Virus genome (UHGV): UHGV-0105325 | Reading direction: 5' to 3' (one strand) | DNA: 48,561 bases | DNA from: a virus | Made by a program: the position numbers and the translations under genes | Notes under the pieces: generated by a model | What the model was told of the DNA's origin: nothing | Database searches by the model: none | Seen by the model: only the letters and a program-made list of their open reading frames with translations | Part shown: in pieces, positions 1-48,561 of the stretch | Position numbering within the stretch: the stretch's first letter is position 1 | Layout of the letters: every line of letters starts with the position of its first letter

Positions 1-27
1 CAATATAATTACAGTGTACTACCGTAT

Positions 28-55
28 AATTTCATTCCGATCAAAAAGTGAACAA
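28..55. repeat. 28-bp direct repeat (aatttcattccgatcaaaaagtgaacaa), copy near the left window end; second copy at 48524-48551
   Basis: Exact 28-bp identity seen in the sequence. Flanking bases differ between the two copies. The last window bases (ctttgtagta) resemble the region 34975-34988 upstream of the second long repeat, consistent with a permuted circular map. Confidence 0.7.
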
Positions 56-97
56 TTACCCGAAAATACCCCCATCCAACCACAACCACAGGGGTAT

Positions 98-353
98 GAA
101 TTTTACTTTCACAATCAACGACTTAAGCCGCATATCCGAATACCCCCGACATTTTCGCTTCTTCTTCCCTATAAACTATATAAACTATACGTTATGTATT
201 ATACTACATTTATATTATATATTATATACTTTCTATTACTACTAATTACTATTTTATAAGGGTATAAGGGTAATAAGTAGTAAGTAACAGAAAACTAAAG
301 AGTTTTTGATACCCCGATGAAGTACCCCGAACGAGTTTCAACGGGGTGTGTGG
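98..353. repeat. Copy 1 of a ~255-bp (extended ~300 bp) AT-rich duplicated regulatory block upstream of the neck/tail operon
   Basis: About 93% identical to 35064-35317. Contains the 9-bp tandem tataaacta x2, taagggta x2, a TATA-rich stretch, and the hairpin ACCCCGAACGAGTTTcAACGGGGT about 50 nt before the first late gene. Confidence 0.85.
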
Positions 354-365
354 ATACTGGCGCAA

Positions 366-380
366 CGTTGTGTGATAATA
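366..380 (+). promoter_or_regulatory. Candidate extended -10 promoter element (TGtGATAAT) immediately downstream of repeat copy 1
   Basis: TGnGATAAT at about 371-379 with a weak -35. Lies between the repeat and the ATG at 403. Confidence 0.3.
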
Positions 381-402
381 GCTTGACAAATGAGGACACA
401 CT

Positions 403-906
403 ATGTCAGTCAACATCAAAGCGCTGCAGCAAGCCAAACAGGCAATACGTTCGAAACTGGAGCAATACGCTAAAGTCAGTCAGAAGACTGTGACTGTCGG
501 CATCCATTCGGACGCAGGTGAGCATCCTGACTCCGGTATGACAAATGCCCAGCTTGGCGCATTGCTGAATTACGGTAACCCCGATAACAAGTTATACGGT
601 AATCCCGCACCTATCCCGCCTCGACCCTGGCTGATACCCGGCGTACAGAGCGGTAAGCAGGATATCGTGGACACCATCGCTCACGGCGTGGCTAATGATT
701 TACCGCTTGACCAGGTGCTTGAACAAGTGGGCGCATTCGCAGCCGGTGCGGTACAGCAATACATGACCGATTTACAGCAACCGCCAAACAGTGCATACAC
801 TGTCGCTCAAAAGGGTTCCAGTAATCCACTTATCAGCACAGGCGCTTTACGGGCGAGCGTGACGTACAAGGTCACCAACGAAAAACCTGACGAGGGTATC
901 TTATGA
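403..906 (+). CDS. hypothetical virion protein (first gene of neck/tail operon)
   Basis: 167-aa ORF with GAGGA RBS 7 nt upstream. Its stop overlaps the next start (ATGA). No motif recognised. Confidence 0.6.
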   Translation: MSVNIKALQQAKQAIRSKLEQYAKVSQKTVTVGIHSDAGEHPDSGMTNAQLGALLNYGNPDNKLYGNPAPIPPRPWLIPGVQSGKQDIVDTIAHGVANDLPLDQVLEQVGAFAAGAVQQYMTDLQQPPNSAYTVAQKGSSNPLISTGALRASVTYKVTNEKPDEGIL

Positions 907-1256
907 GTCTGTCAATGCGTGGTCATATTGACAACGTGTTTAAATCTGTACCGGCGACACACGTGGGTAAATCTGGCTCACACGTGGACGGTATCTGGAC
1001 ACCCGTGACATCCGCACCAGTTGCATTCATGGTGAACATTCAGCCACTGAACGACAAGGAAATTGATTTCTTGCAACAAGGTGGTCAGCGCATCGTTGAC
1101 CCACGTAAAATATACGTTAACAATGGTGACCTCGACTCAATTGCACTCGATGGTGAATGGGTGTTCCTGGGTCAGCGCTGGAAAGTTATTCGCACCGACA
1201 ATCGCCCGTGGCGTAAATACTGTAAGGTAATCGTGGACCGCTATGACCAACAATGA
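903..1256 (+). CDS. hypothetical virion protein
   Basis: 117-aa ORF translationally coupled to the flanking genes. Confidence 0.55.
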   Translation: MSLSMRGHIDNVFKSVPATHVGKSGSHVDGIWTPVTSAPVAFMVNIQPLNDKEIDFLQQGGQRIVDPRKIYVNNGDLDSIALDGEWVFLGQRWKVIRTDNRPWRKYCKVIVDRYDQQ

Positions 1257-1824
1257 AATCTTTGCGGCTCTCAGGCCGCATATACTCAACGTGACGGGCG
1301 TCAGCGAGTGTATCCTTGCCGACCCCAACGGACCGTCTCCGAACGGCCCCTACGCGTCTGTGCGTCCACGTCAGAGCATTCGTGAACGCGGTCAGGCGAA
1401 CATCATCATGACCGACGGCGCAAATGACACTATCGTGTATGAAATTCGCGCGCAGATTGTCGCATCCTGTGAAATTAATTTCTTCCGTGGTGAAGCAATG
1501 CGGTACGCCGAAATGCTGAAGGAATGTCACAAGCGCCCGGACGTGTGCTGGCCCCTGTGGCAAAAGGGGATTGGATGGGGTGGGACTGAACCTGTTAATA
1601 ACCTGACAGCGCTGCAAGCCAGTAATTTCGAAGAACGGTCACAGATAACCATCAAGTTGTTATACGAGTCGGTCAATACGGTAACTGTGAATAACATTCG
1701 CCGGGTACCGTTCAGCATCGCCGACGGTAACGCCGAAGTCTATTTCGAGAACGGAACGGTCCAATTACGTCACGTGGAAACAGAATCCGGTATACTCTAT
1801 CAATCCGGTGAAATTTCGATATAA
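1243..1824 (+). CDS. hypothetical virion protein (tail-proximal)
   Basis: 193-aa ORF directly upstream of the sheath-like gene. Confidence 0.55.
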   Translation: MTNNEIFAALRPHILNVTGVSECILADPNGPSPNGPYASVRPRQSIRERGQANIIMTDGANDTIVYEIRAQIVASCEINFFRGEAMRYAEMLKECHKRPDVCWPLWQKGIGWGGTEPVNNLTALQASNFEERSQITIKLLYESVNTVTVNNIRRVPFSIADGNAEVYFENGTVQLRHVETESGILYQSGEISI

Positions 1825-1866
1825 TGGACGAGGTGTGCACACTGCAACTTACGAGGACTCGTAAAC

Positions 1867-3000
1867 ATGTTTCCAATTGAACAAATTATCCCCATTACAA
1901 CCCGGATTTCTCCGGCGGGATTAAGTACAGCAAACTTCGCTTCTGCGATGTTGTTTGCTAATAAGACCGAACTCCCGAGCGGCTTCACCAAAGACACGGT
2001 GCGTACCTACTATTCCACCTCGTCTCTCGCCGCTGACTTCGCTCCCACAACCGAGACGTACAAGGCTGGTGCCAAATTCCTTGGCTCCACTCCGGCGGTA
2101 CCGAAACTCACCGTGTGGGGTACCGCGGACGATGATACCGACATCAAAACAACGCTGGCTAAGGCGTTCAACAAACATTACTGGTACTGGACTCTTGTCA
2201 CCAAAGATGTACTGGCGACGGAGGCCGACGTACTGGCGATTGCATCGTGGTGTGAAGAGAACAGCGTCATGTTCCCTAACAGTCAGACCGGTGAAGCCGT
2301 GGTTAAAATTCGTAACCCGGACGCCGATGATGACATCTGTTCGAAGCTGAATAAACTGGGCTATCGTCACGCATTCACCGTGGCTCACGCAACCGACCCG
2401 TATGCGGCCTATGCGCTCATCAAGCATTCTGCCTCGGTGAATTACAGTGCCGATAACAGCACTATTGACACTGAGTTTAAGAAATCTCCGGGTGTTGCCG
2501 CCGAAGACCTGTCCGACACAGAACAGAACGCGATGGTCACCAAACGTTGCGCATTCTACAGCGTGCTTGACCTACAGGGGAGCACCGACAGCGGTCGCTG
2601 GCTGCAGACGTGGTCGCACAGTACCTACGGTGAGTCCATTTCCGACATCGTCGATTTGGACGCGTTTGTGAACTCTCTGCGTGTGGAACTGTACAATACC
2701 ATTGTCAACCAGACCACTAAACTCCCGCAGACTCCGGTTGGTCAGGAAGCGCTCATCGGTGCGGCCAAACGTGTGGGTAGACAATATATTCGCAACCGTT
2801 ATCTCGGCCCACGCAATTACATCAGTCCCGACACCGGTCTGGAAGCGTACACCGAGGGATTCGAAGTGCTGACTAAAGCGACGGATATTCTCGACCTGTC
2901 CGATTCTGACCGCGCGGCACGCAAGTCTGCACCGATTAACATGCGTGTGTTCAAAGCTGGTAGCGTCAGAATCTGTGACGTCATAGTTGACGTTTATTGA
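1867..3000 (+). CDS. tail sheath-like protein (DUF3383-type small sheath)
   Basis: 377 aa, immediately followed by a 138-aa tube-like gene. The order sheath-tube-chaperones-tape measure is typical of contractile tails. Assignment is by context and size, not by search. Confidence 0.5.
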   Translation: MFPIEQIIPITTRISPAGLSTANFASAMLFANKTELPSGFTKDTVRTYYSTSSLAADFAPTTETYKAGAKFLGSTPAVPKLTVWGTADDDTDIKTTLAKAFNKHYWYWTLVTKDVLATEADVLAIASWCEENSVMFPNSQTGEAVVKIRNPDADDDICSKLNKLGYRHAFTVAHATDPYAAYALIKHSASVNYSADNSTIDTEFKKSPGVAAEDLSDTEQNAMVTKRCAFYSVLDLQGSTDSGRWLQTWSHSTYGESISDIVDLDAFVNSLRVELYNTIVNQTTKLPQTPVGQEALIGAAKRVGRQYIRNRYLGPRNYISPDTGLEAYTEGFEVLTKATDILDLSDSDRAARKSAPINMRVFKAGSVRICDVIVDVY

Positions 3001-3013
3001 TGGAGGATGACAG

Positions 3014-3430
3014 ATGTCATTAGAAAATTTTTCCACAAGTAATATGGTGGTTACAATCGGGGGAAGAATTATAACGGACTGGGGTGAGTCTGACCCACCG
3101 TATACCGATGAGCCGATTGACGCGTCAACTGTGTTACGTCGTGGCCTGGGTGGTAATGCTATTCGTCTGGACCGTATCAACCCGGGTCGTCGTGTCACAC
3201 TGAACCTAAACCCTGGTTCGGCTGACTCCGCGTATATTAACGGACTGTTTCAGAGTAAGGCCAACATCGAGTTGACCTATACTCAAATCGGCACACTTGA
3301 CGCCGCTGTGGGCACAGAAGGTGTGATTGTGAATGATGGTCCGCGTGGGCGCGGTGGTCAGACAATTACCGATGACCAGTGGGTTTTCGAGTTCAATTCA
3401 TGGACTGCGACAAAGGGTCCAGCAAGCTAA
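3014..3430 (+). CDS. tail tube-like protein
   Basis: 138 aa, follows the sheath-like gene and precedes a terminator. Confidence 0.5.
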   Translation: MSLENFSTSNMVVTIGGRIITDWGESDPPYTDEPIDASTVLRRGLGGNAIRLDRINPGRRVTLNLNPGSADSAYINGLFQSKANIELTYTQIGTLDAAVGTEGVIVNDGPRGRGGQTITDDQWVFEFNSWTATKGPAS

Positions 3431-3431
3431 G

Positions 3432-3458
3432 TGAAAGGGGCCATCAGGCCCCTTTTCT
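3432..3458. terminator. rho-independent terminator hairpin (aggggccatcaggcccctttt), usable in both directions
   Basis: GC stem plus T-run between the convergent tube gene and the endonuclease gene. Confidence 0.7.
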
Positions 3459-4892
3459 CCACATGTATTTTTTAGTTCCCGAATTTTCCGTAATCAAACA
3501 ACCCGCCTCATCCATCATTTGACGTTGAGTCTTTTTCTTGGAAAATACCGACGGGTCAACCCCTAACTTACTTAGCGTTTTTGGGATGTTAATCTTCCAC
3601 CATTGTTGCCGACTCATGAAACCCACTTTCCGGTGCCATATTCTGAATGATGTGACCGAATCATCAACCAGTTCGAATCCTGAGTTTTCATAACTTGACC
3701 CGTCGAAATAGTCACAATCTACGAACGATTGGCACCATTGCATATTTAGAGCCGCGGCCGCGTGTTTGAACAGCTTGGACTGACCACCTCTGACCATACA
3801 ACTCGTGGCATAACGTACCATATCGAATCCACCCTCAGCAATTTGGTTAAATGTCATAACTGCGACGATTTGACCGGATTTATGGGTGAGTGCGAAATTA
3901 TGTGAGGCCCGAGCATAGCCCTGAACGTGATGTTCAATCAGGAACTTCCGGGCATCTTTGCCGGGGATATTCACAATCTTACAGTCGCGAGCGTTGACTC
4001 TCACATCTTCGGAGTGCCCCGTGGCGTTTTTTATGATTCGCGTAATGATTGGTTTTTTATCTTTCCAGTCTTGTTCTGATATTGATATCAATCTATACCC
4101 AACACTGTTAGTTCTGATACGTTTGTTTTTGTGATATCCCCTCGGTCGTTTCTGCAGGCTGTGCCAGTATGTGCCATTGAATTCTATTGCCACTTTTGAA
4201 GCGTGGTCCACTATGTCGAGTTCTTGAGGTGCGATTAGTGAGCGATTCGAAATGTCAACATCGCCGATTAGCGACTGTATTTCCACTTCGAAACTTGATG
4301 GTCCCACGTTCGCGCATTTGGGGCAACCCACCCCGTAAGCATGCTGAAACGCAATCGGTGTGAAGTCTCCGTGTTTTTCGCATGTAACTACAATTTTGTC
4401 GCCAGATTTGGTGTATGATGTTTTGTCATAGGTATATGGACTACCACTGTCTTTCATTTTTTGGACGAATGATTCCGTATCGTATTTCCCACCTTGTTTG
4501 CACTTGGGACAACCTTGCCCCGTGGTGCAGTGTGCAGATGGAGTCTGGTAGAAATCTCCATGAGTGGGACAGGTGATTCTCATCTTTGTACGGGTGTCAA
4601 CATATGTTTCGGGGTGGTACTCATATTTATTTCCGTGTTTCTCTTTGGCGCGGTCGAGCATTTCAGAAACAGACTTCCGTTTGTTCGTATTTTTAATTTT
4701 TTTTGCACATTCTGGGCAGTTGCTGCCATTAGTGTGGTCTGCTGCAATCTGTAAGAAATCCCCGTGAATGCGGCATTTTATCCGAACTGTGTTCGCCTTA
4801 CCCGTGTAAACTACCCCCGTGTAATCGTACCTGTCACCGTGTACAGATTTGGCCTTATTGACGTATTCTTCGGTTGTCAACTTTTTGGACAC
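3444..4892 (-). CDS. homing-endonuclease-like protein: 3 zinc-ribbon repeats (CxxHGxF...GCPxC) + C-terminal Vsr/PD-(D/E)XK-like nuclease domain
   Basis: GTG start with GGGAGGAG RBS. Three copies of the repeat unit at aa 7-64, 72-133 and 138-195. C-terminus AIEFNGTYWHS...RIRTNSVGYRLISISEQDW resembles the Vsr/DUF559 core. Family assignment is by resemblance. Confidence 0.6.
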   Translation of the reverse strand: MSKKLTTEEYVNKAKSVHGDRYDYTGVVYTGKANTVRIKCRIHGDFLQIAADHTNGSNCPECAKKIKNTNKRKSVSEMLDRAKEKHGNKYEYHPETYVDTRTKMRITCPTHGDFYQTPSAHCTTGQGCPKCKQGGKYDTESFVQKMKDSGSPYTYDKTSYTKSGDKIVVTCEKHGDFTPIAFQHAYGVGCPKCANVGPSSFEVEIQSLIGDVDISNRSLIAPQELDIVDHASKVAIEFNGTYWHSLQKRPRGYHKNKRIRTNSVGYRLISISEQDWKDKKPIITRIIKNATGHSEDVRVNARDCKIVNIPGKDARKFLIEHHVQGYARASHNFALTHKSGQIVAVMTFNQIAEGGFDMVRYATSCMVRGGQSKLFKHAAAALNMQWCQSFVDCDYFDGSSYENSGFELVDDSVTSFRIWHRKVGFMSRQQWWKINIPKTLSKLGVDPSVFSKKKTQRQMMDEAGCLITENSGTKKYMWRKGA

Positions 4893-4957
4893 GTTCTCCT
4901 CCCTCTCATGATGACCAACGTGTTTCGATTGAATAATACACGCGCTACATAGTCAAA
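3457..4957 (-). mobile_element. free-standing endonuclease gene cassette bounded by imperfect 43-bp direct repeats (3414-3456 and 4958-5000)
   Basis: The repeats aagggtcc(a/g)gcaag(c/t)taa(g/a)tgaaaggggcc(a/g)tcaggcccctt differ at 4 positions. The left copy is the 3' end of the tube gene plus its terminator. The cassette is AT-richer than its neighbours. Confidence 0.45.
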
Positions 4958-4977
4958 ACAAGGGTCCGGCAAGTTAA

Positions 4978-5002
4978 ATGAAAGGGGCCGTCAGGCCCCT
5001 TA
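4978..5002. terminator. hairpin aaaggggccgtcaggcccctt (duplicate of the tube-gene terminator)
   Basis: Near-identical to the 3432-3458 hairpin. Lies downstream of leftward gene 5004-5546. Confidence 0.5.
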
Positions 5003-5003
5003 G

Positions 5004-5546
5004 TTATTTCTGGTCAAGCATGTCGGACTGATAACGTTCGAGCTTGACGTATTCCTGCACAGACCATCCCATTGCTCTAAAGTCCGATGCCTCAGCAGCA
5101 TCAGTGGAGTAAGTGGTCCTTCTACCACCTGGAACTGAAATCCCGTACAGGTCGGCGACTGGCTTAATCTGCGCAACTGGTGTGGTACCCTCACGAATGA
5201 GGGTACCATCGACTTTACCCCGCAGCATGGCGGCTCGGCAGGATTCATCCTCGCCAAATATAGCCGCCTCCATTACATCAATAGCTTGCGATGGCGAGTG
5301 TGAATATTTATCGAAGGTTGGACCTTTGATGCGCTGTGCGATTTTGAACAGTCGTTTTTCTTGCGCGTGATACAAATCACTTAGTCGCTGATATCTCTCA
5401 TCGGGCTCACTACCCATCGTCGCCAGGAGCATCTCATACGCTTGAAGCGTGTACTCACCACTCATCGACAACTGACCTTGCTCATCTTTTATTTTGCACA
5501 GTCGGTCGATTTGTACAATCAGGTTTTCTTTTGTCACTCTTCTCAT
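5004..5546 (-). CDS. hypothetical protein
   Basis: 180-aa ORF with GGAGT RBS. Second gene of the leftward cassette driven from the promoter at 5850-5886. Confidence 0.6.
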   Translation of the reverse strand: MRRVTKENLIVQIDRLCKIKDEQGQLSMSGEYTLQAYEMLLATMGSEPDERYQRLSDLYHAQEKRLFKIAQRIKGPTFDKYSHSPSQAIDVMEAAIFGEDESCRAAMLRGKVDGTLIREGTTPVAQIKPVADLYGISVPGGRRTTYSTDAAEASDFRAMGWSVQEYVKLERYQSDMLDQK

Positions 5547-5827
5547 TTTCTTTTACTCCGAATGTGAAAGTCTGCCTTATCCATCATGTCTTTACGCCAG
5601 CAAACTCCGGTACCCATATATGCCGGGTCATCACTTTCCGCATAACCAAACTCGTTTTCATGATACGTGCAAATCGTGTCGGTCTGCCCGTCATAAATCC
5701 TGAATTGCTCACCCTGTGCAGCGTCGGTGCTGTTGCAGTAGATTGTTGCCGACAGTGCCGCAGCCATGATGACTGCCAACTGAATTTTAAATTTGCGCCA
5801 TGCTTTACGGTCTTGTTCACGAATCAT
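5543..5827 (-). CDS. small membrane/secreted protein
   Basis: Start placed at MIREQD (AGGAG RBS) downstream of the promoter. Has one hydrophobic segment LAVIMAAALSATIY. Overlaps the next gene by 4 nt. Confidence 0.5.
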   Translation of the reverse strand: MIREQDRKAWRKFKIQLAVIMAAALSATIYCNSTDAAQGEQFRIYDGQTDTICTYHENEFGYAESDDPAYMGTGVCWRKDMMDKADFHIRSKRK

Positions 5828-5849
5828 TTTGCATCTCCTGTTGTTGATA

Positions 5850-5886
5850 TGACTAACTCTACACCATCTTGACGTACCCGTCAACA
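5850..5886 (-). promoter_or_regulatory. early promoter with TGACG-N4-CGTCA palindrome (core 5870-5883); -35 TTGACG, 17-bp spacer, -10 TAGAGT
   Basis: Read on the minus strand: TTGACGggtacgtcaagatggtgTAGAGT, then the conserved leader ...atcaacaacaggag and ATG. Confidence 0.7.
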
Positions 5887-5944
5887 ATTGATTGATGATT
5901 TCGTCAAGTGTACACTGTAACGACTAACAACCGGAGAAATAACA

Positions 5945-6319
5945 ATGTCACTCATTAAAACTTTTACCGCTGGCGATATCACCGTGAACGCCGCGATGCC
6001 TTCCGCAATTGAGCAGGATGAACTGTTATCCCTGGTGAGCGCACAGTTTATTGCGCACGCTGCCAATGTTTACAAAAACGGCGGTGAACTCGGTGTCAAA
6101 GATGTAACACTGTTGCTTACCGCTGTACCCCATCATATCAAGCAACGCATTGCTGAGGTGCTCCTGAGCAAAGCGATGACAGCGGGTACCAACACGAAAA
6201 TCACAGTGAATGATTTCCCCGGTAAGATGATGACGCTGAATACTCTGCTGGCCGAATTGTTTCTGTGGGTTTACTCTGATTTTTTCGATTACGTGCAAAA
6301 CGCAAACAAAGACGAGTAA
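5945..6319 (+). CDS. hypothetical protein (possible tail assembly chaperone by position)
   Basis: 124-aa ORF between the tube gene and the tape-measure gene. Confidence 0.5.
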   Translation: MSLIKTFTAGDITVNAAMPSAIEQDELLSLVSAQFIAHAANVYKNGGELGVKDVTLLLTAVPHHIKQRIAEVLLSKAMTAGTNTKITVNDFPGKMMTLNTLLAELFLWVYSDFFDYVQNANKDE

Positions 6320-6505
6320 AAGACACCGGGCGACCCAGCCCGGTCAACTGGTACTTCATGCGGGTTTGCACAGGTATCGAGGGAGTGTGCCCACCTCTTT
6401 GTACATGGGCACAGTTAAAAGATGGTACAATATCGCTTGCTGAAGTCGAACAATTTCACTTTGCGATGGATGAATTGCAGGGTAAGTATATTGAGGCGAT
6501 AAACA

Positions 6506-6802
6506 ATGCAAGAAATTCCCCTAAATAACGGCGCGGCTAACGCCCATCAGACCTTCACGGTCAAGCTGGGTGATAACGTTCTCGACTTTGCGCTGGATTA
6601 CATCAGCTATACCGACAAGCCCGCGTGGACAATGACTGTCTCACAGGATGGTGTTAACTACATCACCGGTGCAATGCTTGTTCCAAACGCTGATGTCAGT
6701 AAAGCATACCGCGCCGGACTGGGTCGCTTCTTCTTTGTGGGTGATGAGGTGACCATTGACAACCTCGGCGTCGATAACCATCTTCTGTGGGTGCCTGAAT
6801 AA
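6506..6802 (+). CDS. hypothetical protein (possible tail assembly chaperone by position)
   Basis: 98-aa ORF ending at the tape-measure start (ATGA-type coupling). Confidence 0.5.
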   Translation: MQEIPLNNGAANAHQTFTVKLGDNVLDFALDYISYTDKPAWTMTVSQDGVNYITGAMLVPNADVSKAYRAGLGRFFFVGDEVTIDNLGVDNHLLWVPE

Positions 6803-8253
6803 TGGCTAATGTGATTACGCAGTTTCTGGTCGGTCTCGGTATCTCTTACGATGGTAAAGGTGCTGAACAGGCTGAAAAAGATATCGACAATCTCGGCAAA
6901 TCGGCAGAGCAAGCCGGTAGTCAGATGGACGATGTCGGCAAGTCCCTCGACAAGGGCGTCAAAACCGGTGTAGAAAATTCAAAATCACGCATTATGAGTC
7001 TGGTCACCACATTCAAAGCTGCCGGACTTGCGATGTCCGGTGTTGCCGCGGGTGTCGGTGCAGCGTGGGCGTTTGAGTCGAAAAAAGCGCAACAGGCTTA
7101 CGACCTAAACAACCAGCTTGTAACTAGTCAGTTCGGTCCAACTGAGGTTTACGGACTTGGCGCATTAGCCGAACAGCGTGGGGGTGACCGGCAGGCAACG
7201 ACAAACAGCCTTTTAAACATTGAGCGTGGGATTAACCGCATTCAGACCGGTGACGTCGGGATGATTCAGCAACTGGCGGTTGCGGGAATCCGTGTCGATA
7301 ATCCCACGGGGCGTACACGCGAGGATATTTACAGTGACATCGCCGGGCAGTTCCAGCGCCTCGATATGACGCGTCAGAGCAACGTAGCGGATATTTTAGG
7401 CCTCGACCCGGCCACCGTCAGAGTATGGCAGGAGTTCGGCGCTACAACGCTGGAAGTGTCAAAAGCCCGTGCCGCTGAAATGGGGTACACTGAACAGCAC
7501 AATGCCGCGCTGAACGCAATCAATCAGACTATGATTGACACTCAACAAAAGTTCGAGAGTCTGGGTAACACCATTGCCGACATGCTCGTACCAGATATTA
7601 CCAGTCTGAGTAATACCATATCCGGTGTCGTAGGTAGACTTGATAACTGGTTGAAAACCAGCTCCTTTGGGAAAGATGTGTCCGAACACGGGATATATAA
7701 GGCATATGAAAATGCAATGCAGTCCATCCCGTGGATTAAGAAAATGGATGACTGGATTAACAACTTGGGTACAAATGCCAATGATGCGACAATTAATAAT
7801 AAATCATCCACTGTTGAAACTCCTGCCTGGGGTGGTACACCGTTCTGGGCAAAGCGGGAGAATTGGGTCAACGATTCTGATAACAGAACGGTAGATGATG
7901 ACACACTCTCCGCATTACGTCGAAATAATTCACTGTATAACCCGGTCAATAACCACATCGTCAATAACACAACGAATACTGAGCAACTCCCACAGCGGGA
8001 GAATTCATCTCCGGTTAACGACGGTTCATACGGTGCCGAAGTGAGTCCGGTGACTGATAACTATGCGCAGCAAAGTCGGCAGATGAGTCGGATTATGGAG
8101 TCCATAAACCGTCCGATTCAACTTAACGGCAATTTCACCACACAGGGCGACGTAATACTGGATGGTAACGCAATTGGTCGTTATACCGTCAACCATCTTG
8201 AGACGCAGGTATATCCGCAGGCAATTGACCAGACCCGGCAAAGGAGTTACTGA
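6802..8253 (+). CDS. tail tape measure protein
   Basis: 483 aa, Ala/Gly/Gln-rich and helical, lying between chaperone-position genes and baseplate genes. Confidence 0.6.
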   Translation: MANVITQFLVGLGISYDGKGAEQAEKDIDNLGKSAEQAGSQMDDVGKSLDKGVKTGVENSKSRIMSLVTTFKAAGLAMSGVAAGVGAAWAFESKKAQQAYDLNNQLVTSQFGPTEVYGLGALAEQRGGDRQATTNSLLNIERGINRIQTGDVGMIQQLAVAGIRVDNPTGRTREDIYSDIAGQFQRLDMTRQSNVADILGLDPATVRVWQEFGATTLEVSKARAAEMGYTEQHNAALNAINQTMIDTQQKFESLGNTIADMLVPDITSLSNTISGVVGRLDNWLKTSSFGKDVSEHGIYKAYENAMQSIPWIKKMDDWINNLGTNANDATINNKSSTVETPAWGGTPFWAKRENWVNDSDNRTVDDDTLSALRRNNSLYNPVNNHIVNNTTNTEQLPQRENSSPVNDGSYGAEVSPVTDNYAQQSRQMSRIMESINRPIQLNGNFTTQGDVILDGNAIGRYTVNHLETQVYPQAIDQTRQRSY

Positions 8254-8255
8254 CA

Positions 8256-9680
8256 ATGGATTTGCGCCAGTATGAAATACTCATTGACACAAAGAATTTC
8301 ATCACTCAGTCGTACCCGATGCTCCGGTGCTCGTTCGATGTAACGACGTATACCGGCGACAGCCTGAGTACCTGTGAATTCCGCTTGTGGAACCTTGCAC
8401 CGACAACGAAGATTGAACCGAATCAGACCGTTGTTTTTCGCGCCGGGTATCAGTCACGCATTGGTCAGATTTTTACCGGGTTTGTCACCAACGTTTTCAC
8501 CATTCGTGACGGTACTGACATCATCACCCGCGTGACATGTCGTAGCGGTAGCAACGTGCTCGACGGCGGGACAACGAGTGCAAGTTTTGGTAAGAGCGTG
8601 ACATTGTTTGACGTCTTGACCAGCCTCGCACAGGACTGGTCGAAACCGTTATATCTCGTCAATAGTGTGGACAAATTTACCTCTATTGTCATGGCTGGAG
8701 GCTATAATGTTAGCTCCGATATCAGTAAGGAACTTGACATTCTGGCCAAAGCATACGGTTTTGAATGGCATTTGTACGCCGGGCAGGTGTTCGTCGGATT
8801 CCCATCTGATGACCGTAAAGCCACGCCTGTCAAAATCAGTTCCGCAACCGGGATGATTGATGCGCCCACGCTTCACGGCGGCATTGATGGTGTATTCTGT
8901 GACGTTAAAATGCGTCTTGACCCCCGTATGACACCCGCATCGGTACTTAATATTGAATCGAAATGGCTTAAATTCGATTTCGGAGCAGTGGAGTTCCAGA
9001 CAACCGTCGACGCTAAACTGGAAGGTGACTGGAACGTTCAGACCATTCAGCATACTGGAGACACACATGGCCCTGACTGGTACACATTTGTCAAAGCTGT
9101 GCGCGCCGGGTCAATGGATACCACCACGACAAATAGTGATGTTGGTAATCGTCTTATTTACGGGCGTGTTGGCGTGCAGGGTGAGGATGCCAGTCAGCAG
9201 CAGGATTTCCGTACCGAGGTGCGTAAACTTGGACAAAGTCTGGGTATCAGTCCCAACTGGATTATGGCTGTAATATCTGCAGAGTCTAACTTCAATCCAC
9301 AGTCAAAGAACAGCAAATCCGGCGCGGTAGGACTGATTCAGTTTACTAACGCCGGGTGGACAAGTGCGTTTCAGACTAAATACGGACGCAATAAAAATGT
9401 CATCCTGTCAATGACTGCAGCTGAACAGGTAAGAGGTCCGATTACTGATTATTTTAATCAGTACAAAGGGCGTTACAAAACAATGGGTGACGTGTACATG
9501 GCTGTATTCAGTCCGGCATTCATCGGTAAACCTTCCACAACCGTGATGTACTCATCACCTTCTACAGCGTACAATCAGAACGCAGGGCTTGACACGGACC
9601 ATAAAGGTTACATTACTGTCGGCGACGTGTGGCGACGTGTTGAGGAACGATTCAGGCAAGGTAAGGCGTACATGTTATGA
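8256..9680 (+). CDS. tail/baseplate protein with C-terminal lytic transglycosylase (SLT) domain
   Basis: C-terminal motif AVISAESNFNPQSKNSKSGAVGLIQF matches the SLT catalytic-Glu/ES motif. Confidence 0.6.
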   Translation: MDLRQYEILIDTKNFITQSYPMLRCSFDVTTYTGDSLSTCEFRLWNLAPTTKIEPNQTVVFRAGYQSRIGQIFTGFVTNVFTIRDGTDIITRVTCRSGSNVLDGGTTSASFGKSVTLFDVLTSLAQDWSKPLYLVNSVDKFTSIVMAGGYNVSSDISKELDILAKAYGFEWHLYAGQVFVGFPSDDRKATPVKISSATGMIDAPTLHGGIDGVFCDVKMRLDPRMTPASVLNIESKWLKFDFGAVEFQTTVDAKLEGDWNVQTIQHTGDTHGPDWYTFVKAVRAGSMDTTTTNSDVGNRLIYGRVGVQGEDASQQQDFRTEVRKLGQSLGISPNWIMAVISAESNFNPQSKNSKSGAVGLIQFTNAGWTSAFQTKYGRNKNVILSMTAAEQVRGPITDYFNQYKGRYKTMGDVYMAVFSPAFIGKPSTTVMYSSPSTAYNQNAGLDTDHKGYITVGDVWRRVEERFRQGKAYML

Positions 9681-10327
9681 GTTTAATTAACCTTCTGGTA
9701 AAGCGCGGCCCACAGCTTGGGTCGCTTCAGTTCGATGCTGTCCTGTCTGATGACCTTGACGCCAGCGTGGACATTGTACAGTACCCTATTGAGACAGGTA
9801 CGCCAATTGCGGACCACATCATCTATCAACCTATTCGTTACACGATGACGGGTGCGGTATCGAACAATCCGCTGAAAGTTAGTATCACTGATTTCACCGG
9901 GGCGTTGACAAATCTCGTCGATGACAATCCGTTCATTGCCGCCGGTGCCGGTCTGTTCGCGGGGTGGTTAAGCGGCTCAAATGAAACTCGCTCCAGTACA
10001 ACACTGAACACTTTGCTTGATTTCATGTACTCCGGCCAGGTATTCACAGTGGATACGGGTGAAATCACGCTGAACAATATGGTCATTCAGCGCATCGGGC
10101 GCTCTAAAGACCCGGAGAATGAGAACGGACTGATATTTGTTGCTGAACTGCAACAGATTGTCACACTTGACCGCGTGGCGAATGGTTCACAACCGGCACA
10201 GTATCAGCTGAACAGTAACGACGTTTCCAGCACATCCATATCCGGACTGATTGAGCGTGGTTACATTAACGTGAAGACAGCCGCAACGAATGTTGCCAAT
10301 CAGGTTACGACACTTTTGGATTTGTAA
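9677..10327 (+). CDS. baseplate-associated protein
   Basis: 216-aa ORF coupled to the previous gene. Confidence 0.5.
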   Translation: MSLINLLVKRGPQLGSLQFDAVLSDDLDASVDIVQYPIETGTPIADHIIYQPIRYTMTGAVSNNPLKVSITDFTGALTNLVDDNPFIAAGAGLFAGWLSGSNETRSSTTLNTLLDFMYSGQVFTVDTGEITLNNMVIQRIGRSKDPENENGLIFVAELQQIVTLDRVANGSQPAQYQLNSNDVSSTSISGLIERGYINVKTAATNVANQVTTLLDL

Positions 10328-10329
10328 AA

Positions 10330-10352
10330 AAAAAAAGCCCCGGAGACCGGGG
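10330..10352. terminator. A-run + GC hairpin (gccccggagaccggggc); as read it is oriented for the opposite strand
   Basis: A11 followed by an inverted repeat. The U-tract is on the minus strand only, so it may terminate antisense transcription. Confidence 0.4.
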
Positions 10353-10617
10353 CAAACATACAGGAGCACAACAGAGAGGTTATGGTTTACAGGTTAGACG
10401 TCATCTAAACTCTAAACCGTTGTATTGGTTGAACCGCCACGGTGACCAGCCGCATTCGTGCATGCCTGGCTACACATTCCGGCTACCCGCTGATGCGAAG
10501 GAATAGGACACCCCGGACAGCTAAAGACACATGTGCTATATGCCTGTGAATGAATAATTACATTGTTTGACGTGAGTGTCAATAGTATACTTGACATTAT
10601 TTTCACAGGAGGGCGAC

Positions 10618-11292
10618 ATGACCGACATTAACCAGCGCCGCTCGTTTTTACAGAACGTCACTAATGACACGTTTTTCGAGAACATGAAGGACGTGTACAC
10701 GTGCATCCCGGGTTACGTGCTGACATTCGACCCGGATACACAGCGTGCGCAGATTCAACTGGGAATCACCCGGACCGATGATATCGCTAAAACTACGTTT
10801 GACCCACCACCCATTGTGGACGTTCCCGTAAGTTTCCCGGGTGATGACTTCGTACTGGAATTTGCCGTCAATCCGGGTTGTGAGGGTATGGTACATTTCA
10901 GTCAACGTTGCATTGATGGATGGAAGCAGACCGGCGGCATTGCTGCTAACCCCGTTAAACGCTTTCACCACAAACAGGACGCAATGTTTGTGCCGGGAAT
11001 TCGTTCACTTGATAACCTGATTGCAAGTTTTTCCAACGATGGAATACGCCTGCGTAATGCCGACGCGTCACAGTACGTCTGGTTAAAGGGTGATGGTTCG
11101 TGCATAATGGCTAATGGGAACGGCAACGTCCAACTTCTTGCAAACGGCACAGTGAGTATCAATGGTGTGACCATTGATAAAGACGGGAACATTACCGCTC
11201 TGAATTCTCTGGTGCTGGATGGCAAAGAACTCAATGGTCATACTCATGGCGGTGTTGCTTCCGGTGGTTCTAATACGGGGCCGAATAACTGA
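10618..11292 (+). CDS. baseplate spike/needle protein (gpV/Mu gp45-like)
   Basis: Start at MTDINQ with AGGAGGG RBS. C-terminus GHTHGGVASGGSNTGP is typical of spike tips. Confidence 0.55.
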   Translation: MTDINQRRSFLQNVTNDTFFENMKDVYTCIPGYVLTFDPDTQRAQIQLGITRTDDIAKTTFDPPPIVDVPVSFPGDDFVLEFAVNPGCEGMVHFSQRCIDGWKQTGGIAANPVKRFHHKQDAMFVPGIRSLDNLIASFSNDGIRLRNADASQYVWLKGDGSCIMANGNGNVQLLANGTVSINGVTIDKDGNITALNSLVLDGKELNGHTHGGVASGGSNTGPNN

Positions 11293-11639
11293 TGACAGTA
11301 CGTAAATTAGATGAAGATGGTGATATCGTTACTCAGGGTTCGATGTTCATCACTGAACAACTGGAAATAGAGCAGACGATACGTACCCGTCTGCGTCTGT
11401 TTTTGGGTGAGTATTTCCGGGATGTGACCGACGGTACACCGTGGTTTCAGGAGATACTCAACAAACAAACTTCCATGGATGTCCGCGAAGCCCGCCTCCG
11501 TGAACGCATCTCTGGTACTCCGGGTGTCCAGCAGTTAACCAGTTTTAGTACCGATTTCGACATCGACAACAAAACTTATACGGTCACCGCCAGCGTGTTG
11601 ACCTCCTACGGATTATTAACGGTGACCGAGAATGGCTGA
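11292..11639 (+). CDS. baseplate wedge protein (gpW/gp25-like)
   Basis: 115 aa, between spike-like and J-like genes. Confidence 0.5.
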   Translation: MTVRKLDEDGDIVTQGSMFITEQLEIEQTIRTRLRLFLGEYFRDVTDGTPWFQEILNKQTSMDVREARLRERISGTPGVQQLTSFSTDFDIDNKTYTVTASVLTSYGLLTVTENG

Positions 11640-12840
11640 ATTAACCAGTACCGGCTATAGTGTAAAATCACAGAATGACTGGTTCGACGAAGAAAAACAG
11701 TTGTATCTGGATATTGACAGTAACTGGAATCTTGACCCGTCCACCCCCGATGGGTTGAAGATGGCACACGATGCTGAAATCTTCTCCGCGCTCGATGAAG
11801 TGTTGCAACAGGCGTACAACTCCAAAGACCCGAATAAAGCCAGTGGCTATGACCTTGATGTGATTTGCGCGCTGACAGGTACCGTCAGGAGTGAAGGTAC
11901 TGCGTCCACCGTTACGGGGTTCGTGTTAACGGGTGTTGCCGGTACTCAGGTTCCTGCGGGTACACGCTTTGAGTCATCTGTGACGGGTTATCGATTTACT
12001 CTTGACCAGACGTGGACGCTGGATAGTTCAGGCACCGCAACGGTCGATATCACCTGTACCACAGTTGGTGAAATTGAAGCGGACGCCAACACCATCACAA
12101 CCATCGTGGACACGGTTGCCGGACTGGTGTCAGTTAACAACCCCACCCCAGCAACACCCGGTACATCTGCTGAATCGGATGGGTCGTTACGCCTTAAACG
12201 AGCGACGGCCGTAGGTCTGCCGGGTAGCAACCAGGTTGATTCAATGCTGGGTCAATTGTTCAATGTGGATGGCGTACGTCGAGTACGTGTCTATGAGAAC
12301 GACGAAGCCACTACCGACAGCAACGGTCAACCGGGTCACAGTATTGCGCCCATTATCGATGGTGGTACCGACGACGACGTAGCGATGGCTATCTACCTTA
12401 AAAAGAATCCGGGTGTCACACTTTATCAGGCTGGTACACCGGTGACAGTCACTGTCACGTCACCCACTTACCCTACGATGACCAAAGATATCAAATTCAG
12501 TCGCCCCGTATATGTGGACATGGTGGTAGTCATCGAAATCAAAGATGATGGTTCCCTACCGTCTCAGGCAACCCTTGAACCGCTCATTCAGGATGCCATC
12601 ATGGAATACGCCGCGGGCGGTCTGATTCCGACGGAGTACGGTTTTAAGCCGGACGGGTTTGATATCGGTGAAACAGTTCCGTATAGTTCACTTTACACAC
12701 CTGTTAACAAAGTCATTGGTTCATACGGTAACAGTTACGTTAATAGCATGACGTTGAATAGTGGCACCGCGAATGTTACCATTGACTTTAACGAATTATC
12801 CCGCTGGACAACCTCAAACATCACGGTGACCATCGTATGA
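11632..12840 (+). CDS. baseplate J-like protein
   Basis: 402 aa, in the canonical position. Confidence 0.5.
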   Translation: MAELTSTGYSVKSQNDWFDEEKQLYLDIDSNWNLDPSTPDGLKMAHDAEIFSALDEVLQQAYNSKDPNKASGYDLDVICALTGTVRSEGTASTVTGFVLTGVAGTQVPAGTRFESSVTGYRFTLDQTWTLDSSGTATVDITCTTVGEIEADANTITTIVDTVAGLVSVNNPTPATPGTSAESDGSLRLKRATAVGLPGSNQVDSMLGQLFNVDGVRRVRVYENDEATTDSNGQPGHSIAPIIDGGTDDDVAMAIYLKKNPGVTLYQAGTPVTVTVTSPTYPTMTKDIKFSRPVYVDMVVVIEIKDDGSLPSQATLEPLIQDAIMEYAAGGLIPTEYGFKPDGFDIGETVPYSSLYTPVNKVIGSYGNSYVNSMTLNSGTANVTIDFNELSRWTTSNITVTIV

Positions 12841-14915
12841 CCATTATCAAACGCGCAGACCTGGGTCGACCCTTAACGTGGGACGAACTGGATGACAATT
12901 TCCAGCAGGTTGATGATTTGACAGCAGCAGCATCGGCGGCTGTATCAAGTGCTGCTGCTTCAGCTACAGCCGCTGCAGGCAGTGCTACGAATTCACTTAA
13001 TAGTGCAAATAGTGCTGCTAGTTCGGCCGATGACGCCGCAGCCTCAGCCACTGTGGCGATAAATGCGTTGATGAATTCAACATTCGAACCGAGTAGTTTC
13101 GACTTCACCACCGGTGGCACTCTTGATACCACTGACCGTAATAAAGCAGTGTACAACCCGGCGGACAATAACTGGTATTCATGGTCGGGTACTCTGCCGA
13201 AAACCGTGGCTGCGGGGGAAGACCCTACTAGTGATAGTAATTGGCGTCCGAGAACAGACCAGTTATTGCGACAAAATCTTTCAGCGGAAAGTGGCTCATC
13301 CTTGATTGGGTATAAACAAGGGAATTCTGGAACACTCCCATATACCGTGTATGCAAGATTAAAAACTGCGCTGAATCTCTTCGATTTTATACCCGTGGAA
13401 AAACATGATGCTATTGTTAATTTCACCAGCACAGAAGACCTGTCCTCTTACGTGCAGGCGGCGATTGATTCAGCAAATACGATGGGTGGTGCAACCATAC
13501 ATTGTCCCGCTGGTCAATATTATTTGAATGTCAAAACAAAACCGAATGTTATATTGGTTGGCGCAAGGGGGCCATCCGTTCGACGTGCTATGCCGTGGGC
13601 TTTTTCAGTATCGGCTAACCCTGGGTCTACGAGATTCAGAAACTTTGCTAACGACTGGATTATATCATCGGCAACCGCATCACAATCTGATGTTACTTCC
13701 CGTAGCTTTGGCATAATTGGTATAGATTTTGACGCGAAAGACGCCACCAATAGCACAGGCGGTGTTCGCCTTCGTGGCCCTGAAATATGCGTTAAGTCTT
13801 GTAGTTTTTACGGTTTTCAGGACCAGGGGCTTGAAGCAAGCGGAAACATTGGACTTTTTGAAGACATCATTGCTAATGAATGTCTAAAAAACAGGGTGAG
13901 AACAGATTATGTTGGGACCATCGAGATATCTGGCGCATCAGACTGCCAGATTCACCGACTGGAAGGTAACGCACAGGTAAACGGCCTTAATTCAATAACG
14001 AACGCTGCGCCGTATATCTGCGGTATAAAAATAGCCGGTAATAACCATTATGTCTCTGCACTAATGGGCGAGATATCTGAAACAGGGATATATATTAGCG
14101 CTACTTCAGTTCATCATAAAATGTGGGGATGCCGAGCGGATAACAACGTTGGCCCGGGATACCTCATTAACGGCGTAATGATGGACACATGCCATTCTTA
14201 CAATAACTCACGCACAGGCGACGGATTATATTCAGGTTTTGAGGCACTCCCCGGATCGACTCGCATAATGGCTTCCAACTGCTTGGCGTGGACAGATAAC
14301 GCACCGGTAGATGGTACCGGTCAACAACGATTACATAAATATGGGTATGATTTTGCGGTTGTAGACTACTTATCGTTAAGGTTGAAACCTTGGGTTGACC
14401 AATGCTTTTCATACGGTCATTCCTTGGGATGGATAAACTCTCCTCCTACGTATGGGCTACAGTACACCCCAACAATAGGTAGATTATCTGTAACTAGTAA
14501 TGCCACGACAACCCCTAACGTAGATGGGGTTAGTGTCATCGCTATAAACACAACATCATTAAGTCAAATAACAGGACTGGATGGGGGTATGATAGGCCAG
14601 CAGGTGGATATTTATCTAAATGCATCAGCTACTGTTACACTTGTTAATAGTTCATCATTTTTAGTTAACAATCTGGCAGATCATGCTGATAAAACTATGA
14701 GGGTAGGTCAAGTTTACAGATTCGTCAAGACGGCAACAAATATCTGGCGAGAAGTTGGCGATGTTATACGTGTTTTATCAGGGACAACCGCTTCCAGACC
14801 AAGTTCAACCGCGGTTGCTGGCATGCAATATTTTGATACAACCCTCAATAAGCCAATATGGCGTAATGCGGCTAACTCAGGATGGGTTGATGCTACTGGT
14901 ACGGCTGTTCAATAA
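12837..14915 (+). CDS. tail fibre / tailspike with Ala-Ser-rich coiled N-terminus and beta-helix-like distal part
   Basis: 692 aa. N-terminus AAASAAVSSAAASATAAAGSA. The distal two-thirds are compositionally AT-rich and Asn/Gly/Ser-rich. Confidence 0.6.
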   Translation: MTIIKRADLGRPLTWDELDDNFQQVDDLTAAASAAVSSAAASATAAAGSATNSLNSANSAASSADDAAASATVAINALMNSTFEPSSFDFTTGGTLDTTDRNKAVYNPADNNWYSWSGTLPKTVAAGEDPTSDSNWRPRTDQLLRQNLSAESGSSLIGYKQGNSGTLPYTVYARLKTALNLFDFIPVEKHDAIVNFTSTEDLSSYVQAAIDSANTMGGATIHCPAGQYYLNVKTKPNVILVGARGPSVRRAMPWAFSVSANPGSTRFRNFANDWIISSATASQSDVTSRSFGIIGIDFDAKDATNSTGGVRLRGPEICVKSCSFYGFQDQGLEASGNIGLFEDIIANECLKNRVRTDYVGTIEISGASDCQIHRLEGNAQVNGLNSITNAAPYICGIKIAGNNHYVSALMGEISETGIYISATSVHHKMWGCRADNNVGPGYLINGVMMDTCHSYNNSRTGDGLYSGFEALPGSTRIMASNCLAWTDNAPVDGTGQQRLHKYGYDFAVVDYLSLRLKPWVDQCFSYGHSLGWINSPPTYGLQYTPTIGRLSVTSNATTTPNVDGVSVIAINTTSLSQITGLDGGMIGQQVDIYLNASATVTLVNSSSFLVNNLADHADKTMRVGQVYRFVKTATNIWREVGDVIRVLSGTTASRPSSTAVAGMQYFDTTLNKPIWRNAANSGWVDATGTAVQ

Positions 14916-14938
14916 AAGGGGCCTTCCGGCCCTTTTCT
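14914..14938 (+). terminator. rho-independent terminator aaaaggggccttccggcccttttct
   Basis: Hairpin plus T-run after the fibre gene. Confidence 0.7.
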
Positions 14939-15063
14939 CACATATCCTATCGATGCACCCCTTAACCCATACGCCACAACACGCCAAACTTGCAGTTAAA
15001 TTGACTAATGAGAGATTCGCGGGGTATCATTAGTGTATCTTCCGTCAATCCCTGTGGGTACCG

Positions 15064-15777
15064 ATGAACTTCTTCCCCGCTCCCTACTTCGTACCGCTGA
15101 CAATTGTCAGCGGCTACGTCGCAAATGAGTCAGATGCTCCGAATCGCGTCTACGCTCAGTATCGTAACAAGCCAAAGGCTGTCGCGTGGTATAACATCAC
15201 GCGAAGTCTGGCTACGCAGATTGCAGACGTGGCCGCAGCTGTCCGCACCATATATTCGATTGATGCGGCGCAAGGTGAGCAACTCGACGTTATCGGGCGC
15301 ATTGTGGTAGTACCCCGGGATTTTATGGGTGAAGTCATGATGGAAACGGCGATGTGCGCCAGCGATGTCAATGGTCCAGCCGAATTCGGTGACACCTCTG
15401 CGATGTGTAGTGTGCCATCTGTTGACCAGTCGATGGCAATGTCGGACGAATTGTATCGTCTCGCAATTAAGTCCAAGATTTTAAAAAACAACTCGTACGC
15501 GACTATTGAAGACATTATTAATGGGATGAATTTCCTGTTACCTAACGCACAGGTTACTCGTCTGGTTGATGGTGAGGACATGAGTTTCTCCGTAGAATTC
15601 TACGGGCAAATCACAGACCTCGAACGGTGGGCACTCGTCAATGCCTCTTTCGTTCCGAAGCCGCAGGGTGTAAAATTCAATGGTTTCCTTGAGGCTTATG
15701 ATTACGTACAGGCAGGTGACTCATCAACTCAGTTTGGTGACTCATTGGCACAAGCGACCGGATTTATAGGAGTTTAA
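15064..15777 (+). CDS. putative tail protein
   Basis: 237-aa ORF. A TTGACT-18-TATCAT promoter-like site lies about 40 bp upstream. Confidence 0.5.
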   Translation: MNFFPAPYFVPLTIVSGYVANESDAPNRVYAQYRNKPKAVAWYNITRSLATQIADVAAAVRTIYSIDAAQGEQLDVIGRIVVVPRDFMGEVMMETAMCASDVNGPAEFGDTSAMCSVPSVDQSMAMSDELYRLAIKSKILKNNSYATIEDIINGMNFLLPNAQVTRLVDGEDMSFSVEFYGQITDLERWALVNASFVPKPQGVKFNGFLEAYDYVQAGDSSTQFGDSLAQATGFIGV

Positions 15778-15780
15778 ATA

Positions 15781-16380
15781 ATGGCTTTAGACCGTAGCAA
15801 CCGCTACCCGGGACGGTTTGAGAATCCCACGACGGAGCAACCCCAGGGTGCATTTAAAAACCGTACATCACCGACAGCAGAAGATGGTTCATATTTTGAA
15901 GCCGATTGGGCTAACGACATGAGCGGGTTCTTTGGTGCTATTCTCTCCAACGCAGGCGTGTCTCCCAATGGCTCCGTGGACACAGCGTCGAGTAGTCAGG
16001 TATACGATGCGCTCAAAACATTATTTCCACTCGCCGCCGGGTTCACCGGCTCACTAAGCTCTTCCGGGTATGTGCAGATTCCGTTGAAAATATCGGGAGC
16101 ATCGCGGATCTTAAAAATTAACTGGGCACCGTGGAGTGGCACCACCGGTTCCACTGATACAAACGGCATCTATGAGACATCGGGCATACCCATTACATGG
16201 GCGTCACCATTCTCTACATCCACATATGGTGTCATAGCATCAGTAAACGATGTGTCCGGTAGCGGACTTCAGGAAATGGTGTGGCGTTCCGGCATGACAC
16301 TGACTGGATGTTCATTATTAGCCTCATGCCGCCAGGCAAGTACAGCGATGAGTGGATTTGTCATCGGTATCGGTTCATAA
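15781..16380 (+). CDS. putative tail fibre / receptor-binding protein
   Basis: 199-aa ORF, Ser/Thr/Gly-rich, last gene of the tail operon. Confidence 0.45.
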   Translation: MALDRSNRYPGRFENPTTEQPQGAFKNRTSPTAEDGSYFEADWANDMSGFFGAILSNAGVSPNGSVDTASSSQVYDALKTLFPLAAGFTGSLSSSGYVQIPLKISGASRILKINWAPWSGTTGSTDTNGIYETSGIPITWASPFSTSTYGVIASVNDVSGSGLQEMVWRSGMTLTGCSLLASCRQASTAMSGFVIGIGS

Positions 16381-16611
16381 GGTTTTACAACCTTCCCACC
16401 AGTTTTGCCACCGGGACACTCTGTCCCGGTCGGCCATCAGAACTTCCCCATTATGTGGAATTACCGTAGCGGCCTTTTCAGGGTCGCCATCGGTTGTCCA
16501 CAATTCACCACTCGGCGTAAGCAAGTCATTAGACGGAGGCGGGCATTTACGCACTTCCTGAGCACACGCAGTTAAAGCAAGTACAGATATCAGCAGGATG
16601 AGTTTTTTCAT
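16375..16611 (-). CDS. o-spanin (Rz1-like outer-membrane lipoprotein)
   Basis: Signal peptide MKKLILLISVLALTAC with lipobox LTAC, Pro-rich mature part, directly after the i-spanin gene. Confidence 0.65.
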   Translation of the reverse strand: MKKLILLISVLALTACAQEVRKCPPPSNDLLTPSGELWTTDGDPEKAATVIPHNGEVLMADRDRVSRWQNWWEGCKTL

Positions 16612-16931
16612 TTTACGGTCGTATCATACAGGTCGAGGATACCGCTATCTTTGACACACTGGGCGGTGGCGGAGTCTTTGATTCGGTCACGGTAGATGGT
16701 GACTTTTTCAACGACTTTTTTGGCCCGGGCTTCTTTCAGTTCCTGTTGCTTTTTCTGCAATTCCACATCGGAGGCGTTGAGTTTTTCCTGCAGCGCGTCA
16801 CGGGCTTCTACGGCCGCCTTATATTCCTTGAAATCGTCCAGTTTGACCGCATTCTTACCCGAAAAATAACCCATAGCGTACACTGCAACCATTATGCTAC
16901 CGATTACCCCGGCGAGTATCACGTTACGCAT
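16608..16931 (-). CDS. i-spanin (Rz-like)
   Basis: N-terminal TM segment followed by a charged coiled-coil; sits between the endolysin and the lipoprotein. Confidence 0.65.
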   Translation of the reverse strand: MRNVILAGVIGSIMVAVYAMGYFSGKNAVKLDDFKEYKAAVEARDALQEKLNASDVELQKKQQELKEARAKKVVEKVTIYRDRIKDSATAQCVKDSGILDLYDTTVK

Positions 16932-16932
16932 A

Positions 16933-17538
16933 TTAGCCTCCTAAATTATATTTACCAGCCTCATGTGGGAGAGTCCCTGGTTTAGTCTCTCCCAGTGTAT
17001 ACAGGCACAAATACTCTTCCTGCTCCCGACGAATTGGCTGCCCGGAACAGTTATTGCTTTTAATGCGGCAGTCTTTACCACCATCGAACACCCAACGAGG
17101 AATCTGTTTGCACGCGTTCTTCCAGTCGCCTTTTTGCAGCAACTTAAAGAATGTTGACCCCTTACATTTAGTAGGTCCAATGTTGTACGGGCAGAACGAT
17201 GCGATACCAACCTGTTGTACCGGGTTCAGTTTTACCGGGATATTGTCACGTACCCATTTGAGTGACTTTTGTGCTTCTTTATCGTTCAGAAGGTCGCATT
17301 GCTTTTCGGTAAGCCGCATACCCTTTGTCACCGGCCTACCATCGATGCGCGTCACACCCCGGCAGATGGTCCAGATGGGAGGATTTGCACTGTCCAGATA
17401 CGCCGTCAGCCTGTTCCCTTCCTTCTCGTTCAGGAACTGATTGAGGATATCCGTCTGCGTGACTACCGCAGTACCCGTACCACCCATTGCAAATGCGGTA
17501 AGAAGGGCGGTCATTTGTTTACTTAAAGGATTTTTCAT
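16933..17538 (-). CDS. SAR-type endolysin (glycoside hydrolase 24 / phage 21 R-like lysozyme)
   Basis: N-terminal weakly hydrophobic Gly/Ala-rich segment ALLTAFAMGGTGTAVV, then the catalytic E...D...T triad context EGNRLTAYLDSANPPIWT. Confidence 0.7.
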   Translation of the reverse strand: MKNPLSKQMTALLTAFAMGGTGTAVVTQTDILNQFLNEKEGNRLTAYLDSANPPIWTICRGVTRIDGRPVTKGMRLTEKQCDLLNDKEAQKSLKWVRDNIPVKLNPVQQVGIASFCPYNIGPTKCKGSTFFKLLQKGDWKNACKQIPRWVFDGGKDCRIKSNNCSGQPIRREQEEYLCLYTLGETKPGTLPHEAGKYNLGG

Positions 17539-17591
17539 TCGGTAACACCTGCTGTACAATTAGGTTTAATCCTAACATACAAGGGCGATAA

Positions 17592-17702
17592 AATGTACAA
17601 GACTAAACCACGTAAAGCAGGTGATGCCGGTGGAGCATGTGTTAAACCCCGTGGTAAAACCGGTGATGCGGGCGGTGCCAAAGTAAAACGCCGGACCAAA
17701 TA
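17592..17702 (+). CDS. 36-aa highly basic peptide with duplicated K-x-GDAGGA motif
   Basis: ORF MYKTKPRKAGDAGGACVKPRGKTGDAGGAKVKRRTK with AAGGG RBS, not in the ORF track (<60 aa). Coding status uncertain. Confidence 0.3.
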
Positions 17703-17903
17703 AACAATGTACACCTTCCTGATTGCCTCAGTAATCGCCAGACCCCGGGGAGCCTCGTTTCTCTTCGTGATGGTAGCAACTCTTTTTCAGGAGTTGTGTG
17801 GTAATCTGGATGGTTCAATTTATTTTTTTTCCTCGCCGCATTTTGTGATTTCATCGTAGCCGGTACTCTGTACCGGTTCGGAACATCCCGAAAGTCTCTC
17901 GAT

Positions 17904-18119
17904 ATGATGCTCATCAGCATTGTTTCCATGTCGATTAATCTGGTAGGCTGGCTCCTGTGGTTTTTCTATCAACCACTCGACGTCTATGTGGCAATGTTCA
18001 CGATGCTATACTGTGCGGCAATCCTCATGATACTGAAAAAGGATAGTGACGATGCTGGAGGTATTGCGGTTCATATCGACAACTCTGGTCATCATCCTTA
18101 TGCTGGCGCAGGTCGTTGA
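17904..18119 (+). CDS. putative pinholin/holin (2 TMDs, 71 aa)
   Basis: Two hydrophobic helices and a charged C-terminus, adjacent to the SAR-endolysin cassette. Topology fits a pinholin. Confidence 0.45.
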   Translation: MMLISIVSMSINLVGWLLWFFYQPLDVYVAMFTMLYCAAILMILKKDSDDAGGIAVHIDNSGHHPYAGAGR

Positions 18120-18427
18120 GTGGTACATCAAAGCGAGAAAATACTATGAGCTTCACCGGAAACACACAAGCCGGAACATTGATAGCAAGCGGGACGACAG
18201 TGACAGGATTGATGACTAAGTATGGTATCACCCCGGAAACTATCGGTATCTTTGCCACCCTGTGCGGTATTCTGTTGACCATCGTAATGATTTACGGCCA
18301 CATACGGCGAATTCGTAATGAGTCCGCCGAGCGTAAGGAAAAGGAAATCATTGCTCGTCTGGAGGCTGAACGAGCACAGCTTGAACTTGATGAATTGCGT
18401 CGGCGCGTATCAAATCCGGCGCAGTGA
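18116..18427 (+). CDS. membrane protein, possible holin/antiholin partner
   Basis: 103 aa with a single TMD IGIFATLCGILLTIVMIYG and a charged coiled C-terminus. Coupled to the previous ORF. Confidence 0.45.
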   Translation: MSGTSKRENTMSFTGNTQAGTLIASGTTVTGLMTKYGITPETIGIFATLCGILLTIVMIYGHIRRIRNESAERKEKEIIARLEAERAQLELDELRRRVSNPAQ

Positions 18428-18442
18428 CGCGCCGGTAGTTTG

Positions 18443-18655
18443 TTACCATTCCGCAAGCAGGACGGGGTCGATTGCATCATTGAAACGTTCAATGGGGTCA
18501 TAGAAGAATAAGTTCTCGCAGTTTTGACAAACTGTAATTTCCTTTTCATCATCGTCCCCGTGCGTACCGATGGCGACACCCTTATCGTTTACTAACCAAC
18601 ATTTCAAACCGCACTCAGGGTCATTTCTGTCAACTGCTTTGTATAATTCACTCAT
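18443..18655 (-). CDS. small Cys-containing protein
   Basis: 70 aa. First gene after the promoter at 18680-18718. Two CxxC-like pairs. Confidence 0.55.
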   Translation of the reverse strand: MSELYKAVDRNDPECGLKCWLVNDKGVAIGTHGDDDEKEITVCQNCENLFFYDPIERFNDAIDPVLLAEW

Positions 18656-18679
18656 CTTCTCTACCCTCTCTGTTGTTGA

Positions 18680-18718
18680 TATGACTAACTCTAAACTACT
18701 TTGACGCGCTCGTCAACG
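18680..18718 (-). promoter_or_regulatory. early promoter with palindrome TGACGcgctCGTCA (18702-18715); -35 TTGACG, -10 TAGAGT
   Basis: Leader is identical to that of the 5850 promoter (tagagttagtcatatcaacaacag). Confidence 0.7.
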
Positions 18719-19289
18719 GTAAAACTAACTTTTCCGCTTCTTTCACGTAATACTCGTAGTCCAGACTACTCCAGTCGAAGTCTTTAGCGTCGGCGCACTC
18801 TGTTACCTTCCATCCGACATACATCCCGGTTTCACGTACTGCATCATGCTTGCTGCGACTCTTCGTGTGGATACGCTCGTCCCACGGTGTACCGATGCTG
18901 TCAAGTTCTCCCGGTTGACCAGTAATCTCACGCATTACCGCGTTGTACACGTCGTCTTTGATACCATTCTTGCGCTTCCATGTACCCGGTACACCGGTTG
19001 GCGGTAACAGTTTGACCAGTGACCCACCGTTACGCGAGATAAACACACGTGTGGTATTCTGCATCTCCTGTTCAGCGCCCCATTCCGGCCAGCGCATAAC
19101 CAGACGTGCAGAACGCGGTACTTTAGCGCGCAACATAAAGTCGAACGGGTCACGATGCTGCGTGATGAACGTGCGGATGTCCTCACCGTATACGAGGGCG
19201 GCTTCGGCAGCGCGGGCAATAATCATTGCCGATGGGTCCTGATGCCACTGGTATTTGTACTCGTAACACCCTTTTCTTTTAATTTTCAT
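18696..19289 (-). CDS. probable C-terminal (thumb) segment of the family-B DNA polymerase; carries a TPWDERIH module
   Basis: Begins KIKRKGCYEYKY (KxY-like) right after the HNH gene that follows the polymerase N-part. Shares a ~45-aa module with ORF 24133-25041. Confidence 0.45.
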   Translation of the reverse strand: MKIKRKGCYEYKYQWHQDPSAMIIARAAEAALVYGEDIRTFITQHRDPFDFMLRAKVPRSARLVMRWPEWGAEQEMQNTTRVFISRNGGSLVKLLPPTGVPGTWKRKNGIKDDVYNAVMREITGQPGELDSIGTPWDERIHTKSRSKHDAVRETGMYVGWKVTECADAKDFDWSSLDYEYYVKEAEKLVLPLTSASK

Positions 19290-19824
19290 ATTTCCATGAC
19301 TCCCGCTTTGCGTGATTGGGGTGATAATTTAAATCGCGCTCAGCTTGCTTGCGAACGGCGATTGCCTCATTCTTATCTCTGAATGTGCCCAAGTGATAAC
19401 GAACCCCTTCATGTGATATACGTACTAACCATCCCGCACCATTTCTTGTAACACCTCTGCACCCGGAGGTGTTATCTTTGCGTTCACCCTGATTCCTGGC
19501 ATTCTCAAAAGCCGTAACAAGACGTAAATTTTCCCAGCGGTTATCCTTTCGATTACCATTGATATGGTCAATTTCACCATTCGGATGTTCACCCGTCATA
19601 TATAACCACACGAGGCGATGTACGAGAAACATCAACCCAAAACAATTCGTCCAGTAATAGCCTCTATTATTACAATCCCTTATTGGTGAATATATTGATT
19701 TGGGTTTACCATAACTATCGTATCTCTTTATTCTTGCGAATTCCCCAGTCGTGGGATTATAAGTGAAATGTTCTTTTAATAACTCCAGAGACATTTCTTC
19801 TCTACATTTCAATTTCCACATCAT
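19279..19824 (-). CDS. HNH homing endonuclease with AP2 DNA-binding domain
   Basis: HNH motif EIDHINGNRKDNRWENLRLVT...N plus AP2 GVTRNGAGWLVRISHEGVRYHLGTF. AT-rich. Confidence 0.75.
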   Translation of the reverse strand: MMWKLKCREEMSLELLKEHFTYNPTTGEFARIKRYDSYGKPKSIYSPIRDCNNRGYYWTNCFGLMFLVHRLVWLYMTGEHPNGEIDHINGNRKDNRWENLRLVTAFENARNQGERKDNTSGCRGVTRNGAGWLVRISHEGVRYHLGTFRDKNEAIAVRKQAERDLNYHPNHAKRESWKYEN

Positions 19825-19879
19825 TGTCTCATACCGTTGCGATTTGTTTATACCATCCTAAATTTTCTTTTGTTCGATG

Positions 19880-21403
19880 TCAACAAATGGTCATTATGTA
19901 ATTGTTCACATCACGCTGATAAAGAGATTTTACTTCGTCCGTCTCAAGTCCCAACATTGTGTCTTTCTCCCATTCCGCACAAATAGATTCAACTAACGAA
20001 TCATATTGTTCGGGGTAGTACATGACGGCCCCGTCAGTATTCGATTGCGGGATAATCATGTCTGGAACTCGCGTTATCAATCTATCAATCAACATTGCCA
20101 AACAAAGTTGCCCCGTAATGGTGATACTCAGAAGACACTTGTGGTCGCAGAATGGGCTGAATTTACTCCCCATGTTCCCGAATGTGCCGTTGAGGGCGAG
20201 TTTCAATGCGGCATCAACTGTTTTATCTCCCGCTCGCTTAGCATCACGGCGACGAATGAACAGTTGTTCGTATACATCACAAAAAGTTTCACTAAGGTGT
20301 TCCGGATAGTACCTGTTCTTTATACTAATGGACGGGTACATGCTTGTAACATCTTTATTTTTCAATAACTTACCGTTGCCGGAATGCACAACGTAGTTCG
20401 GAATACTACTGTGAATACCTCCCAATCCGAACGAATATTCGACACCATCGACCACGACGGTCATATCACTAAACACACCTTTTGTGGTCAGCAATTCGTC
20501 CTGCTGTTTCTTTGTGAGTACAACCCCACGAATGCGTTCCAGAATTTGATTGAACTCCGGTCGTTCGAATTTGATATAAGGGGGAATGCAATCTGCGAGA
20601 GCAATACGTTCACGAATGGTTACCCCGGAGCAATCTACCCCGGCCTTTTCCAGTTCGTGAACGAATATATCTTTGCCGATTTTTGTATCGGCGTGGTTCA
20701 TAAAGTTACGTCCGTATTGCTTTGTCAGTTCCTCGCGGAAATGAATTTTGTCGAGTGAACGTACAAAGAATTTAAGTGTTTCGCGAACGTCGTGCTTGTT
20801 GTATGCGATGAGAATGTCTTTCTGTGTATCGTCCAGCATCATTCCGACCAGGAATGGCAGGTCTTTTACGTTAGGGGACTGCATACCCACTTCCAACGCC
20901 TTCAGACTAGTGCGTCGGGCTTTATTATCGAAGTGGTTTATCTTGTACAGGTCAATCTGCTCGAAAATCTGATCGCGGTCCCATATAATTTCTGGCCACT
21001 GACCTTCGGGCTTAATCTGTGATTGCGCTTTTGCGTAAATCTGTTCCAGCGTACAACCCGGTGCATTGACCACGTAGTGCAGCACCGGATAGTCGAATGC
21101 CAGGTTATTAAATCCAATCCCACGGGCCATACTACGTCCCAGGTTGAACACAAATTCGATTAATTGCGGCTGCTCGTTTTTGCGGTCACTGATTTCGAAG
21201 ATTAACTCCATACCCGTCGCAGCGTGAATAAATGAGGCGGTAAATATATTCGGATATGTCTCGATGTCCCACCCCCAGTCCCGTGGGTCCAGTGGTGCAA
21301 TACTGGAGAACGCCGAATCAGCCCCACAGTGAGGGCAATTGTGGAGGTCAGCGGGATAATTTTTACCGCAAGTTGCATCCTCACATTTCGATAAATAGTG
21401 CAT
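19880..21403 (-). CDS. family-B DNA polymerase, N-terminal exonuclease + palm part (507 aa)
   Basis: N-terminal CxxC zinc finger. Exo I DIET, Exo II NNLAFD, Exo III YNKHD. Motif A DVTSMYPSI, motif B KLALNGTFG, motif C-like NTDG. The ORF ends 55 aa after motif C, i.e. before the expected KxY/thumb. Confidence 0.7.
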   Translation of the reverse strand: MHYLSKCEDATCGKNYPADLHNCPHCGADSAFSSIAPLDPRDWGWDIETYPNIFTASFIHAATGMELIFEISDRKNEQPQLIEFVFNLGRSMARGIGFNNLAFDYPVLHYVVNAPGCTLEQIYAKAQSQIKPEGQWPEIIWDRDQIFEQIDLYKINHFDNKARRTSLKALEVGMQSPNVKDLPFLVGMMLDDTQKDILIAYNKHDVRETLKFFVRSLDKIHFREELTKQYGRNFMNHADTKIGKDIFVHELEKAGVDCSGVTIRERIALADCIPPYIKFERPEFNQILERIRGVVLTKKQQDELLTTKGVFSDMTVVVDGVEYSFGLGGIHSSIPNYVVHSGNGKLLKNKDVTSMYPSISIKNRYYPEHLSETFCDVYEQLFIRRRDAKRAGDKTVDAALKLALNGTFGNMGSKFSPFCDHKCLLSITITGQLCLAMLIDRLITRVPDMIIPQSNTDGAVMYYPEQYDSLVESICAEWEKDTMLGLETDEVKSLYQRDVNNYIMTIC

Positions 21404-21416
21404 CTCTGTTCCTCTC

Positions 21417-21443
21417 TGTAAGAAAAGCCCCAGTTAAGGGGCT
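21417..21443 (-). terminator. rho-independent terminator (gcccc agttaa ggggc + U-run on minus strand)
   Basis: Hairpin followed by TTTTCTT on the minus strand, just upstream of the polymerase RBS. Confidence 0.6.
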
Positions 21444-21617
21444 AAACGATAATACTGTCACCTACTTTTAAAGCGAAGGCTTTGTTACGGTCTTTGTACC
21501 ACCTTTCGGTTGTGGATACGTGACCCTAGCAATTATATTCAATTTCAACACGCCACGTCTGATATTCTTCACACCAGACCGGCGTACCGACAGAAGTCAC
21601 GGTGGCGTCCAGACTGT

Positions 21618-21782
21618 TCATTGTCCAAACTCCTCCAGCGCTTCGTGTATGATGACAATTGAGTCATATTCACCACGTTTCTCATTGTAGAACTGACATT
21701 CTGCGCCGATGGTTGATGTGCGGATAACCACCATCACCGGTCCGCCACTTTTAAGAACTACCAGGTCGCCTACTCCGAACAT
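21618..21782 (-). CDS. YodC/DUF2158-like small protein (54 aa)
   Basis: MFGVGDLVVLKSGGPVMVV matches the YodC-type signature. ATGA-coupled to the upstream micro-ORF. Not in the ORF track. Confidence 0.5.
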   Translation of the reverse strand: MFGVGDLVVLKSGGPVMVVIRTSTIGAECQFYNEKRGEYDSIVIIHEALEEFGQ

Positions 21783-21901
21783 TTATTAAGCCCTCTCTGG
21801 TTGATGTATTCCCGGCGTTGCTCCTGCACCTGTTTAATAGCCTTTTCCAGTTCGGCTAACTTGTCATCAAACTGTTTTAGTCGTTGGTCTTGGTCGGTCA
21901 T
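21770..21901 (-). CDS. 43-aa coiled-coil micro-protein
   Basis: AGAGGG RBS; sequence MTDQDQRLKQFDDKLAELEKAIKQVQEQRREYINQRG. Its stop overlaps the next start. Confidence 0.35.
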   Translation of the reverse strand: MTDQDQRLKQFDDKLAELEKAIKQVQEQRREYINQRGLNKCSE

Positions 21902-21950
21902 GATGCACCCTCTCTGTTGAGTTACCCCGGCTCGCACCGGGGCGTTGTGG

Positions 21951-22763
21951 TTATGCTACTTTCTGACAGTGTTGTGCGATTAACTCTTCGCTCCAGCCAG
22001 GCATACTGAGTAACTGTGCTTTGGTATACACCGTGCCGTTGTAACTGTACTTCTCTTCGACAACCGGCGGAGGTGTTACCAGCAGGTCAGTTGCTGGCGG
22101 AGGTGTTGCGGGTGCCGGAGCAGCTGGGGTCGGGGTTGGTGCCATCTGTGCGGGTGCACTACCGCCGAACACACTTGCAGCATCCGGACCACTACCTTCA
22201 CGAACAATTGCTTCGCCAGGACGTGACAGTTCAAGCAGGTTCGGGTTCAGATACACGCCCGGAGTTTTGGACGGTTTATTACCTTTCGCCACGATGTTCA
22301 CACGAACGTAATCACCGAGTTTAATAGCATTTGCGTCCTGAATCGCATCGAGCGGGTTATATTTGCCGACATGATAACAGTTGTACGGAATGCGGGTGTT
22401 CAGGTGTAAGACCCAGTGGCCGCGTTTGTACGGGTCACTGTTCGGCGCGTGACCGGCTTTGTTCGGGATGTCGCTATCACCGTCGACCACCTTCCACGAG
22501 AAGTCTGCGCGGCGAGTAGTGCCAGCGTCATAACCGTTTTCAGCGTCCAGTGCCGCCATTACGATTTGTTTACCCCATTCAGTATCTTTCCAGTCTGCTT
22601 CACCGGTTTTGGGAATTGCGATACCGATGTAAATTTCTTTAACCGGTTGACCATCTTTACCGATAACCGGCTGCTTTGTGGCATCATCAGTGCGTACATT
22701 TTGCTTCAGCGGATGACCGTGAATCAGGCGAGCGACAGGGGTAACGAAAGTAAATTGAGCCAT
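21951..22763 (-). CDS. DUF2815-like phage ssDNA-binding / annealing protein
   Basis: 270 aa. N-terminus MAQFTFVTPVARLIHGH... Adjacent to a RecB/Cas4-like nuclease (a commonly paired module). C-terminal Pro/Ala-rich tail. Confidence 0.45.
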   Translation of the reverse strand: MAQFTFVTPVARLIHGHPLKQNVRTDDATKQPVIGKDGQPVKEIYIGIAIPKTGEADWKDTEWGKQIVMAALDAENGYDAGTTRRADFSWKVVDGDSDIPNKAGHAPNSDPYKRGHWVLHLNTRIPYNCYHVGKYNPLDAIQDANAIKLGDYVRVNIVAKGNKPSKTPGVYLNPNLLELSRPGEAIVREGSGPDAASVFGGSAPAQMAPTPTPAAPAPATPPPATDLLVTPPPVVEEKYSYNGTVYTKAQLLSMPGWSEELIAQHCQKVA

Positions 22764-22811
22764 CTTGTAAATCCTCTCTGCTAAGTGTGGGAGACCCTCT
22801 GTCTCCCGGTG

Positions 22812-22848
22812 ATTTGAATACTACGTTAGTTTGACGGGTACGTCAACA
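22812..22848 (-). promoter_or_regulatory. early promoter with palindrome TGACGggtaCGTCA (22832-22845); -10 TAGTAT
   Basis: Same geometry as the other family members. Confidence 0.65.
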
Positions 22849-22849
22849 A

Positions 22850-23974
22850 CTATTTTCGGGAAAACACATTTTTAATTGCACGTTCATCGACCTGTTCCAG
22901 CTTGACACCCGTGACGGGTGTTTCGGCGTACTGTTCAATAACGGACGGGTCGATACCTTTTTTCACACACTGTGCGGGTGTGTCCAGTTCCTGCGGCTTA
23001 CGCAAATTCTGACCGAGTAAATCCCCCATCATAATTACCTGGTCCACCGGAACATCTTTCTTCCAGCGCTTACGACCGTACGTGGTTTTAGCACTGTAGA
23101 ACGTCACGTGTTGCCCCTGCTTAATCTCGTGCAGCGCTTGTTCCTCCAGACCACTGAGGCGCATTTTAATCATCTCCTGCGCCCGTTGCAGGAGTCGCAA
23201 TTCAACACCCAGTGCATGACCGGACAGGTTGTGCGTCTGTAACGACTGTACGTAATCGATACCGACATAACTCTGTTGCTTCAGCGTGTCACAGTGTGCA
23301 CGCGCGCTACAATCGAGACAATGTGGTCCGGGTGTACACATCGGCGTGACATCCAGTACGCGGGACATCGTCTCGTTCACCTGCTGCCGGTATGCACACA
23401 ATTCATCATATGTGAGCGCCCATTTGCGCACCGTACCGTCACTGGTGAATCCGCGAGGCTGCACGATGACCAGTTCGATAATGTCCGGCGGTGTCTGGAA
23501 TTGTTCACAGATACTGAATGCTTCGATCAACAACTGCCAGTTTTCAAACGGGTCAACAATGCGATGACCGAATTTAGCATCCCAGACGCGTAACACCTTC
23601 CCTTCCGGTACATACACCCACGCATCGGGAATGCAGTACCAGTCGCCGTAACCCGGCACAGGACACGCTTCCTCAACGTGAAGGTCGTGCAGTCGCCCAT
23701 GCGTGTTACAGTAACCCCACACCTCGTTAAAATACTCACGGGCAGCGTCAAACAGTTCATCTGTTATGACAATTCCATCCTTTGACAAACTGCCCACCAG
23801 GTCACTGAATGACTCATTTTTAAATAACTTCTGAGCCACTTCGTGACATGCCCGGCCCTCAAGCCGGGATTGTGACGGTTCGACGTCCAGTGGCGGATAA
23901 GCCTGTTGCGCCCGGAATGACCCGTTACAGGTCATCCACTGATTCGCGTCGGATACTTTGGGTAAATTAGTCAT
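22850..23974 (-). CDS. RecB-family / Cas4-like PD-(D/E)XK exonuclease with C-terminal Cys cluster (DUF2800-like)
   Basis: Motifs VWDAKFG and QLLIEAF, plus C-terminal CTPGPHCLDCSARAHC. Start taken at the ATG coupled (ATGACTAA) to the upstream micro-ORF; the TTG at 24010 is an alternative. Confidence 0.6.
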   Translation of the reverse strand: MTNLPKVSDANQWMTCNGSFRAQQAYPPLDVEPSQSRLEGRACHEVAQKLFKNESFSDLVGSLSKDGIVITDELFDAAREYFNEVWGYCNTHGRLHDLHVEEACPVPGYGDWYCIPDAWVYVPEGKVLRVWDAKFGHRIVDPFENWQLLIEAFSICEQFQTPPDIIELVIVQPRGFTSDGTVRKWALTYDELCAYRQQVNETMSRVLDVTPMCTPGPHCLDCSARAHCDTLKQQSYVGIDYVQSLQTHNLSGHALGVELRLLQRAQEMIKMRLSGLEEQALHEIKQGQHVTFYSAKTTYGRKRWKKDVPVDQVIMMGDLLGQNLRKPQELDTPAQCVKKGIDPSVIEQYAETPVTGVKLEQVDERAIKNVFSRK

Positions 23975-24128
23975 AAATCCAACTCTCATCCACTGGGGTT
24001 CCATCTGCAAAACCTTTCGACCATATATACTTTTGACATTGTCCGAGTCGTCGAAATTTTTTGCCCAACGCGCACCATTTACCGTCGCTAGTCTTTACCG
24101 GGGATACTACTTCTCTATCGTCACCCAT
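23967..24128 (-). CDS. 53-aa small protein
   Basis: GGGGAG RBS. Its stop overlaps the nuclease ATG. Confidence 0.4.
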   Translation of the reverse strand: MGDDREVVSPVKTSDGKWCALGKKFRRLGQCQKYIWSKGFADGTPVDESWIYD

Positions 24129-24132
24129 CGTC

Positions 24133-25041
24133 TCACTCCCCCAAATGCGCTTTAACACGTGCCACGAACGGACCGATTTTATCCGGATGGGCGTTCAGTT
24201 CCTGCACCGACGACATGCCGTCCTGCGCCAGCAGCGTGTTCACTGTTGCCACATCAATCTTACCGTGACGCTCGGTCAGGAAGGTCATGAGGCGCGGGAA
24301 GTCCCATGTAGTTACTTCCGGTACCGGCGGTGCAACAACTACCGGCGGTGGTACAGGCAGTGGTGGAATACCCGCAACGGTTTGCTCAGTTACCACATCT
24401 ACATCAGTGTGGAAATCATCACCTGAGGGTGTTACAGGTGGTTCCAGCATCTTGTTGGAGGCTTCGATGAGTTCGTCGACTTCTTCCCGTGTCGGTTCGC
24501 TAATTTCCTCCCCCTCCCCACCACATTCAACCGGATATTGTAGGTCGGCTTTAATCATGCTCACGTAGTCGGACCATTCCAGTTCATCCATATCCTTCGG
24601 CTTACGACGCAGACGCCACGTACCGTCCGCATTGAGCGCCTTACTGGCGGAGTGAATACGCTCGTCCCACGGTGTACCGGTTGAGTCGCTGGTGGGTGGC
24701 GTTTGATCTTCATTGTCCACCATTGGTGCGGACAGCGACTCGACCTGTTGAGCGGTGGTGTCAACTTCCGGCTCTTTACGTTTACCATGTAGTTCGTCAC
24801 CTTCAAAACGCAACGCATCCATCATTTGCGGCGCGGCTTGCATTAATTCACCAGTGGCACCATTGAGACGCTCCAGCGCGGCAGTCGCTTCGCTCGTGTC
24901 AATGTTCAATTTATACGACAGTTCACCGACGGTCTTACGTGGCTCAGCACCATGCGCCAGTGCCATTTCTTCCAGTGCTTTACCAAACGCACGCAGTGCA
25001 ATGTGGTCGTCGTTCGGGATGGTTAAGGTGATATTACTCAT
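24133..25041 (-). CDS. acidic Pro-rich early protein carrying the TPWDERIH module
   Basis: First leftward early gene (GGAGG RBS). Low-complexity acidic linkers. Contains GTPWDERIHSASK...DMDELEWSDYVSMIKA, homologous to the module in ORF 18696-19289. Confidence 0.55.
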   Translation of the reverse strand: MSNITLTIPNDDHIALRAFGKALEEMALAHGAEPRKTVGELSYKLNIDTSEATAALERLNGATGELMQAAPQMMDALRFEGDELHGKRKEPEVDTTAQQVESLSAPMVDNEDQTPPTSDSTGTPWDERIHSASKALNADGTWRLRRKPKDMDELEWSDYVSMIKADLQYPVECGGEGEEISEPTREEVDELIEASNKMLEPPVTPSGDDFHTDVDVVTEQTVAGIPPLPVPPPVVVAPPVPEVTTWDFPRLMTFLTERHGKIDVATVNTLLAQDGMSSVQELNAHPDKIGPFVARVKAHLGE

Positions 25042-25069
25042 GTCTCTCTGTCCTCCATTGTTGTCGATG

Positions 25070-25106
25070 TGGTGAACTCTATACCACCATGACGCACTCG
25101 TCAACA
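25070..25106 (-). promoter_or_regulatory. leftward early promoter with palindrome TGACGcactCGTCA (25090-25103); -10 TAGAGT
   Basis: Centre of the divergent early control region. Confidence 0.7.
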
Positions 25107-25118
25107 CTAATTTTAAAT

Positions 25119-25155
25119 TTGACACGGGGAGGGTGGTGCGACATAATGACGCTAT
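25119..25155 (+). promoter_or_regulatory. rightward early promoter TTGACA-17-CATAAT
   Basis: Near-consensus sigma70 hexamers 13 bp to the right of the palindrome. Confidence 0.65.
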
Positions 25156-25181
25156 CGTCAATGACAATGGAGAGTGGAGAG

Positions 25182-25400
25182 ATGGGTGACAACGACTACA
25201 GGGTGAGAGCAACCCGGGCAGAACAAGAAGCGGCAAGATTGCGTGAAGAATTAGCGAAACGACCTAATTATGAGTGGTTTGTTGAACTGGTTCGCAAACA
25301 TTTGAAACAAGGGGAAGGTGTTTGTCCTCAGCATTTAGCACATCAGGTTAAACAACTGAAAGAGGCGAGTACCAAACGTAGACAAAATCGGGAGGTATAA
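25182..25400 (+). CDS. 72-aa charged coiled-coil early protein
   Basis: First ATG after the rightward promoter with GGAGAGTGGAGAG RBS. The longer track ORF start lies upstream of the predicted transcription start. Confidence 0.5.
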   Translation: MGDNDYRVRATRAEQEAARLREELAKRPNYEWFVELVRKHLKQGEGVCPQHLAHQVKQLKEASTKRRQNREV

Positions 25401-25403
25401 GAG

Positions 25404-25601
25404 ATGACTAAAAACACTACTGCTTATTGGAGTTTATCACTCGATGTCACCTGTCCGAAATGCGGTCATTATTTCGACTTATTGTGTGACCCGGATTTTT
25501 GGGAATTCTCCGGCGCGAAACAAGCTTGTGAACCGATTGAAGGTTATGAAACTTGCTGTCCAGAGTGCGACCACCAATTTCAAACCGATTTCGTGTATTG
25601 A
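25404..25601 (+). CDS. zinc-ribbon protein (CPKC...CPEC)
   Basis: 65 aa with two CxxC pairs. Confidence 0.55.
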   Translation: MTKNTTAYWSLSLDVTCPKCGHYFDLLCDPDFWEFSGAKQACEPIEGYETCCPECDHQFQTDFVY

Positions 25602-25609
25602 GGTGCCAC

Positions 25610-25780
25610 ATGAAAATTAAACAACTACTCCGACCGTCTTACGGCTGGTACAAGTCGACCAGTCAGAAGGACAAATGGTTCCTCGACGATGTGCAGATAC
25701 CGATGGATGTGGCACGTAAATTAATCAGAAAAGCACGCATGGTCGAGTCGAACAGCGTGCGCAAAGTGTGGGAGATGTGA
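25610..25780 (+). CDS. 56-aa basic protein
   Basis: GAGGTG RBS. Its stop overlaps the helicase ATG (TGATG). Confidence 0.45.
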   Translation: MKIKQLLRPSYGWYKSTSQKDKWFLDDVQIPMDVARKLIRKARMVESNSVRKVWEM

Positions 25781-27516
25781 TGACCCCTGTATTATCACCT
25801 GTCGCTGGTGCGGTCAGTGATGCAACACGTCCAAAGTTACGACCGTATCAGCAGGAATTAAAGAATCAGATTTACAACCACTGGAACGACCATCAACACA
25901 GTAACGTACTGGCGGTACTTCCGACTGGTGCAGGTAAAACAGTATTCTTCTCATCCATCATTGCTGAACATGCGGGAGCAACGTGTGCTGTTGCTCACCG
26001 TCAGGAACTGGTGAGTCAGATTAGTCTTGCGCTGGCACGTAACAAAGTGCGACATCGGATTATCGGCCCAACGAATGTCGTCAAAATGATTGTTCGTCTG
26101 CACATGGAAGAAGTCGGGCACAGTTATTACGACCCGAACAGCCGTCACGCTGTGGCGGGGGTGGATACACTGGTGCGTCGCCGCGACCAGCTTGCTAACT
26201 GGCTACCTACGGTAAAATTGTGGGTCATGGATGAGGCGCACCATGTGCTGCAAGATAATAAATGGGGTAAAGCAGTAAACATGTTCCGCAATGCACGGGG
26301 ACTGGGCGTAACAGCCACTCCATCACGTGCGGACGGTTGTGGGCTGGGTTCACACGCTGATGGAGTTTTTGACAAGATGTTTGTCGGTCCGTCCATGCGT
26401 GACCTGATTAATATGGGCTATTTGACCGATTATAAACTTTACGCGCCACCCAGTTCTTTCCGTCGTGACGCTATTAAAAAGGTCAGCCAGACGACCGGTG
26501 ACTTTATAGCATCAGAGGTAAGTAAAGCGGTCAACGAGTCCAGTCTTGTCGCACATGATGAAAAGCAGGTTGTGGGTGATGTGGTGCGCACATACCAGAA
26601 ATTACTCAACGGTATGCTGACCGTCGTATTTGCGCCGGATGTGGCGACCGCTACAGAGCTGGAAAAACAGTATAACGACGCAGGCATTCCAGCAAAATGT
26701 GTACACGGTGCGATGCCGGATGCAGAACGTATTAACGCTGTACGTAAATTTAAAAATCGTGAATACCTTGTACTGACATCGGTGGCCATTTTCGATGAAG
26801 GTTTTGACTGTCCCGCAATTGAGGCGGTACAGGATGTGTCAGCCACGGAATCATTCGGGCGGTTTGTGCAGCGTGCGGGACGTATGTTGCGTCTGAAAGA
26901 CGGTAAGGATTTTGGGCGTTACGTTGACCATGTGGGTAACATCGAACGTCATGCGGTGCTTGTTGATCACCCGGAAGGAACAAAAATTGAACTGTGTCAC
27001 CGGGAATGGACGCTTGACCGCCGGGAGAAGTCCGGGGGCAAAAGTGAGAAATCGGCAGTACGTGCATGTGCTGCCTGTTCCGGTACATACGAGCGTTATC
27101 TGAAAAAATGCCCATACTGCGGTGAACCAATACCCGAACCAGCAGCAACTCAGCGCAGCAATGTGGAATGGGTGGATGGTGATTTACACGAGCTTGACCC
27201 GGATGTACTGGCACATCTACAGGGTGAAGTGATTGGTGCACGTGAGGACGTCAATCAGTACCGAGATAAGATGATTGGTCACGGTTTACCACCTCATGCT
27301 GTGAAGAGAAACGTTAAATTACATGAAAACCGGCTTGACGCGCTCGTCAAACTGGACCATACTCTTGCTCAGTGGGCCGGGTATCGCCGTGCGGAAGGTC
27401 TGAGCGACAGTGAAATATTTCGCAAGTTTTACCTGACGTACGGCGTGTCATGGGTGGAGGCGCAGGCGCTCAAAGCGGCTGATGCGGATAAATTAAGAGA
27501 GAGGATCGGGTTATGA
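25780..27516 (+). CDS. superfamily-2 DEAD/DEAH-box helicase (ResIII-like)
   Basis: Walker A LPTGAGKT, DEAH box VMDEAHH, motif III TATP. C-terminal CxxC...CxxC zinc ribbon. Confidence 0.7.
   Translation: MTPVLSPVAGAVSDATRPKLRPYQQELKNQIYNHWNDHQHSNVLAVLPTGAGKTVFFSSIIAEHAGATCAVAHRQELVSQISLALARNKVRHRIIGPTNVVKMIVRLHMEEVGHSYYDPNSRHAVAGVDTLVRRRDQLANWLPTVKLWVMDEAHHVLQDNKWGKAVNMFRNARGLGVTATPSRADGCGLGSHADGVFDKMFVGPSMRDLINMGYLTDYKLYAPPSSFRRDAIKKVSQTTGDFIASEVSKAVNESSLVAHDEKQVVGDVVRTYQKLLNGMLTVVFAPDVATATELEKQYNDAGIPAKCVHGAMPDAERINAVRKFKNREYLVLTSVAIFDEGFDCPAIEAVQDVSATESFGRFVQRAGRMLRLKDGKDFGRYVDHVGNIERHAVLVDHPEGTKIELCHREWTLDRREKSGGKSEKSAVRACAACSGTYERYLKKCPYCGEPIPEPAATQRSNVEWVDGDLHELDPDVLAHLQGEVIGAREDVNQYRDKMIGHGLPPHAVKRNVKLHENRLDALVKLDHTLAQWAGYRRAEGLSDSEIFRKFYLTYGVSWVEAQALKAADADKLRERIGL
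27335..27368 (+). promoter_or_regulatory. internal promoter with palindrome (TTGACGcgctCGTCA) inside the helicase 3' end; -10 CATACT
   Basis: Same -35/operator geometry as the intergenic family members. Would drive the genes at 27513-28706. Confidence 0.45.
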
Positions 27517-27827
27517 GATTGTCGGCATATCAATTGTGTTCCAAGTTTGGTTTTGAAGATGGTGACATCGTGGGTAATTATTGTGATGAAAATAAAATTG
27601 ACCTTAAAAATCGATATCACAAAGATGTTCTTATCAGGCTGGTGAGGAAATACCTCGAACCAAAATTGACACTGGGTATTTCTCTTTATGAAATTTGTAG
27701 TATTCACAATCCTATTCGGTGCGATGATGAATGTTGGGACAAATGTAACGAATGCGATGTGATTGTCGATATAACCCGCGAGCAGATTTTAGAAACCATT
27801 GAAGAGGTTGAACCAGATGACGAATGA
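27513..27827 (+). CDS. hypothetical Cys-rich protein
   Basis: 104 aa with a C-terminal CDDECWDKCNECD cluster. Confidence 0.5.
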   Translation: MRLSAYQLCSKFGFEDGDIVGNYCDENKIDLKNRYHKDVLIRLVRKYLEPKLTLGISLYEICSIHNPIRCDDECWDKCNECDVIVDITREQILETIEEVEPDDE

Positions 27828-28290
27828 CCTTCTCGAATGGCAACGTAAGCACGGTATCACGGCTGAGGCGCTGGCTGACCTTGTGACAATGGTGGGACTG
27901 GATGTCCCACGCTCAACCAAAGATACGCCCGAAGCACGTGTGCAGGATGAGGCGCGACTACTGGCAAGCAAAATGGGCTGGCGACTGTTTCGCAACAATG
28001 TCGGAGTTCTAAAAGATGAGCGGGGTGTACCAGTACGGTACGGTATCGCAAATGACTCCCCGGCGATGAACAAACGTATCAAGTCGAGCGACCTCATCGG
28101 TATCCGCCCCGTGGTCATCACGCCTGATATGGTCGGGTCAACCATTGGACAGTTTGTGGCACGTGAGGTGAAGAAAGCCGGGTGGAAGTATAAAGGTACG
28201 GAACACGAAGAGGCACAGCTTGCATTTGGGACGCTCATTATCGGGCTGGGCGGTGACTTCCGGTTCTGGTCAGGAGAAGGGGAGTTGTGA
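27817..28290 (+). CDS. VRR-NUC family PD-(D/E)XK nuclease
   Basis: Motifs D(LIG) ... E-x-K (FVAREVKK) in the VRR-NUC order. Start taken at MTNDLLEW. Confidence 0.5.
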   Translation: MTNDLLEWQRKHGITAEALADLVTMVGLDVPRSTKDTPEARVQDEARLLASKMGWRLFRNNVGVLKDERGVPVRYGIANDSPAMNKRIKSSDLIGIRPVVITPDMVGSTIGQFVAREVKKAGWKYKGTEHEEAQLAFGTLIIGLGGDFRFWSGEGEL

Positions 28291-28706
28291 TGGGAAAAAT
28301 AAATTATTTTAAAAATGAACACTCTTTTTTGAGTAATTTTTACCCCGTGCAAATTACGATAGATGGTATTACATACTGTAGCGTCGAACATGCTTATGTT
28401 GCAATGAAAACACTCGACATCGAAATAAGAAAGAAAATTTCACTGATGAATAGACCAGGTGAAGTAAAAAAATTTGGTAGAACAATACAATTACGTAGCG
28501 ATTGGGACCACGTAAAACTTCCTCTGATGATGGGATTATTGTGTATTAAATTTCAAAATCCGGAATTAAAACTAATGTTGAAGTCTACAGGGTCCGACTA
28601 CCTGGAAGAAGGGAACTGGTGGGGTGATACATTCTGGGGGGTTTGTCGCGGCATAGGGGAAAACAATTTAGGCAAGCTGCTGATGGAAATCAGAAGTCAG
28701 ATTTAG
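28287..28706 (+). CDS. NADAR (YbiA/DUF1768) domain protein
   Basis: HSFLSNFYP...ITY.SVEHAYVAMK matches the NADAR core. The gene is markedly AT-richer than its neighbours. Confidence 0.6.
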   Translation: MMGKINYFKNEHSFLSNFYPVQITIDGITYCSVEHAYVAMKTLDIEIRKKISLMNRPGEVKKFGRTIQLRSDWDHVKLPLMMGLLCIKFQNPELKLMLKSTGSDYLEEGNWWGDTFWGVCRGIGENNLGKLLMEIRSQI

Positions 28707-28711
28707 CCAGT

Positions 28712-28745
28712 TGACCACTTCGTCAACCTGTGCCATACTGCAACA
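28712..28745 (+). promoter_or_regulatory. promoter with palindrome variant (TTGACCacttCGTCA); -10 CATACT
   Basis: Immediately upstream of the TetR-like HTH gene. Confidence 0.6.
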
Positions 28746-28768
28746 AATTACCTAATGGAACCGAAATT

Positions 28769-29047
28769 ATGAGCAAAGAACATATTCTGGAAGTAGCTTA
28801 CACGATAGCACAGCGCGACGGCTTTGGTAATCTTACTCGCGATGGTGTGGCGGCTGAGGCTGGCGTGGCGATGGGGTCAGTTAACCACCACTGGGTTAAG
28901 ATGTCCGCACTTCGTGAAGCAGTGATGCAACGGGCAGTAGAAGAAGAAAACCTCGAATTGATTGGACAGGGAATGGCGCTGGGTGATAGCGTTGCCAAAT
29001 CCGCGCCACTGGAGCTACGCACCCGCGCGCTGATCACCCTGCTTTAA
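28769..29047 (+). CDS. short TetR-family-like HTH protein (92 aa, DNA-binding domain only)
   Basis: ILEVAYTIAQRDGFGNLTRDGVAAEAGVAMGSVNHHW resembles the TetR N-terminal HTH. The upstream ATG at 28730 lies inside the -10, so the start is set at MSKEHIL. Confidence 0.5.
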   Translation: MSKEHILEVAYTIAQRDGFGNLTRDGVAAEAGVAMGSVNHHWVKMSALREAVMQRAVEEENLELIGQGMALGDSVAKSAPLELRTRALITLL

Positions 29048-29069
29048 TAACTAAAACAGAGAGACGGAG

Positions 29070-31427
29070 ATGACACATATGAATCCCCCTGTGCAGGGGG
29101 CCGATTCCCTGCACTTTATCGTCTGCAAAACAGTACCTTCACAGAAGAAGCCCGGACGCACGGAGAAGATGCCGTGTAATGCTGCTGGCGATGTGGTCAG
29201 TCTGCACGTTGCTGACCGCATGACTCACGCTCAGGCGGTTACGGCGGCTTCTGCACTGGGTGAGTCATATCGCCCCGCGGTTATTCTTACGGGTGACGGA
29301 CGTTTCTGCGTGGATATCGACGGTGCGCTGCAGGACGACAACACCTGGTCGCCGCTTGCGCTGGAGTTATGCACCACTTTTGCCGGTTGCTACGTGGAAG
29401 TGAGCAACAGTGGTAAAGGTCTGCACATTTTCGGTTATAGCCCGTCCATCCCGGAACACACCTGTAAAAATATTCCGCTACACATCGAGCTGTATACCTC
29501 TGACCGTTTCATTTGTCTGGGAAGTGGTGCGCAGGGTGACATGATGTTTAACGCATCCGCACCGCTCAATATCGTGGCCGCACGTTATTTCCCGCAGACC
29601 GAGCAAGTTACGGCGACGGAATGGACCACAACTCACGCTGAAGGTTCATGTCCGATTGAGGACGATGTGAAACTCATCGAAAAAGCCTGTTCGAGTAAAG
29701 GTGGTGTCGCGGCTGTTTTCGGTGGTAAAGCAACATTCAAAGACCTGTGGACGCGTAATGTTGAGGTACTGAGTGATGCGTATCCGGATGAGGACCGCGA
29801 GTATGACGGGTCAAGCGCTGATGCAGCGTTAGCCCAGCATCTGGCGTTCTGGACCGGTGGTAACTGTGAACGTATCGAACGCCTGATGCGCCTGTCCGCC
29901 ATGGTACGTCCCAAATGGGATAGTCACAAATCGTACATGCAACGTACCATTCTGGGCGCTTGCGCCCGTCAGACAACTTATTACAGTGTCGGTGCACCGA
30001 TTGAACTGGTGACCCCTGCTCAGGTTGTTGAGACTGGTGCACCGGTTATCCGCAGTGGCTATCAGTTTATTGGTGGCTCACAGCTTGTTGACCACTTCAA
30101 AGGCTGCGTGTATGTGGCAGACAGTCACCGCATTCTCACGCCTAACGGTCAGATGCTGAAGTCTGAGCAGTTTAATGCAATGTATGGTGGGTATGTGTTT
30201 GCGCTGGATGACGGCAATGAAAAAACAACAAAAAAAGCTTTTGAAGCGTTCACCGAGAATCAGTGCATCATGTTCCCGAAGGTTGACCGCTCGACATTCC
30301 GTCCGGACCTGTCACAGGGTGCCATTATTGAGGAAGATGGCCTGCGTCATGTCAACGCATACGTACCGGTGACGGTGGCGAGCATCCCCGGAGATGTGAC
30401 ACCTTTCCTCACTCATCTAGCCAAACTGTTACCCATCGAGCGTGACCGTGAGATTCTGTTGTCATACATGGCAGCGTGTGTGCAGTACAAAGGGACCAAG
30501 TTCAAATGGGCACCATTGCTGCAGGGTGTTGAAGGTAACGGTAAAACACTGTTCACACTGTGCGTAATGGAAGCGGTCGGTTCACGTTACAGCCACATGC
30601 CGCCAGCGCAGGAAATTGGCGAGAAGTTCAACGCATGGTTATTCGATAAAATATTTATCGGCGTGGAAGATATTTACGTTCCGGAGCAGAAACTTGAACT
30701 GATTGAAACACTAAAGCCGATGATTACCGGTGAGTATCTTGCTAAACGTGCGATGCAACAGGACCAGGTAATGCACCGCCTGTGCGCTAACTTCATGTTT
30801 AACAGTAACCACAAAAACGCCGTGCGCAAGACCGCTAATGACCGCCGCTTTGCTATTTTCTACACCGCGCAGCAGGAGCATATCGACATTGTGCGCGACG
30901 GTATGGGTGGCGACTACTTCCCTAACCTGTACGACTGGCTCAAACGTGGTGGTGGATTTGCAGCCGTGACGCATTATCTGGAGAATTACTCCATCCCCGC
31001 ACAGTTTAACCCGGCGACACATTGTCAGCGTGCACCAGAGACCAGTAGCACCCACGAAGCAGTGACAGCATCACTCGGCAGCGTTGAGCAGGAAATAATG
31101 GAAGCAATTGACGAGGGTCGCCAGGGCTTTGCAGGTGGCTGGGTGAGCAGTAAGGCACTGGACAACCTGTTACGCCAGATGCGCGCTGATCGCACTGTAC
31201 CAGTGGGTAAACGTCGTGACATGATGCGGTCATTGGGTTACGACTGGCACCCTGCGCTCAAAGATGGACGTGTGAATAACGTGATAATGATTGACGGTGG
31301 TAAGCCGCGGTTGTACATCAAGATTGGACACATTCACGCTAACCTCACAAATGCGGCAGACGTGGCGCGCCATTATGCGGCGGCACAGGGTGATACAAGT
31401 ACGATGGCCTTTGCAGAAACCAAATAA
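29070..31427 (+). CDS. primase-helicase (phage/plasmid P4 / D5 family, SF3 helicase C-terminus)
   Basis: 785 aa with Walker A GVEGNGKT and Walker B-like IGVEDI. The N-terminal primase-polymerase-like region and D5_N-like middle are assigned by resemblance. Confidence 0.65.
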   Translation: MTHMNPPVQGADSLHFIVCKTVPSQKKPGRTEKMPCNAAGDVVSLHVADRMTHAQAVTAASALGESYRPAVILTGDGRFCVDIDGALQDDNTWSPLALELCTTFAGCYVEVSNSGKGLHIFGYSPSIPEHTCKNIPLHIELYTSDRFICLGSGAQGDMMFNASAPLNIVAARYFPQTEQVTATEWTTTHAEGSCPIEDDVKLIEKACSSKGGVAAVFGGKATFKDLWTRNVEVLSDAYPDEDREYDGSSADAALAQHLAFWTGGNCERIERLMRLSAMVRPKWDSHKSYMQRTILGACARQTTYYSVGAPIELVTPAQVVETGAPVIRSGYQFIGGSQLVDHFKGCVYVADSHRILTPNGQMLKSEQFNAMYGGYVFALDDGNEKTTKKAFEAFTENQCIMFPKVDRSTFRPDLSQGAIIEEDGLRHVNAYVPVTVASIPGDVTPFLTHLAKLLPIERDREILLSYMAACVQYKGTKFKWAPLLQGVEGNGKTLFTLCVMEAVGSRYSHMPPAQEIGEKFNAWLFDKIFIGVEDIYVPEQKLELIETLKPMITGEYLAKRAMQQDQVMHRLCANFMFNSNHKNAVRKTANDRRFAIFYTAQQEHIDIVRDGMGGDYFPNLYDWLKRGGGFAAVTHYLENYSIPAQFNPATHCQRAPETSSTHEAVTASLGSVEQEIMEAIDEGRQGFAGGWVSSKALDNLLRQMRADRTVPVGKRRDMMRSLGYDWHPALKDGRVNNVIMIDGGKPRLYIKIGHIHANLTNAADVARHYAAAQGDTSTMAFAETK

Positions 31428-31449
31428 GCCCTTCGGGGCTTTTTTTTTG
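31427..31449 (+). terminator. rho-independent terminator gcccttcggggc + T9
   Basis: Canonical hairpin plus U-tract. Confidence 0.8.
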
Positions 31450-31458
31450 CAATTAGTA

Positions 31459-31492
31459 TTGACGAGTCCGTCAAGGTGGGTTATCTTTAACT
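31459..31492 (+). promoter_or_regulatory. promoter with palindrome TGACGagtcCGTCA; -35 TTGACG, -10 TATCTT
   Basis: Same geometry as the family. Drives the acidic-protein operon. Confidence 0.65.
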
Positions 31493-31520
31493 CATCGGAA
31501 CAACAACAGAGGATAGAGAG

Positions 31521-31751
31521 ATGAAAACGGGTAGCGATTTGAAAATGGCTTTAAGAGATGCCGTAAATTATTCTTTTGTAGGCTGCGCAGATGCAAGAGA
31601 AACATTCCTGATTGCACAAAGTGTGATTGAGTTTTTTTGTGCAATTGGTTTGAGTGATGAAGAATATGTAGAAATTTTATCGAATTGTGGCGGTTCAGAT
31701 GCTGAAACAGATGACGCAATCGATCGTTTAATTGAGGAATTTAAGCAATGA
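31521..31751 (+). CDS. small acidic protein (possible DNA-mimic / anti-restriction candidate)
   Basis: 76 aa, strongly acidic C-terminal half. First gene of a freshly initiated early transcript. Confidence 0.5.
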   Translation: MKTGSDLKMALRDAVNYSFVGCADARETFLIAQSVIEFFCAIGLSDEEYVEILSNCGGSDAETDDAIDRLIEEFKQ

Positions 31752-31921
31752 AAAACATTATCAGTCATCACAAACTGTCTGACCTGCTGGGTAATATGAC
31801 CGAGGTTCAGGCGTTGAACACACTGTCACGTATGCGTGCGCAGGCTGACCGGGACGGACTGTGTGTCACTCGTCTCATTGTTGAAGGTAAAGTGCGGGAA
31901 CAGTGGATATGGAAGCACTAA
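31748..31921 (+). CDS. 57-aa hypothetical protein
   Basis: ATGA-coupled to the previous gene. Not in the ORF track. Confidence 0.4.
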   Translation: MKNIISHHKLSDLLGNMTEVQALNTLSRMRAQADRDGLCVTRLIVEGKVREQWIWKH

Positions 31922-32256
31922 GTTATTGTCAGCTGATGGAGCGCTGTTTAGCGGCTGAGGCGCGGGTGGTGGAACTGGAGTCCCGCACTGTGAAGCTGCC
32001 AGACGAATTATCGGGGGAAACATTACTCGATAATGCCAGTGGAATCGACCTTGTTTATTCCGATGATACTGGAGTATTGGAGTACACGAATATCAATGGG
32101 TGTTTTGTCAAAGTTACTGCACCACCAGATAAAGTAATCAGATTTAGATTTAGCAATAAAGGCATATACATAAGACTTGTAGACAGAGTTAAAACCCATG
32201 AACACGCGGGCATAACTATTGATTTTCCTAAAAACTATAAGGATTTTATATGGTGA
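31903..32256 (+). CDS. hypothetical protein
   Basis: 117-aa ORF. Confidence 0.45.
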   Translation: MDMEALSYCQLMERCLAAEARVVELESRTVKLPDELSGETLLDNASGIDLVYSDDTGVLEYTNINGCFVKVTAPPDKVIRFRFSNKGIYIRLVDRVKTHEHAGITIDFPKNYKDFIW

Positions 32257-32299
32257 ATATGCACATTATTTCCGTTGATGACATCAAGTGGGAGGCTGA

Positions 32300-32599
32300 G
32301 TGAAATCAGTATTGTTCGCCCTGGACGGTGTACTGCGGGATGCGCAGGGCGAACCAATTAAGGACAATATCGCGCTCGCAAGGGCGCTGTACTGTGCGGG
32401 TCACGATGTGCTGGTGACCGGTCCACGTGATGCGTATGAATGGTTACGCAAGCACGATGTGACATTTGATGACCTGTTAGCCGGTCGTCACATTACGATT
32501 GACGCCACAAAACTGATGTTTGCGGTTGTCAATGATGAGATTATGGCGCACGCGCTAAAATGCGCAGGTGTGCATACCTGGAGATATGAAAATGCGTAA
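32300..32599 (+). CDS. hypothetical protein
   Basis: 99-aa ORF with GGAGG RBS. Confidence 0.5.
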   Translation: MKSVLFALDGVLRDAQGEPIKDNIALARALYCAGHDVLVTGPRDAYEWLRKHDVTFDDLLAGRHITIDATKLMFAVVNDEIMAHALKCAGVHTWRYENA

Positions 32600-32882
32600 A
32601 TTACTGTTCTGTCTGATGCTGTGCGGTACTGCTAATGCAGCTGTTACTGCTGAGACAAATGAATCACAGGTTGCTAACCTGCTCTTTAACGGTTGTAGCG
32701 CTCAACGTGCGCAAATGGGTGTGCAGGAAATGATTAAACAGGCTAACCCGGGCGGCAATCCTGTGGCGACCGACCTTATCATCAAAGGTTACAAGTTCGG
32801 CATTGACTACCCGAATGTTGGATGTAACCAGTTCTTTACGGTTGTTATTGACCAGTTAGTTAAAAGCCGGAGCAAAGTGTAA
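32586..32882 (+). CDS. secreted small protein (signal peptide)
   Basis: MKMRKLLFCLMLCGTANA signal sequence with GGAGAT RBS. Confidence 0.5.
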   Translation: MKMRKLLFCLMLCGTANAAVTAETNESQVANLLFNGCSAQRAQMGVQEMIKQANPGGNPVATDLIIKGYKFGIDYPNVGCNQFFTVVIDQLVKSRSKV

Positions 32883-34006
32883 TGAGTATACTGACTGACG
32901 AGAAGTTACTGGCCGACGTGACCGCAGGGATGAGTGGTCACGCTATTGCGAAAAAGTACAGCATGAGTCCCGGCAACATTAACCGCCGCATTAAACGTCT
33001 CGGTGCGCGCGGTCTGGGTCACGGTGGTGATGTGTCCCGCTTTGTGCCGGACGGTTACAAGGTGAAAGGTACATCGTCACTGGTGAAGGAGGACGGGACG
33101 GTAGCGCTACAATGGGTCAAGACTGATGTGGATGTCGAGCGTCAGTTGAAAATGATGCAGGAAGCGATTGCGGCGCTTACAGCGGATATTAAGCCAGTTG
33201 AGTTACCCGGGTTTACCAGACACCCCACTGCGGAAAACCTTTGCAACCTGTACACTGTGAGTGATTTTCACCTGGGGATGCTGGCATGTCTGGAAGAGTC
33301 CGGCGAGGACTGGGATATCAAAATAGCGGAGAACATGTTTGTTAACTGGTTCAGCGCTGCCGTTGAGATATCACCGTGGTCACATACCGCCGTGGTGTCA
33401 CTGCTGGGCGACCTGATGCACAGTGACTCACTGGCACCGGTAACCCCGGCGAGCGGACATGTACTGGATGCGGATAGCCGCTATTTTAAAATGATTCAGG
33501 TGACAATGCGCATGGTGCGCCGGGCGATTGAGATTGTCGCGCTGAAACACCCGCAGGTGCACATCGTCGTATCGCAAGGGAATCACGACGAGACAGGTAT
33601 GTTGTGGCTAACCAGCGCGCTTGAGATGATGTATGGACACGATGACCGTGTAACTGTGGACACATCGCCGGACGTGTTCAAAATGTTCCGCCACGGCGAC
33701 ACGGTACTCTTTTTCCACCATGGTCACAAAGTGCGATTTGACAGTATCGAGTCGGTGATGGTTTCCCGGTTCCGCCGCGACTATGGTGAGACAAGTTACG
33801 CATACGCCCACGTGGGTCACCTGCATCACCAGAAAATTGTTGAGAGTAACTGTATGGTGGTTGAACAACACCGCACGCTGGCGGCTAAGGATGCGTATGC
33901 GGCCCGGGGTGGATGGTTCAGTGGGCGTTGTGCCAATGTCATTACATATCATAAGCAATACGGTGAAGTTAGCCGTCAGTCAATCAGTCCGGAGATGTTG
34001 AAATGA
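32882..34006 (+). CDS. HTH-domain + calcineurin-like metallophosphoesterase fusion protein
   Basis: N-terminal HTH-like ~50 aa. Downstream phosphoesterase motifs SDFHLG, GDLMH, GNHD, HHGH, GHLHH in canonical order. Confidence 0.55.
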   Translation: MSILTDEKLLADVTAGMSGHAIAKKYSMSPGNINRRIKRLGARGLGHGGDVSRFVPDGYKVKGTSSLVKEDGTVALQWVKTDVDVERQLKMMQEAIAALTADIKPVELPGFTRHPTAENLCNLYTVSDFHLGMLACLEESGEDWDIKIAENMFVNWFSAAVEISPWSHTAVVSLLGDLMHSDSLAPVTPASGHVLDADSRYFKMIQVTMRMVRRAIEIVALKHPQVHIVVSQGNHDETGMLWLTSALEMMYGHDDRVTVDTSPDVFKMFRHGDTVLFFHHGHKVRFDSIESVMVSRFRRDYGETSYAYAHVGHLHHQKIVESNCMVVEQHRTLAAKDAYAARGGWFSGRCANVITYHKQYGEVSRQSISPEMLK

Positions 34007-34209
34007 GTGACAAGTACAGAGTGGTAAGTGTAATTCGTTATACTGTTTTTGGAGATGCAGTTAAATGTCCAGCAGTGCAAGTTAGAGTTGGTTATTTCTG
34101 GTGGGTAACACTGGCGCATTGCGAGAATGTGAAACAAGCTCTAACTTATATCGAAAATGTTAAGAAGCACAAGAAAGATAAAATATTAGGTGTTGTCACT
34201 GAAGTATGA
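34003..34209 (+). CDS. hypothetical protein
   Basis: 68 aa, coupled to the upstream gene. Last gene of the rightward early arm. Confidence 0.45.
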   Translation: MSDKYRVVSVIRYTVFGDAVKCPAVQVRVGYFWWVTLAHCENVKQALTYIENVKKHKKDKILGVVTEV

Positions 34210-34211
34210 AT

Positions 34212-34243
34212 AAAAGGCCCGCTAAATGCGGGCCTTTTATTCA
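34212..34243. terminator. bidirectional terminator aaaaggcccgctaaatgcgggcctttta
   Basis: Hairpin flanked by an A-run and a T-run, between convergent genes. Confidence 0.75.
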
Positions 34244-34245
34244 TT

Positions 34246-34386
34246 CATCGACTCTGTTAACTTTCGTATCGCAACCTATCATTTGATGAAACACCCATGG
34301 AGCAAATTTACCCAATCCAATACCCGTTCTTTCGGAGATGTTCCACACCATTGACCAAATGAATTTCCAAAGATTTAATTTCATTT
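34246..34386 (-). CDS. 46-aa hydrophobic micro-protein
   Basis: GGGAG RBS. ATG overlaps the stop of the zinc-ribbon gene. Uncertain. Confidence 0.3.
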
Positions 34387-34388
34387 TA

Positions 34389-34967
34389 TTATCTCCCACA
34401 GTTGCGACATTTGCCATTTGCTACATAGCGTTCTGCAATAATATTACAGTGCTTGCAAGGCTCATACGGAGTGTACCAACGTTTACCGTCAGCGATGGCC
34501 TGCTGGCGCGGTGATTTGATTTTAATGACCCCAACGTGGATTCCTGATTCACTCAGTAACAGGGCGTTTTTCATCGTCTGTAACTGCTCATTCAAAACGG
34601 AAATATTATGCTCAATCATTGCGATGTTCTCACGCAGTGCGTCAACCTCACCAGCAGTGTTAACAATGGCTGGTTTTGGTTTTTTCCATTCCCCCGTCAT
34701 GCGTTGTTCGGTTAAGCAGAAAACACATTTACCAGCAGTGTTACGGACGCCCGGATGTCCACATTCGCTGTTCGGTTTCTTCTGTACCCTCCATGAGCGG
34801 CCATCGCTAAGACCGTCGAGAACTTTCTGATAGAGTTCGTTGCGTGCAGGAAGACCCATGTTTTTCGCTTTCACAAAATCATGGTGGTCATGAAGTGCAC
34901 AAATACTACACAATCCTGTTTCTTTAAATTTTGTAGTGCCGTGACAATTATCTCTGAGGTGAATCAT
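34389..34967 (-). CDS. nuclease-less zinc-ribbon protein (3 Cys4 ribbons separated by a coiled coil)
   Basis: AGGAGAGA RBS. Ribbons CHG..GLCSIC, CGHPG..GKCVFC and CKHC..GKCRNC resemble the repeat unit of ORFs 3444-4892 and 41425-42228. Own TTGACC-18-TATAGT promoter at ~34995-35026. Confidence 0.6.
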   Translation of the reverse strand: MIHLRDNCHGTTKFKETGLCSICALHDHHDFVKAKNMGLPARNELYQKVLDGLSDGRSWRVQKKPNSECGHPGVRNTAGKCVFCLTEQRMTGEWKKPKPAIVNTAGEVDALRENIAMIEHNISVLNEQLQTMKNALLLSESGIHVGVIKIKSPRQQAIADGKRWYTPYEPCKHCNIIAERYVANGKCRNCGR

Positions 34968-35063
34968 GTTTCTCTCCTTTTGTAGAGTATATACTATAAA
35001 ACAATAGAGAATTACGGGTCAATACCTCATTTTACCCCGAAATACCCGAGGTATGGGGGTGGC

Positions 35064-35317
35064 GAATTTACTTTCACAATCATAGGCTTACGCGCATAAC
35101 CGAAAACCCCGTACATTCTTCCCTTCTTCCCTCTTATAAACTATATAAACTATACATTATGTATTATACTACATTTATACTATATATTATATACTCTCTC
35201 TTACTACTAATTACTATTTTATAAGGGTATAAGGGTAATAAGTAGTATAGTACTGAAAGGTAAAGAGTTTTTGATACCCCGTTGACTACCCCGAACGAGT
35301 TTTAACGGGGTATGTGG
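35064..35317. repeat. Copy 2 of the ~255-bp AT-rich duplicated regulatory block, upstream of the terminase/head operon
   Basis: About 93% identical to 98-353, including the hairpin ACCCCGAACGAGTTTtAACGGGGT. Confidence 0.85.
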
Positions 35318-35376
35318 CAATGACGGTACAGTCATGGTAAAATCGTGGCATTAGAGACAATAGCGTGGGGGCCAAC

Positions 35377-35835
35377 ATGGCAAGGGCTAAACTTAACGAA
35401 CATGGTGTGACAGAGCAGCAGGAGAAGTTTGCTCAGGCGTTTGTGGAAACGGGCAATGCATCCGAGTCATATCGCCGCTCGTATAACACTTCCCGTATGG
35501 CCGTGAACACCATCGCTAAACGTGCATCTGAAATGCTGGATAACGGGGCAGTTGCGGGGAGAATTGCCTCTCTCCGTCAAGTCCATACCAAACGCCACAA
35601 CGTAACAGTCGATTCACTCGTTGCAGAACTGGAAGAAATTAAAAACGTTGCGCTGTCCGCCGAGACGCCGCAATCATCCGCAGCTGTGGCGGCAGTGCTC
35701 GGTAAAGCGAAACTGATGGGACTGGATAAGCAGCTGGTTCAGTTGTCCGGCGGTCTGGATAATACGAATACAAATATCAACATTACCGCCGAAGATGTGA
35801 AAGTATTTAAAAAGGCGTTCAACGATGAATTTTGA
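35377..35835 (+). CDS. terminase small subunit
   Basis: ATG with GTGGGGG RBS (the track start is GTG). Small basic/helical protein directly upstream of the large terminase. Confidence 0.55.
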   Translation: MARAKLNEHGVTEQQEKFAQAFVETGNASESYRRSYNTSRMAVNTIAKRASEMLDNGAVAGRIASLRQVHTKRHNVTVDSLVAELEEIKNVALSAETPQSSAAVAAVLGKAKLMGLDKQLVQLSGGLDNTNTNINITAEDVKVFKKAFNDEF

Positions 35836-37273
35836 TTCCCCAAAAGAATTAAAATTACTGCGCCTCGCACTTGAGGAAGATTTCACTTTATTCGCTCGTT
35901 TCTTCTTCAAAGTTTTAAAAGGGACTAAATTTGTATTCAGTGACCACCATCATGTAATTTGTGATGCGTTGATGGATGTATTTTACGGTCGCACCACTCA
36001 TCTAATAATTAACATGCCGCCACGTTATTCAAAAACTGAACTGGCTGTTAAATTATTTTCCGCGTGGTGCTACGTTAAAAATCCCAAGTGTGAATTCATT
36101 CACCTGTCCTACGCCGATATTCTGGCACTGGATAACTCCGAATCAATCAAATCAGTTTTGAAGTCCGAAGAGTTTCAAAAACTGTGGCCCCATGTGACCA
36201 TCAAGGCGAACAAGGATTCGAAGAAAGCGTGGGGTACTGACCAGGGTGGCGTGTTCTATGCGACGGCTGCGGGCGGTCCTATCACTGGTTTCGGTGCCGG
36301 TAAACTGGACGACTTTGAGAACGGTAACGGATTTGGCGGTGCGATTATCATCGATGACCCGTTAAAACCGGATGATGCGTATTCTGACCCAAAACGTAAC
36401 GGTGTTAACCGTCGCTGGGATGAAACCATCAAATCACGTTTTAACTCCACGAAGACACCATGTATCGTCATCATGCAGCGTCTTCACGAAGAGGACTTCT
36501 GCGGCACACTGCTGAAGGACGAGGAGTATAATTTCCGTCACCTGATACTCCCTGCAATTGTCGACGAAGGTTTACCGACGGAGCGTGCATTGTGGCCCCA
36601 GAAACACTCTCTGGAAGCCCTCAAAGCGATGCAGAAGAAAAACTCATACATGTTCTCCGGTCAGATGCAGCAGCGCCCCTCACCGCTCGGAGGGGGAATT
36701 CTGAAGGGGTCATGGTTCGGACGTTACACCGTTGTACCGAAGTTGAAATACAAAGCAGTGTTCATCGATACGGCACAGAAAGCCAAAGAGCATAACGACT
36801 ATCAGGTTGCTGAACTGTGGGGACTCGGTGAGGATGGATATCTGTATCTCCTCGACATCATGCGCGACAAGTTTGAAGCGTATGAGCTTGAGGTAAAAAT
36901 CCCTGACTTCTGGAACAAACACCGCAACGACAAAAACGGTCGCTTGCGTTACATGGCCGTTGAAGATAAATCATCCGGTACAGAACTTATCCAGAAGATT
37001 CGCCGCAAAATTAAACCCGTGATACCCGTGCGGGAGATACCACGTGGACCGGCGGCAAATAAATTAACCCGCGTGATGGATGTACAGGGTTACATTGAGT
37101 CAGGATATGTTAAGATACCCGAAGATGCCCCATGGGTTCATGACTTCGTTACGGAGTGTGAAGCGTTTACCGCTGATGACACACACGCTCATGATGACCA
37201 GATTGACCCAATGTGTGATGCAATTAGTCAAATGCTCCACAATGGCAAAGCAACCGTTTCGGAGATTTTATAA
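35825..37273 (+). CDS. terminase large subunit
   Basis: 482 aa. P-loop-like PRYSKTE, acidic nuclease-like C-terminal half. Followed by the portal gene. Confidence 0.6.
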   Translation: MNFDSPKELKLLRLALEEDFTLFARFFFKVLKGTKFVFSDHHHVICDALMDVFYGRTTHLIINMPPRYSKTELAVKLFSAWCYVKNPKCEFIHLSYADILALDNSESIKSVLKSEEFQKLWPHVTIKANKDSKKAWGTDQGGVFYATAAGGPITGFGAGKLDDFENGNGFGGAIIIDDPLKPDDAYSDPKRNGVNRRWDETIKSRFNSTKTPCIVIMQRLHEEDFCGTLLKDEEYNFRHLILPAIVDEGLPTERALWPQKHSLEALKAMQKKNSYMFSGQMQQRPSPLGGGILKGSWFGRYTVVPKLKYKAVFIDTAQKAKEHNDYQVAELWGLGEDGYLYLLDIMRDKFEAYELEVKIPDFWNKHRNDKNGRLRYMAVEDKSSGTELIQKIRRKIKPVIPVREIPRGPAANKLTRVMDVQGYIESGYVKIPEDAPWVHDFVTECEAFTADDTHAHDDQIDPMCDAISQMLHNGKATVSEIL

Positions 37274-37275
37274 AC

Positions 37276-38670
37276 ATGGCTAAGGCTGCTAAAACAAACC
37301 TTCACACCACCGACGGGCTGGTAAACGTCGTGTCTGGTCTCGGAACGTGGAAAGCGAAACGCTCTCACAACATGTTCCAGTATGCTGCACTGTCCAACTG
37401 GCAACAACTTGACGCAGCTTACCAGACTAACTGGCTCGCCCGTCAGATTGTGGAAATACCCGCCGAAGACATGTGCCGTGAGTGGCGCACCATCAAGTGC
37501 AAGGAAGCCGATGACATCCGTATCGAAGAAGACCGTCTGATGATACCTGCCAGCGTGCAGGAGGCCATTACATGGGCGCGTCTGTACGGCGGCGGCGGTA
37601 TTCTCATGTTGACCGGACAGGACTTGTCAAAGCCGCTCGACGTGCGCCGTATTCGTAAAGGTGATTTGAAGCGTTGCATCGTGTTTGACCGTCACGATAT
37701 GTCGCCACTCACCATGAACACCTGGGACATTCTGGCGCCTAACTACATGATGCCGGAGTATTACACCATTACCGGCGGTGGGCAGCAAATCCACTGGACC
37801 CATTTTGCGCGTTTCAGTGGCAAGCGTATTCCTCGTCGCCAGATGGTCCAGACTCAGGGATGGGGTGACAGTGAGTTACGTGTGTGTCTCGACGACATCA
37901 TGGACATGGTTGCGTCGAAGGATGGCATCGCGGAACTGATGCAGGAAGCTAACGTTGATGTGGTCAAACGTGAAGGACTGTCTGATGAGTTAGCCAGTGA
38001 CCAGGACGACGCAATTGTGTCACGTTACACCTTGTTCAGCCAGATGAAGTCACTGGTGCAGATGGCCCTGCTGGACGGTGATGAATCGTATGAACGTAAG
38101 ACGCTCGACCTGGGCGGTGTTGCACCAGTGCTTGAGACGTTCATGACGTGGATTAGTGGCGCGGCTGACATTCCTGTTACGCGCCTGTTCGGTACCTCCG
38201 CTAAGGGCATGAACGCCACTGGTGAGGGGGACATGAACAACTACAACAACTCCATACGCTCTAAACAGTTAACACAGGTTGACCCGGGGTTGCGCCAGCT
38301 TGATGAGGTGTTGGTGCGTAGTGCACTGGGTTACTGGCCTGACGACTTCAACTATGTGTGGAATCCACTCGCACAGCCTAACGAGTTGCAGATTGCCCAG
38401 GCTGCTAAAACGCGCGCTGATAAGGACATATTGTATCTCGCTGAAGGTGTCATCACCGTGTCACAGGTGCAACGCAATCTGGAAGCTGCTGAAGAGTATC
38501 AGTTCGAGGACGGTCAGATTGATGAGCAGTCAGAGACTGAGAAAGAGATGTCCACAGTGCAACGCCCGGAACCTGACGAGCAGACAACGGACGCATTCTG
38601 GATACGTTATAACGCGTATGTTGCAGATGGACTATCACACGATGAGATAATGGAAAAACTGGCCCAGTAA
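37276..38670 (+). CDS. portal protein
   Basis: 464 aa between the terminase and Mu-F-like genes, with an acidic C-terminus. Confidence 0.6.
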   Translation: MAKAAKTNLHTTDGLVNVVSGLGTWKAKRSHNMFQYAALSNWQQLDAAYQTNWLARQIVEIPAEDMCREWRTIKCKEADDIRIEEDRLMIPASVQEAITWARLYGGGGILMLTGQDLSKPLDVRRIRKGDLKRCIVFDRHDMSPLTMNTWDILAPNYMMPEYYTITGGGQQIHWTHFARFSGKRIPRRQMVQTQGWGDSELRVCLDDIMDMVASKDGIAELMQEANVDVVKREGLSDELASDQDDAIVSRYTLFSQMKSLVQMALLDGDESYERKTLDLGGVAPVLETFMTWISGAADIPVTRLFGTSAKGMNATGEGDMNNYNNSIRSKQLTQVDPGLRQLDEVLVRSALGYWPDDFNYVWNPLAQPNELQIAQAAKTRADKDILYLAEGVITVSQVQRNLEAAEEYQFEDGQIDEQSETEKEMSTVQRPEPDEQTTDAFWIRYNAYVADGLSHDEIMEKLAQ

Positions 38671-38690
38671 CGGGCCAGTTTGGTTACTTC
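38665..38690 (+). terminator. hairpin ctggccc agtaa cgggccag + T-rich
   Basis: Inverted repeat overlapping the portal stop. Confidence 0.45.
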
Positions 38691-38779
38691 CACAGAAGTA
38701 TTAATGTAAGAGCAATCCCCCACCCAAGCCCAATGATGGTGCCCACAATTACACCAATTGCCGCGTCTTCCAATTTCAT
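38684..38779 (-). CDS. 31-aa single-TM micro-protein
   Basis: MKLEDAAIGVIVGTIIGLGWGIALTLILLWK. An alternative to the overlapping track ORF 38607-38936. Confidence 0.3.
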   Translation of the reverse strand: MKLEDAAIGVIVGTIIGLGWGIALTLILLWK

Positions 38780-38878
38780 TTCCGATACCCCGCATCATAC
38801 AGAATCTTAGCCGCACCAGTTGACACGCCGGCCAACCGCCACGCTTTGGTAATTCCTGACGCAATAGTTCAAGTAATG

Positions 38879-39163
38879 TCATTTTATCTCTCCTGTTGCT
38901 TTGTTGATGGCTGCGCGGGCGATTGATTGATGCCAAACCGGCAATACTTGAGAATCCAGCATCATTTGTAATGCTTCCAGTAACTCTGGCGCAGCGGCCA
39001 TTATTCGTTGGTTGGCAACTTGAACCTCAATTTCGGGGTCAAACTCAACCCAACCGACAGGAATAATCATCCCATAAGACTGGTCGTCCTCTGTTGATTT
39101 TGGACCTATTGCCCTACCGTTATCTCCAAACCACGGACCGGGTGTACCTTTAAACTGTGTCAT
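38879..39163 (-). CDS. hypothetical protein
   Basis: 94 aa. First gene after the leftward promoter at 39185-39220 (AGGAGA RBS). Confidence 0.55.
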   Translation of the reverse strand: MTQFKGTPGPWFGDNGRAIGPKSTEDDQSYGMIIPVGWVEFDPEIEVQVANQRIMAAAPELLEALQMMLDSQVLPVWHQSIARAAINKATGEIK

Positions 39164-39184
39164 CTCTCGTCTCCTGTGTTAATA

Positions 39185-39220
39185 TGTACACTCTACATCA
39201 TACTGACGGAGCCGTCAAGC
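39185..39220 (-). promoter_or_regulatory. promoter with palindrome TGACGgagcCGTCA (39204-39217); -10 TAGAGT
   Basis: Family geometry. Antisense to the head operon. Confidence 0.65.
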
Positions 39221-39985
39221 ATGTCACGACAAACAGAGCTAAATTATTATCGCCAGCTAAAACAGGTTGCCCAACTTGTTCGTGAGGATGTGGACGCCAA
39301 CATCGTACCACTGGTGAAACAGCTTGCGCCGGAGTACACCGCCGACGGCTGGAGCGATACCATCACCTCGGCGATTAACCAGTTGCTCACACGGTGGCTT
39401 GGTGCGTTTGCGCGTCGTCAGGCTGAGACCATCGCGTCACAGTTTGTACAGACTGCGGCGAAGGATAACGCCCGTTCATTTGCTATCAATCTGTACGGCG
39501 GCGATACACAGTTACAGGAATATCTCAGCGCGGCATCGTATCAGAATGCCAAACTCATTCAGTCTATTCCGACTCAGTATCTGGAGCAGGTGCAGAACAT
39601 TGTCATGACCAATATGCGTAACGGTATGCGCCCCAGTTACATTGAGGAAGCGCTCGTTAAACAATTTGGTATCACGGAACGTCGTGCTAAACTAATTGCC
39701 GCAGACCAGTATGGAAAGATACAGGGTGACATGAATCGTATTCGTCAAGTTAGTTCCGGCATTGAGTATTTCACGTGGGTAACGTCACAGGATGAGCGGG
39801 TACGTCATAGCCATGTGGAGGTCGCCAAACGTGATGTGGGGTATGGTCCGGGCGTATTTCGATGGGATGATTTACCGGTTGTCGATGGTGTGCCGACATT
39901 TCCAGGACAACCGGTGAGGTGTAGGTGTATAGCCCGCGCAACCCCGCGGGCTAAAGTGGAAAGATACATCAATTCGAAGAAATGA
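39221..39985 (+). CDS. head morphogenesis protein (Mu F / SPP1 gp7-like)
   Basis: Start set at MSRQTE, downstream of the promoter element. In the position typical after a portal gene. Confidence 0.5.
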   Translation: MSRQTELNYYRQLKQVAQLVREDVDANIVPLVKQLAPEYTADGWSDTITSAINQLLTRWLGAFARRQAETIASQFVQTAAKDNARSFAINLYGGDTQLQEYLSAASYQNAKLIQSIPTQYLEQVQNIVMTNMRNGMRPSYIEEALVKQFGITERRAKLIAADQYGKIQGDMNRIRQVSSGIEYFTWVTSQDERVRHSHVEVAKRDVGYGPGVFRWDDLPVVDGVPTFPGQPVRCRCIARATPRAKVERYINSKK

Positions 39986-40538
39986 AACGATTACTTCCAT
40001 GATTCTCACTGAATCCATAACGATTCTCAGCAGATTTACGTAAACAACATGCCTCGAAGAAATCGGGAGTAATCCCGAGATGTTTCGTCTTTCCCATTAC
40101 CCCAATTTGGGCAACGTAACGACCATTTTGACAATGTATGATTACACCCGGTATGCCCGTTGCATTGTTCTTACGTCTACGCATGTTCCGACTATTCTCC
40201 AGAGGTGTGGCGTTCCTCAAATTACACAATCTGTTGTCTGTGGGGTCACCATTCACATGATCGATTACCTCTGGTAAAACACCGTAAACATAAAGCCAAA
40301 CGATACGATGAAACATGTAGTCTTTATCGAGAAGTCGAATATATTTATAATATTTACCGTTCCAGTGATTCTTTTTGGTACTTCCAGCCTCTTTACCTGC
40401 ATAACGAGTGTTCCATTTCTTCCAGTCTCTATCGCTGGTGAACATTGAACGAGGTCGGATGTTGTGAGTGAACAAACCGGTCGTTGGGTTGTAAGTCAAA
40501 GTCAACCGTGCAAGTTCGTACAGTTCTTTCTCAGTCAT
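39969..40538 (-). CDS. HNH homing endonuclease with AP2 domain
   Basis: HNH motif VIDHVNGDPTDNRLCNLRNATPLEN plus AP2 GVIIHCQNGRYVAQIGVMGKTKHLGI. AT-rich. Confidence 0.7.
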   Translation of the reverse strand: MTEKELYELARLTLTYNPTTGLFTHNIRPRSMFTSDRDWKKWNTRYAGKEAGSTKKNHWNGKYYKYIRLLDKDYMFHRIVWLYVYGVLPEVIDHVNGDPTDNRLCNLRNATPLENSRNMRRRKNNATGIPGVIIHCQNGRYVAQIGVMGKTKHLGITPDFFEACCLRKSAENRYGFSENHGSNRFISSN

Positions 40539-40645
40539 TTACCCTTCCACGTTTCAATTAAACTTTCGATAGCCAGGAACAGTAGGTAACCAAACACCAA
40601 TGTCCCGAACCAGTTGTCGGCAATGAAGTTGAGTACATCAATCAT
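40535..40645 (-). CDS. 36-aa single-TM peptide
   Basis: MIDVLNFIADNWFGTLVFGYLLFLAIESLIETWKGK, ATGA-coupled. Confidence 0.35.
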   Translation of the reverse strand: MIDVLNFIADNWFGTLVFGYLLFLAIESLIETWKGK

Positions 40646-40830
40646 TTCCCACGTCCCCCGAACACCCGGTTTATCACTTCCCACAGTCCAGCAAATATAG
40701 CAACCGGACCAAGCGCAACAATTGCCCATGCCTGCCACTTGTATTCCAGTTCCAGAGGCAGCGTGGCGATTGTTGCCAGAATTACCCACCCTGCAAGCAG
40801 GATAATCGTTACACCTTTAATAATGCCCAT
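40642..40830 (-). CDS. 62-aa two-TM membrane protein
   Basis: Two hydrophobic helices. Confidence 0.5.
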   Translation of the reverse strand: MGIIKGVTIILLAGWVILATIATLPLELEYKWQAWAIVALGPVAIFAGLWEVINRVFGGRGK

Positions 40831-41027
40831 TAGCCCACCACCTTATTGACAAGTCGGTCCATCGCTATCCATCGCTCAGATACTGAACCGTCCTCTTTGG
40901 TCGCGGTGAATGTCACGGTATCTTCGCGGAAGTCCAGTTTGATGTCTTTGACGAGTATAACACCGTCCACATCGATAAATTTGTCATTGTTGCGGAGCAT
41001 TACCGCTTTGACGGGTTTATAGTTCAT
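40830..41027 (-). CDS. hypothetical protein
   Basis: 65 aa, ATGA-coupled. Confidence 0.5.
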   Translation of the reverse strand: MNYKPVKAVMLRNNDKFIDVDGVILVKDIKLDFREDTVTFTATKEDGSVSERWIAMDRLVNKVVG

Positions 41028-41173
41028 TTTCCATACGCCTCACGTAACACAGCGTTAGCGAGCGCCCAACCTTCATGCTTACGTGCAAGCTGTTGTGCGG
41101 CCTGTAACAGTTCTTTATCGACAATACGTGCCTCTGATACAGGACGGTTGTAGCCGGGAAGTAATGTATTCAT
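41024..41173 (-). CDS. 49-aa hypothetical protein
   Basis: First gene after the promoter at 41200-41236, with the conserved leader caacaacagagaggg. Not in the ORF track. Confidence 0.45.
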   Translation of the reverse strand: MNTLLPGYNRPVSEARIVDKELLQAAQQLARKHEGWALANAVLREAYGK

Positions 41174-41199
41174 CTCTCAAACCCTCTCTGTTGTTGATG

Positions 41200-41236
41200 A
41201 ACTGAGTATACGTCATCCTTGACGAACTCGTCAACT
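41200..41236 (-). promoter_or_regulatory. promoter with palindrome TGACGaactCGTCA (41220-41233); -10 TATACT (18-bp spacer)
   Basis: Family geometry. Confidence 0.65.
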
Positions 41237-41240
41237 TAAA

Positions 41241-41441
41241 TCACTCCTGCGGCGGCTCGGGTAATGGTTGCCAGTGGGTTACAAAGCCGCCATTTTCGCT
41301 TTCAACCCACCACCGGTCGCCATTCCACGAACAGTTCCATTGATAGTGTGATTTCCCCAGGTCATTTTGCTCTTCTACATAGCACCAGTAACGGCCGGCA
41401 TCGCCCGGCATCCGCTCACTACACTTAATCCAGTTTGCCAT
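41241..41441 (-). CDS. DUF551-like small protein
   Basis: Trp-rich; C-terminus HWQPLPEPP is typical of the DUF551 family. Confidence 0.5.
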   Translation of the reverse strand: MANWIKCSERMPGDAGRYWCYVEEQNDLGKSHYQWNCSWNGDRWWVESENGGFVTHWQPLPEPPQE

Positions 41442-42228
41442 ACAATGTCCCCACTCGTTTCAAATCTCGCTGTGCGTGACAGCTGTAATTACCATCGTCC
41501 CATTTTATACCTAAAACATTGAGCGAAAACTTCACAACGTCGTCCAATATGAACCACTCCGTACATCCGTCAAATCCCGAATAGTTGGTGGAATTTACCA
41601 CTGAATGTATCGAGTGCAACGTTTTCTCCAACAATTGTACGAACGCTCCTTCCGCGTTAAGTGTGCCAACCACATCGAAACCGAAGGGTGTTTCACGCCT
41701 TAAAACCGTCAGTCGGTCTTCAAAATTATTCGAGATACCTATCTTTATTGCATTTTCGTCAAACCGTTTCAGAATGTATAGTGTACCCGGTATGGTGCTA
41801 TCGAACCCCTTCCTAGCACATCCCGGACACCTCCTACCCATCATGAATTTGTTGTAGTTTGTGGTTTTCCATTCACCATGTAACGCGCATTTGAGGTGTA
41901 GATAGGTTCTACAACCACGCCACTGTTCCAATTTGACCAATGATGTTAAAGATTTTTCACTTTTAAGAATTCCCTTAACGTTCGAAATAACCTCATCCTG
42001 CGTTAAACGTTTAGTGCTGGAACAGGCGGGACATGTCCGACCATCGTTGATGAACTTGTTGTATGTAGTGCTAAGCCATTCACCGTGTAAATCGCAATTC
42101 ATTTTCAACTTTGTGGATACTCCGCGCCATTCCCCAACAAATCCAACGAACTTGTAAGGTGTTCCCACTGTTCTTTCTCTTAGTTTCTCAATGGCATCCT
42201 TTTCTGGTATTGGAAGTGCCATAATCAC
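41425..42228 (-). CDS. homing-endonuclease-like protein: 2 zinc-ribbon repeats + T5orf172 (GIY-YIG-like) domain
   Basis: Repeat units C.LHGEW...CPxC twice. C-terminal GTLYILKRFDENAIKIGISNNFEDRL matches the T5orf172 core. Confidence 0.6.
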   Translation of the reverse strand: MIMALPIPEKDAIEKLRERTVGTPYKFVGFVGEWRGVSTKLKMNCDLHGEWLSTTYNKFINDGRTCPACSSTKRLTQDEVISNVKGILKSEKSLTSLVKLEQWRGCRTYLHLKCALHGEWKTTNYNKFMMGRRCPGCARKGFDSTIPGTLYILKRFDENAIKIGISNNFEDRLTVLRRETPFGFDVVGTLNAEGAFVQLLEKTLHSIHSVVNSTNYSGFDGCTEWFILDDVVKFSLNVLGIKWDDGNYSCHAQRDLKRVGTLYGKLD

Positions 42229-42410
42229 TGGCCCTCGTACAGTGGTTTCAGTTGATACCCGAACATGACAGCGTTGTTATGCGCCACACTGCCCGCGCGG
42301 ACCAGATATGTCGTACCACGGTTGGTTGTCACTTCGTATGCATATGGTTTTAAAATGGTGTCGATTTTATCTAATTCAGTTTCACATTGGGCGATGAAAT
42401 CGTTACTCAT
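42225..42410 (-). CDS. hypothetical protein
   Basis: 61 aa, coupled on both sides. Confidence 0.5.
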   Translation of the reverse strand: MSNDFIAQCETELDKIDTILKPYAYEVTTNRGTTYLVRAGSVAHNNAVMFGYQLKPLYEGQ

Positions 42411-42832
42411 TACTTGTTCTCCAGTTCATTAATCAAGCGCTCGAGATACCAACGGGCCTTTTTCACATCTTCCAGACCGTTCTTCTCTTCATAGCGCCAC
42501 AGATATTTAACGACATTCGCCACACATACCGCCTCGATACCGGTTTTACCAACGGTGGCGGCCTTAATAGCATCGATACATTCGATGCTACCTTGTGTGT
42601 AGTGTGACGGATGGTTGATGTTGTCATTGGTTACCGCGGGTGCCACATTGGTGACACGTTCACGTTGTGCAATAAGTTCCTGATCGAGCCGAGCACTATA
42701 TGTCGCAATCACATCGGGCAAACATATGCCCTTGACAATGCCGTTTAACTTGTTGCGAAACAAATGGGTTACACCTTCGGACATCCGCGCAAACATCTCA
42801 GGCGTACCGAGATGGTAGACGTATTGAGCCAT
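42410..42832 (-). CDS. DUF3310-like protein
   Basis: Start at MAQYVYH with AGGAGA RBS. Contains the HPSHY...IE.ID signature. Confidence 0.5.
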   Translation of the reverse strand: MAQYVYHLGTPEMFARMSEGVTHLFRNKLNGIVKGICLPDVIATYSARLDQELIAQRERVTNVAPAVTNDNINHPSHYTQGSIECIDAIKAATVGKTGIEAVCVANVVKYLWRYEEKNGLEDVKKARWYLERLINELENK

Positions 42833-42871
42833 GTTGTATCTCCTCTGAAATATATGTATCATGTGTTTAAC

Positions 42872-42908
42872 GATTATCACTATGGCATACTCTGACGGAC
42901 TCGTCAAC
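42872..42908 (-). promoter_or_regulatory. promoter with palindrome TGACGgactCGTCA (42892-42905); -10 CATAGT
   Basis: Family geometry. Overlaps the 5' end of the rightward DUF2213-like gene. Confidence 0.6.
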
Positions 42909-44003
42909 ATGCAAATCACCGTAACACACAATGACCGTAAAAGTTTCGCACTGAATTCCCAACGTGTTTACACGGATGAGGGATTCCTGCGTGTGCCGGG
43001 TAAAGCCGCTCGTACTGGTATTCAGGAATATCTCGCTTCGGAACTGGGACTGAAAGACCGCGCACCGAACGACATTATCCGTGTATACCGCCCCGCCGAA
43101 GAAGTGTTTAACGATGCGTCACTTCAGAGCTATCTCGGCGCAGATGTCACGAATAACCATCCTCCCACACTCGTCAATGCTTCCACGTACCGTAATACTT
43201 CCGTTGGTGTTGTGACGAGTGTCGGTCGTCAGGACGGAGATTTCGTCATTGTGGATATGGTTATTAAAGATAAAGACGCGATTAAGGCTGTCGAAACTGG
43301 TAAGTGTGAGTTGTCAGCCGGTTACACGGCGGTGTATGATGACACACCAGGGACAACGCCGGAAGGTGAACCGTATGACTTCCGACAGACCCAGATTAAA
43401 ATTAACCACGTTGCAATTGTTGACCGTGCTCGTGCGGGTGCAATGGCGCGTATCTTCGATAATATGGAGAAAAAACCCATGTATCAAATCACCACTGACA
43501 CCGGGGTAAAAGTCGATGTGGCGGATGCTGTGGTAGTAGACGCGTTCAAACGCTTAGAACAGCGTGTCAGTGACGCAGAAGCCGCCAAAGAAACCGTACA
43601 GGCTCAACTCGACGCAGCACTGGAACAGGTTGCTGACCTGACCACCAAATGCAGCGATGAAGCCCTGAAAGCACGCGTGGAAGCAATTGCACGTGTTACC
43701 ACCTCAGCACGTAAAGTTGCTGGCGATGAATTCACCTGTGACAGCATGGACCCGGTTGCAATCAAACGTGCCGCTCTTGCTGTTAAACGTCCGTCTGTTG
43801 ACTGGGCTGACAAATCTGCCGCCTATGTCGAAGCCGCTTTCGATATGGCCGTGGAAGAACCGGTAAAACCTGTGGTAGACTCACAACTTGAGCAACTGGC
43901 TAAAGATGGTGCTAAAGACATCAAGCAGCCGGTAGCCGACGCAAAACCTGTACTGTCCCGCGCACAAGAAGCACTGCTGCGTCAGACTGGCAAACTTAAA
44001 TAA
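42882..44003 (+). CDS. prohead protease/scaffold-like protein (DUF2213-like)
   Basis: N-terminus ...YTDEGFLRVPGKAARTGIQEY and ELSAGY match DUF2213 signatures. Ala/Glu-rich coiled C-terminus. Start uncertain (42861-42909); no clear RBS. Confidence 0.5.
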   Translation: MAYSDGLVNMQITVTHNDRKSFALNSQRVYTDEGFLRVPGKAARTGIQEYLASELGLKDRAPNDIIRVYRPAEEVFNDASLQSYLGADVTNNHPPTLVNASTYRNTSVGVVTSVGRQDGDFVIVDMVIKDKDAIKAVETGKCELSAGYTAVYDDTPGTTPEGEPYDFRQTQIKINHVAIVDRARAGAMARIFDNMEKKPMYQITTDTGVKVDVADAVVVDAFKRLEQRVSDAEAAKETVQAQLDAALEQVADLTTKCSDEALKARVEAIARVTTSARKVAGDEFTCDSMDPVAIKRAALAVKRPSVDWADKSAAYVEAAFDMAVEEPVKPVVDSQLEQLAKDGAKDIKQPVADAKPVLSRAQEALLRQTGKLK

Positions 44004-44014
44004 GGGTGACATAG

Positions 44015-44503
44015 ATGGCTATTACTGCAATCAGCTACGGTCTGAATCACGACGCAGCCTTTACCGGGATGGTCGCCGACGGACAAGTAGCAAACATCGT
44101 TTCTAAAATCAACGATGACACCGCAACCGTCGCATACGGCAAAGGTGTTGTGCGTAGTGGTGAGAAAGGTTTTAAGGCTGCAACAGCCTCATCCACCGCT
44201 GATGACTTCGTGGGCGTACTGGTCCGTGAACTGAACCGCTCTTACGCTGATGGTGCAACTTTCGGTGCTCCGATTGACCGTCCGGCATCTGTACTCACCG
44301 CTGGCGTAATCTGGGTAACCGTAGCGGAGGCTGTTGGCGTTGGTGACGCCGCATTCGTGCGTGTTGGTGCGACTCAGACCGGTGATTTCGCTAACGCAGC
44401 GGGTACTGATGCGACTCTGTCGGTTGCCATTCCTGGTGCTAAATTCCTCACTGCCGCGGCATCCGGTGGTCTGGCTAAACTGTCTCTGGTTGTTGGGGGT
44501 TAA
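44015..44503 (+). CDS. head decoration-like protein (DUF2190-like)
   Basis: 162 aa, Ala/Gly/Val-rich, between the scaffold-like and capsid genes. Confidence 0.45.
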   Translation: MAITAISYGLNHDAAFTGMVADGQVANIVSKINDDTATVAYGKGVVRSGEKGFKAATASSTADDFVGVLVRELNRSYADGATFGAPIDRPASVLTAGVIWVTVAEAVGVGDAAFVRVGATQTGDFANAAGTDATLSVAIPGAKFLTAAASGGLAKLSLVVGG

Positions 44504-44505
44504 TA

Positions 44506-45540
44506 ATGGATAAGTTAAACAGCGTTGTACTTGACGCACAGACTATCGCGGGTAACCCGTGGGTTAAACAGTATCTGGACGGTCAGAACGCTATCAACGT
44601 TCCGGCTGAATTCCGTGATGCTGACGGCGGTATCGCGTTCTATATCTCTCAGCTGGCACAGATTGAGCAGACTATCTATGAGACGCCGTATGCGGATATC
44701 ACCTATCTGCAGGACATCCCGGTTGTATCCGGCATCCCGGAACATGCGAACCACTGGGTGTATCGGAGCTTCGATGGGCGCACTATTGGGAAGTTCATCG
44801 GCGCAAACGCATCCGACCTGCCGCGTGTTGCTCAGTCTGCGAAACTCCACACTGTACCTCTGAACTACGGCGGCATCGAGTGCCACTATAGTATTGACGA
44901 GCTGCGCACCACTGCGTCTCAGAACATGCCGATTGACACCATGCAGCAGCAGCTGGCATATCGTGGCTACGAAGAGCACAGTCAGAAAGTGGCTTACTTC
45001 GGTGACTCACAGCTGGGAATGGCCGGTCTGTTCAACAACTCGAATGTGACGACCACTTCGGCGACTGTTGACTACACCACCGCCACTGGTCAAGAGTTGT
45101 TCGACATGCTCAATGACCCACTGTTTGACATCATCAAACTGTCCAAAAATTTCCATGTTCCGAATACCGTCCGTGTGTTCCCGGACCTGTGGAAACGCAT
45201 GAACAGCCTGCTGATGACTGGTTACTCCGACACCACCGTGATGGAGTTTTTCAAAACCAACAACGCGTACACTCTGATGACCGGTCAGGAAATCGACATC
45301 GCAATCCGTTTCCAGCTGACCGCTGCGGAACTGGCCGCAGGTGGTGTGTCCAACGGTTCAAAAGACCGTGTGTTCATCTACGAGAAGAACGACCGCAACC
45401 TGGGTGTTGCCAAGCCGATTCCTTTCCGTATGCTGGCACCGCAGAATAAGGGTCTGGCTGTAACTGTACCAGCAGAGTACAAAATTTCAGGTGTGGAAAT
45501 TCGCTATCCTTTGAGTGCGATCTACCTCGATATGCTGTAA
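44506..45540 (+). CDS. major capsid protein (DUF2184-like)
   Basis: 344 aa. Position and a strong terminator immediately downstream fit an abundant late product. Confidence 0.55.
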   Translation: MDKLNSVVLDAQTIAGNPWVKQYLDGQNAINVPAEFRDADGGIAFYISQLAQIEQTIYETPYADITYLQDIPVVSGIPEHANHWVYRSFDGRTIGKFIGANASDLPRVAQSAKLHTVPLNYGGIECHYSIDELRTTASQNMPIDTMQQQLAYRGYEEHSQKVAYFGDSQLGMAGLFNNSNVTTTSATVDYTTATGQELFDMLNDPLFDIIKLSKNFHVPNTVRVFPDLWKRMNSLLMTGYSDTTVMEFFKTNNAYTLMTGQEIDIAIRFQLTAAELAAGGVSNGSKDRVFIYEKNDRNLGVAKPIPFRMLAPQNKGLAVTVPAEYKISGVEIRYPLSAIYLDML

Positions 45541-45563
45541 TACCTACCCTCAGTAGCATCCCA

Positions 45564-45588
45564 AGCCCTCTTCGGAGGGCTTTTCTTT
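45564..45588 (+). terminator. rho-independent terminator aagccctcttcggagggcttttcttt
   Basis: Canonical hairpin plus U-tract after the capsid gene. Confidence 0.8.
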
Positions 45589-45644
45589 GATTATCGGAAA
45601 GGGTAGAATAATGACGGGTATGTATTACAACTAAGGGTGATTTT

Positions 45645-45962
45645 ATGATTACTGTAAAGAATGTCTCACTGCGTGCGTTCGCGTTTCCGGGTAAGGGCGA
45701 CATTCACGAGCGAGTTGTTGCGCCGGGTGATGCGAAGGAGATTGAACTAACGATTCCGGTATATAAGTTCGTATCGACATACGTGAACGCGGGTGAACTG
45801 GAGGTTATTTCCGGTGAACTGGTCAACCCTGACTCAGACGCAGACGATGTGACCATTGACGAACTTCGCGCAGAAGCCGAAGAACTGGGTATCAAAGTTG
45901 ATGCGCGCTGGAAGAAGTCACGACTTCAGCAAGAAATCGAGGCAGCAAAAGCCGCCTCTTAA
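45645..45962 (+). CDS. head-associated protein with Rho-N/SAP-like C-terminal motif
   Basis: 105 aa. TIDELRAEAEELGIKVDARWKKSRL resembles Rho_N-type helix-extended motifs. Confidence 0.45.
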   Translation: MITVKNVSLRAFAFPGKGDIHERVVAPGDAKEIELTIPVYKFVSTYVNAGELEVISGELVNPDSDADDVTIDELRAEAEELGIKVDARWKKSRLQQEIEAAKAAS

Positions 45963-45980
45963 TTAACATAGGGGTGTGAA

Positions 45981-46565
45981 ATGGCTTTTCCGTCAAATGT
46001 AATTCCACCCTCACAACAGCCCCTGTCTGAACTCCTGGATATCTGGGAGAGACAGGGGTATGTTTTTGAGGCTTCCACTGTTACCAGCGTTGCCGCAGGT
46101 GCATCGAATAAAACCATCTTCGTCGCCGGGTCACGTCCGGTAATCCTCTTCGACCGTCAGTTGTCATACGATGGCGTCGGTGTGAACGCCGCAATCTTTC
46201 GCGCGCCCACGTACACCGGTGGCACACTTGTTACTGAAATTAACAACGCCAACGACATCATTGCACAGGCCAATACGGCCAACATCTACAGCGGTGCAAC
46301 GGTGACGGCAGACGGTATCCAGACCCGTTCGGTAAAATATATTTTCGGTAATACCAGTAACCAGTCCAGAGGCGCAGCATTAAGTGCAATATCAAGTCCA
46401 CAATTGATTTTACCTGGCGCAGTGCTTAATCTGGTACTGACGAATCGTGACACTAACGCGGCGCAGAACATTGCAACACATTTGCGCTGGGCCGAACCAC
46501 CAACAATTCCAGGACTGGCCATTCAGAATGGTCAGTTTGTAAGCTACAATGGGGTCAATCTATGA
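45981..46565 (+). CDS. hypothetical virion protein
   Basis: 194-aa ORF. Confidence 0.5.
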   Translation: MAFPSNVIPPSQQPLSELLDIWERQGYVFEASTVTSVAAGASNKTIFVAGSRPVILFDRQLSYDGVGVNAAIFRAPTYTGGTLVTEINNANDIIAQANTANIYSGATVTADGIQTRSVKYIFGNTSNQSRGAALSAISSPQLILPGAVLNLVLTNRDTNAAQNIATHLRWAEPPTIPGLAIQNGQFVSYNGVNL

Positions 46566-46918
46566 GCGGTTATCAATACACTATCACACTGGCTACAACG
46601 GCAGACGGCACGTATGAGACTGGACTCATTGACCAGAATCACAACAAATGCGACTTCCGTGTGGCGTTCTATAACTCCAGTGGTGCTATCGTTACGCCGA
46701 CAGCCGGCACCGTCACACCAACGATGCAGTTACTTCCCGGTCAGTGGATGGCACCCGGCACCGGTGATGTGAGCGTGGATGCAACGAAATGCGGTGCCGC
46801 TGCGACATACAGTCCCCCGGTGTTCAACACGTCTGCAACGAAAGGTCGTATCGTACTGTCTGGTATCACTGGTACTGACATTGCCAAAGTCGTCGCTGTA
46901 TTCACTGTGGGTATGTAA
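46562..46918 (+). CDS. hypothetical virion protein
   Basis: 118-aa ORF, coupled. Confidence 0.5.
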
Positions 46919-46919
46919 C

Positions 46920-47339
46920 ATGGATATCACCGCCGAAGTTATCGCAGATTTTCGCATCTGGCCGCTCGGCGGTCAGGCTTTCTCGTCCGCTACCGATTTC
47001 CCGGACAGCCTCATTCAGTACGCATTGTGTGAGGCTGATACCGAGACGGGTAGTAAGCGCTGGGGAAGTTACGAGGCGGCGTGCGGGAACCTGAAACAAC
47101 GCGGAATGTTCTATTATGCCGCACACTGGCTCGCTGTTTACTATCCGGAAGGACTGAACAGTGATGTCAATCAGGAAGCACGTCTTAACGTGGCGACAAA
47201 ATCCGTAGGGGATGAGTCTATTTCATATCGTGTCCCGGCAATGCTTGAGGTCAACAATGACTGGCTAACCTGGTCCGTATATGGGCAGCAGTTCTACAGG
47301 CTCCGTAAACGCGTCGGTATGGGCGCATTAGCCATATGA
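46920..47339 (+). CDS. head-tail connector/completion-like protein
   Basis: Start at MDITAEV, 2 nt after the previous stop. The longer track ORF overlaps the upstream gene. Confidence 0.45.
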
Positions 47340-47348
47340 GGTAATTAA

Positions 47349-47978
47349 ATGTCGGTAACAACTTACGAAGTTCTTTCTGCTAATACAGTTAGCGAACTCG
47401 TTGCGCTCGTCAATGCCGCAACAGGTAAAACGCCACTTGGTGAGATATTCATACAAGGTGGTGCGCCTCGACAGGTGGTTGTCACAGGTAAGCCGGTAAG
47501 CGGGTACATCTCTGACAATTATCGAGCTGTTGTTGGTGTGGATCCCCGGGGTCTGGCTGACGCTGTAATGGCCGTCATGACTAATGAGATTCAGCCATTA
47601 GGTGCACCAATCATCCGCAACAATACAATGATTCAAATGATGGGAACTGTGACCCCTTCAAGTGGCGGCTCTGTGGCGTGGGGTAATATTACCGGGAAAC
47701 CTGCTGTTATCGCCGCGGGTGCGAACGCCACCGAAGCACGTGCCGCAATTGGCGCGGGTACTTCGAGTCTGGTCATTGGTACAACCGCATCAACGGCGAT
47801 GGCTGGTGATAAGTTTACGCAAGGCTCAGCGGTCCCCAATGTCGGATCGCAGACGGTATCGGGAGAGGATGCGGCAGCCGTGGCTACCTCGGCAGCCACG
47901 GCTGTTAACACGGTGGCGACAAAATTAAATAACCTGCTTGCCCAACTGCGTGCCTCTGGCATTATTGCATCGAACTAA
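47349..47978 (+). CDS. hypothetical virion protein (Ala/Gly/Thr-rich)
   Basis: 209-aa ORF, last gene of the head operon before the terminator. Confidence 0.5.
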   Translation: MSVTTYEVLSANTVSELVALVNAATGKTPLGEIFIQGGAPRQVVVTGKPVSGYISDNYRAVVGVDPRGLADAVMAVMTNEIQPLGAPIIRNNTMIQMMGTVTPSSGGSVAWGNITGKPAVIAAGANATEARAAIGAGTSSLVIGTTASTAMAGDKFTQGSAVPNVGSQTVSGEDAAAVATSAATAVNTVATKLNNLLAQLRASGIIASN

Positions 47979-47985
47979 TTAATAT

Positions 47986-48008
47986 GAGCCCCTCACGGGG
48001 CTTTATTC
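47986..48008 (+). terminator. rho-independent terminator agcccctcacggggct + TTTATT
   Basis: Hairpin plus U-rich tract. Confidence 0.7.
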
Positions 48009-48133
48009 ACCAATCCTCCCGGCGTAGTGACGACCGTAATACTTCATGATGACCTTGTCAGCACATAAATAACCTTCATCCTCAACCACGATACCTCTGA
48101 TAATGAAGAAGCTACGATAGTGTTTTGTTCTCA
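48002..48133 (-). CDS. 43-aa micro-protein
   Basis: ATGA-coupled to the AP2 gene stop. Uncertain. Confidence 0.25.
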
Positions 48134-48430
48134 TCGTGACCTCGAATATGGTTCGCGTTTTGGACCTTTCGGTATCTCCTGCGGAGTGAATCCGCGCTCA
48201 CGCCAGAAGTACCACAGTTTTCTTGCCAACAACGCGCGATGTGGAGTATTGAAACAACCGATCGTCAGCGTGACATTCCTGTAAAAGACCACCGCCTCCC
48301 ATTTACCATACCTGTGATGAATCCCCGGAACTCGTGCGAGATGTAACTCACGCGACGCAATCCTGTCACACTTCTTACGCCATTGTTTCGTGGGGACATG
48401 ACGCAGGATATCTTCAACAAGGCTTCCCAT
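48131..48430 (-). CDS. stand-alone AP2-domain DNA-binding protein (no HNH domain)
   Basis: GIHHRYGKWEAVVFYRNVTLTIGCFNTPHRALLARKLWYF is a complete AP2 fold signature. Driven by the promoter at 48465-48502. Confidence 0.55.
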   Translation of the reverse strand: MGSLVEDILRHVPTKQWRKKCDRIASRELHLARVPGIHHRYGKWEAVVFYRNVTLTIGCFNTPHRALLARKLWYFWRERGFTPQEIPKGPKREPYSRSR

Positions 48431-48464
48431 AATTTATAAACCCTCTCTCTCTCCCTTTAATTCG

Positions 48465-48502
48465 TGTACTGAGTGTATCAGTAGTTGACGAATCCGTCAA
48501 TA
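48465..48502 (-). promoter_or_regulatory. promoter with palindrome TGACGaatcCGTCA (48486-48499); -10 TACACT
   Basis: Family geometry, with leader ...aaagggagagagagg. Confidence 0.6.
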
Positions 48503-48523
48503 TCACGCAATGACGTCGAGGCC

Positions 48524-48551
48524 AATTTCATTCCGATCAAAAAGTGAACAA
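48524..48551. repeat. second copy of the 28-bp direct repeat (see 28-55)
   Basis: Exact match to 28-55. Confidence 0.7.
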
Positions 48552-48561
48552 CTTTGTAGTA

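Follow-up and report, generated by a model that had tools for sequence, protein, structure and literature searches.

A duplicated GGGGTA-rich block preceding the packaging and neck genes of a Klebsiella Jedunavirus phage, a possible shared control region

Why should a phage genome carry the same ~300 bp of very AT-rich, GGGGTA-studded DNA twice, each time in front of virion genes? The window analyzed here, a stretch of 48,561 nucleotides, is the complete genome of a Klebsiella Jedunavirus phage of the JD001/KpV52/KpV79 group. The duplicated block was confirmed at 98-353 and 35064-35317 with ~89% identity; alignment of 98-353 with 35067-35317 gave 88.6% over 254 columns (E 6e-86), so that the 93% of the preliminary description is slightly too high, and the ungapped segments, of 167 and 31 nt, reach 90% and 94%, respectively. 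As that description had stated, the first copy immediately precedes the tail-completion/Neck1 gene (403-906, phrog_222) and the second one the small terminase gene (35377-35835, Terminase_2), and they are called here copy N and copy T, respectively; every sub-feature it had listed in the two copies was found in the sequence. The genes downstream of both are packaging and virion genes, the copies are spaced 13.5 kb apart and bracket the 13.5-kb head module, and their orientation relative to the virion-gene modules is the same at both sites. The possibility of an assembly duplication can be set aside, as the copies differ by ~10% and 71 independent phage records have the pair as well. Rather than a chance or assembly repeat, the block is a conserved cis-element associated with two promoters. 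No published description of it was found in the literature. The reading favored here, to which about an even chance is given, is that of a shared control region for a distinct and probably late promoter class, bound by a protein at the GGGGTA sites. The features of copy N and its surroundings, at the left end of the window, are as follows.

48524-48561, plus strand: first part of a 65-bp tandem repeat, continuing at 1-55 over the circular junction
56-97, plus strand: left motif cluster, with TTACCCG (56-62), ATACCCCC (66-73) and inverted GGGGTAT (91-97), from the sequence and the motif map
113-125, plus strand: exact IHF consensus AATCAACGACTTA, a match to WATCAANNNNTTR
140-170, plus strand: third ATACCCCC site (140-147) and polypyrimidine tract (152-170), from the sequence and the repeat map
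168-267, plus strand: TA-rich core, the genome's most AT-rich 100 bp (17% G+C)
236-283, plus strand: imperfect palindrome TTACTACTAATTACTATTTTA / TATAAGGGTAATAAGTAGTAA, with 21-nt arms, 81% complementary
309-353, plus strand: right motif cluster, with ATACCCCG (309-316), GTACCCCG (322-329) and inverted CGGGGTG (342-348)
371-379, plus strand: promoter N, extended -10 TGTGATAAT (hexamer 374-379), followed by the RBS GAGGA (392-396) and the ATG at 403

Copy T, preceding terS, has the corresponding parts.

35017-35060, plus strand: left edge, holding the -35 (GGTCAA, 35017-35022) of the leftward zinc-ribbon-gene promoter
35078-35135, plus strand: IHF-like AATCATAGGCTTA, ACCCCG and polypyrimidine tract, from the sequence
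35134-35233, plus strand: TA-rich core, the genome's second most AT-rich 100 bp (18% G+C)
35202-35247, plus strand: imperfect palindrome, with 20-nt arms, 80% complementary
35274-35317, plus strand: right motif cluster, with ATACCCCG (35274-35281), TACCCCG (35287-35293) and inverted CGGGGTA (35306-35312)
35335-35343, plus strand: promoter T, extended -10 TGGTAAAAT (hexamer 35338-35343), with the terS ATG at 35377

Both copies are marked by one recurring element, GGGGTA or TACCCC, which was observed 27 times in six diverged blocks against 1.2 expected. Each block holds 8-9 such sites around its core, in both orientations on both sides, and nowhere else in the window is GGGTA as dense as in the two blocks (8 per 300 bp vs 0.78). 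In copy T the left-edge sites are TACCCCG (35033-35039), ATACCCG (35042-35048) and inverted GGGGGT (35055-35060), with a further ACCCCG at 35106-35111 before the polypyrimidine tract (35116-35135); in copy N the nine-base direct repeat AATACCCCC occurs at 65-73 and 139-147. The cores are strongly biased, with G-less runs at 35112-35160 and 35162-35224 in copy T and, in copy N, 63 nt without G (197-259) and then 38 nt without C (250-287). Within the palindrome, two direct TAAGGGTA sites lie end to end at 257-264 and 265-272 in copy N and at 35222-35229 and 35230-35237 in copy T, and this palindrome with its TAAGGGTA pair is the best-conserved stretch over all copies. The tandem TATAAACTA (170-187 and 35135-35152), previously described as iterons, is not conserved and proved to be lineage-specific. 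The counterpart of the pair in PEAT2 and LAPP1 is TATAAATA, which is the T4-type late promoter sequence read by gp55; assignment to that promoter type was rejected, the TATAAACTA pair being missing from pKp383, MEW1 and the distant relatives, and no sigma-like gene is present in the KpV79 annotation. The 28-bp element reported at 28-55 and 48524-48551 is indeed an exact repeat, but it is the partial second unit of the 65-bp tandem repeat, which occurs at the N site only, between the leftward promoter and copy N, and amounts to 2.4 units in KpV79, pKp383 and MEW1.

The right motif cluster ends with TGTGG in both copies (349-353, at the -35 position, and 35313-35317), and it is at TGTGG that the homology between N and T stops. 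The two promoters beyond it satisfy the sigma-70 extended -10 criterion, with TG one base before a near-TATAAT hexamer, and, in agreement with the preliminary description, they lack a good -35, with at best a 4/6 match there. The extended -10 of promoter N is invariant among the N sites at which it was identified, and an extended -10 is kept wherever a promoter was identified in the related copies. In 45 of the 53 copies the gap from TGTGG to the -10 hexamer is exactly 20 nt, with three spacers of unrelated sequence among them, and a TGnTAnnnT element follows the last GGGGTA at a distance of 25-27 nt in distant relatives. The other 8 of the 53 copies (among them pKp383 N, MEW1 T, L041, L044 and L045) have an insertion that separates the promoter from the right motif cluster by a further ~95 nt, and therefore the site at about -41 is not indispensable. 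The UP-element proposed earlier does not fit, as the region from about -40 to -75 is occupied by the G+C-rich motif cluster, with the AT-rich part upstream of it. At nearly all other operon starts the promoter is palindromic, of the form TTGACG-N4-CGTCAA (14 sites vs 0.28 expected); N and T are therefore a regulatory class of their own and, as far as can be predicted from the sequence, it is this class that heads the packaging/head and the neck/tail modules. Some structural operons (5945, 10576), however, are preceded by ordinary promoters of the TTGACG-N4-CGTCAA class, which speaks against the favored reading. No paper on Jedunavirus transcription was found.

The block was found at 155 places in 71 phage records, with at least two places in every record listed, and its carriers comprise Jedunavirus, Peatvirus PEAT2 and Acinetobacter phage LAPP1. 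The order of its elements is kept at the T and N sites of distant relatives in which the neighboring protein has only 24-39% identity: in the left half a TACCCC...GGGGTA inverted pair, an IHF-like site, the pyrimidine tract and the AT-richest 100 bp, and in the right half two direct GGGTA sites in an imperfect palindrome, two TACCCCG with an inverted CGGGGTA, and the promoter. Equivalents of the left pair and of the right cluster are both seen in these relatives. Locus L048 (N) and locus L112 (T) are on one contig, so the pair is ancient. In related blocks the IHF consensus WATCAANNNNTTR was matched 10 times in 10.5 kb against 0.43 expected; the whole window has only two matches, one of them the putative site at 113-125, and the putative copy T site (35078-35090) has one mismatch to the consensus.

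Taken together, these features are consistent with each block being a complete control region between two divergent promoters, one block heading the packaging/head module from terS onward and the other the neck/tail module, whose rightward output would come from a host sigma-70 extended -10 promoter without a usable -35. The motif, GGGGTA(T) or (A)TACCCC(G), occurs first as an inverted pair on the left, then as a direct pair in the center and finally in a cluster on the right, the last site of which extends over the -35 position. These sites enclose a palindromic TA-rich core that should bend or melt easily, in many cases together with an IHF site. A single sequence-specific protein on these sites, together with DNA bending, may set both rightward promoters together, by activation or by repression. 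If this is true, the N and T promoters would be a separate temporal class, probably late, as against the TTGACG-N4-CGTCAA promoters.

Such a protein would most plausibly be encoded by the phage, and each copy is adjoined by a divergent gene whose product is a candidate.

34389-34967, minus strand: 192-aa zinc-ribbon-like protein with three CxH...CxxC modules and a central long helix
48131-48430, minus strand: 99-aa AP2-like DNA-binding protein, whose remote homologues carry Pfam AP2 domains

The zinc-ribbon protein is the leading candidate for a block-binding regulator, on conserved position only, its gene being found beside the T block at each T locus read, out of 38 related loci. The start of the gene, at 34967, had been placed inside the left edge of copy T but lies ~100 nt left of the repeat as previously delimited; it is the promoter of this gene (TTGACC 35022-35017, TATAGT 34998-34993) that abuts the block. 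Pfam, searched up to E 10, gave nothing for this protein besides a chance coiled-coil hit, and fold searches gave no informative match and no recognizable DNA-binding fold. The AP2-like protein is the second candidate; its gene adjoins copy N and has a TTGACG-N4-CGTCAA promoter at 48485-48500, but is missing at the N site in LAPP1 and L048 and hence is not universal there.

Several known phage systems resemble this arrangement in part. The late operons of P2 and P4 share an upstream dyad with a 12-nt spacer, centered ~50-55 nt before the start, and have a poor -35; they are transcribed by the host sigma-70 polymerase with a small zinc-binding activator, Ogr or Delta. The ACCCCG-N12-CGGGGT of the present blocks would similarly be centered at about -50 if transcription starts 7 nt beyond the -10, and has the zinc-ribbon gene alongside. 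The spacer length is equal, but the arms are TACCCCG/CGGGGTA here as opposed to TGT-N12-ACA in P2; instead of a single dyad there are 8-9 sites and an AT-rich palindromic core in a block of ~300 bp, whose insertion variant shifts the dyad ~95 nt away. Identification as an Ogr/Delta-type late promoter was accordingly rejected, the TGT-N12-ACA pattern not being found and the neighboring protein having no Ogr/Delta Pfam match. Promoter A3 of phi29 with p4, and the Mu promoters activated by C, are -35-less late promoters activated by a phage protein at upstream inverted repeats with bending, and the A3 region also controls a divergent early promoter. The N and T promoters are like these in lacking a -35 and having upstream inverted repeats, but no p4 or C homologue was recognized, and the sites are more numerous and the AT-rich core larger. 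A strong extended -10 with a factor-binding site near -30/-40 replacing the -35 is also the design of the T4 middle promoters (MotA box), although the motif is different here, there are two promoters per genome, and no MotA/AsiA homologue is annotated.

A 300-bp block with a palindromic AT-rich core and inverted motifs is nevertheless more elaborate than the known phage late-activator sites, and is also origin-like. The blocks could be replication origins, or an origin and a cis-acting partner like P4 ori/crr, in which inverted GGGGTA initiator sites on either side of an AT-rich unwinding element, between divergent promoters, are recognized by the phage primase-polymerase/SF3-type helicase (gene at 29070-31427) or by some other protein of the phage, and the adjacency to promoters is auxiliary; this is considered unlikely. 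SV40, papillomavirus and P4 (SF3-initiator origins) and HSV (oriS/oriL) have a similar layout, with inverted motifs flanking an AT-rich palindromic segment between divergent promoters and more than one related copy per genome, HSV and P4 using two related elements. The present blocks share with them the inverted motifs, the palindrome, the two copies and a phage primase/SF3-type helicase, relatives encoding an NrS1-1-like primase-polymerase with a DUF5906 helicase domain. Repeated short sites beside an AT-rich unwinding region, as in iteron-type origins, are present; the two cores are the AT-richest 100-bp windows of the genome, at 17-18% G+C vs 29% for the next; the IHF consensus is enriched; divergent transcription on either side would be expected to help melting; and the insertion variant indicates that the block tolerates a shift of ~95 nt from the promoter. 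What an origin would leave unexplained, however, is why the -10 keeps its exact 20-nt register when the spacers are unrelated, a promoter-like property that sets the blocks apart from the SF3-helicase and HSV origins, and why the homology ends at the -35 position. Moreover, each copy is located at the head of a virion-gene module and nowhere else, with an unchanged orientation relative to it, and the cumulative GC-skew minimum falls at neither block but near 25,000, at divergent early promoters, although the skew follows gene orientation.

The control-region reading also has to be weighed against one at the RNA level, in which a promoter in the TA-rich region transcribes the TACCCCG/CGGGGTA arms into alternative hairpins or an anti-termination-like leader; this appears very unlikely. 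The 6-bp hairpin described previously is present as ACCCCG-N12-CGGGGT (324-347 in copy N, 35288-35311 in copy T), but as part of a three-arm set permitting alternative pairings (in copy N, TACCCCG at 310 and 323 and CGGGGT at 342), in which arms 1 and 3 form the stabler pairing: 11 nt at 91% in copy N (311-321 / 337-347) and 10 nt, 100% complementary, in copy T (35274-35283 / 35304-35313). A hairpin is possible in every right cluster (-11 to -20.8 kcal/mol, z -0.15 to -3.5), some substitutions change G-C to G-U or are compensatory (L042/L052), and the KpV79 annotators placed predicted promoters within the TA-rich part. Compensatory changes are few, however, the partner of arm 3 (arm 1 or arm 2) varies by lineage, some clusters fold no better than shuffles, and whole-region folding does no better either (z -0.6 to -0.85). 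RNAalifold gave no consensus structure, on a poorly registered alignment, and Rfam 15 had no match at the gathering score in the window, with only sub-threshold chance hits in 34960-35400. The constant feature is the motif sequence, which recurs outside the hairpin too, and the hairpin appears to behave as inverted, binding-site-like copies of this motif rather than as one conserved structure. No sigma-70-like promoter was detected inside the block, and because the hairpin lies upstream of the conserved extended -10, the structured leader proposed in the preliminary description is unlikely for the mapped -10.

There is only a slim chance that the blocks are pac sites for the small terminase, with the motif clusters and IHF site flanking the cutting region. 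Copy T is immediately upstream of terS, and its short-repeat clusters with an IHF site are reminiscent of P1 pac, SPP1 pac (pacL/pacR) and lambda cosB. An equally conserved, full second copy lies 13.5 kb away before the neck gene in every genome, which is unlike those systems and which pac does not need, and the precise promoter spacing would be unexplained. No fixed termini were found in Jedunavirus IME346 (PMC9007800), fitting headful packaging from a pac site; the record and contig ends that fall at the block (contigs of ~35 kb and ~14 kb) are repeat-induced assembly breaks.

It is most improbable that the blocks are homologous linkers that recombination maintains at module boundaries and that have no role besides the one of ordinary promoters, in the manner of the mobile promoter/stem-loop cassettes known from T4-type phages: although they flank the head module, a sub-variant found at N in one genome can be at T in another, and a within-genome N-T identity of 53% to 93%, not systematically above the between-genome identity, points to ongoing exchange, the element order and motif outlast sequence divergence in relatives, the core is among the best-conserved stretches of the aligned copies, and the motif enrichment and fixed promoter spacing indicate selection on the sequence itself. 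The T4-type PeSL cassettes (early promoter plus stem-loop) are likewise repeated, promoter-bearing intergenic units that recombine between positions, but they are short, numerous and early, and in this genome it is the TTGACG-N4-CGTCAA family that resembles them more closely than the two blocks do.

The window of 48,561 bp is a complete Jedunavirus genome, closed into a circle: its ends join without loss, and phage KpV79 is continuous through the same sequence. Across the head genes it shows 92–94% identity to JD001, KpV52 and KpV79, all of the Jedunavirus group of Klebsiella myophages, which are widely isolated for Klebsiella phage therapy. The two copies of the block, N and T, lie 13.5 kb apart, bracket the head module and each fill a divergent intergenic region:

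98–353, copy N of the block
403–906, tail-completion/Neck1 gene (phrog_222), its ATG 50 nt past the end of copy N
48500–48472, (-) strand, leftward promoter TTGACG...TACACT at the N site, serving gene 48131–48430
35064–35317, copy T of the block
35377, ATG of the small terminase gene (Terminase_2), copy T ending 60 nt before it
35022–34993, (-) strand, leftward promoter TTGACC-18-TATAGT at the T site, serving gene 34389–34967 and abutting the block

The duplication is real: 98–353 aligns with 35067–35317 over 254 columns at 88.6% identity (E 6e-86), a value of ~89% in place of the 93% given in the preliminary description. An assembly artefact was rejected: about 10% of positions differ between copies, and independent genomes carry the pair as well. 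The sub-features first listed are all present in their places, including the doubled TATAAACTA, which is nevertheless not conserved among aligned copies; the gene for the zinc-ribbon protein (34389–34967), said to start inside the repeat edge, starts ~100 nt to its left. The 28-bp "iteron" at copy N proved to be an incomplete second unit in a tandem repeat of 65 bp that spans the circular junction (48524–48561 and 1–55) and separates the leftward N promoter from the block. Its copy number differs among phages, with 1.4 units in the window, 2.4 in KpV79, pKp383 and MEW1, and none in PEAT2, LAPP1 and KLPPOU148, where the leftward promoter directly abuts the block. A perfect TATAAT is present in each unit, with no -35 to match it. 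A GTG-start 81-codon ORF (14–259, + strand) runs through copy N, and "hypothetical proteins" are annotated over the block in some GenBank records. A coding reading of this ORF was rejected, as its frame is broken by indels between copies and its composition is extreme; these calls are probably spurious.

A search with the 256-nt block found 155 places in 71 phage records, at least two in each listed record, including Peatvirus PEAT2 (73% identity) and Acinetobacter phage LAPP1, and all IMG/VR matches fell on contigs from the same phage group. A scan of bacterial genomes (596 Gb) for ATACCCCGNTGNNNTACCCCG returned 58 scattered matches in unrelated taxa, near the ~69 that we estimate by chance when 17 bases are fixed in a set of this size, and thus gave no indication of copies in prophages or hosts. 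Concerted evolution was rejected, as N–T identity inside genomes is not systematically above between-genome identity, in a comparison where fixed-length extraction was disturbed by an insertion variant. The block interior is a frequent assembly end, yielding contigs of ~35 kb, which span the genome without its head module, and contigs of ~14 kb, which comprise this module; metagenome contigs ending in blocks include IMG/VR L006, L010, L015 and L022, among others, and the GenBank records of KpV79 and KpV52 have their first base midway through copy T. Assemblies evidently often break at this repeat, with the practical consequence that the two blocks split short-read assemblies into pieces of these two sizes.

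Alignment of 14 and then of 44 distinct copies showed that the left and middle parts of the block occur in several interchangeable versions, and that ~115 nt (236–353 and 35202–35317) are kept in all aligned copies. The two blocks contain the two most AT-rich 100-bp stretches of the genome (17% and 18% G+C, the next being 29%), and each has a 63-nt run lacking G followed by a 38-nt run lacking C. The core is an imperfect palindrome (236–256 and 263–283, 81% complementarity). To its right lies a cluster (309–353 and 35274–35317) of two TACCCCG arms, an inverted CGGGGT(A) arm and TGTGG. Among six diverged blocks, GGGGTA/TACCCC occurs 27 times against 1.2 expected; in the window, TACCCCG occurs 17 times against 4.6 expected, and GGGTA density is maximal at the two blocks, at 8 versus 0.78 per 300 bp. 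The IHF consensus WATCAANNNNTTR has two matches in the window, one of them at 113–125, and related blocks have 10 matches in 10.5 kb (0.43 expected), though not in one constant position.

Homology between the copies stops at TGTGG. Exactly 20 nt further on lies the -10 hexamer in 45 of 53 copies, a spacing held across three unrelated families of 20-nt sequence. Both promoters (-10 hexamers at 374–379 for N and 35338–35343 for T) have a TGn-extended -10 and a -35 matching at best 4/6; they head the neck/tail and the packaging/head modules, respectively. Two other readings were rejected on inspection of the sequence: an UP-element, as suggested initially, because the -40 to -75 region is G+C-rich, and a sigma-54 promoter (-24/-12) with TGGCA of the T site, for which the spacing and the GC dinucleotide are unsuitable. 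The remaining 8 of the 53 copies carry an insertion of ~95 nt between right cluster and promoter, at either site; among them are the N copy of pKp383 (L033), the T copy of MEW1 (L035) and loci L041, L044 and L045 of related phages. This block variant also has a different hairpin (ATACCCC...GGGGGTAT) and an extra TAAGGGTAT, and the end of its insertion resembles the block's own CCGAAAACCCCGTACATTCT segment. Since the variant is seen at N in some phages and at T in others, it moves by recombination. MEW1 also has a run of ~10 G in the neck-gene ribosome-binding region just past promoter N (L034 ~955–970; ~3958 in the MEW1 record). An intergenic poly-G length variant has been published for MEW1 at position 3958 (PMC11633184), which appears to be this tract.

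A second kind of promoter serves most other operons. The 16-bp palindrome TTGACG-N4-CGTCAA has 14 sites in the window with at most one mismatch, against 0.28 expected:

5869, 5892, 10567, 18701, 22831, 25089, 25146, 27335, 28711, 31459, 39203, 41219, 42892 and 48485, 16 bp each, TTGACG-N4-CGTCAA sites, in both directions

In most of these TTGACG is the -35, CGTCAA falls inside the 17-nt spacer and a -10 of TAnAnT or CATACT follows, so that the palindrome is a genome-wide promoter/operator family. Because this other type is used elsewhere in the genome, the two rightward promoters, N and T, make up a separate class. No separate rightward promoter was seen for the protease/capsid operon (42861) within 42833–42910, where the only promoter-like element is a leftward TTGACG-N4-CGTCAG promoter; these abundant late genes may rely on transcription that starts at promoter T and reads through ~3 kb of leftward genes.

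More distant relatives were reached through the neighbouring zinc-ribbon protein family (24–39% protein identity), and the T sites of eleven phages and N sites of three were inspected. Their nucleotide sequence has largely diverged, with the order of elements unchanged, from left to right:

left inverted pair TACCCC...GGGGTA
one more ACCCC site
pyrimidine-rich stretch
TA-rich core, minimum G+C 15–27% per 100 bp
GGGGTA(T) twice, direct
AAGTAGTAGTAATA
exact IHF consensus, often
ATACCCCGATGGTCTACCCCGG, then inverted GGGGTA
TGnTAnnnT extended -10, 25–27 nt further on

An N locus (L048) and a T locus (L112) share one contig, which makes the duplication older than the split of these lineages. Two TACCCCG 15 nt apart at 20621–20642 (+ strand; GGTTACCCCGGAGCAATCTACCCCGG), within the leftward DNA polymerase gene, look like the right cluster of these relatives with no inverted partner nearby, and may reflect chance or coding constraint.

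We propose, at about even confidence, that the block is a bidirectional control region in which a protein bound to GGGGTA jointly controls two virion-gene promoters that lack a -35, a class set apart from the palindromic-operator promoters and probably late. The rightward output would be a sigma-70 promoter, with the last GGGGTA site overlapping its -35 position, and IHF and the flexible TA-rich core would assist the bound protein. The elements of the block, their conservation, the spacing to the -10 and the two promoter classes are established by the sequence comparison; that a protein binds, which one it is, whether it activates or represses and when it acts are inferred. The ~95-nt insertion variant is the main counter-evidence to this model. 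Literature searches returned no description of such an element, and in the records of KpV52 and KpV79 it has its only annotation, as "promoter" features predicted by software.

It is unlikely, though conceivable, that the blocks are instead a pair of replication origins. Each is an AT-rich palindrome with short inverted sites on either side, set between divergent promoters, a form resembling SF3-helicase origins and P4 ori/crr, and the phage encodes a primase/SF3-type helicase; the fixed register with the -10 is left unexplained by this reading. GC skew was rejected as an origin indicator, as it tracks gene orientation. Were the block an origin, instead or also, it would show how origins are built in a phage group whose primase-polymerases are NrS-1-like. 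A combined role, which would make the block a new kind of dual-purpose phage element, is more doubtful: an origin-like AT-rich palindromic nucleoprotein platform, present twice per genome and read at GGGGTA by the zinc-ribbon proteins as a previously unknown family, would couple unwinding or replication to firing of the two virion-gene promoters as a fixed late "enhancer".

That the arms act as an RNA leader is improbable. The hairpin of the preliminary description (6-bp stem, 12-nt loop) exists as a single pairing within the three-arm set TACCCCG, TACCCCG, CGGGGTA, where pairing of arms 1 and 3 is longer and more stable (-15.7 and -17.4 kcal/mol). A hairpin is possible in every right cluster (z -0.15 to -3.5), with the partner of arm 3 differing by lineage and pairing beyond the motif ranging from 10 bp in some relatives to nil in others. 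The GGGGTA motif is constant and recurs at the left end and centre of the block. Sites for a sequence-specific protein (putative consensus ~ATACCCCG) account for this pattern better than a single structure conserved in RNA or DNA. Rfam gave no credible match for the window at the gathering threshold or copy T at a permissive one; folds of 243–402 (both strands) and 35208–35376 were no better than shuffles, and RNAalifold found no consensus in 16 right clusters, arm 3 being mis-registered by unequal loop lengths. A few substitutions either suit an RNA (G-C to G-U) or compensate one another (L042, L052), which leaves room for a structural role. Less probable still are pac sites, a reading that suits copy T only. 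The literature on Jedunavirus promoters, transcription and termini yielded only the statement that IME346 has "no fixed termini" (PMC9007800), and nothing on gene-expression timing. Functionless recombination linkers are the least probable, a reading at odds with an architecture that persists in diverged relatives.

In the function proposed, the block comes closest to those late promoters of phages that have no -35 and need a protein at an upstream dyad. The P2/P4 promoters acted on by Ogr/Delta are similar down to an identical 12-nt dyad spacer, and phi29 A3 with p4 and the Mu promoters with C are likewise protein-dependent late promoters without a -35; the block belongs to none of these systems, as both motif and protein differ. 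What emerges is a testable map of two promoter classes, one with two members only, which share a conserved control region of unusual size and a defined 6–8-bp motif. The block is clearly delimited, highly conserved and amenable to experiment, its function being putative, and it offers a handle to engineer or attenuate Jedunaviruses. If it is the late switch, its cis-element is identified and its position suggests candidate regulators of unknown fold.

One candidate reader is the zinc-ribbon protein, whose gene is transcribed away from the T block in all T loci inspected and whose family (~28 clusters) is confined to the same phage group. It has 192 aa, three CxH...CxxC modules, a central helix of ~37 residues, a strongly conserved C-terminal motif (SPRQQAI..G.KWY.P..PC.HC...ERYVANG.C..CG) and a confident predicted structure (pLDDT 85.6); it has no Pfam family, and a structure search gave no informative neighbour. 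The other candidate is the 99-aa product of gene 48131–48430, which has no direct Pfam or PDB sequence match and is linked to AP2 DNA-binding domains via remote homologues only, some of these with Arm-DNA-binding or NUMOD1 domains as well. It is apparently a stand-alone AP2-like protein, and its gene is missing from the N-adjacent position in LAPP1 and L048. As for the palindromic family, its site at 28711 lies just before a TetR-like gene (28730–29047), whose product may be the regulator of that family, the more likely tie for this protein.

Follow-up and report, generated by a model that had tools for sequence, protein, structure and literature searches.

A probable free-standing homing endonuclease gene flanked by two copies of a tube-gene end and its putative terminator in Klebsiella Jedunavirus phages

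Free-standing homing endonuclease genes of T4-like phages include segA-G, mobA-E, hef and segH. The locus described here lies in UHGV-0105325, the 48,561-nucleotide sequence of a Klebsiella Jedunavirus that was analysed as a whole (the window), and it resembles these genes in several respects. The nuclease gene brings its own expression signals, lies intergenically where conserved genes adjoin, occurs in some close relatives but not in others, and has spread laterally in a pattern discordant with its flanks; self-protection would be achieved without an intron that splits the target. Unlike the T4-like genes, the insert has at its two ends a conserved 42-nt duplication that covers the end of the upstream gene and its putative terminator, the endonuclease has its stop codon within the loop of this terminator, the gene runs antisense to the structural genes of the operon, and no target or co-conversion gradient is visible beyond about 70 nt.

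Two other groups of enzymes are close to the protein encoded at this locus. I-Bth0305I is a homodimer that recognizes a pseudo-palindromic 14-bp core, with contacts up to 60 bp, and cuts beside its insertion point; its specificity is concentrated in the central 14 bp and is slight at the distal positions, and the phage Hef-type homing endonucleases are counted in its family, where they are noted as divergent (PMC3239194). Endonuclease genes whose DNA-binding domains are of the DUF723/DUF4379 or CapR repeat type have been described, in ICP1 and other phages, at the points where related genomes cease to be similar (Barth, Dunham & Seed, PMC10055350), and recombination between repeat modules yields internal duplications in such genes (bioRxiv 2023, PMC10055350). 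The 388-nt partial duplication of the endonuclease gene in the Jedunavirus FZ14 is exactly such an internal duplication. In contrast to the ICP1-type boundary nucleases, the protein described here has a Vsr-like domain, not a T5orf172/GIY-YIG or HNH domain, and the boundaries of exchange are the two copies of a duplicated terminator; the terms "direct repeat" and "terminator" are absent from PMC10055350 in a text search. The insert can also be read in the manner of prophages in tRNA genes, as a unit of tube 3′ end, terminator and endonuclease gene placed before the resident tube 3′ end. By this analogy, the replacement 3′ end would keep the tube gene complete, but the locus lacks an integrase and att-type site-specific recombination, and homologous repair would take their place. 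A literature search for Jedunavirus homing endonucleases returned nothing relevant.

The locus has the following features, in window coordinates.

3014..3430, plus strand: tail tube gene, 138 aa (open reading frame list; PHROG 280, virion structural protein)
3413..3454: repeat copy 1 (T1), tube 3′ end and hairpin
3444..4892, minus strand: free-standing homing endonuclease gene with a GTG start, 482 aa (Pfam, PHROG and PDB 3r3p matches)
4893..4959, minus strand: endonuclease upstream region, which travels with the gene, with a ribosome-binding site GGAGGAG at about 4896-4905
4956-4928, minus strand: promoter-like TTGACT-17-TTCAAT (from the sequence and a promoter annotated at the homologous position in KpV79)
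4960..5001: repeat copy 2 (T2), intact hairpin preceded by a non-coding relic of the tube-gene end, at the 3′ end of the leftward accessory genes
5004..5546, minus strand: accessory gene, 180 aa, resident variable block, outside the cassette
5543..5827, minus strand: accessory gene, 94 aa, PHROG 31975, resident variable block
5856..5884, minus strand: promoter-like site of the leftward accessory block, TTGACG-17-TAGAGT (consensus match only)
5945..6319, plus strand: tail assembly chaperone gene (open reading frame list), where rightward transcription of the tail genes would resume

A repeat search finds one 42-nt direct-repeat family in the window, T1 and T2, whose copies match at 38 of 42 positions (90%) and are spaced 1547 nt apart. 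The original prediction had placed these repeats at 3414-3456 and 4958-5000; they are real, but the coordinates are 1-2 nt off. It was also right that each repeat holds the tube end and a hairpin and that the copies differ by four substitutions, but the left part consists of the five final tube codons and the stop (AAG GGT CCA GCA AGC TAA, 3413-3430), not of seven codons. The right part has three spacer nucleotides followed by the hairpin AAAGGGGCC-ATCA-GGCCCCTT(T). Of the substitutions (at 3421, 3427, 3431 and 3443), two are synonymous changes at the third base of tube codons, the spacer and the loop have one each, and the stem has none. The pattern AGGGGCC-N3-6-GGCCCCT occurs at two sites in 48.5 kb, T1 and T2, where 100 shuffles give an expectation of 0, and a chance origin of the pair is excluded. 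The idea that the hairpin is a general terminator of this genome was rejected, since the pattern is confined to T1 and T2.

The T1 hairpin has its stem at 3434-3442 and 3447-3455 and an ATCA loop (-16.6 kcal/mol, centroid). The minus strand of T1 encodes the final K-G-A of the endonuclease, and the TGA stop (3444-3446) is inside the loop. The repeats do bracket the leftward endonuclease reading frame, as had been proposed. The T2 hairpin (4982-5001, loop GTCA) has eight perfect pairs and a folding energy of -15.4 to -17.7 kcal/mol. It had been described as degenerate, which it is not: T2 is identical to the single copy of phage LPKP33. Since T2 has this identity and an intact stem, the four differences between T1 and T2 are allelic and not the result of decay.

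Both stems are perfect, with energies of -15 to -18 kcal/mol and z-scores of -2.5 to -3.9, and the stem of L020 carries a compensatory change (GGGACC/GGTCCC). The U-runs after the T1 and T2 hairpins are short or interrupted (UUUUCUCC and UUUCAUUU), and a terminator consensus scan flags T2 alone, on the plus strand. Such hairpins carry a terminator annotation in KpV79, KpV52 and Geezett, which in KpV79 and Geezett includes T2; on these annotations and the consensus, T1 and T2 are putative terminators. The T1 loop is ATCA or ATTA in 13 of 13 carriers of the endonuclease gene, giving a minus-strand TGA or TAA stop, while the loops of T2 and of single copies vary (GTCA, ATCG, CGAT, AATT, AATC, GATT and TGAT).

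The endonuclease gene is intergenic, on the strand opposite to its neighbours and outside any intron or intein; no intron or other known RNA was found near the cassette in an Rfam search of 2900-6400 (E<=1). Its reading frame had been called AT-rich, and its G+C content is indeed below that of the sheath and tube genes, though only mildly so (about 45-46% versus 50-55%). Judged by its sequence, the encoded protein belongs to the Vsr-like homing endonucleases (I-Bth0305I/Hef type) and has three zinc-ribbon modules, and nuclease activity is predicted for it. The N-terminal part (about 1-195) contains the three modules, of DUF723/DUF4379 type (Pfam, family alignment), the centre (about 200-290) is the Vsr-like nuclease core, and the C-terminal part (about 295-480) is a conserved domain of about 190 aa. 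The protein matches PHROG 559/3339 with E values of 1e-110 and 1e-56. The core matches Pfam REase_MTES_1575 weakly and the I-Bth0305I catalytic domain (3r3p) with E values of 3e-4 for a single sequence in phmmer and 5e-5 for a profile; a search of NCBIfam gave no matches. Residues 223-286 align to that catalytic domain, and three residues that are invariant in the family alignment, D226, N239 and H244, coincide or nearly coincide with the catalytic D196 and with N208 and H213 of I-Bth0305I. Opposite the final Asp of EDxHD (D222 of I-Bth0305I), however, a HMMER alignment of weak homology places an invariant His, H254. The enzyme further differs from I-Bth0305I in being free-standing and not intron-encoded, in carrying zinc ribbons for DNA binding in place of NUMOD/HTH elements (no NUMOD match was found in its N-terminal part), and in having a central nuclease domain that is followed by the extra C-terminal domain. 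Homologues occur in 941 phage records (tblastn), many of them labelled homing endonuclease. All 13 endonuclease reading frames are intact at 482 codons, with dN/dS of 0.05-0.10 at dS up to 0.6.

Homologues of the tube gene are annotated as tail tube protein in SBP and KpVB3, and those of the chaperone gene as tail assembly chaperone in ZCEC13, SBP and BUCT791. A leftward promoter-like site (5884-5856) and two small leftward genes are present, as had been noted; promoter-like sites are not found by consensus scan in numbers above the shuffle expectation. These genes lie outside the cassette, however, in a separate hypervariable accessory block found in all Jedunaviruses. The 180-aa gene (99% aa identity) directly follows the single terminator in LPKP33, and the 94-aa gene is found in both cassette-bearing and cassette-free phages. 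The second hairpin is not newly recruited to the leftward genes. Because the hairpin of cassette-free phages already stands between the convergent tube and leftward genes, T2 retains the old role, and it is T1 that has a new job, that of carrying the final three codons and stop of the endonuclease.

A census of about 60 GenBank records and 24 IMG/VR loci contains 13 distinct carriers (the window, KpV79, BUCT791, Geezett, HF1013, PCCM_KpPS2, RCIP0033, FZ14, L015, L018, L023, L024 and L025); the non-carriers comprise about 45 GenBank records as well as 19 IMG/VR loci, and the proportion of known Jedunaviruses with the gene is about 15-20%. All 13 carriers have two repeat copies and every cassette-free Jedunavirus of the census has one; no genome in the census has two copies without the endonuclease gene, an arrangement that had been named as one that would refute the proposed cassette. 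The placement of the cassette between tube and chaperone genes is borne out by the relatives that lack it, which show a single tube end and terminator, and in distant relatives the two genes are directly adjacent. The left inner junction (...CCCCTT|TTCTCCACATG) is identical in all carriers. The right inner junction (...CAAAAC|AAGGGTCC) is found, with minor variants such as CGAAAC, in all carriers but L025, in which the upstream region is 4 nt longer. The upstream region 4893-4959 is kept in all cassette-bearing loci and missing from all others. Cassette-free loci hold no remnants of either cassette end, so that imprecise loss was rejected and the empty sites are clean.

LPKP33 has an exact empty site, in which the tube gene is followed by the single terminator and the 180-aa gene. 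The window T2 matches its copy at 42 of 42 positions, and together with the next 400 nt the identity is 99.75%. In the same way, T2 of L018 equals the single copy of L034, L011 and L016, with right flanks that are 99% identical. In IME346 and JYSS3, the single copy is identical to the nuclease-linked copy 1; with the clean empty sites, this makes the suggestion that the repeats allow precise loss of the cassette plausible.

The endonuclease alleles do not follow their surroundings. Group A alleles are 96-99.7% identical at the nucleotide level, versus 86-96% for the tube genes, and they differ both in T2 and in the genes to the right, which may be a 180-aa gene, Ant genes or others. In group C, the gene of FZ14 is 99.8-99.9% identical to those of RCIP0033 and L018, whereas the tube genes are 91% identical. 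The sequence shared by group A extends from about 30 nt leftward of T1 (window 3385) as far as the left edge of T2. Since the endonuclease alleles are discordant with both the tube and the right-hand genes, linkage breaks at the two repeat copies. Within one genome, T1 and T2 differ at 3-8 positions. Identity between carriers exceeds that between carriers and non-carriers only in the last 100 nt or so before the insert, and a broad co-conversion tract was rejected on this ground. With linked polymorphisms defined as bases that 80% or more of the carriers, but no more than 25% of the non-carriers, have in common, there are none on the left in about 1.1 kb (700 nt upstream and the tube gene), except for the T1 loop and the junction, and none on the right in 2.7 kb from the chaperone gene onward; such polymorphisms were therefore rejected as markers of a target or of immunity within these distances. 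Sheath length (1134 versus 1137 nt) tracked the cassette in the first 11 annotated genomes, but this is a sampling coincidence, since the cassette-free L012, L014, L016 and L017 (IMG/VR) have 377-codon sheaths. A second endonuclease gene, of GIY-YIG/T5orf172 type and located between sheath and tube, bears the same hairpin and a "YxWxKGA" tail in FZ14, L011, L013 and L061.

The locus probably contains an ordinary free-standing homing endonuclease gene whose flanks go back to one ancestral duplication, which has been kept, since either copy would still act as a terminator, and propagated by homing or by homologous recombination. The site is the place where the rightward tube gene and the hypervariable leftward accessory block converge on one hairpin, a putative terminator (T), and the insert is the 1.5-kb endonuclease gene with its own ribosome-binding site and promoter-like region. 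When the gene first entered a Jedunavirus ancestor, a single illegitimate event appears to have duplicated 42 nt (five tube codons, the stop and T), and present carriers would inherit the resulting order of T1, endonuclease, promoter and T2. T1 completes the tube gene, stands at the 3′ ends of both the tube and endonuclease genes, and provides the last three codons and stop of the latter. T2 occupies the original place of T and would separate the accessory genes from the endonuclease gene, leaving the latter as its own transcription unit. To judge from position and sequence, both copies are probably kept because both are used. During co-infection, the cassette would pass from one Jedunavirus to another through homologous repair or recombination, with a break made by the enzyme as the probable stimulus. 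Homology would be provided on the left by the tube gene and T1, and on the right by T2 and whatever follows it, so that T1 would accompany the endonuclease gene, and the recipient would contribute T2 and the genes to its right. The four differences between T1 and T2 in the window would thus have arisen by recombination with an LPKP33-like phage. Insertion by illegitimate recombination with target duplication had been suggested, and one such ancestral event is probable; it was not repeated at each insertion, since the inner junctions shared by 13 of 13 carriers indicate that the duplication was made once and inherited. For the same reason, the direct repeats, which had been held to speak against homing, are no argument against it.

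A duplication made afresh at each insertion, as by transposition or a staggered cut, would explain why direct repeats immediately flank the insert, but it is already contradicted by the shared junctions, by the 3-8 differences between copies and by the match of copy 2 to single-copy alleles of other phages, and it is very improbable. No transposase and no terminal inverted repeats were found (Pfam, repeat search), and known target duplications are far shorter than 42 nt. Homologous endonuclease genes in SB28, OP1 and BUCT_47333 and the second gene of FZ14 have no flanking repeats; the duplication is therefore not a trait of the endonuclease family, which counts against a fresh duplication and, as the family does not need the repeats, also against a second proposal. 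In this proposal, the duplicated T is a working part of the element. The palindrome AAAGGGGCC-N4-GGCCCCTTT would be the core of the enzyme target, with cleavage contacts beyond both edges of the 42-mer, so that duplication splits the site and makes the carrier immune, and T2 would serve as a portable right homology arm into genomes with an unrelated right flank. A palindromic T suits a homodimeric Vsr-like nuclease, given that I-Bth0305I acts as a homodimer whose contacts extend up to 60 bp (PMC3239194), and the protein encoded here carries its three DNA-binding modules in tandem. Very little sequence is converted on either side (about 70 nt on the left including T1, about 0 on the right), which suggests that the break falls at or within T; every T2 is a complete allele of resident type, and the 1.1 kb on the left and 2.7 kb on the right hold no other immunity polymorphism. 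Set against this, the flanks of T are unrelated to each other and fit poorly with a homodimer that needs both, and if specificity lies in the central 14 bp, as in I-Bth0305I, T1 and T2 would both be cut. This proposal is quite unlikely.

A further alternative is that no homing takes place at this locus today and that the gene is a module in a recombination hot spot, shuffled at the conserved T through ordinary homologous recombination, with the nuclease kept for another benefit such as cutting competitor phage or host DNA, or domesticated DNA binding. The strong, long-lasting purifying selection on the gene exceeds what is expected of a purely selfish cycle of gain, decay and loss, and the low proportion of carriers shows no sweep. 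The right accessory block is mosaic in cassette-free phages as well, and pairs of phages that lack the gene (for example, L016 and L034) likewise have breakpoints close to the tube 3′ end, so that the boundary may be recombinogenic without the enzyme. Moreover, every sub-sequence of the empty site of up to 42 nt survives in carriers, the left part at T1 and the right at T2, and a conventional 14-40-bp target across the insertion point is therefore not destroyed. However, alleles that are 98-99.9% identical lie beside tube genes that differ by 6-14%, which indicates recent lateral spread of just the 1.5-kb unit, and the gene belongs to a classic phage homing-endonuclease family that is always found within structural-gene clusters. 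Absence of homing is thus an unlikely alternative, and it differs from propagation of one inherited duplication by homing or recombination solely in what triggers the recombination.

The locus probably represents a known type of homing gene with inherited duplicated flanks and not a new insertion mechanism. It provides a clean natural case of a free-standing homing endonuclease gene that lies exactly on a boundary of genetic exchange, in Klebsiella phages that are therapeutic candidates. With the exact empty site of LPKP33, several endonuclease allele groups and sharp linkage breaks at the two terminator copies, it is a convenient system for asking whether a short duplicated sequence acts as a homology arm or as an immunity device, what the minimum length of a co-conversion tract is, and why a "selfish" nuclease is under strong purifying selection. 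For annotation, the second hairpin with its tube-gene fragment is not degenerate junk, and the labels "endonuclease" and "restriction enzyme", as used in these Jedunavirus genomes, denote a single mobile gene together with its fragment. If the duplicated terminator were a working part of the element after all, a homing gene would be able to invade unrelated downstream flanks, bypassing the need for homology on two sides, and the hairpin with its "YxWxKGA" tail would be a mobile 3′ end module common to both endonuclease genes.

Between the tail tube and chaperone genes, the window carries a 42-nt direct repeat, the one found in a repeat search of the region, with copies at 3413-3454 (T1) and 4960-5001 (T2) that are identical at 38 of 42 positions and spaced by 1547 nt. 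This confirms the repeat of the original prediction, although its positions were 1-2 nt off, and the tube-gene part comprises the last five codons and the stop (AAG GGT CCA GCA AGC TAA), not seven codons. After a spacer of three bases comes the hairpin AAAGGGGCC-ATCA-GGCCCCTT. The locus is organized as follows.

1867-3000, + strand: sheath gene
3014-3430, + strand: tube gene
3413-3454: T1
3444-4892, - strand: endonuclease ORF, 482 aa
4893-4959, - strand: 67-nt upstream region with a ribosome binding site and a promoter-like TTGACT-17-TTCAAT at 4956-4928
4960-5001: T2
5004-5546, - strand: leftward gene, 180 aa
5543-5827, - strand: leftward gene, 94 aa
5884-5856, - strand: promoter-like site
5945-6319, + strand: chaperone gene

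The annotation of phage KpV79 has a promoter at the place matching the endonuclease upstream region. The start codon in the window is a GTG (4890-4892), which may lower translation of the endonuclease in this phage; all 12 orthologues examined have ATG at the same codon.

The hairpin motif occurs in the 48.5-kb window only in T1 and T2, and in none of 100 shuffles. Of the four substitutions between the copies, two are synonymous changes at third positions of tube codons, one lies in the spacer and one at the first base of the loop. T2, once described as degenerate, has a perfect stem, and each hairpin folds stably (-15.4 to -18 kcal/mol). The TGA stop of the endonuclease gene is the complement of T1 loop bases 3444-3446, and the C-terminal K-G-A is encoded in the right arm of T1. 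T1 is near-uniform across the phages with the cassette (carriers) and its loop is always ATCA or ATTA, so that a TGA or TAA stop is preserved for the endonuclease; the loops of T2 and of T, the single copy in cassette-free phages, vary freely. A compensatory double change in the terminator stem of locus L020 (3103-3144; GGGACC...GGTCCC) and a single change giving a G-U pair in the T2 stem of FZ14 are consistent with selection on hairpin structure.

The window region matches 71 phage records at 88-96% identity, nearly all of them Klebsiella Jedunavirus of the KpV79/JD001 type; the comparison covered 13 annotated stretches of 12 phages in GenBank, along with 58 IMG/VR loci retrieved by a search with the tube protein. 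The 42-mer is present twice in every genome with an endonuclease orthologue at this site (n=13: the window, KpV79, BUCT791, Geezett, HF1013, PCCM_KpPS2, RCIP0033, FZ14, L015, L018, L023, L024 and L025). Every cassette-free Jedunavirus has exactly one copy, followed directly by the stop codon of a leftward gene, which bears out the predicted insertion of an endonuclease cassette at a single terminator. With the tube end and T as a BLAST query, two places are matched solely in endonuclease-bearing records, and no genome of the census has two copies without the gene, in line with the original proposal. Neither cassette end was found in the cassette-free loci. In more distant relatives, with tubes 61-73% identical, the tube and chaperone genes are only 6-13 nt apart, so the whole antisense block is an addition of the Jedunavirus lineage and the endonuclease gene a further addition within it. 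The two small leftward genes, initially grouped with the endonuclease gene in one antisense block, are resident accessory genes and not part of the cassette. The chaperone (window 5945-6319 and homologues) has two allelic types in close Jedunaviruses, ~73% versus 96-100% identical in amino acids to that of the window, a split independent of endonuclease presence.

The left junction, ...GGCCCCTT|TTCTCCACATG..., is common to all carriers, and the right junction, ...CAAAAC|AAGGGTCC..., to all except L025, which has 4 nt more in its upstream region; the right junction shows minor variation, for example CGAAAC. Since the inner junctions are common, the T1-endonuclease-T2 structure was made once. 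The illegitimate event first proposed is probably right for the origin, while the repeats are no argument against homing, being inherited by all carriers. T1 and T2 differ at 3-8 positions inside one genome, and T2 invariably falls within the normal range of alleles seen in single-copy phages. The T2 of the window is identical (42/42) to the single T of LPKP33, a cassette-free phage with the exact empty site; the next 400 nt are 99.75% identical, and in both the 180-aa gene adjoins. Likewise, L018 has a T2 that is the same as the T of L034, L011 and L016, and its right flank is 99% identical to theirs. T2 is therefore a resident-type allele, and the four substitutions are allelic differences joined by recombination, not relic decay. 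No repeats flank the homologues in SB28, OP1 and BUCT_47333 or the second endonuclease gene of FZ14, so the duplication is a one-off event rather than a family property.

The endonuclease alleles form group A (window, KpV79, BUCT791, L015, L023 and L024; 96-99.7% nucleotide identity), group B (Geezett, HF1013 and PCCM_KpPS2) and group C (RCIP0033, L018 and FZ14; 99.8-99.9%), with 88-92% identity between groups; L025 stands alone. The tube genes beside the cassette in group A are only 86-96% identical (window and L023: endonuclease 98.3%, tube 86.1%), and T2 and the right-hand genes vary, including the 180-aa gene, Ant genes and others. Compared site by site, the window, BUCT791, L023 and L024 are identical only from ~3385, ~30 nt left of T1, and right-side linkage stops at the left edge of T2. 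These limits define a moving unit of ~3385-4959, that is, T1, the gene and its upstream region. None of the 13 ORFs is disrupted, each having 482 codons, and dN/dS is 0.05-0.10 at dS up to 0.6, which indicates that the protein has long been functional.

In Pfam, the enzyme matches DUF723/DUF4379 treble-clef zinc ribbons and, weakly, REase_MTES_1575; it also matches PHROG 559 ('HNH endonuclease', E 1e-110) and PHROG 3339 ('homing endonuclease', E 1e-56). Homologues occur in 941 phage records by tblastn; the full-length ones examined are surrounded by structural genes and carry the RefSeq name homing endonuclease. [quoted passage not shown] The Vsr-like 'EDxHD' homing endonuclease family is defined by I-Bth0305I and, according to the authors of that work, also takes in Hef-type enzymes of phages. 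I-Bth0305I is a homodimer; its pseudo-palindromic core measures 14 bp and its footprint at most 60 bp (PMC3239194). D226, E237, N239, H244 and H254 are invariant in the family alignment; the last motif Asp of I-Bth0305I aligns with H254. The DNA-binding N-terminus consists of zinc ribbons instead of NUMOD, and the window enzyme is extended by an additional C-terminal domain. An Rfam search around the gene found neither an intron nor any other family.

Related genes occupy other sites. In FZ14 (record L071, 2542-3429) and in L011, L013 and L061 (~9060-9990), sheath and tube are separated by a second endonuclease gene. Its product has three zinc ribbons and a T5orf172/GIY-YIG-type nuclease and ends '...YRWLKGAK*'; this end is encoded within a hairpin whose stem is that of T (AAGGGGCC/GGCCCCTT) and whose loop contains the stop. 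Despite the different nuclease domain, ~40 nt of its 3' end can be aligned with the T1/endonuclease 3' end. The sheath-tube spacer of the window is 13 nt without a hairpin, so the hairpin arrived with that gene. The two endonuclease genes probably exchanged 3' ends. A third paralogue, 35-39% identical with the same architecture and Vsr-like core (BUCT_47333 record L075, 1501-2898; L011, L012, L021, L030 and L034), directly follows the major head protein gene in many Jedunaviruses, before an endonuclease VII gene; the window does not have it. The window has a second homing-endonuclease-like gene at 41425-42228 (-), encoding 267 aa with a CapR/DUF723 zinc-ribbon DNA-binding region and a T5orf172/MUG113 (GIY-YIG-like) nuclease domain. 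FZ14 also has a 388-nt tandem partial duplication of the endonuclease 5' end (L071 5345-5371 and L072 1-430, spanning the record start), annotated 'restriction enzyme'. The duplicated stretch includes the ribosome binding site and some of the upstream region, and its probable origin is unequal recombination between zinc-ribbon repeats, a process described for endonuclease genes of ICP1 (PMC10055350). In the distant relatives L039 (1653-2078) and L047 (1130-1717), whose tubes are ~71-72% identical, unrelated + strand zinc-ribbon endonuclease-like ORFs lie between tube and chaperone, so this junction was invaded independently more than once. The leftward genes beside T (window 5004-5546; homologues in L001, L003 and L005-L010) are mosaics, with common first 48-111 residues and last few codons (...QK*, AGTTATTTCTGG next to T) around unrelated middles (DUF551-like, Ant and others). 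Between the 180-aa and 94-aa genes, LPKP33 carries a further gene of 471 nt, missing in the window, whose IME346 homologue is annotated 'peptidase HslV family'.

Most likely, the element is a free-standing homing endonuclease cassette located at a boundary of convergent transcription. T1 completes the tube gene and stands at the 3' ends of both tube and endonuclease genes. T2 would keep its ancestral place at the end of the leftward accessory genes, an old function rather than the new one first suggested, which makes the endonuclease gene its own unit. In spread between co-infecting phages, the tube gene and T1 would supply left homology, and T2 and whatever follows right homology, which would explain why T1 moves with the gene and T2 is the recipient's. 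If T1 and T2 recombined with each other, the cassette would be removed exactly. Such loss, raised in the original prediction, is possible and consistent with the clean empty sites and with the single copies of IME346 and JYSS3, which are identical to endonuclease-linked T1 alleles. A DUF2800/PD-(D/E)XK (Cas4/RecB-like) nuclease gene at 22850-24010 (-) is a candidate phage recombination exonuclease that could bear on repeat-mediated gain or loss of the cassette.

All empty-site stretches of up to 42 nt survive in carriers; because the duplication keeps them, an ordinary target spanning the insertion point would not be destroyed. Over 1.1 kb on the left side and 2.7 kb on the right, no polymorphism linked to the endonuclease was found. 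A recognition region longer than 42 bp, split by the duplication, would account for the surviving stretches but seems improbable. The target may instead lie elsewhere. Present-day movement may also be ordinary recombination at the boundary, which is recombinogenic in cassette-free phages too.

Nuclease genes have been reported to lie where genetic exchange has its boundaries (PMC10055350), and a homing endonuclease cassette at this boundary fits that pattern. What is unusual here is the duplicated terminator on its flanks, which could be a homology arm or an immunity device.

Follow-up and report, generated by a model that had tools for sequence, protein, structure and literature searches.

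A palindrome within the promoters of a Klebsiella Jedunavirus as the putative operator of a small phage-encoded TetR-like protein

The window analyzed here, a stretch of 48,561 nt that constitutes the complete genome of a Jedunavirus, a Klebsiella phage, carries the palindrome TGACG-N4-CGTCA (TGACGNNNNCGTCA) at a fixed position in a dozen promoters. With a probability of roughly 0.6, sequence comparison points to a circuit in which a dimer of a 92-residue TetR-like protein of the phage (mini-TetR) represses the early promoters and its own gene through this dyad as the operator. From the patterns described below, we infer that the protein dimerizes and binds, that its effect is negative, and that the promoters are early.

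A search of the whole window identified 12 exact dyads against 0.15 expected, and none of 100 shuffled windows contained 12. Ten of the exact copies, together with two copies of one mismatch each (10568 and 28712), shared a single register, TTGACG-N4-CGTCAA-N7/8-(-10). At these 12 canonical sites, one arm falls in the -35 hexamer TTGAC(G/A/C) and the other in the spacer of 17 bp (18 bp at 41220), which is followed by a -10 of the form xAxxxT. The -10 hexamers were TAGAGT (four sites), CATACT (two sites), and TATACT, TAGTAT, CATAGT, TACACT, TATCTT, and AATTAT (one site each), and they were present in only one orientation of each canonical palindrome. TTGACA-like and TATAAT-like hexamers 16-18 bp apart, with a gene following on the same strand, served as the test for a sigma-70 promoter; the hexamer pair was found at 12 sites, and a ribosome-binding site with a start codon followed about 25-65 nt downstream at most promoter sites. 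Hence, the architecture described in an earlier note, with one arm as the -35, the other in the spacer, and a -10 after 17-18 bp, is real. Nine of the 11 coordinates given there were exact, while 42892 should read 42893-42906 and 28713 should read 28712-28725. The latter copy, TGACC ACTT CGTCA, has one mismatch, and not all copies are therefore perfect palindromes as had been stated. Two exact dyads (25147-25160 and 20023-20036) and a one-mismatch copy (10568-10581) had been overlooked; the expectation that every hit would map to -34 to -21 held for the in-register copies but not for 25147 and 20023.

On the minus strand, predicted early promoters were located at 5856-5884 (dyad 5870-5883, TTGACG GGTA CGTCAA-N7-TAGAGT, then a CA-rich leader), 18688-18716 (dyad 18702-18715, TTGACG AGCG CGTCAA-N7-TAGAGT, with leader), 39190-39218 (dyad 39204-39217, -10 TAGAGT), 41205-41234 (dyad 41220-41233, 18-bp spacer, -10 TATACT, with leader), 42879-42907 (dyad 42893-42906, -10 CATAGT), and 48472-48500 (dyad 48486-48499, -10 TACACT), the last being upstream of the gene at 48131-48430. 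The promoter at 39190-39218 serves an antisense cassette, that at 41205-41234 a cassette including an HNH endonuclease gene, and that at 42879-42907 one containing a CapR/T5orf172 endonuclease-like gene. The dyad at 39204-39217 ends 3 nt short of the ATG (39221) of a plus-strand head-morphogenesis gene, and the dyad at 42893-42906 ends 2 nt short of the ATG (42909) of a protease gene. Additionally, a probable minus-strand promoter lies at 10554-10582 (one-mismatch dyad 10568-10581, TTGACA CTCA CGTCAA-N7-AATTAT). No clear ORF was found downstream of it, its transcript would stop at a terminator-like hairpin (10330-10355), and an orthologous site is present in the Pantoea phage AAM22 at 24860.

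The replication genes carry several further copies. The leftward operon has an internal minus-strand promoter at 22818-22846 (dyad 22832-22845, -10 TAGTAT), upstream of a Gp2.5-like SSB gene. In the divergent control region, P_L (minus strand, 25076-25104; dyad 25090-25103, -10 TAGAGT) faces away from P_R (plus strand, 25119-25160), which consists of TTGACA-17-CATAAT at 25119-25147 and a dyad at 25147-25160. This dyad starts on the final T of the -10 and has no overlap with the -35, which represents a second register over the -10/+1 region. KB2, Geezett, and AAM22 share its abutment on the -10, and in the first two of these the N4 differs while the arms are kept. On the plus strand, canonical promoters were also found within the 3' end of the helicase gene (27335-27363; dyad 27336-27349, -10 CATACT), before the mini-TetR gene (28711-28739; variant dyad 28712-28725, TTGACC ACTT CGTCAA-N7-CATACT), and after the primase terminator (31459-31487; dyad 31460-31473, -10 TATCTT, with leader). 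KB2, Geezett, and AAM22 have all kept the helicase-internal promoter, and in the mini-TetR promoter they preserve both the TTGACC variant and the -10 CATACT.

The CA-rich leader, cATATCAACAACAGAGAGG, had been attributed to the leftward copies in general; it was found downstream of 5870, 18702, 25090, and 41220 but not after all copies, and a plus-strand copy of it follows 31460. The proposal that every early unit carries the dyad did not hold either, as a minus-strand lysis cassette (16375-17559) and a unit at 34389-34967, with its promoter TTGACC-18-TATAGT at 35022-34993, are free of it. The literature searched yielded no Jedunavirus transcriptome.

Sequence constraint among the 12 promoters was concentrated in the arms. 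The TTGAC of the -35 carried 2.0 bits per position and its sixth position, G, 1.2 bits, while the N4 carried 0.1-1.1 bits. The spacer arm CGTCA was invariant in all 12 promoters at 2.0 bits per position, equal to the -35 and above the -10, where A2 and T6 reached 1.6 bits. To our knowledge, sigma-70 does not read the bases at which this arm sits. At orthologous sites in KB2 and Geezett, changes were observed at 1 of 170 arm positions, 17 of 68 N4 positions, and 27 of 473 flanking positions (Fisher tests: N4 versus arms, 1.6e-9; flanks versus arms, 0.003). The invariant spacer arm, the drifting N4, and the second register at P_R argue for the site of a dimeric regulator, likely a repressor, as had been suggested.

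The candidate binder, mini-TetR, is encoded on the plus strand at 28769-29047 and comprises a TetR_N helix-turn-helix followed by a short helical tail. Residues 6-52 scored 29.9 bits (E 4.8e-7) with the Pfam family TetR_N (PF00440), above its curated cutoff of 24, and all phmmer matches in the PDB were TetR-family chains. An AF2 model (pLDDT 94.4) contained seven short helices, and the best 50 Foldseek matches in the PDB were all TetR-family regulators, including EbrR, EilR, AmvR, MphR, and LuxR/HapR (probability 1.00, query TM 0.5-0.7). These matches span about half of targets of 170-220 aa, with a target TM of 0.22-0.37. The C-terminal ligand-binding and dimerization domain of TetR proteins, which total about 180-220 aa, is absent from the 92 residues, and no inducer control is therefore expected; with the canonical dimer domain missing, a mini-TetR dimer is suggested by the palindrome alone. 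The family is large, with more than 1000 clusters (50% identity, E <= 1e-10), and the 150 nearest cluster representatives are of about 90-115 aa or tandem forms of about 162-172 aa. Its PHROGs entry, phrog_8723, is annotated as 'unknown function'.

Distant phages that infect Pantoea, Vibrio, Edwardsiella, Acinetobacter, Pseudomonas, and Iodobacter also show the dyad-in-promoter design. It was found in seven further phage lineages, each encoding a mini-TetR homologue. Against about 0.7 expected, the relaxed pattern TGAC-N6-GTCA was counted 16 times in the window, 17 in KB2, 13 in AAM22, eight in Vibrio phage 138, 13 in PEi21, five in Scuro, and seven in MR14, and apart from 20023 and 25147 in the window, the sites have the same promoter register. 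The arm varies with the phage: Jedunavirus and AAM22 have TGACG, and the arm reads TGACA in MR14 and in Scuro, whose five sites are all TGACA-N4-TGTCA. In phiPLPE, six promoters carry a quasi-dyad, TTGACG-N4-CGGCAA, whose second arm is CGGCA, and its gp14 matched the mini-TetR family profile (hhalign probability 98.7, E 4.5e-16). The dyad is kept in phages whose proteins share just 33-48% identity.

In a tblastn profile of the window ORFs, mini-TetR was the only one present in every dyad-bearing genome and in no dyad-free genome. The helicase and the nuclease were found in dyad-free phages too, the whole replication module is missing from phiPLPE, and the structural module from Scuro and MR14. 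The related phages ZF40, ECOO78, and Murka have neither a mini-TetR homologue nor a single dyad. Furthermore, in nine of the 13 phages examined, a dyad promoter precedes the mini-TetR gene itself. Of the candidates named in the earlier note, the truncated TetR-like protein as an autoregulated binder is thus favored by the comparison, while the HTH-phosphoesterase (32882-34006) was found only in Jedunaviruses and the AP2 protein (48131-48430) elsewhere only in a dyad-free phage, and both were set aside. The co-occurrence of protein and site is partly confounded by the shared ancestry of promoters and gene.

In the proposed mechanism, the host sigma-70 RNA polymerase would fire about a dozen strong TTGAC-type promoters at the start of infection, driving both replication operons and small cassettes antisense within the structural operons. 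Mini-TetR would be made from its own dyad promoter, and its dimer would bind TGACG-N4-CGTCA with one helix-turn-helix per arm. At 12 promoters, where the dyad lies at -34 to -21, the bound protein would keep sigma region 4 off the -35, and at P_R it would lie over the -10/+1 region. With operators over the -35 and spacer or over the -10/+1 of P_R, the early units would be throttled or shut off together, which would also clear antisense transcription from the path of late plus-strand transcription. The conserved and presumably weaker operator on the mini-TetR promoter, with its TTGACC arm, would provide negative autoregulation. One feature fits a tight repressor poorly: if transcription of the late plus-strand genes at 39221 and 42909 comes from upstream, the polymerase has to cross a bound operator.

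The protein-site link is indirect and comes from comparison, and the dyad may instead be an operator bound by a transcription factor of the host or by a small unrecognized phage protein, with mini-TetR doing a different job; we regard this as unlikely. All hosts belong to the Proteobacteria, most of them to the gamma class (Iodobacter being a betaproteobacterium), and share TTGACA-type -35 elements, the tblastn profile misses small ORFs, a small conserved protein below its sensitivity may be the binder, and SFCi1, Psp6, and R9Y2 encode a mini-TetR homologue with no clear dyad. PY6 uses a different palindrome, which could be bound by another protein. On the other side, the site tracks the phages across host genera from Klebsiella to Iodobacter, is absent from the related phages without mini-TetR even though their hosts are similar, and accompanies the mini-TetR gene itself in most phages examined. 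A host factor is an unlikely binder, and we know of no enterobacterial factor with a TGACG-N4-CGTCA consensus. The consensus is TTGAT-N4-ATCAA for FNR and TGTGA-N6-TCACA for CRP, and the dyad with its invariant TGACG/CGTCA arms does not match a host CRP or FNR site, differing in arm sequence or spacing.

It is rather improbable that mini-TetR binds the dyad as an activator or co-factor, or as an immunity-type silencer in a carrier or pseudolysogenic state. The -35 elements are near consensus with 17-bp spacers, and therefore no activator is needed; a site centered near -27.5 is the position of a repressor and not of a class I or II activator. One repressor acting through operators on every early promoter is how dispersed-site immunity repressors are arranged. 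Vibrio phage CP-T1, which belongs to the same wider group and is closely related to Vibrio phage 138, has been reported as temperate with none of the known lysogeny genes (PMC3391216). The close relative KB2, on the other hand, has no annotated integrase, transposase, or partition gene, and Jedunaviruses are isolated as lytic phages. It is doubtful, at low odds, that mini-TetR and its genome-wide operators form a ligand-free silencing switch that keeps the entire early program off and allows superinfection immunity and a carrier or pseudolysogenic state without integrase, transposase, or partition genes. With such a switch, therapeutic Klebsiella Jedunaviruses regarded as 'strictly lytic' would harbor a latent immunity circuit, and the mini-TetR circuit would be a concrete candidate for the unexplained temperate behavior of CP-T1.

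Very improbable is the absence of any dedicated regulator, with the palindrome as a spreading promoter-leader cassette or as an element acting directly on RNA polymerase or DNA shape: the four leftward copies with the leader do form one 48-nt repeat family, and promoter-stem-loop units are known to spread in T4-type phages, as dyad cassettes could, but the promoter copies are essentially unrelated beyond the arms and the -10, the N4 changes fastest while the arms are frozen, the dyad survives at low protein identity and occurs away from the -35 at P_R, RNA hairpins from the dyad are weak (-4.5 to -6 kcal/mol), and arms that are invariant in sequence, not merely complementary, are explained only by sequence-specific recognition of two-fold symmetry.

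Repression by mini-TetR, the reading we prefer, resembles several known systems. The E. coli TetR-family protein RutR binds TTGACCAnnTGGTCAA (PMC2475637). This box and the dyad are both 16-bp palindromes with the outer half-sites TTGAC...GTCAA at the same spacing, but the inner bases are CCA/TGG in RutR and G/C in the dyad, and RutR is not among the nearest sequence relatives of mini-TetR. Judging by the predicted fold, mini-TetR shares the N-terminal three-helix helix-turn-helix of TetR repressors. These are of about 190-220 residues, whereas mini-TetR is phage-encoded, has 92, and lacks the ligand-binding and dimerization domain; unlike the usual TetR repressors, it would have about 14 putative operators, embedded in the -35 and spacer of the target promoters. 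The immunity repressors P1 C1 and mycobacteriophage L5 gp71 ('stoperators') have many dispersed operators, and they likewise combine one regulator gene with a dozen or more scattered sites at or near promoters, including their own. However, they are temperate-phage repressors of other protein families with asymmetric sites, while the dyad sites are symmetric and in a fixed promoter register. In phi29, p4 and p6 repress the early A2b/A2c promoters, which is similar to the proposed job in that an early phage protein turns down early sigma-A/sigma-70 promoters. The proteins and architecture are unrelated, and phi29 couples repression of two or three clustered promoters to late activation, while no activation role is evident for mini-TetR. 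No prior description of the mini-TetR/dyad system was found in the literature, and it would appear to be a previously undescribed variant of the TetR repressor-operator kind.

If the reading is true, the timing of almost all early transcription in Jedunaviruses would be set by one small protein and a 14-bp site. Phages of this genus are widely isolated for Klebsiella phage therapy, and the same control would operate in at least seven other phage lineages. It would give the large family phrog_8723 a testable function, and it would indicate that the ligand-binding and dimerization domain is dispensable for the function of a TetR DNA-binding domain. The design logic would be that antisense early cassettes are silenced and late operons kept readable, and the compact, orthogonal repressor-operator pair could serve as a tool.

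Some copies lie apart from the canonical promoters. The exact dyad at 20023-20036 is an intragenic orphan within the N-terminal fragment of a split DNA polymerase gene; a -10 was present on neither strand, and the copy may be a chance occurrence. A degenerate copy was observed at 5893. The late terS gene has a promoter-like site on the plus strand (35314-35343, GTGGCA-18-TAAAAT with an extended TG), whose spacer holds a degenerate, one-mismatch dyad (35321-35334) that is identical in KB2.

The motif TGACGNNNNCGTCA was found 12 times in the window against an expectation of 0.15, a number that shuffled sequences never came near. All eleven promoter sites listed in the earlier note for the 14-bp dyad TGACG-N4-CGTCA were recovered, nine of them at the exact coordinates. 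The other two were displaced by one nucleotide: the site given as 42892 starts at 42893, and the one given as 28713 starts at 28712, where it carries the mismatch TGACC and is not the perfect palindrome that had been described. Missing from the list were the exact copies at 20023 and 25147 and a one-mismatch promoter copy at 10568. Twelve sites share the expected promoter register, reading TTGAC(G/A/C)-N4-CGTCA(A)-N7/8-xAxxxT in promoter direction with a -35/-10 spacer of 17 bp (18 bp at 41220), but the register does not extend to every hit: the exact copy at 25147 lies away from a -35, its first base coinciding with the final base of the -10 in another promoter, the rightward TTGACA-17-CATAAT. 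This promoter (P_R) drives the helicase-to-primase operon. The exact dyad at 20023-20036 is an orphan within the polymerase gene and adjoins TACCCCGAAC at 20008-20017 on the minus strand.

Across the 12 sites, every base of TTGAC carried 2.0 bits of information, G6 1.2 bits, and the N4 positions 0.1-1.1 bits. CGTCA likewise reached 2.0 bits throughout, compared with 1.6 at the best two -10 positions, which makes the arm lying in the spacer the most conserved part of the dyad promoters. Sigma-70 is not known to contact specific bases at the spacer position that this arm occupies. A bidirectional -35 was considered and rejected, as TTGAC is present on both strands yet a -10 was found in just one orientation per palindrome. 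An RNA or DNA hairpin was likewise discarded as the main function of the dyad; the stems are only 5-6 bp (-4.5 to -6 kcal/mol), and the arms keep one fixed sequence instead of simply remaining complementary.

At orthologous sites in the related phages KB2 and Geezett, changes were observed at 1 of 170 bases in the ten arm positions, compared with 17 of 68 in N4 (Fisher test, 1.6e-9) and 27 of 473 in the 15-nt flanks (0.003). Symmetric arms that stay frozen while the centre varies freely match what contact by a two-fold symmetric protein would predict. The arrangement at 25147 was retained in both relatives with a different N4, and in Pantoea phage AAM22 one dyad is shared by both divergent promoters. 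A passive promoter cassette, repeated without any regulator, does not explain these patterns, since it leaves unaccounted for both the frozen arms with their free centre and the second register at 25147.

With the 92-aa TetR-like protein encoded at 28769-29047 on the plus strand (mini-TetR) as query, tblastn identified homologues in 95 phage records, far beyond Jedunavirus. In representative phage genomes, for which about 0.7 occurrences of TGAC-N6-GTCA were expected per genome, the motif was counted 16 times in the window, 17 in KB2, 13 in AAM22, eight in Vibrio 138, 13 in Edwardsiella PEi21, seven in Pseudomonas MR14, and five in Acinetobacter Scuro, where all five were TGACA-N4-TGTCA. The dyads of all seven genomes occupy the same promoter register. 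Variant sites were also observed. For example, Iodobacter phage phiPLPE carries the quasi-dyad TTGACG-N4-CGGCAA in six promoters, and its gp14 is a full-length member of the mini-TetR family (hhalign probability 98.7, E 4.5e-16). Pseudoalteromonas PY6 has a homologue as well, and five of its promoters (7108, 8015, 12383, 19993, and 28189) contain a distinct 16-bp palindrome, TAGCGC-N4-GCGCTA, placed between -35 and -10. They read TTGACn-N3-TAGCGC-N4-GCGCTA-CACT, the dyad's 6-4-6 geometry being moved into the spacer and -10. No clear operator could be defined in the homologue-bearing genomes of SFCi1, Psp6, and R9Y2. The candidates GCCA-N6-TGGC in Shewanella SFCi1 and TTGA-N8-TCAA in Psp6 were scattered in coding sequence and judged to be composition or codon effects. 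Phages with TGACG arms had the recognition helix NHH; where the arm was TGACA or its fifth base was degenerate, the helix differed. This co-variation is suggestive, but the lineages are too few for a test.

Neither a mini-TetR homologue nor any dyad was found in three related genomes, ZF40, ECOO78, and Murka. ZF40 has the structural module in common with the window, and ECOO78 and Murka have the helicase and nuclease, which thus also occur in dyad-free phages. Among the dyad-bearing phages, phiPLPE lacks the entire polymerase, helicase, and primase module, and Scuro and MR14 lack the structural module. Among the genomes compared, mini-TetR alone of all window ORFs was present in every dyad-bearing genome and in no dyad-free one. 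Two further binders proposed in the earlier note fell away: the wHTH-phosphoesterase (32882-34006) is confined to Jedunaviruses and is not conserved in dyad-bearing phages, while the product of 48131-48430 matched only a dyad-free phage and had no Pfam match. The proposal that the TetR-like gene has its own site was borne out, with a dyad promoter directly upstream in nine of 13 phages. The variant arm TTGACC of this copy is conserved in Jedunaviruses, AAM22, and Vibrio 138; CATACT serves as its -10 in Jedunaviruses, AAM22, and PEi21. A host factor reading the dyad is unlikely, given that the site tracks the phages through hosts of seven genera, shows variants particular to the phage, and is missing from related phages without mini-TetR.

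The mini-TetR protein matched Pfam TetR_N above the cutoff, and its sequence matches in the PDB were TetR-family chains only. The predicted fold comprises seven short helices (pLDDT 94.4), and the top fifty Foldseek hits in the PDB were TetR-family regulators throughout, with only about half of each target covered. What it has is thus a DNA-binding domain with a short tail of helices; the ligand-binding and dimerisation domain is missing. It is listed in PHROGs as phrog_8723, "unknown function". Among 1.84 billion representatives searched by profile, 1067 clusters matched at E <= 1e-10. The best 150 fell into two length classes, one of about 90-115 aa and one of about 162-172 aa in which two segments matched, as in Scuro; mini-TetR belongs to a distinct short subfamily and is not a one-off truncation. 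The two-segment form accounted for about 40% of these nearest representatives, and proteins of this form could act as single-chain "dimers". The Scuro protein (21424-21924; 166 aa) has an extra degenerate HTH-like module at its N-terminus. RutR of the TetR family binds TTGACCAnnTGGTCAA (PMC2475637), a site whose 16-bp geometry and outer half-sites are identical to those of TTGACG-N4-CGTCAA, and the dyad is thus the kind of site known to be read by TetR helix-turn-helix dimers.

The window shares about 90% identity over long stretches with Jedunaviruses, among them Klebsiella phage vB_KleM_KB2; these are myoviruses of some 48 kb. In length and gene content the window is consistent with a complete genome. 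Its structural genes lie on the plus strand, interrupted by small minus-strand cassettes, and a divergent replication region spans about 18.7-34 kb. From the anatomy of the sites, together with the constraint, fold family, and co-occurrence, we infer that host sigma-70 polymerase would fire every dyad promoter at infection while mini-TetR builds up from its own promoter. A mini-TetR dimer would then cover -34 to -21, or -10/+1 at P_R, and exclude polymerase, such that replication operons and antisense cassettes would be turned down jointly. The variant operator at its own promoter would provide negative autoregulation, and silencing of the antisense promoters would relieve the late plus-strand operons of convergent transcription. 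The suggestion that every early unit is controlled held in part: two dyad-free units on the minus strand, the lysis cassette and 34389-34967, fit the dyad as an early mark, yet they indicate that control is not universal. An activator does not fit, as the -35 elements are already near-consensus and the site is centred near -27.5. An immunity-like silencing role is a less probable alternative, of interest because CP-T1 was reported as temperate without any lysogeny gene (PMC3391216). Comeau et al. (2012) noted a "tetR" gene in CP-T1, 138, and phiPLPE and did not mention sites or promoters. Our search of largely open-access literature, beyond which earlier work may exist, turned up no account of the dyad or of what the protein does. 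A TetR-type repressor with its operator is known; what we rate as new is one predicted to have no ligand domain and to be wired to a whole phage early programme.

Many dyad-driven antisense cassettes include homing-endonuclease-like genes, and the shared operator may also control selfish elements. Such genes on the minus strand include 3444-4892 (DUF723 zinc-finger protein), 39969-40538 (HNH_3), and 41425-42228 (CapR/T5orf172). The minus-strand DNA polymerase gene (18696-21403) is interrupted by the HNH endonuclease gene 19279-19824 (Pfam HNH_3, E 1.5e-18), leaving the pieces 19880-21403 and 18696-19289; in KB2 it is a single uninterrupted gene of 2175 bp.

Several dyad promoters are followed by a conserved CA-rich 5' leader, cATATCAACAACAGAGAGG (5838-5856, 18670-18688, 25058-25076, 41188-41206, and 31490-31515 on the plus strand), which may be a translation enhancer or an RNA-binding-protein site; PEi21 has one as well, catcaacacaacaacggag. 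In the region 10330-10582, the minus-strand dyad promoter at 10568 faces about 200 nt without a convincing ORF, ending in a terminator-like hairpin at 10330-10355, and its product may be a small RNA. A matching promoter lies near 24860 in AAM22, between the same tail genes and with no minus-strand gene annotated. The dyads at 39204 and 42893 stop 2-3 nt short of plus-strand late-gene start codons (39221 and 42909), which leaves the dyad itself as the only place for a Shine-Dalgarno sequence (GGAG or GGA); the layout TTGACGGAC..GTCAAcATG was also found in PEi21 and Vibrio 138.

The minus-strand gene at 34389-34967 encodes a 192-aa protein conserved in KB2, Geezett, AAM22, and PEi21, which may be a late regulator. 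Its dyad-free promoter, TTGACC-18-TATAGT (35022-34993), diverges from the terS late region. Direct repeats of about 270 bp (76-94% identical) at 91-353 and 35056-35317 each immediately precede a plus-strand late operon (from 403 and 35365). They include an AT-rich core, TATAAACTATATAAACTATAC..., and a terminal hairpin, TACCCCGAACGAGTTTyAACGGGGT, and are followed by extended -10 promoter-like sites, TGTGATAAT at 371-379 and TGGTAAAAT at 35335-35343. These repeats may serve as late promoters or activator regions, or else as pac or ori elements. The 10-mer TACCCCGAAC starts the hairpin in both copies; as a late motif it was rejected as weak (seven occurrences, 2.9 expected), its exact copies being mostly due to the repeat. 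A 27-nt direct repeat, ATTTCATTCCGATCAAAAAGTGAACAA, lies on either side of the window junction, at about 28-54 and at 48525-48551, directly right of the 48486 promoter.

Follow-up and report, generated by a model that had tools for sequence, protein, structure and literature searches.

Family-B DNA polymerases (PolB) encoded by two cistrons have been described in the T4-related Aeromonas and Acinetobacter phages 25, 44RR, 31, 65, and 133, of which gp43 is split (Petrov et al. 2006, 2010; PMC2988022, PMC3061061); the two gp43 products of phage 25 co-purify and are active (PMC2988022), and the split site of T4-type gp43 is described as an insertion hotspot (PMC3061061). In some of the gp43 cases, a seg-like free-standing homing endonuclease gene lies between the two cistrons. 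The ribonucleotide reductase gene nrdA of phage Aeh1 is split by mobE, giving a 'genes-in-pieces' enzyme (Friedrich et al. 2007, cited in PMC2988022) in which the two polypeptides reassemble into an active form, and the T4 topoisomerase genes 39/60 with mobA are a comparable case (PMC2988022). The PolB of Methanobacterium thermoautotrophicum (Kelman et al. 1999) is split in the palm, with the two genes 85 kb apart and no endonuclease in the account given in PMC3061061, and an engineered split Pfu polymerase described in the same source is divided in the fingers. Family-B enzymes accordingly stay active as two non-covalently associated chains in both instances. The polymerase of RM378 is naturally split at the N/palm boundary. 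The HNH nicking homing endonuclease I-HmuI is encoded in a group I intron of the DNA polymerase gene of Bacillus phage SPO1, which is a family-A gene. Genes in pieces are thus a known kind; in the locus reported here, one loop has been hit unusually often, by several unrelated endonucleases. A literature search found no paper describing this split.

The window, that is, the whole stretch of DNA analysed, is the 48,561-nt virus genome UHGV-0105325, which is that of a Jedunavirus-type Klebsiella phage; all the features given below lie on its (-) strand. Three ORFs encode the N fragment of the polymerase (19880-21403, 507 aa; exonuclease, palm, and fingers), a free-standing HNH-AP2 endonuclease (19279-19824, 181 aa), and the C fragment of the polymerase (18696-19289, 197 aa; the second hairpin strand, KIKRKG, and the thumb domain). 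A spacer of 55 nt separates the N-fragment stop codon from the endonuclease start codon, and the endonuclease and C-fragment ORFs overlap by 11 nt; these positions and the overlap agree with a preliminary description of this DNA, in which a polymerase gene interrupted by an endonuclease gene had been proposed. With the PHROG profile phrog_1252 (DNA polymerase, 663 positions), the N fragment was placed at positions 23-505 (9e-162) and the C fragment at 512-654 (2e-34), so that both ORFs belong to one polymerase family; the C fragment was also matched by phrog_15833 at 5.5e-94. The proposed interruption was borne out by relatives without the endonuclease, which have the fused gene and not the same two ORFs. 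In Escherichia coli phage ZCEC13, the uninterrupted polymerase is a single 704-aa gene (507 + 197 = 704), with which the N and C ORFs of the window align end to end with only QVGTDG missing; the N fragment is 83-84% identical to residues 1-503, and the C fragment is 91% identical to residues 509-704. DNA alignment with ZCEC13 and JD001 and a survey of the junctions placed the inserted cassette at 19287-19894 (608 nt), where it replaces the 18 nt of the uninterrupted alleles that encode QVGTDG, the hairpin tip (...AACTATATTCAGGTTGGTACGGACGGTAAAATC... around the insertion site of intact alleles). The cassette contributes the N-fragment tail (MTIC and the stop codon) and also the start codon of the C fragment. 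The gene that is continuous in relatives is thus divided here into two halves by an endonuclease ORF having start and stop codons of its own, and the split is not an effect of chance or assembly, because the arrangement recurs in more than 25 independent genomes.

The split gene encodes a family-B polymerase, as judged from the exonuclease motifs, motifs A and B, the KxY-thumb region, and the fold. Motif invariance was scored on an alignment of 50 uninterrupted homologues. In the N-terminal Cys4 zinc-ribbon-like segment (CEDATCGKNYPADLHNCPHCG, 21323-21385), C23 and C26 were invariant, and C7 and C12 were nearly so. Invariant residues were also found in Exo I (DIET, 21257-21268; D46 and E48), Exo II (NNLAFD, 21092-21109; N99, N100, and D104), Exo III (YNKHD, 20789-20803; Y201, N202, and D205), motif A (DVTSMYPS, 20330-20353; D351, V352, S354, Y356, and P357), and motif B (KLALNGTFG, 20177-20203; K401, N405, and G409). 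HMMER aligned motifs A and B with their counterparts in the solved PolBs 1s5j and 8s84, motif B being aligned with KxxxNxxYG of Sulfolobus PolB1 (1s5j) and of the KOD polymerase; NCBIfam Pol II models matched the motif-B region at 4e-6, and Pfam DNA_pol_B_exo2 gave a weak match (0.011). The variant of motif C, NTDG (20030-20041), aligns with DTDS/DTDG of solved PolBs, with Asn in place of the first Asp and the second Asp kept. The preliminary description had listed all of these exonuclease and polymerase motifs, which are indeed present and invariant in the uninterrupted homologues, and had singled out the Asn for its possible catalytic consequences; the residue was as read, and NTDG was present in 178 of the 179 clade proteins, split and unsplit, and in all surveyed loci, so that it has nothing to do with the split. 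From NTDG to the end of the N fragment there are 49 residues, not 55 as had been counted.

The cassette sits at the palm/thumb boundary, at the tip of a beta-hairpin just after the KxY-equivalent motif. The KxY-equivalent strand (DVNNYI, 19895-19912; N499 and Y501 invariant in the 50 homologues) closes the polymerase-derived part of the N fragment, and VNNY (residues 499-502) aligns with KKNY of 1s5j and KKKY of 8s84, with the Tyr kept and the Lys changed to Asn. The following GKIKRKG...HQDPS... could be aligned to the archaeal PolB thumb at its beginning; in the window, the break between the two ORFs falls within this region, and the C fragment aligns with KOD residues from about 600 onward. 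The earlier statement that the N ORF stops before any KxY or thumb region thus held for the thumb, which is the C fragment as had been supposed, and failed for the KxY equivalent, which is inside the N fragment. The fold was modelled with AF2 on an uninterrupted homologue (P0011, 82% identical; pLDDT 90, pTM 0.83) and not on the two chains of the window; in this model, the split point corresponds to the loop 506-509 between the strands 500-505 and 510-513, and the top Foldseek matches in PDB were the 9°N, KOD, and Tgo PolBs, E. coli Pol II, and Pol alpha (E-values 3e-15 to 1e-12, probability 1.00). Whereas gp43 is split at the fingertip of the fingers domain, the window polymerase is split in the hairpin after the KxY-equivalent motif, so that the thumb as a whole forms a separate subunit; neither the M. 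thermoautotrophicum PolB nor the split Pfu polymerase, as described, separates the thumb at this hairpin. The two-cistron arrangement is otherwise like that of gp43, although the polymerase clade is different (Jedunavirus type, with the NTDG motif C and the N-terminal zinc ribbon), as are the endonucleases found in it (HNH-AP2, T5orf172, and GIY-YIG).

The endonuclease was matched by Pfam HNH_3 (PF13392) at 1.5e-18, above the cut-off, and by phrog_99 at 5.8e-54, and its closest solved relative was I-HmuI (1u3e; 8.7e-5 with the single sequence, 1.4e-9 with a profile). The HNH catalytic motif (EIDHINGNRKDNRWENLRLVTAFENARN, 19492-19575) aligns with the I-HmuI HNH core (DH...N...N), and D86, H87, N91, N95, N99, N108, and N111 were invariant across eight homologues and paralogues. 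The putative AP2-like DNA-binding domain (19339-19461) was recognised by a profile of eight homologues, which matched AP2/ERF structures over residues 119-165 (7wq5, WRI1, 2.4e-4; 7et4, TEM1, 7.4e-4; also 5wx9 and 1gcc). The Pfam AP2 model gave no match to the window endonuclease as a single sequence; the endonuclease at the same site of BUCT_49532, 33% identical, passed this model at 5.6e-10. On the basis of these two domains, the enzyme is classified as an HNH-AP2 endonuclease related to I-HmuI, and the HNH-AP2 assignment of the preliminary description stands. Like I-HmuI, it has an HNH_3-type core followed by a C-terminal DNA-binding region and is found in a phage polymerase gene; unlike I-HmuI, which is intron-encoded, it is free-standing, interrupts a family-B gene, and carries an AP2-like DNA-binding domain. 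A parallel in arrangement is that of nrdA/mobE of Aeh1, where a free-standing HNH gene likewise lies, with neither intron nor intein, in a conserved and functionally important part of an essential phage gene; it differs from the window in the host gene, in the many unrelated endonucleases that here use one site, and in the clade-wide recurrence of the split, and the assembly shown for the Aeh1 enzyme is what we infer for the window polymerase.

The same cassette (97-98% identical) was found in only 5 of 71 related GenBank phages, and many relatives carry an uninterrupted polymerase gene. The site is occupied in relatives by at least four endonuclease types: two HNH-AP2 lineages, a T5orf172-type enzyme (T5orf172/MUG113 with zinc fingers), and a canonical GIY-YIG enzyme. 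Among the best clade representatives, about one third of the complete genes were split at this site, and at least 31 of the best 150 cluster representatives were stand-alone thumbs starting at the split point. Split alleles are carried by cultured, plaque-forming phages (JD001, KpV79, BUCT_49532, PVN06, and others). JD001 is 99.885% identical to the window up to 19892, beyond which it has a different endonuclease and an 86%-identical flank, which points to a recent exchange at the cassette. Identity to other HNH-bearing phages climbs to 99-100% beside the cassette, and that to endonuclease-less relatives falls to 49-77% over the proximal 750 nt. An HNH of this lineage (67-68% identical) is found in polymerases of which the adjacent part is only 52-55% identical. 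The distribution among close relatives is thus sporadic, with recombination at the insertion. Jedunavirus genomes are mosaic in general, and part of the pattern could have come from ordinary homologous recombination rather than from homing.

Candidate expression signals were found upstream of the endonuclease gene and within it. A sigma-70-like promoter box (TTGACA-17 nt-TAGGAT, 19855-19883) lies upstream of the endonuclease gene and overlaps the stop codon of the N fragment; in the window it is a match from a consensus scan alone, with the -10 box agreeing at 4 of 6 positions, and TTGAC(A/T)-16/17 nt-TAnnnT is retained in this position by each of the nine HNH cassettes examined, despite their diverged spacers. 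The endonuclease ORF contains, at its 3' end, a Shine-Dalgarno-like GGGAG (19300-19304) that precedes the ATG of the C fragment by 10 nt (a rather long spacing), and GGGAGTC(A/T)TGGAAATATG is identical across all Jedunavirus-type HNH cassettes, even where the HNH proteins are only 70% identical.

Taken together, the locus is very probably a replicative PolB gene that a free-standing HNH-AP2 homing-endonuclease cassette has divided into two cistrons, the fragments reassembling and the cassette homing; separate translation, assembly of a heterodimer, and the activity and target of the endonuclease are inferred parts of this interpretation. At the insertion, six loop codons were lost, and the cassette gave the N fragment its short tail and stop codon and the C fragment its Shine-Dalgarno sequence and ATG. 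The two fragments, N with the exonuclease, palm, and fingers and C with the thumb, would then be made as separate polypeptides, translation of the latter depending either on the promoter of the cassette itself or on coupling to the stop codon of the endonuclease, and would reassemble non-covalently, probably via re-pairing of the two hairpin strands. During co-infection, the endonuclease is expected to cut or nick intact alleles near the hairpin loop, and repair from the cassette-bearing genome would copy the cassette in, together with flanking polymerase sequence.

The halves of the polymerase might instead be joined, either in the mRNA or after translation. Group I introns with HNH endonucleases are classically found in phage DNA polymerase genes, and both this and the relation of the endonuclease to I-HmuI would fit a group I or group II intron of 608 nt with an endonuclease ORF, the splicing of which restores the polymerase mRNA. 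Such an intron is nevertheless highly improbable: a scan of 18500-21600 with Rfam covariance models gave no Intron_gpI or group II match at E-values up to 10 with permissive filters, in line with the earlier expectation that no splicing would occur, only 55 nt of the window cassette are non-coding, and the C fragment retains a Shine-Dalgarno sequence and a start codon of its own, both conserved. Non-coding sequence is wholly lacking from the T5orf172, GIY-YIG, and type-2 HNH cassettes, since their stop and start codons overlap as ATGA, and no ribozyme core is shared, since cassettes of unrelated sequence use the same site. For joining after translation, which would give one covalent polymerase, there is a precedent in the 'fractured genes' documented in metagenomes, where split inteins flank a free-standing endonuclease gene (PMC2677866). 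We regard a split intein as scarcely conceivable here, given that just four non-homologous residues end the N fragment and the initiator Met alone precedes the C-fragment homology; with a tail of MTIC and a head of Met only, neither an N-intein (about 100 aa) nor a C-intein (about 35 aa) could be accommodated, and no intein or Hint family was found in the Pfam search.

It is also very unlikely that the split inactivated the polymerase, leaving the C ORF as a decaying remnant and replication to the N fragment alone or to a host polymerase. The Asn of motif C might suggest an unusual or weakened active site, but it is equally universal among uninterrupted alleles. All 23 split loci have an intact C ORF (194-198 aa), and every cassette type either conserves or re-creates its Shine-Dalgarno sequence and start codon. 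Among split genomes, pN/pS was 0.06-0.21 for the N fragment and 0.04-0.26 for the C fragment, and both are under purifying selection. Split alleles occur in the many plaque-forming phages mentioned above; in one of these, BUCT_49532, the split gene is the only polymerase annotated, and the phage retains a primase, a helicase, and an SSB of its own. If the gene is truly split and working, the endonuclease could still be fixed or domesticated and no longer homing, with the mosaicism produced by ordinary homologous recombination, as the generally mosaic genomes would allow. Several unrelated endonuclease ORFs have identical junctions (IMVIE-stop/ATGA upstream, GGAGG-GTG downstream), which suggests cassette exchange within an already split gene and not fresh invasions. 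Loss of homing is nonetheless rather doubtful, because the HNH catalytic residues are intact and selection on the endonuclease ORF is very strong (dN/dS 0.02-0.08), the cassette is sporadic among the GenBank records, the JD001 breakpoint falls exactly at the cassette edge, identity peaks beside the cassette, and the HNH lineage is better conserved than the adjacent part of the polymerase.

Beyond the homing interpretation preferred here, the hairpin is a slot for cassettes in which endonucleases have been turned over. That it is a standing slot, and that the two-subunit polymerase is put to use by the phage or by the cassette rather than being a tolerated scar, seems improbable. In this case, conserved junctions may supply the stop codon, the Shine-Dalgarno sequence, and the start codon while unrelated endonucleases replace one another. 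The cassette promoter may then control the supply of the thumb, or incompatibility between the core and the thumb of co-infecting phages may bias inheritance, in a manner like marker exclusion.

The locus represents a natural split of PolB at a new position, with the whole thumb on its own chain at the KxY hairpin, which is of use in polymerase engineering and in working out how the domains of PolB dock. GenBank records of the closest phages that bear the cassette label both the endonuclease and the C fragment as hypothetical proteins, and annotation pipelines should therefore merge the fragments. The mosaic 3' half of the gene will distort polymerase-based phylogenies of the Jedunavirus-type group. 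With at least four unrelated endonuclease types sharing a single loop, with sharp breakpoints, and with phages whose identity is otherwise 85-99% and which grow easily on Klebsiella, the group is a tractable system for the study of homing, of the competition and replacement of endonucleases, and of co-conversion tracts.

The preliminary description had placed three ORFs on the complementary strand, and all were found with the lengths and the overlap it gave. The N fragment of the polymerase (19880-21403(-), 507 aa; exonuclease, palm and fingers) is followed by a 55-nt spacer and by the endonuclease ORF (19279-19824(-), 181 aa), which overlaps the C fragment (18696-19289(-), 197 aa; second hairpin strand and thumb) by 11 nt. 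The region was 94-97% identical to that of Jedunavirus Klebsiella phages (JD001, KpVB3 and RCIP isolates). With the PHROG profiles, the two fragments were assigned to one DNA polymerase family, the N fragment matching positions 23-505 of the 663-position profile (9e-162) and the C fragment positions 512-654 of the same profile (2e-34). The middle ORF was assigned to the HNH endonucleases (phrog_99, 5.8e-54; Pfam HNH_3, 1.5e-18). These profiles, together with a fused relative, bear out the view that one polymerase gene lies in two ORFs around an HNH gene. The fused relative is Escherichia phage ZCEC13, which among the relatives without the endonuclease has a continuous 704-aa polymerase at the equivalent genomic position (507 + 197 = 704), collinear with the N and C fragments. 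The alignment ran end to end (83-84% identity for the N fragment, 91% for the C fragment), and only Q-V-G-T-D-G, between ...DVNNYI and KIKRKG..., was absent from the window. At the DNA level, 18 nt of ZCEC13 are replaced in the window by a 608-nt cassette (19287-19894). The cassette contributes the tail MTIC and stop codon of the N fragment, the endonuclease gene, a GGGAG Shine-Dalgarno-like element and the ATG of the C fragment. A putative target of the endonuclease in the ZCEC13-type intact allele would be ...GATGTGAACAACTATATTCAGGTTGGTACGGACGGTAAAATCAAGCG....

Membership in family B was upheld by sequence and by structure prediction. In the sequence search against solved structures, the motif B/motif C/KxY region of the uninterrupted protein matched Sulfolobus PolB1 (1s5j, 7.8e-5) and KOD-type PolBs; KLALNGTFG was aligned with KxxxNxxYG, NTDG with DTDS, and VNNY-IQVGTDG-KIKRKG stood opposite KKNY-FGVYQDG-KVDIKG. 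The NCBIfam search gave weak Pol II matches only. An AlphaFold2 model (pLDDT 90, pTM 0.83) was built from a 50-sequence alignment for the homologue P0011, which is uninterrupted and shares 82% identity with the N fragment; its best PDB matches were archaeal PolBs, E. coli Pol II and Pol alpha (E 3e-15 to 1e-12, probability 1.00). The break maps in this model to the loop 506-509, flanked by the strands 500-505 and 510-513. From this position and the PolB alignment, the exonuclease, the palm and the fingers, with the KxY-equivalent strand, fall to the N fragment, and the second hairpin strand and the thumb to the C fragment. The thumb boundary of KOD polymerase is taken by us to lie around residue 588-591. 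The preliminary description had the N fragment ending before KxY; this has to be corrected, as the KxY-equivalent VNNY lies within the N fragment in the alignment to 1s5j.

The first Asp of motif C is indeed Asn, as had been noticed. N454-T455-D456-G457 was invariant in 50 uninterrupted homologues (identity down to 48%), and NTDG was found in all surveyed loci and in 178 of the 179 clade proteins with a length of 480 aa or more, both split and unsplit. The substitution is thus unconnected with the gene split. In ternary complexes of PolBs, the metals are bound directly by the Asp of motif A and by the second Asp in DTD, so that an active enzyme with Asn at the first position is plausible. As a separate feature of the polymerase, its N-terminus carries a Cys4 zinc-ribbon-like segment (21323-21385(-), CxxxxC...CxxC), which is unusual among PolBs and kept clade-wide. 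Homologues are called 'Nop10' in two source databases, presumably due to this segment.

Among 53 loci from GenBank and IMG/VR, the insertion site was found in three states: uninterrupted, with a loop of 18-24 nt; occupied by the HNH lineage of the window; or occupied by ORFs of 276-296 aa with treble-clef zinc-finger repeats and a T5orf172/MUG113 nuclease domain (GIY-YIG superfamily). At this site, the relative BUCT_49532 has a second HNH-AP2 lineage (33% identical; Pfam AP2, 5.6e-10), KpTDp1 a canonical GIY-YIG enzyme with a different junction (LQISK*), and RCIP0093 a shortened T5orf172 form. In distant clade members (46-57% identical), among them the cultured Edwardsiella phage PVN06, an HNH or GIY-YIG(+NUMOD3) gene splits the polymerase at this point too, and the same holds for three IMG/VR phages of only about 43% identity (L044, L049 and L050). 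For a clade census, the C fragment served as query in an exhaustive search; of the best 150 of the 50%-identity cluster representatives, at least 31 were stand-alone proteins starting 1-10 residues before K-x-K-R-K-G and about 49 were full-length, so that roughly one third of the complete genes among these 150 are split at this hairpin. Many other representatives start before motif C with M-T/S-ITINGQL (P0121, P0128, P0159, P0195, P0226 and P0231), at motif B (P0214, P0251 and P0269) or at motif C (P0134, P0163 and P0191); these conserved start points may mark additional split sites or be artefacts of gene calling. One contig with the M-TITINGQL start type (L064) is 1.4 kb long, and its upstream ORF was uninformative. 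The distantly related IMG/VR loci L040 and L043-L052 have an extra 130-290 nt within the polymerase match at residue ~314 of the N fragment, which may be either a domain inserted in frame or one more interruption. With tblastn, a homologous polymerase in two pieces was seen in Rheinheimera Barba phages, Acinetobacter phages B9 and BS46 and Flavobacterium phage FPSV-D5 (H40-H46, H49, H50 and H53). The match in FPSV-D5 spans about 2.8 kb, as opposed to 1.8 kb in the related FpV4, and more interrupted alleles may thus exist among those distant phages.

Readings in which the two parts are rejoined were also considered. A permissive Rfam scan (threshold and filters) of 18500-21600 gave no intron family and two chance-level matches only (a snoRNA and a miRNA model). 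The non-coding part of the cassette amounts to 55 nt, and the other cassette types have none; an intron was therefore rejected. The polymerase-homologous residues are followed by only 4 others in the N fragment and preceded by the initiator Met alone in the C fragment, extensions too short for the halves of a split intein, and the gap of 608-900 nt is too large for translational bypass.

The mobility of the cassette was assessed from its flanks. From 22500 down to 19892, the exact cassette edge, the window differed from JD001 at 3 of 2609 nt (99.885% identity); beyond this edge JD001 has a T5orf172-type gene instead, and its next polymerase segment is only 86% identical. The 500 nt adjoining the cassette are 99-100% identical to those of other phages with the same HNH gene, up from 87-95% farther away. 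Against endonuclease-less relatives, identity drops from 93-100% to 49-77% across the proximal 750 nt of the gene for the N fragment, with a sharp mosaic boundary at about 20650 (nt 750 of the gene; 93-100% upstream, 49-77% downstream toward the cassette), which will distort polymerase-gene trees for the genus. The HNH protein is 67-68% identical to those of PVN06 and the locus L061, and the adjacent polymerase segment only 52-55%. The exact cassette was present in only 5 of the 71 related GenBank phages. The breakpoint, the gradients, the higher identity of the endonuclease than of its host gene, and the patchiness are what homing with co-conversion should leave behind. Part of this could also stem from ordinary recombination at a shared junction, given that the IMVIE*/ATGA junction is common to unrelated endonucleases; because of this shared junction, the data also point to cassette replacement inside an already split gene.

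The closest solved relative of the endonuclease was I-HmuI (1u3e; 8.7e-5 with the single sequence, 1.4e-9 with the homologue profile), and the HNH core residues of the endonuclease were invariant. The AP2 label of the preliminary description was recovered solely with the profile, residues 119-165 of which matched the AP2/ERF structures WRI1 (2.4e-4), TEM1 (7.4e-4), ERF096 and AtERF1. AP2 was found by Pfam neither in the single sequence nor in the isolated C-terminal 71 aa, and the PDB search with the single sequence gave chance matches to T7 primase only. The ORF is under strong purifying selection (dN/dS 0.02-0.08 for unsaturated pairs; for the most divergent pairs, with pS >0.75, dS was not correctable and raw pN/pS was given). 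Elsewhere in the genome, a second HNH-AP2-type ORF (39969-40538(-), 189 aa) adjoins a 269-aa ORF (39176-39985); the 189-aa product shares 34% identity with each of the polymerase-site HNH and the type-2 HNH-AP2 in the polymerase of BUCT_49532. Zinc-finger repeats and a T5orf172-like C-terminus were seen in a 267-aa ORF (41425-42228(-)), which is 33% identical to the polymerase-site endonuclease of KpV79 (E 1e-26). With these two ORFs, the genome has at least three putative homing-endonuclease-like genes. BUCT_49532 (L054) has four further endonuclease genes outside the polymerase in its genome annotation, one Hef-like and three HNH (7581-9161, 21321-21902, 45037-45513 and 48627-49490), and Jedunaviruses are rich in such genes.

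In 9 of 9 examined HNH cassettes of this lineage, TTGAC(A/T)-16/17 nt-TAnnnT overlaps the N-fragment stop despite divergence of the spacer, and the C-fragment start has the identical GGGAGTC(A/T)TGGAAATATG. The endonuclease stop TAA sits in another frame inside the polymerase codons AAA-ATT-AAA, which accounts for the ORF overlap. T5orf172-type cassettes and type-2 HNH cassettes have the N-fragment stop overlapping the endonuclease start as ATGA, and their C fragment begins at a GTG 6 nt past GGAGG. The junction design thus differs between cassette types, and its purpose is equal, namely a start signal for the thumb; since every cassette type supplies one, this argues that the thumb is separately translated and needed. 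In split genomes, the N fragment had a pN/pS of 0.06-0.21 and the C fragment one of 0.04-0.26, and the C ORF was intact (194-198 aa) in all 23 split loci. The cultured BUCT_49532, whose genome is complete, has no annotated DNA polymerase other than the split gene, which is accompanied by an annotated primase, helicase and exonuclease; the SSB-like neighbour carries that annotation in JD001 and KpV79. Upstream of the gene, a terminator-like GC hairpin with a T-run (21426-21443(-)) lies about 20 nt from the polymerase start codon, and the KpV79 record has a rho-independent terminator at the equivalent position. No promoter-like site was found between this hairpin and the start.

The observation of a split polymerase is thus confirmed, and its earlier interpretation is supported, with corrections on the position of KxY and the meaning of the Asn. 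That free-standing endonucleases split essential phage genes into functional pieces is already established: nrdA of phage Aeh1 is split by mobE and, as reported in PMC2988022, its pieces are functional; T4 genes 39/60 are split by mobA into functional pieces; and gp43 (PolB) of Aeromonas phage 25 and relatives is described in PMC2988022 as split, with two products that co-purify and are active. The mechanism in the window is the same; that the fragments are translated separately and assemble, and that the endonuclease is active, is inferred. Natural PolB splits described in PMC3061061 lie at the fingertip (T4-type), in the palm (M. thermoautotrophicum) and at the N/palm boundary (RM378), and Pfu engineered with split fingers is reported there to have full activity. 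Unlike these, the polymerase of the window belongs to a different PolB clade and is cut at the KxY hairpin with the thumb detached, and the endonuclease turnover at its split site is unusually rich. In several existing GenBank records 'DNA polymerase' appears twice, on either side of an endonuclease; in the closest cassette-bearing records the pieces are labelled hypothetical. No description of this split was found in the literature on JD001, KpV52, KpV79 and Jedunavirus with polymerase or homing. The finding is a further case of genes split by free-standing endonucleases, at a new position in PolB.
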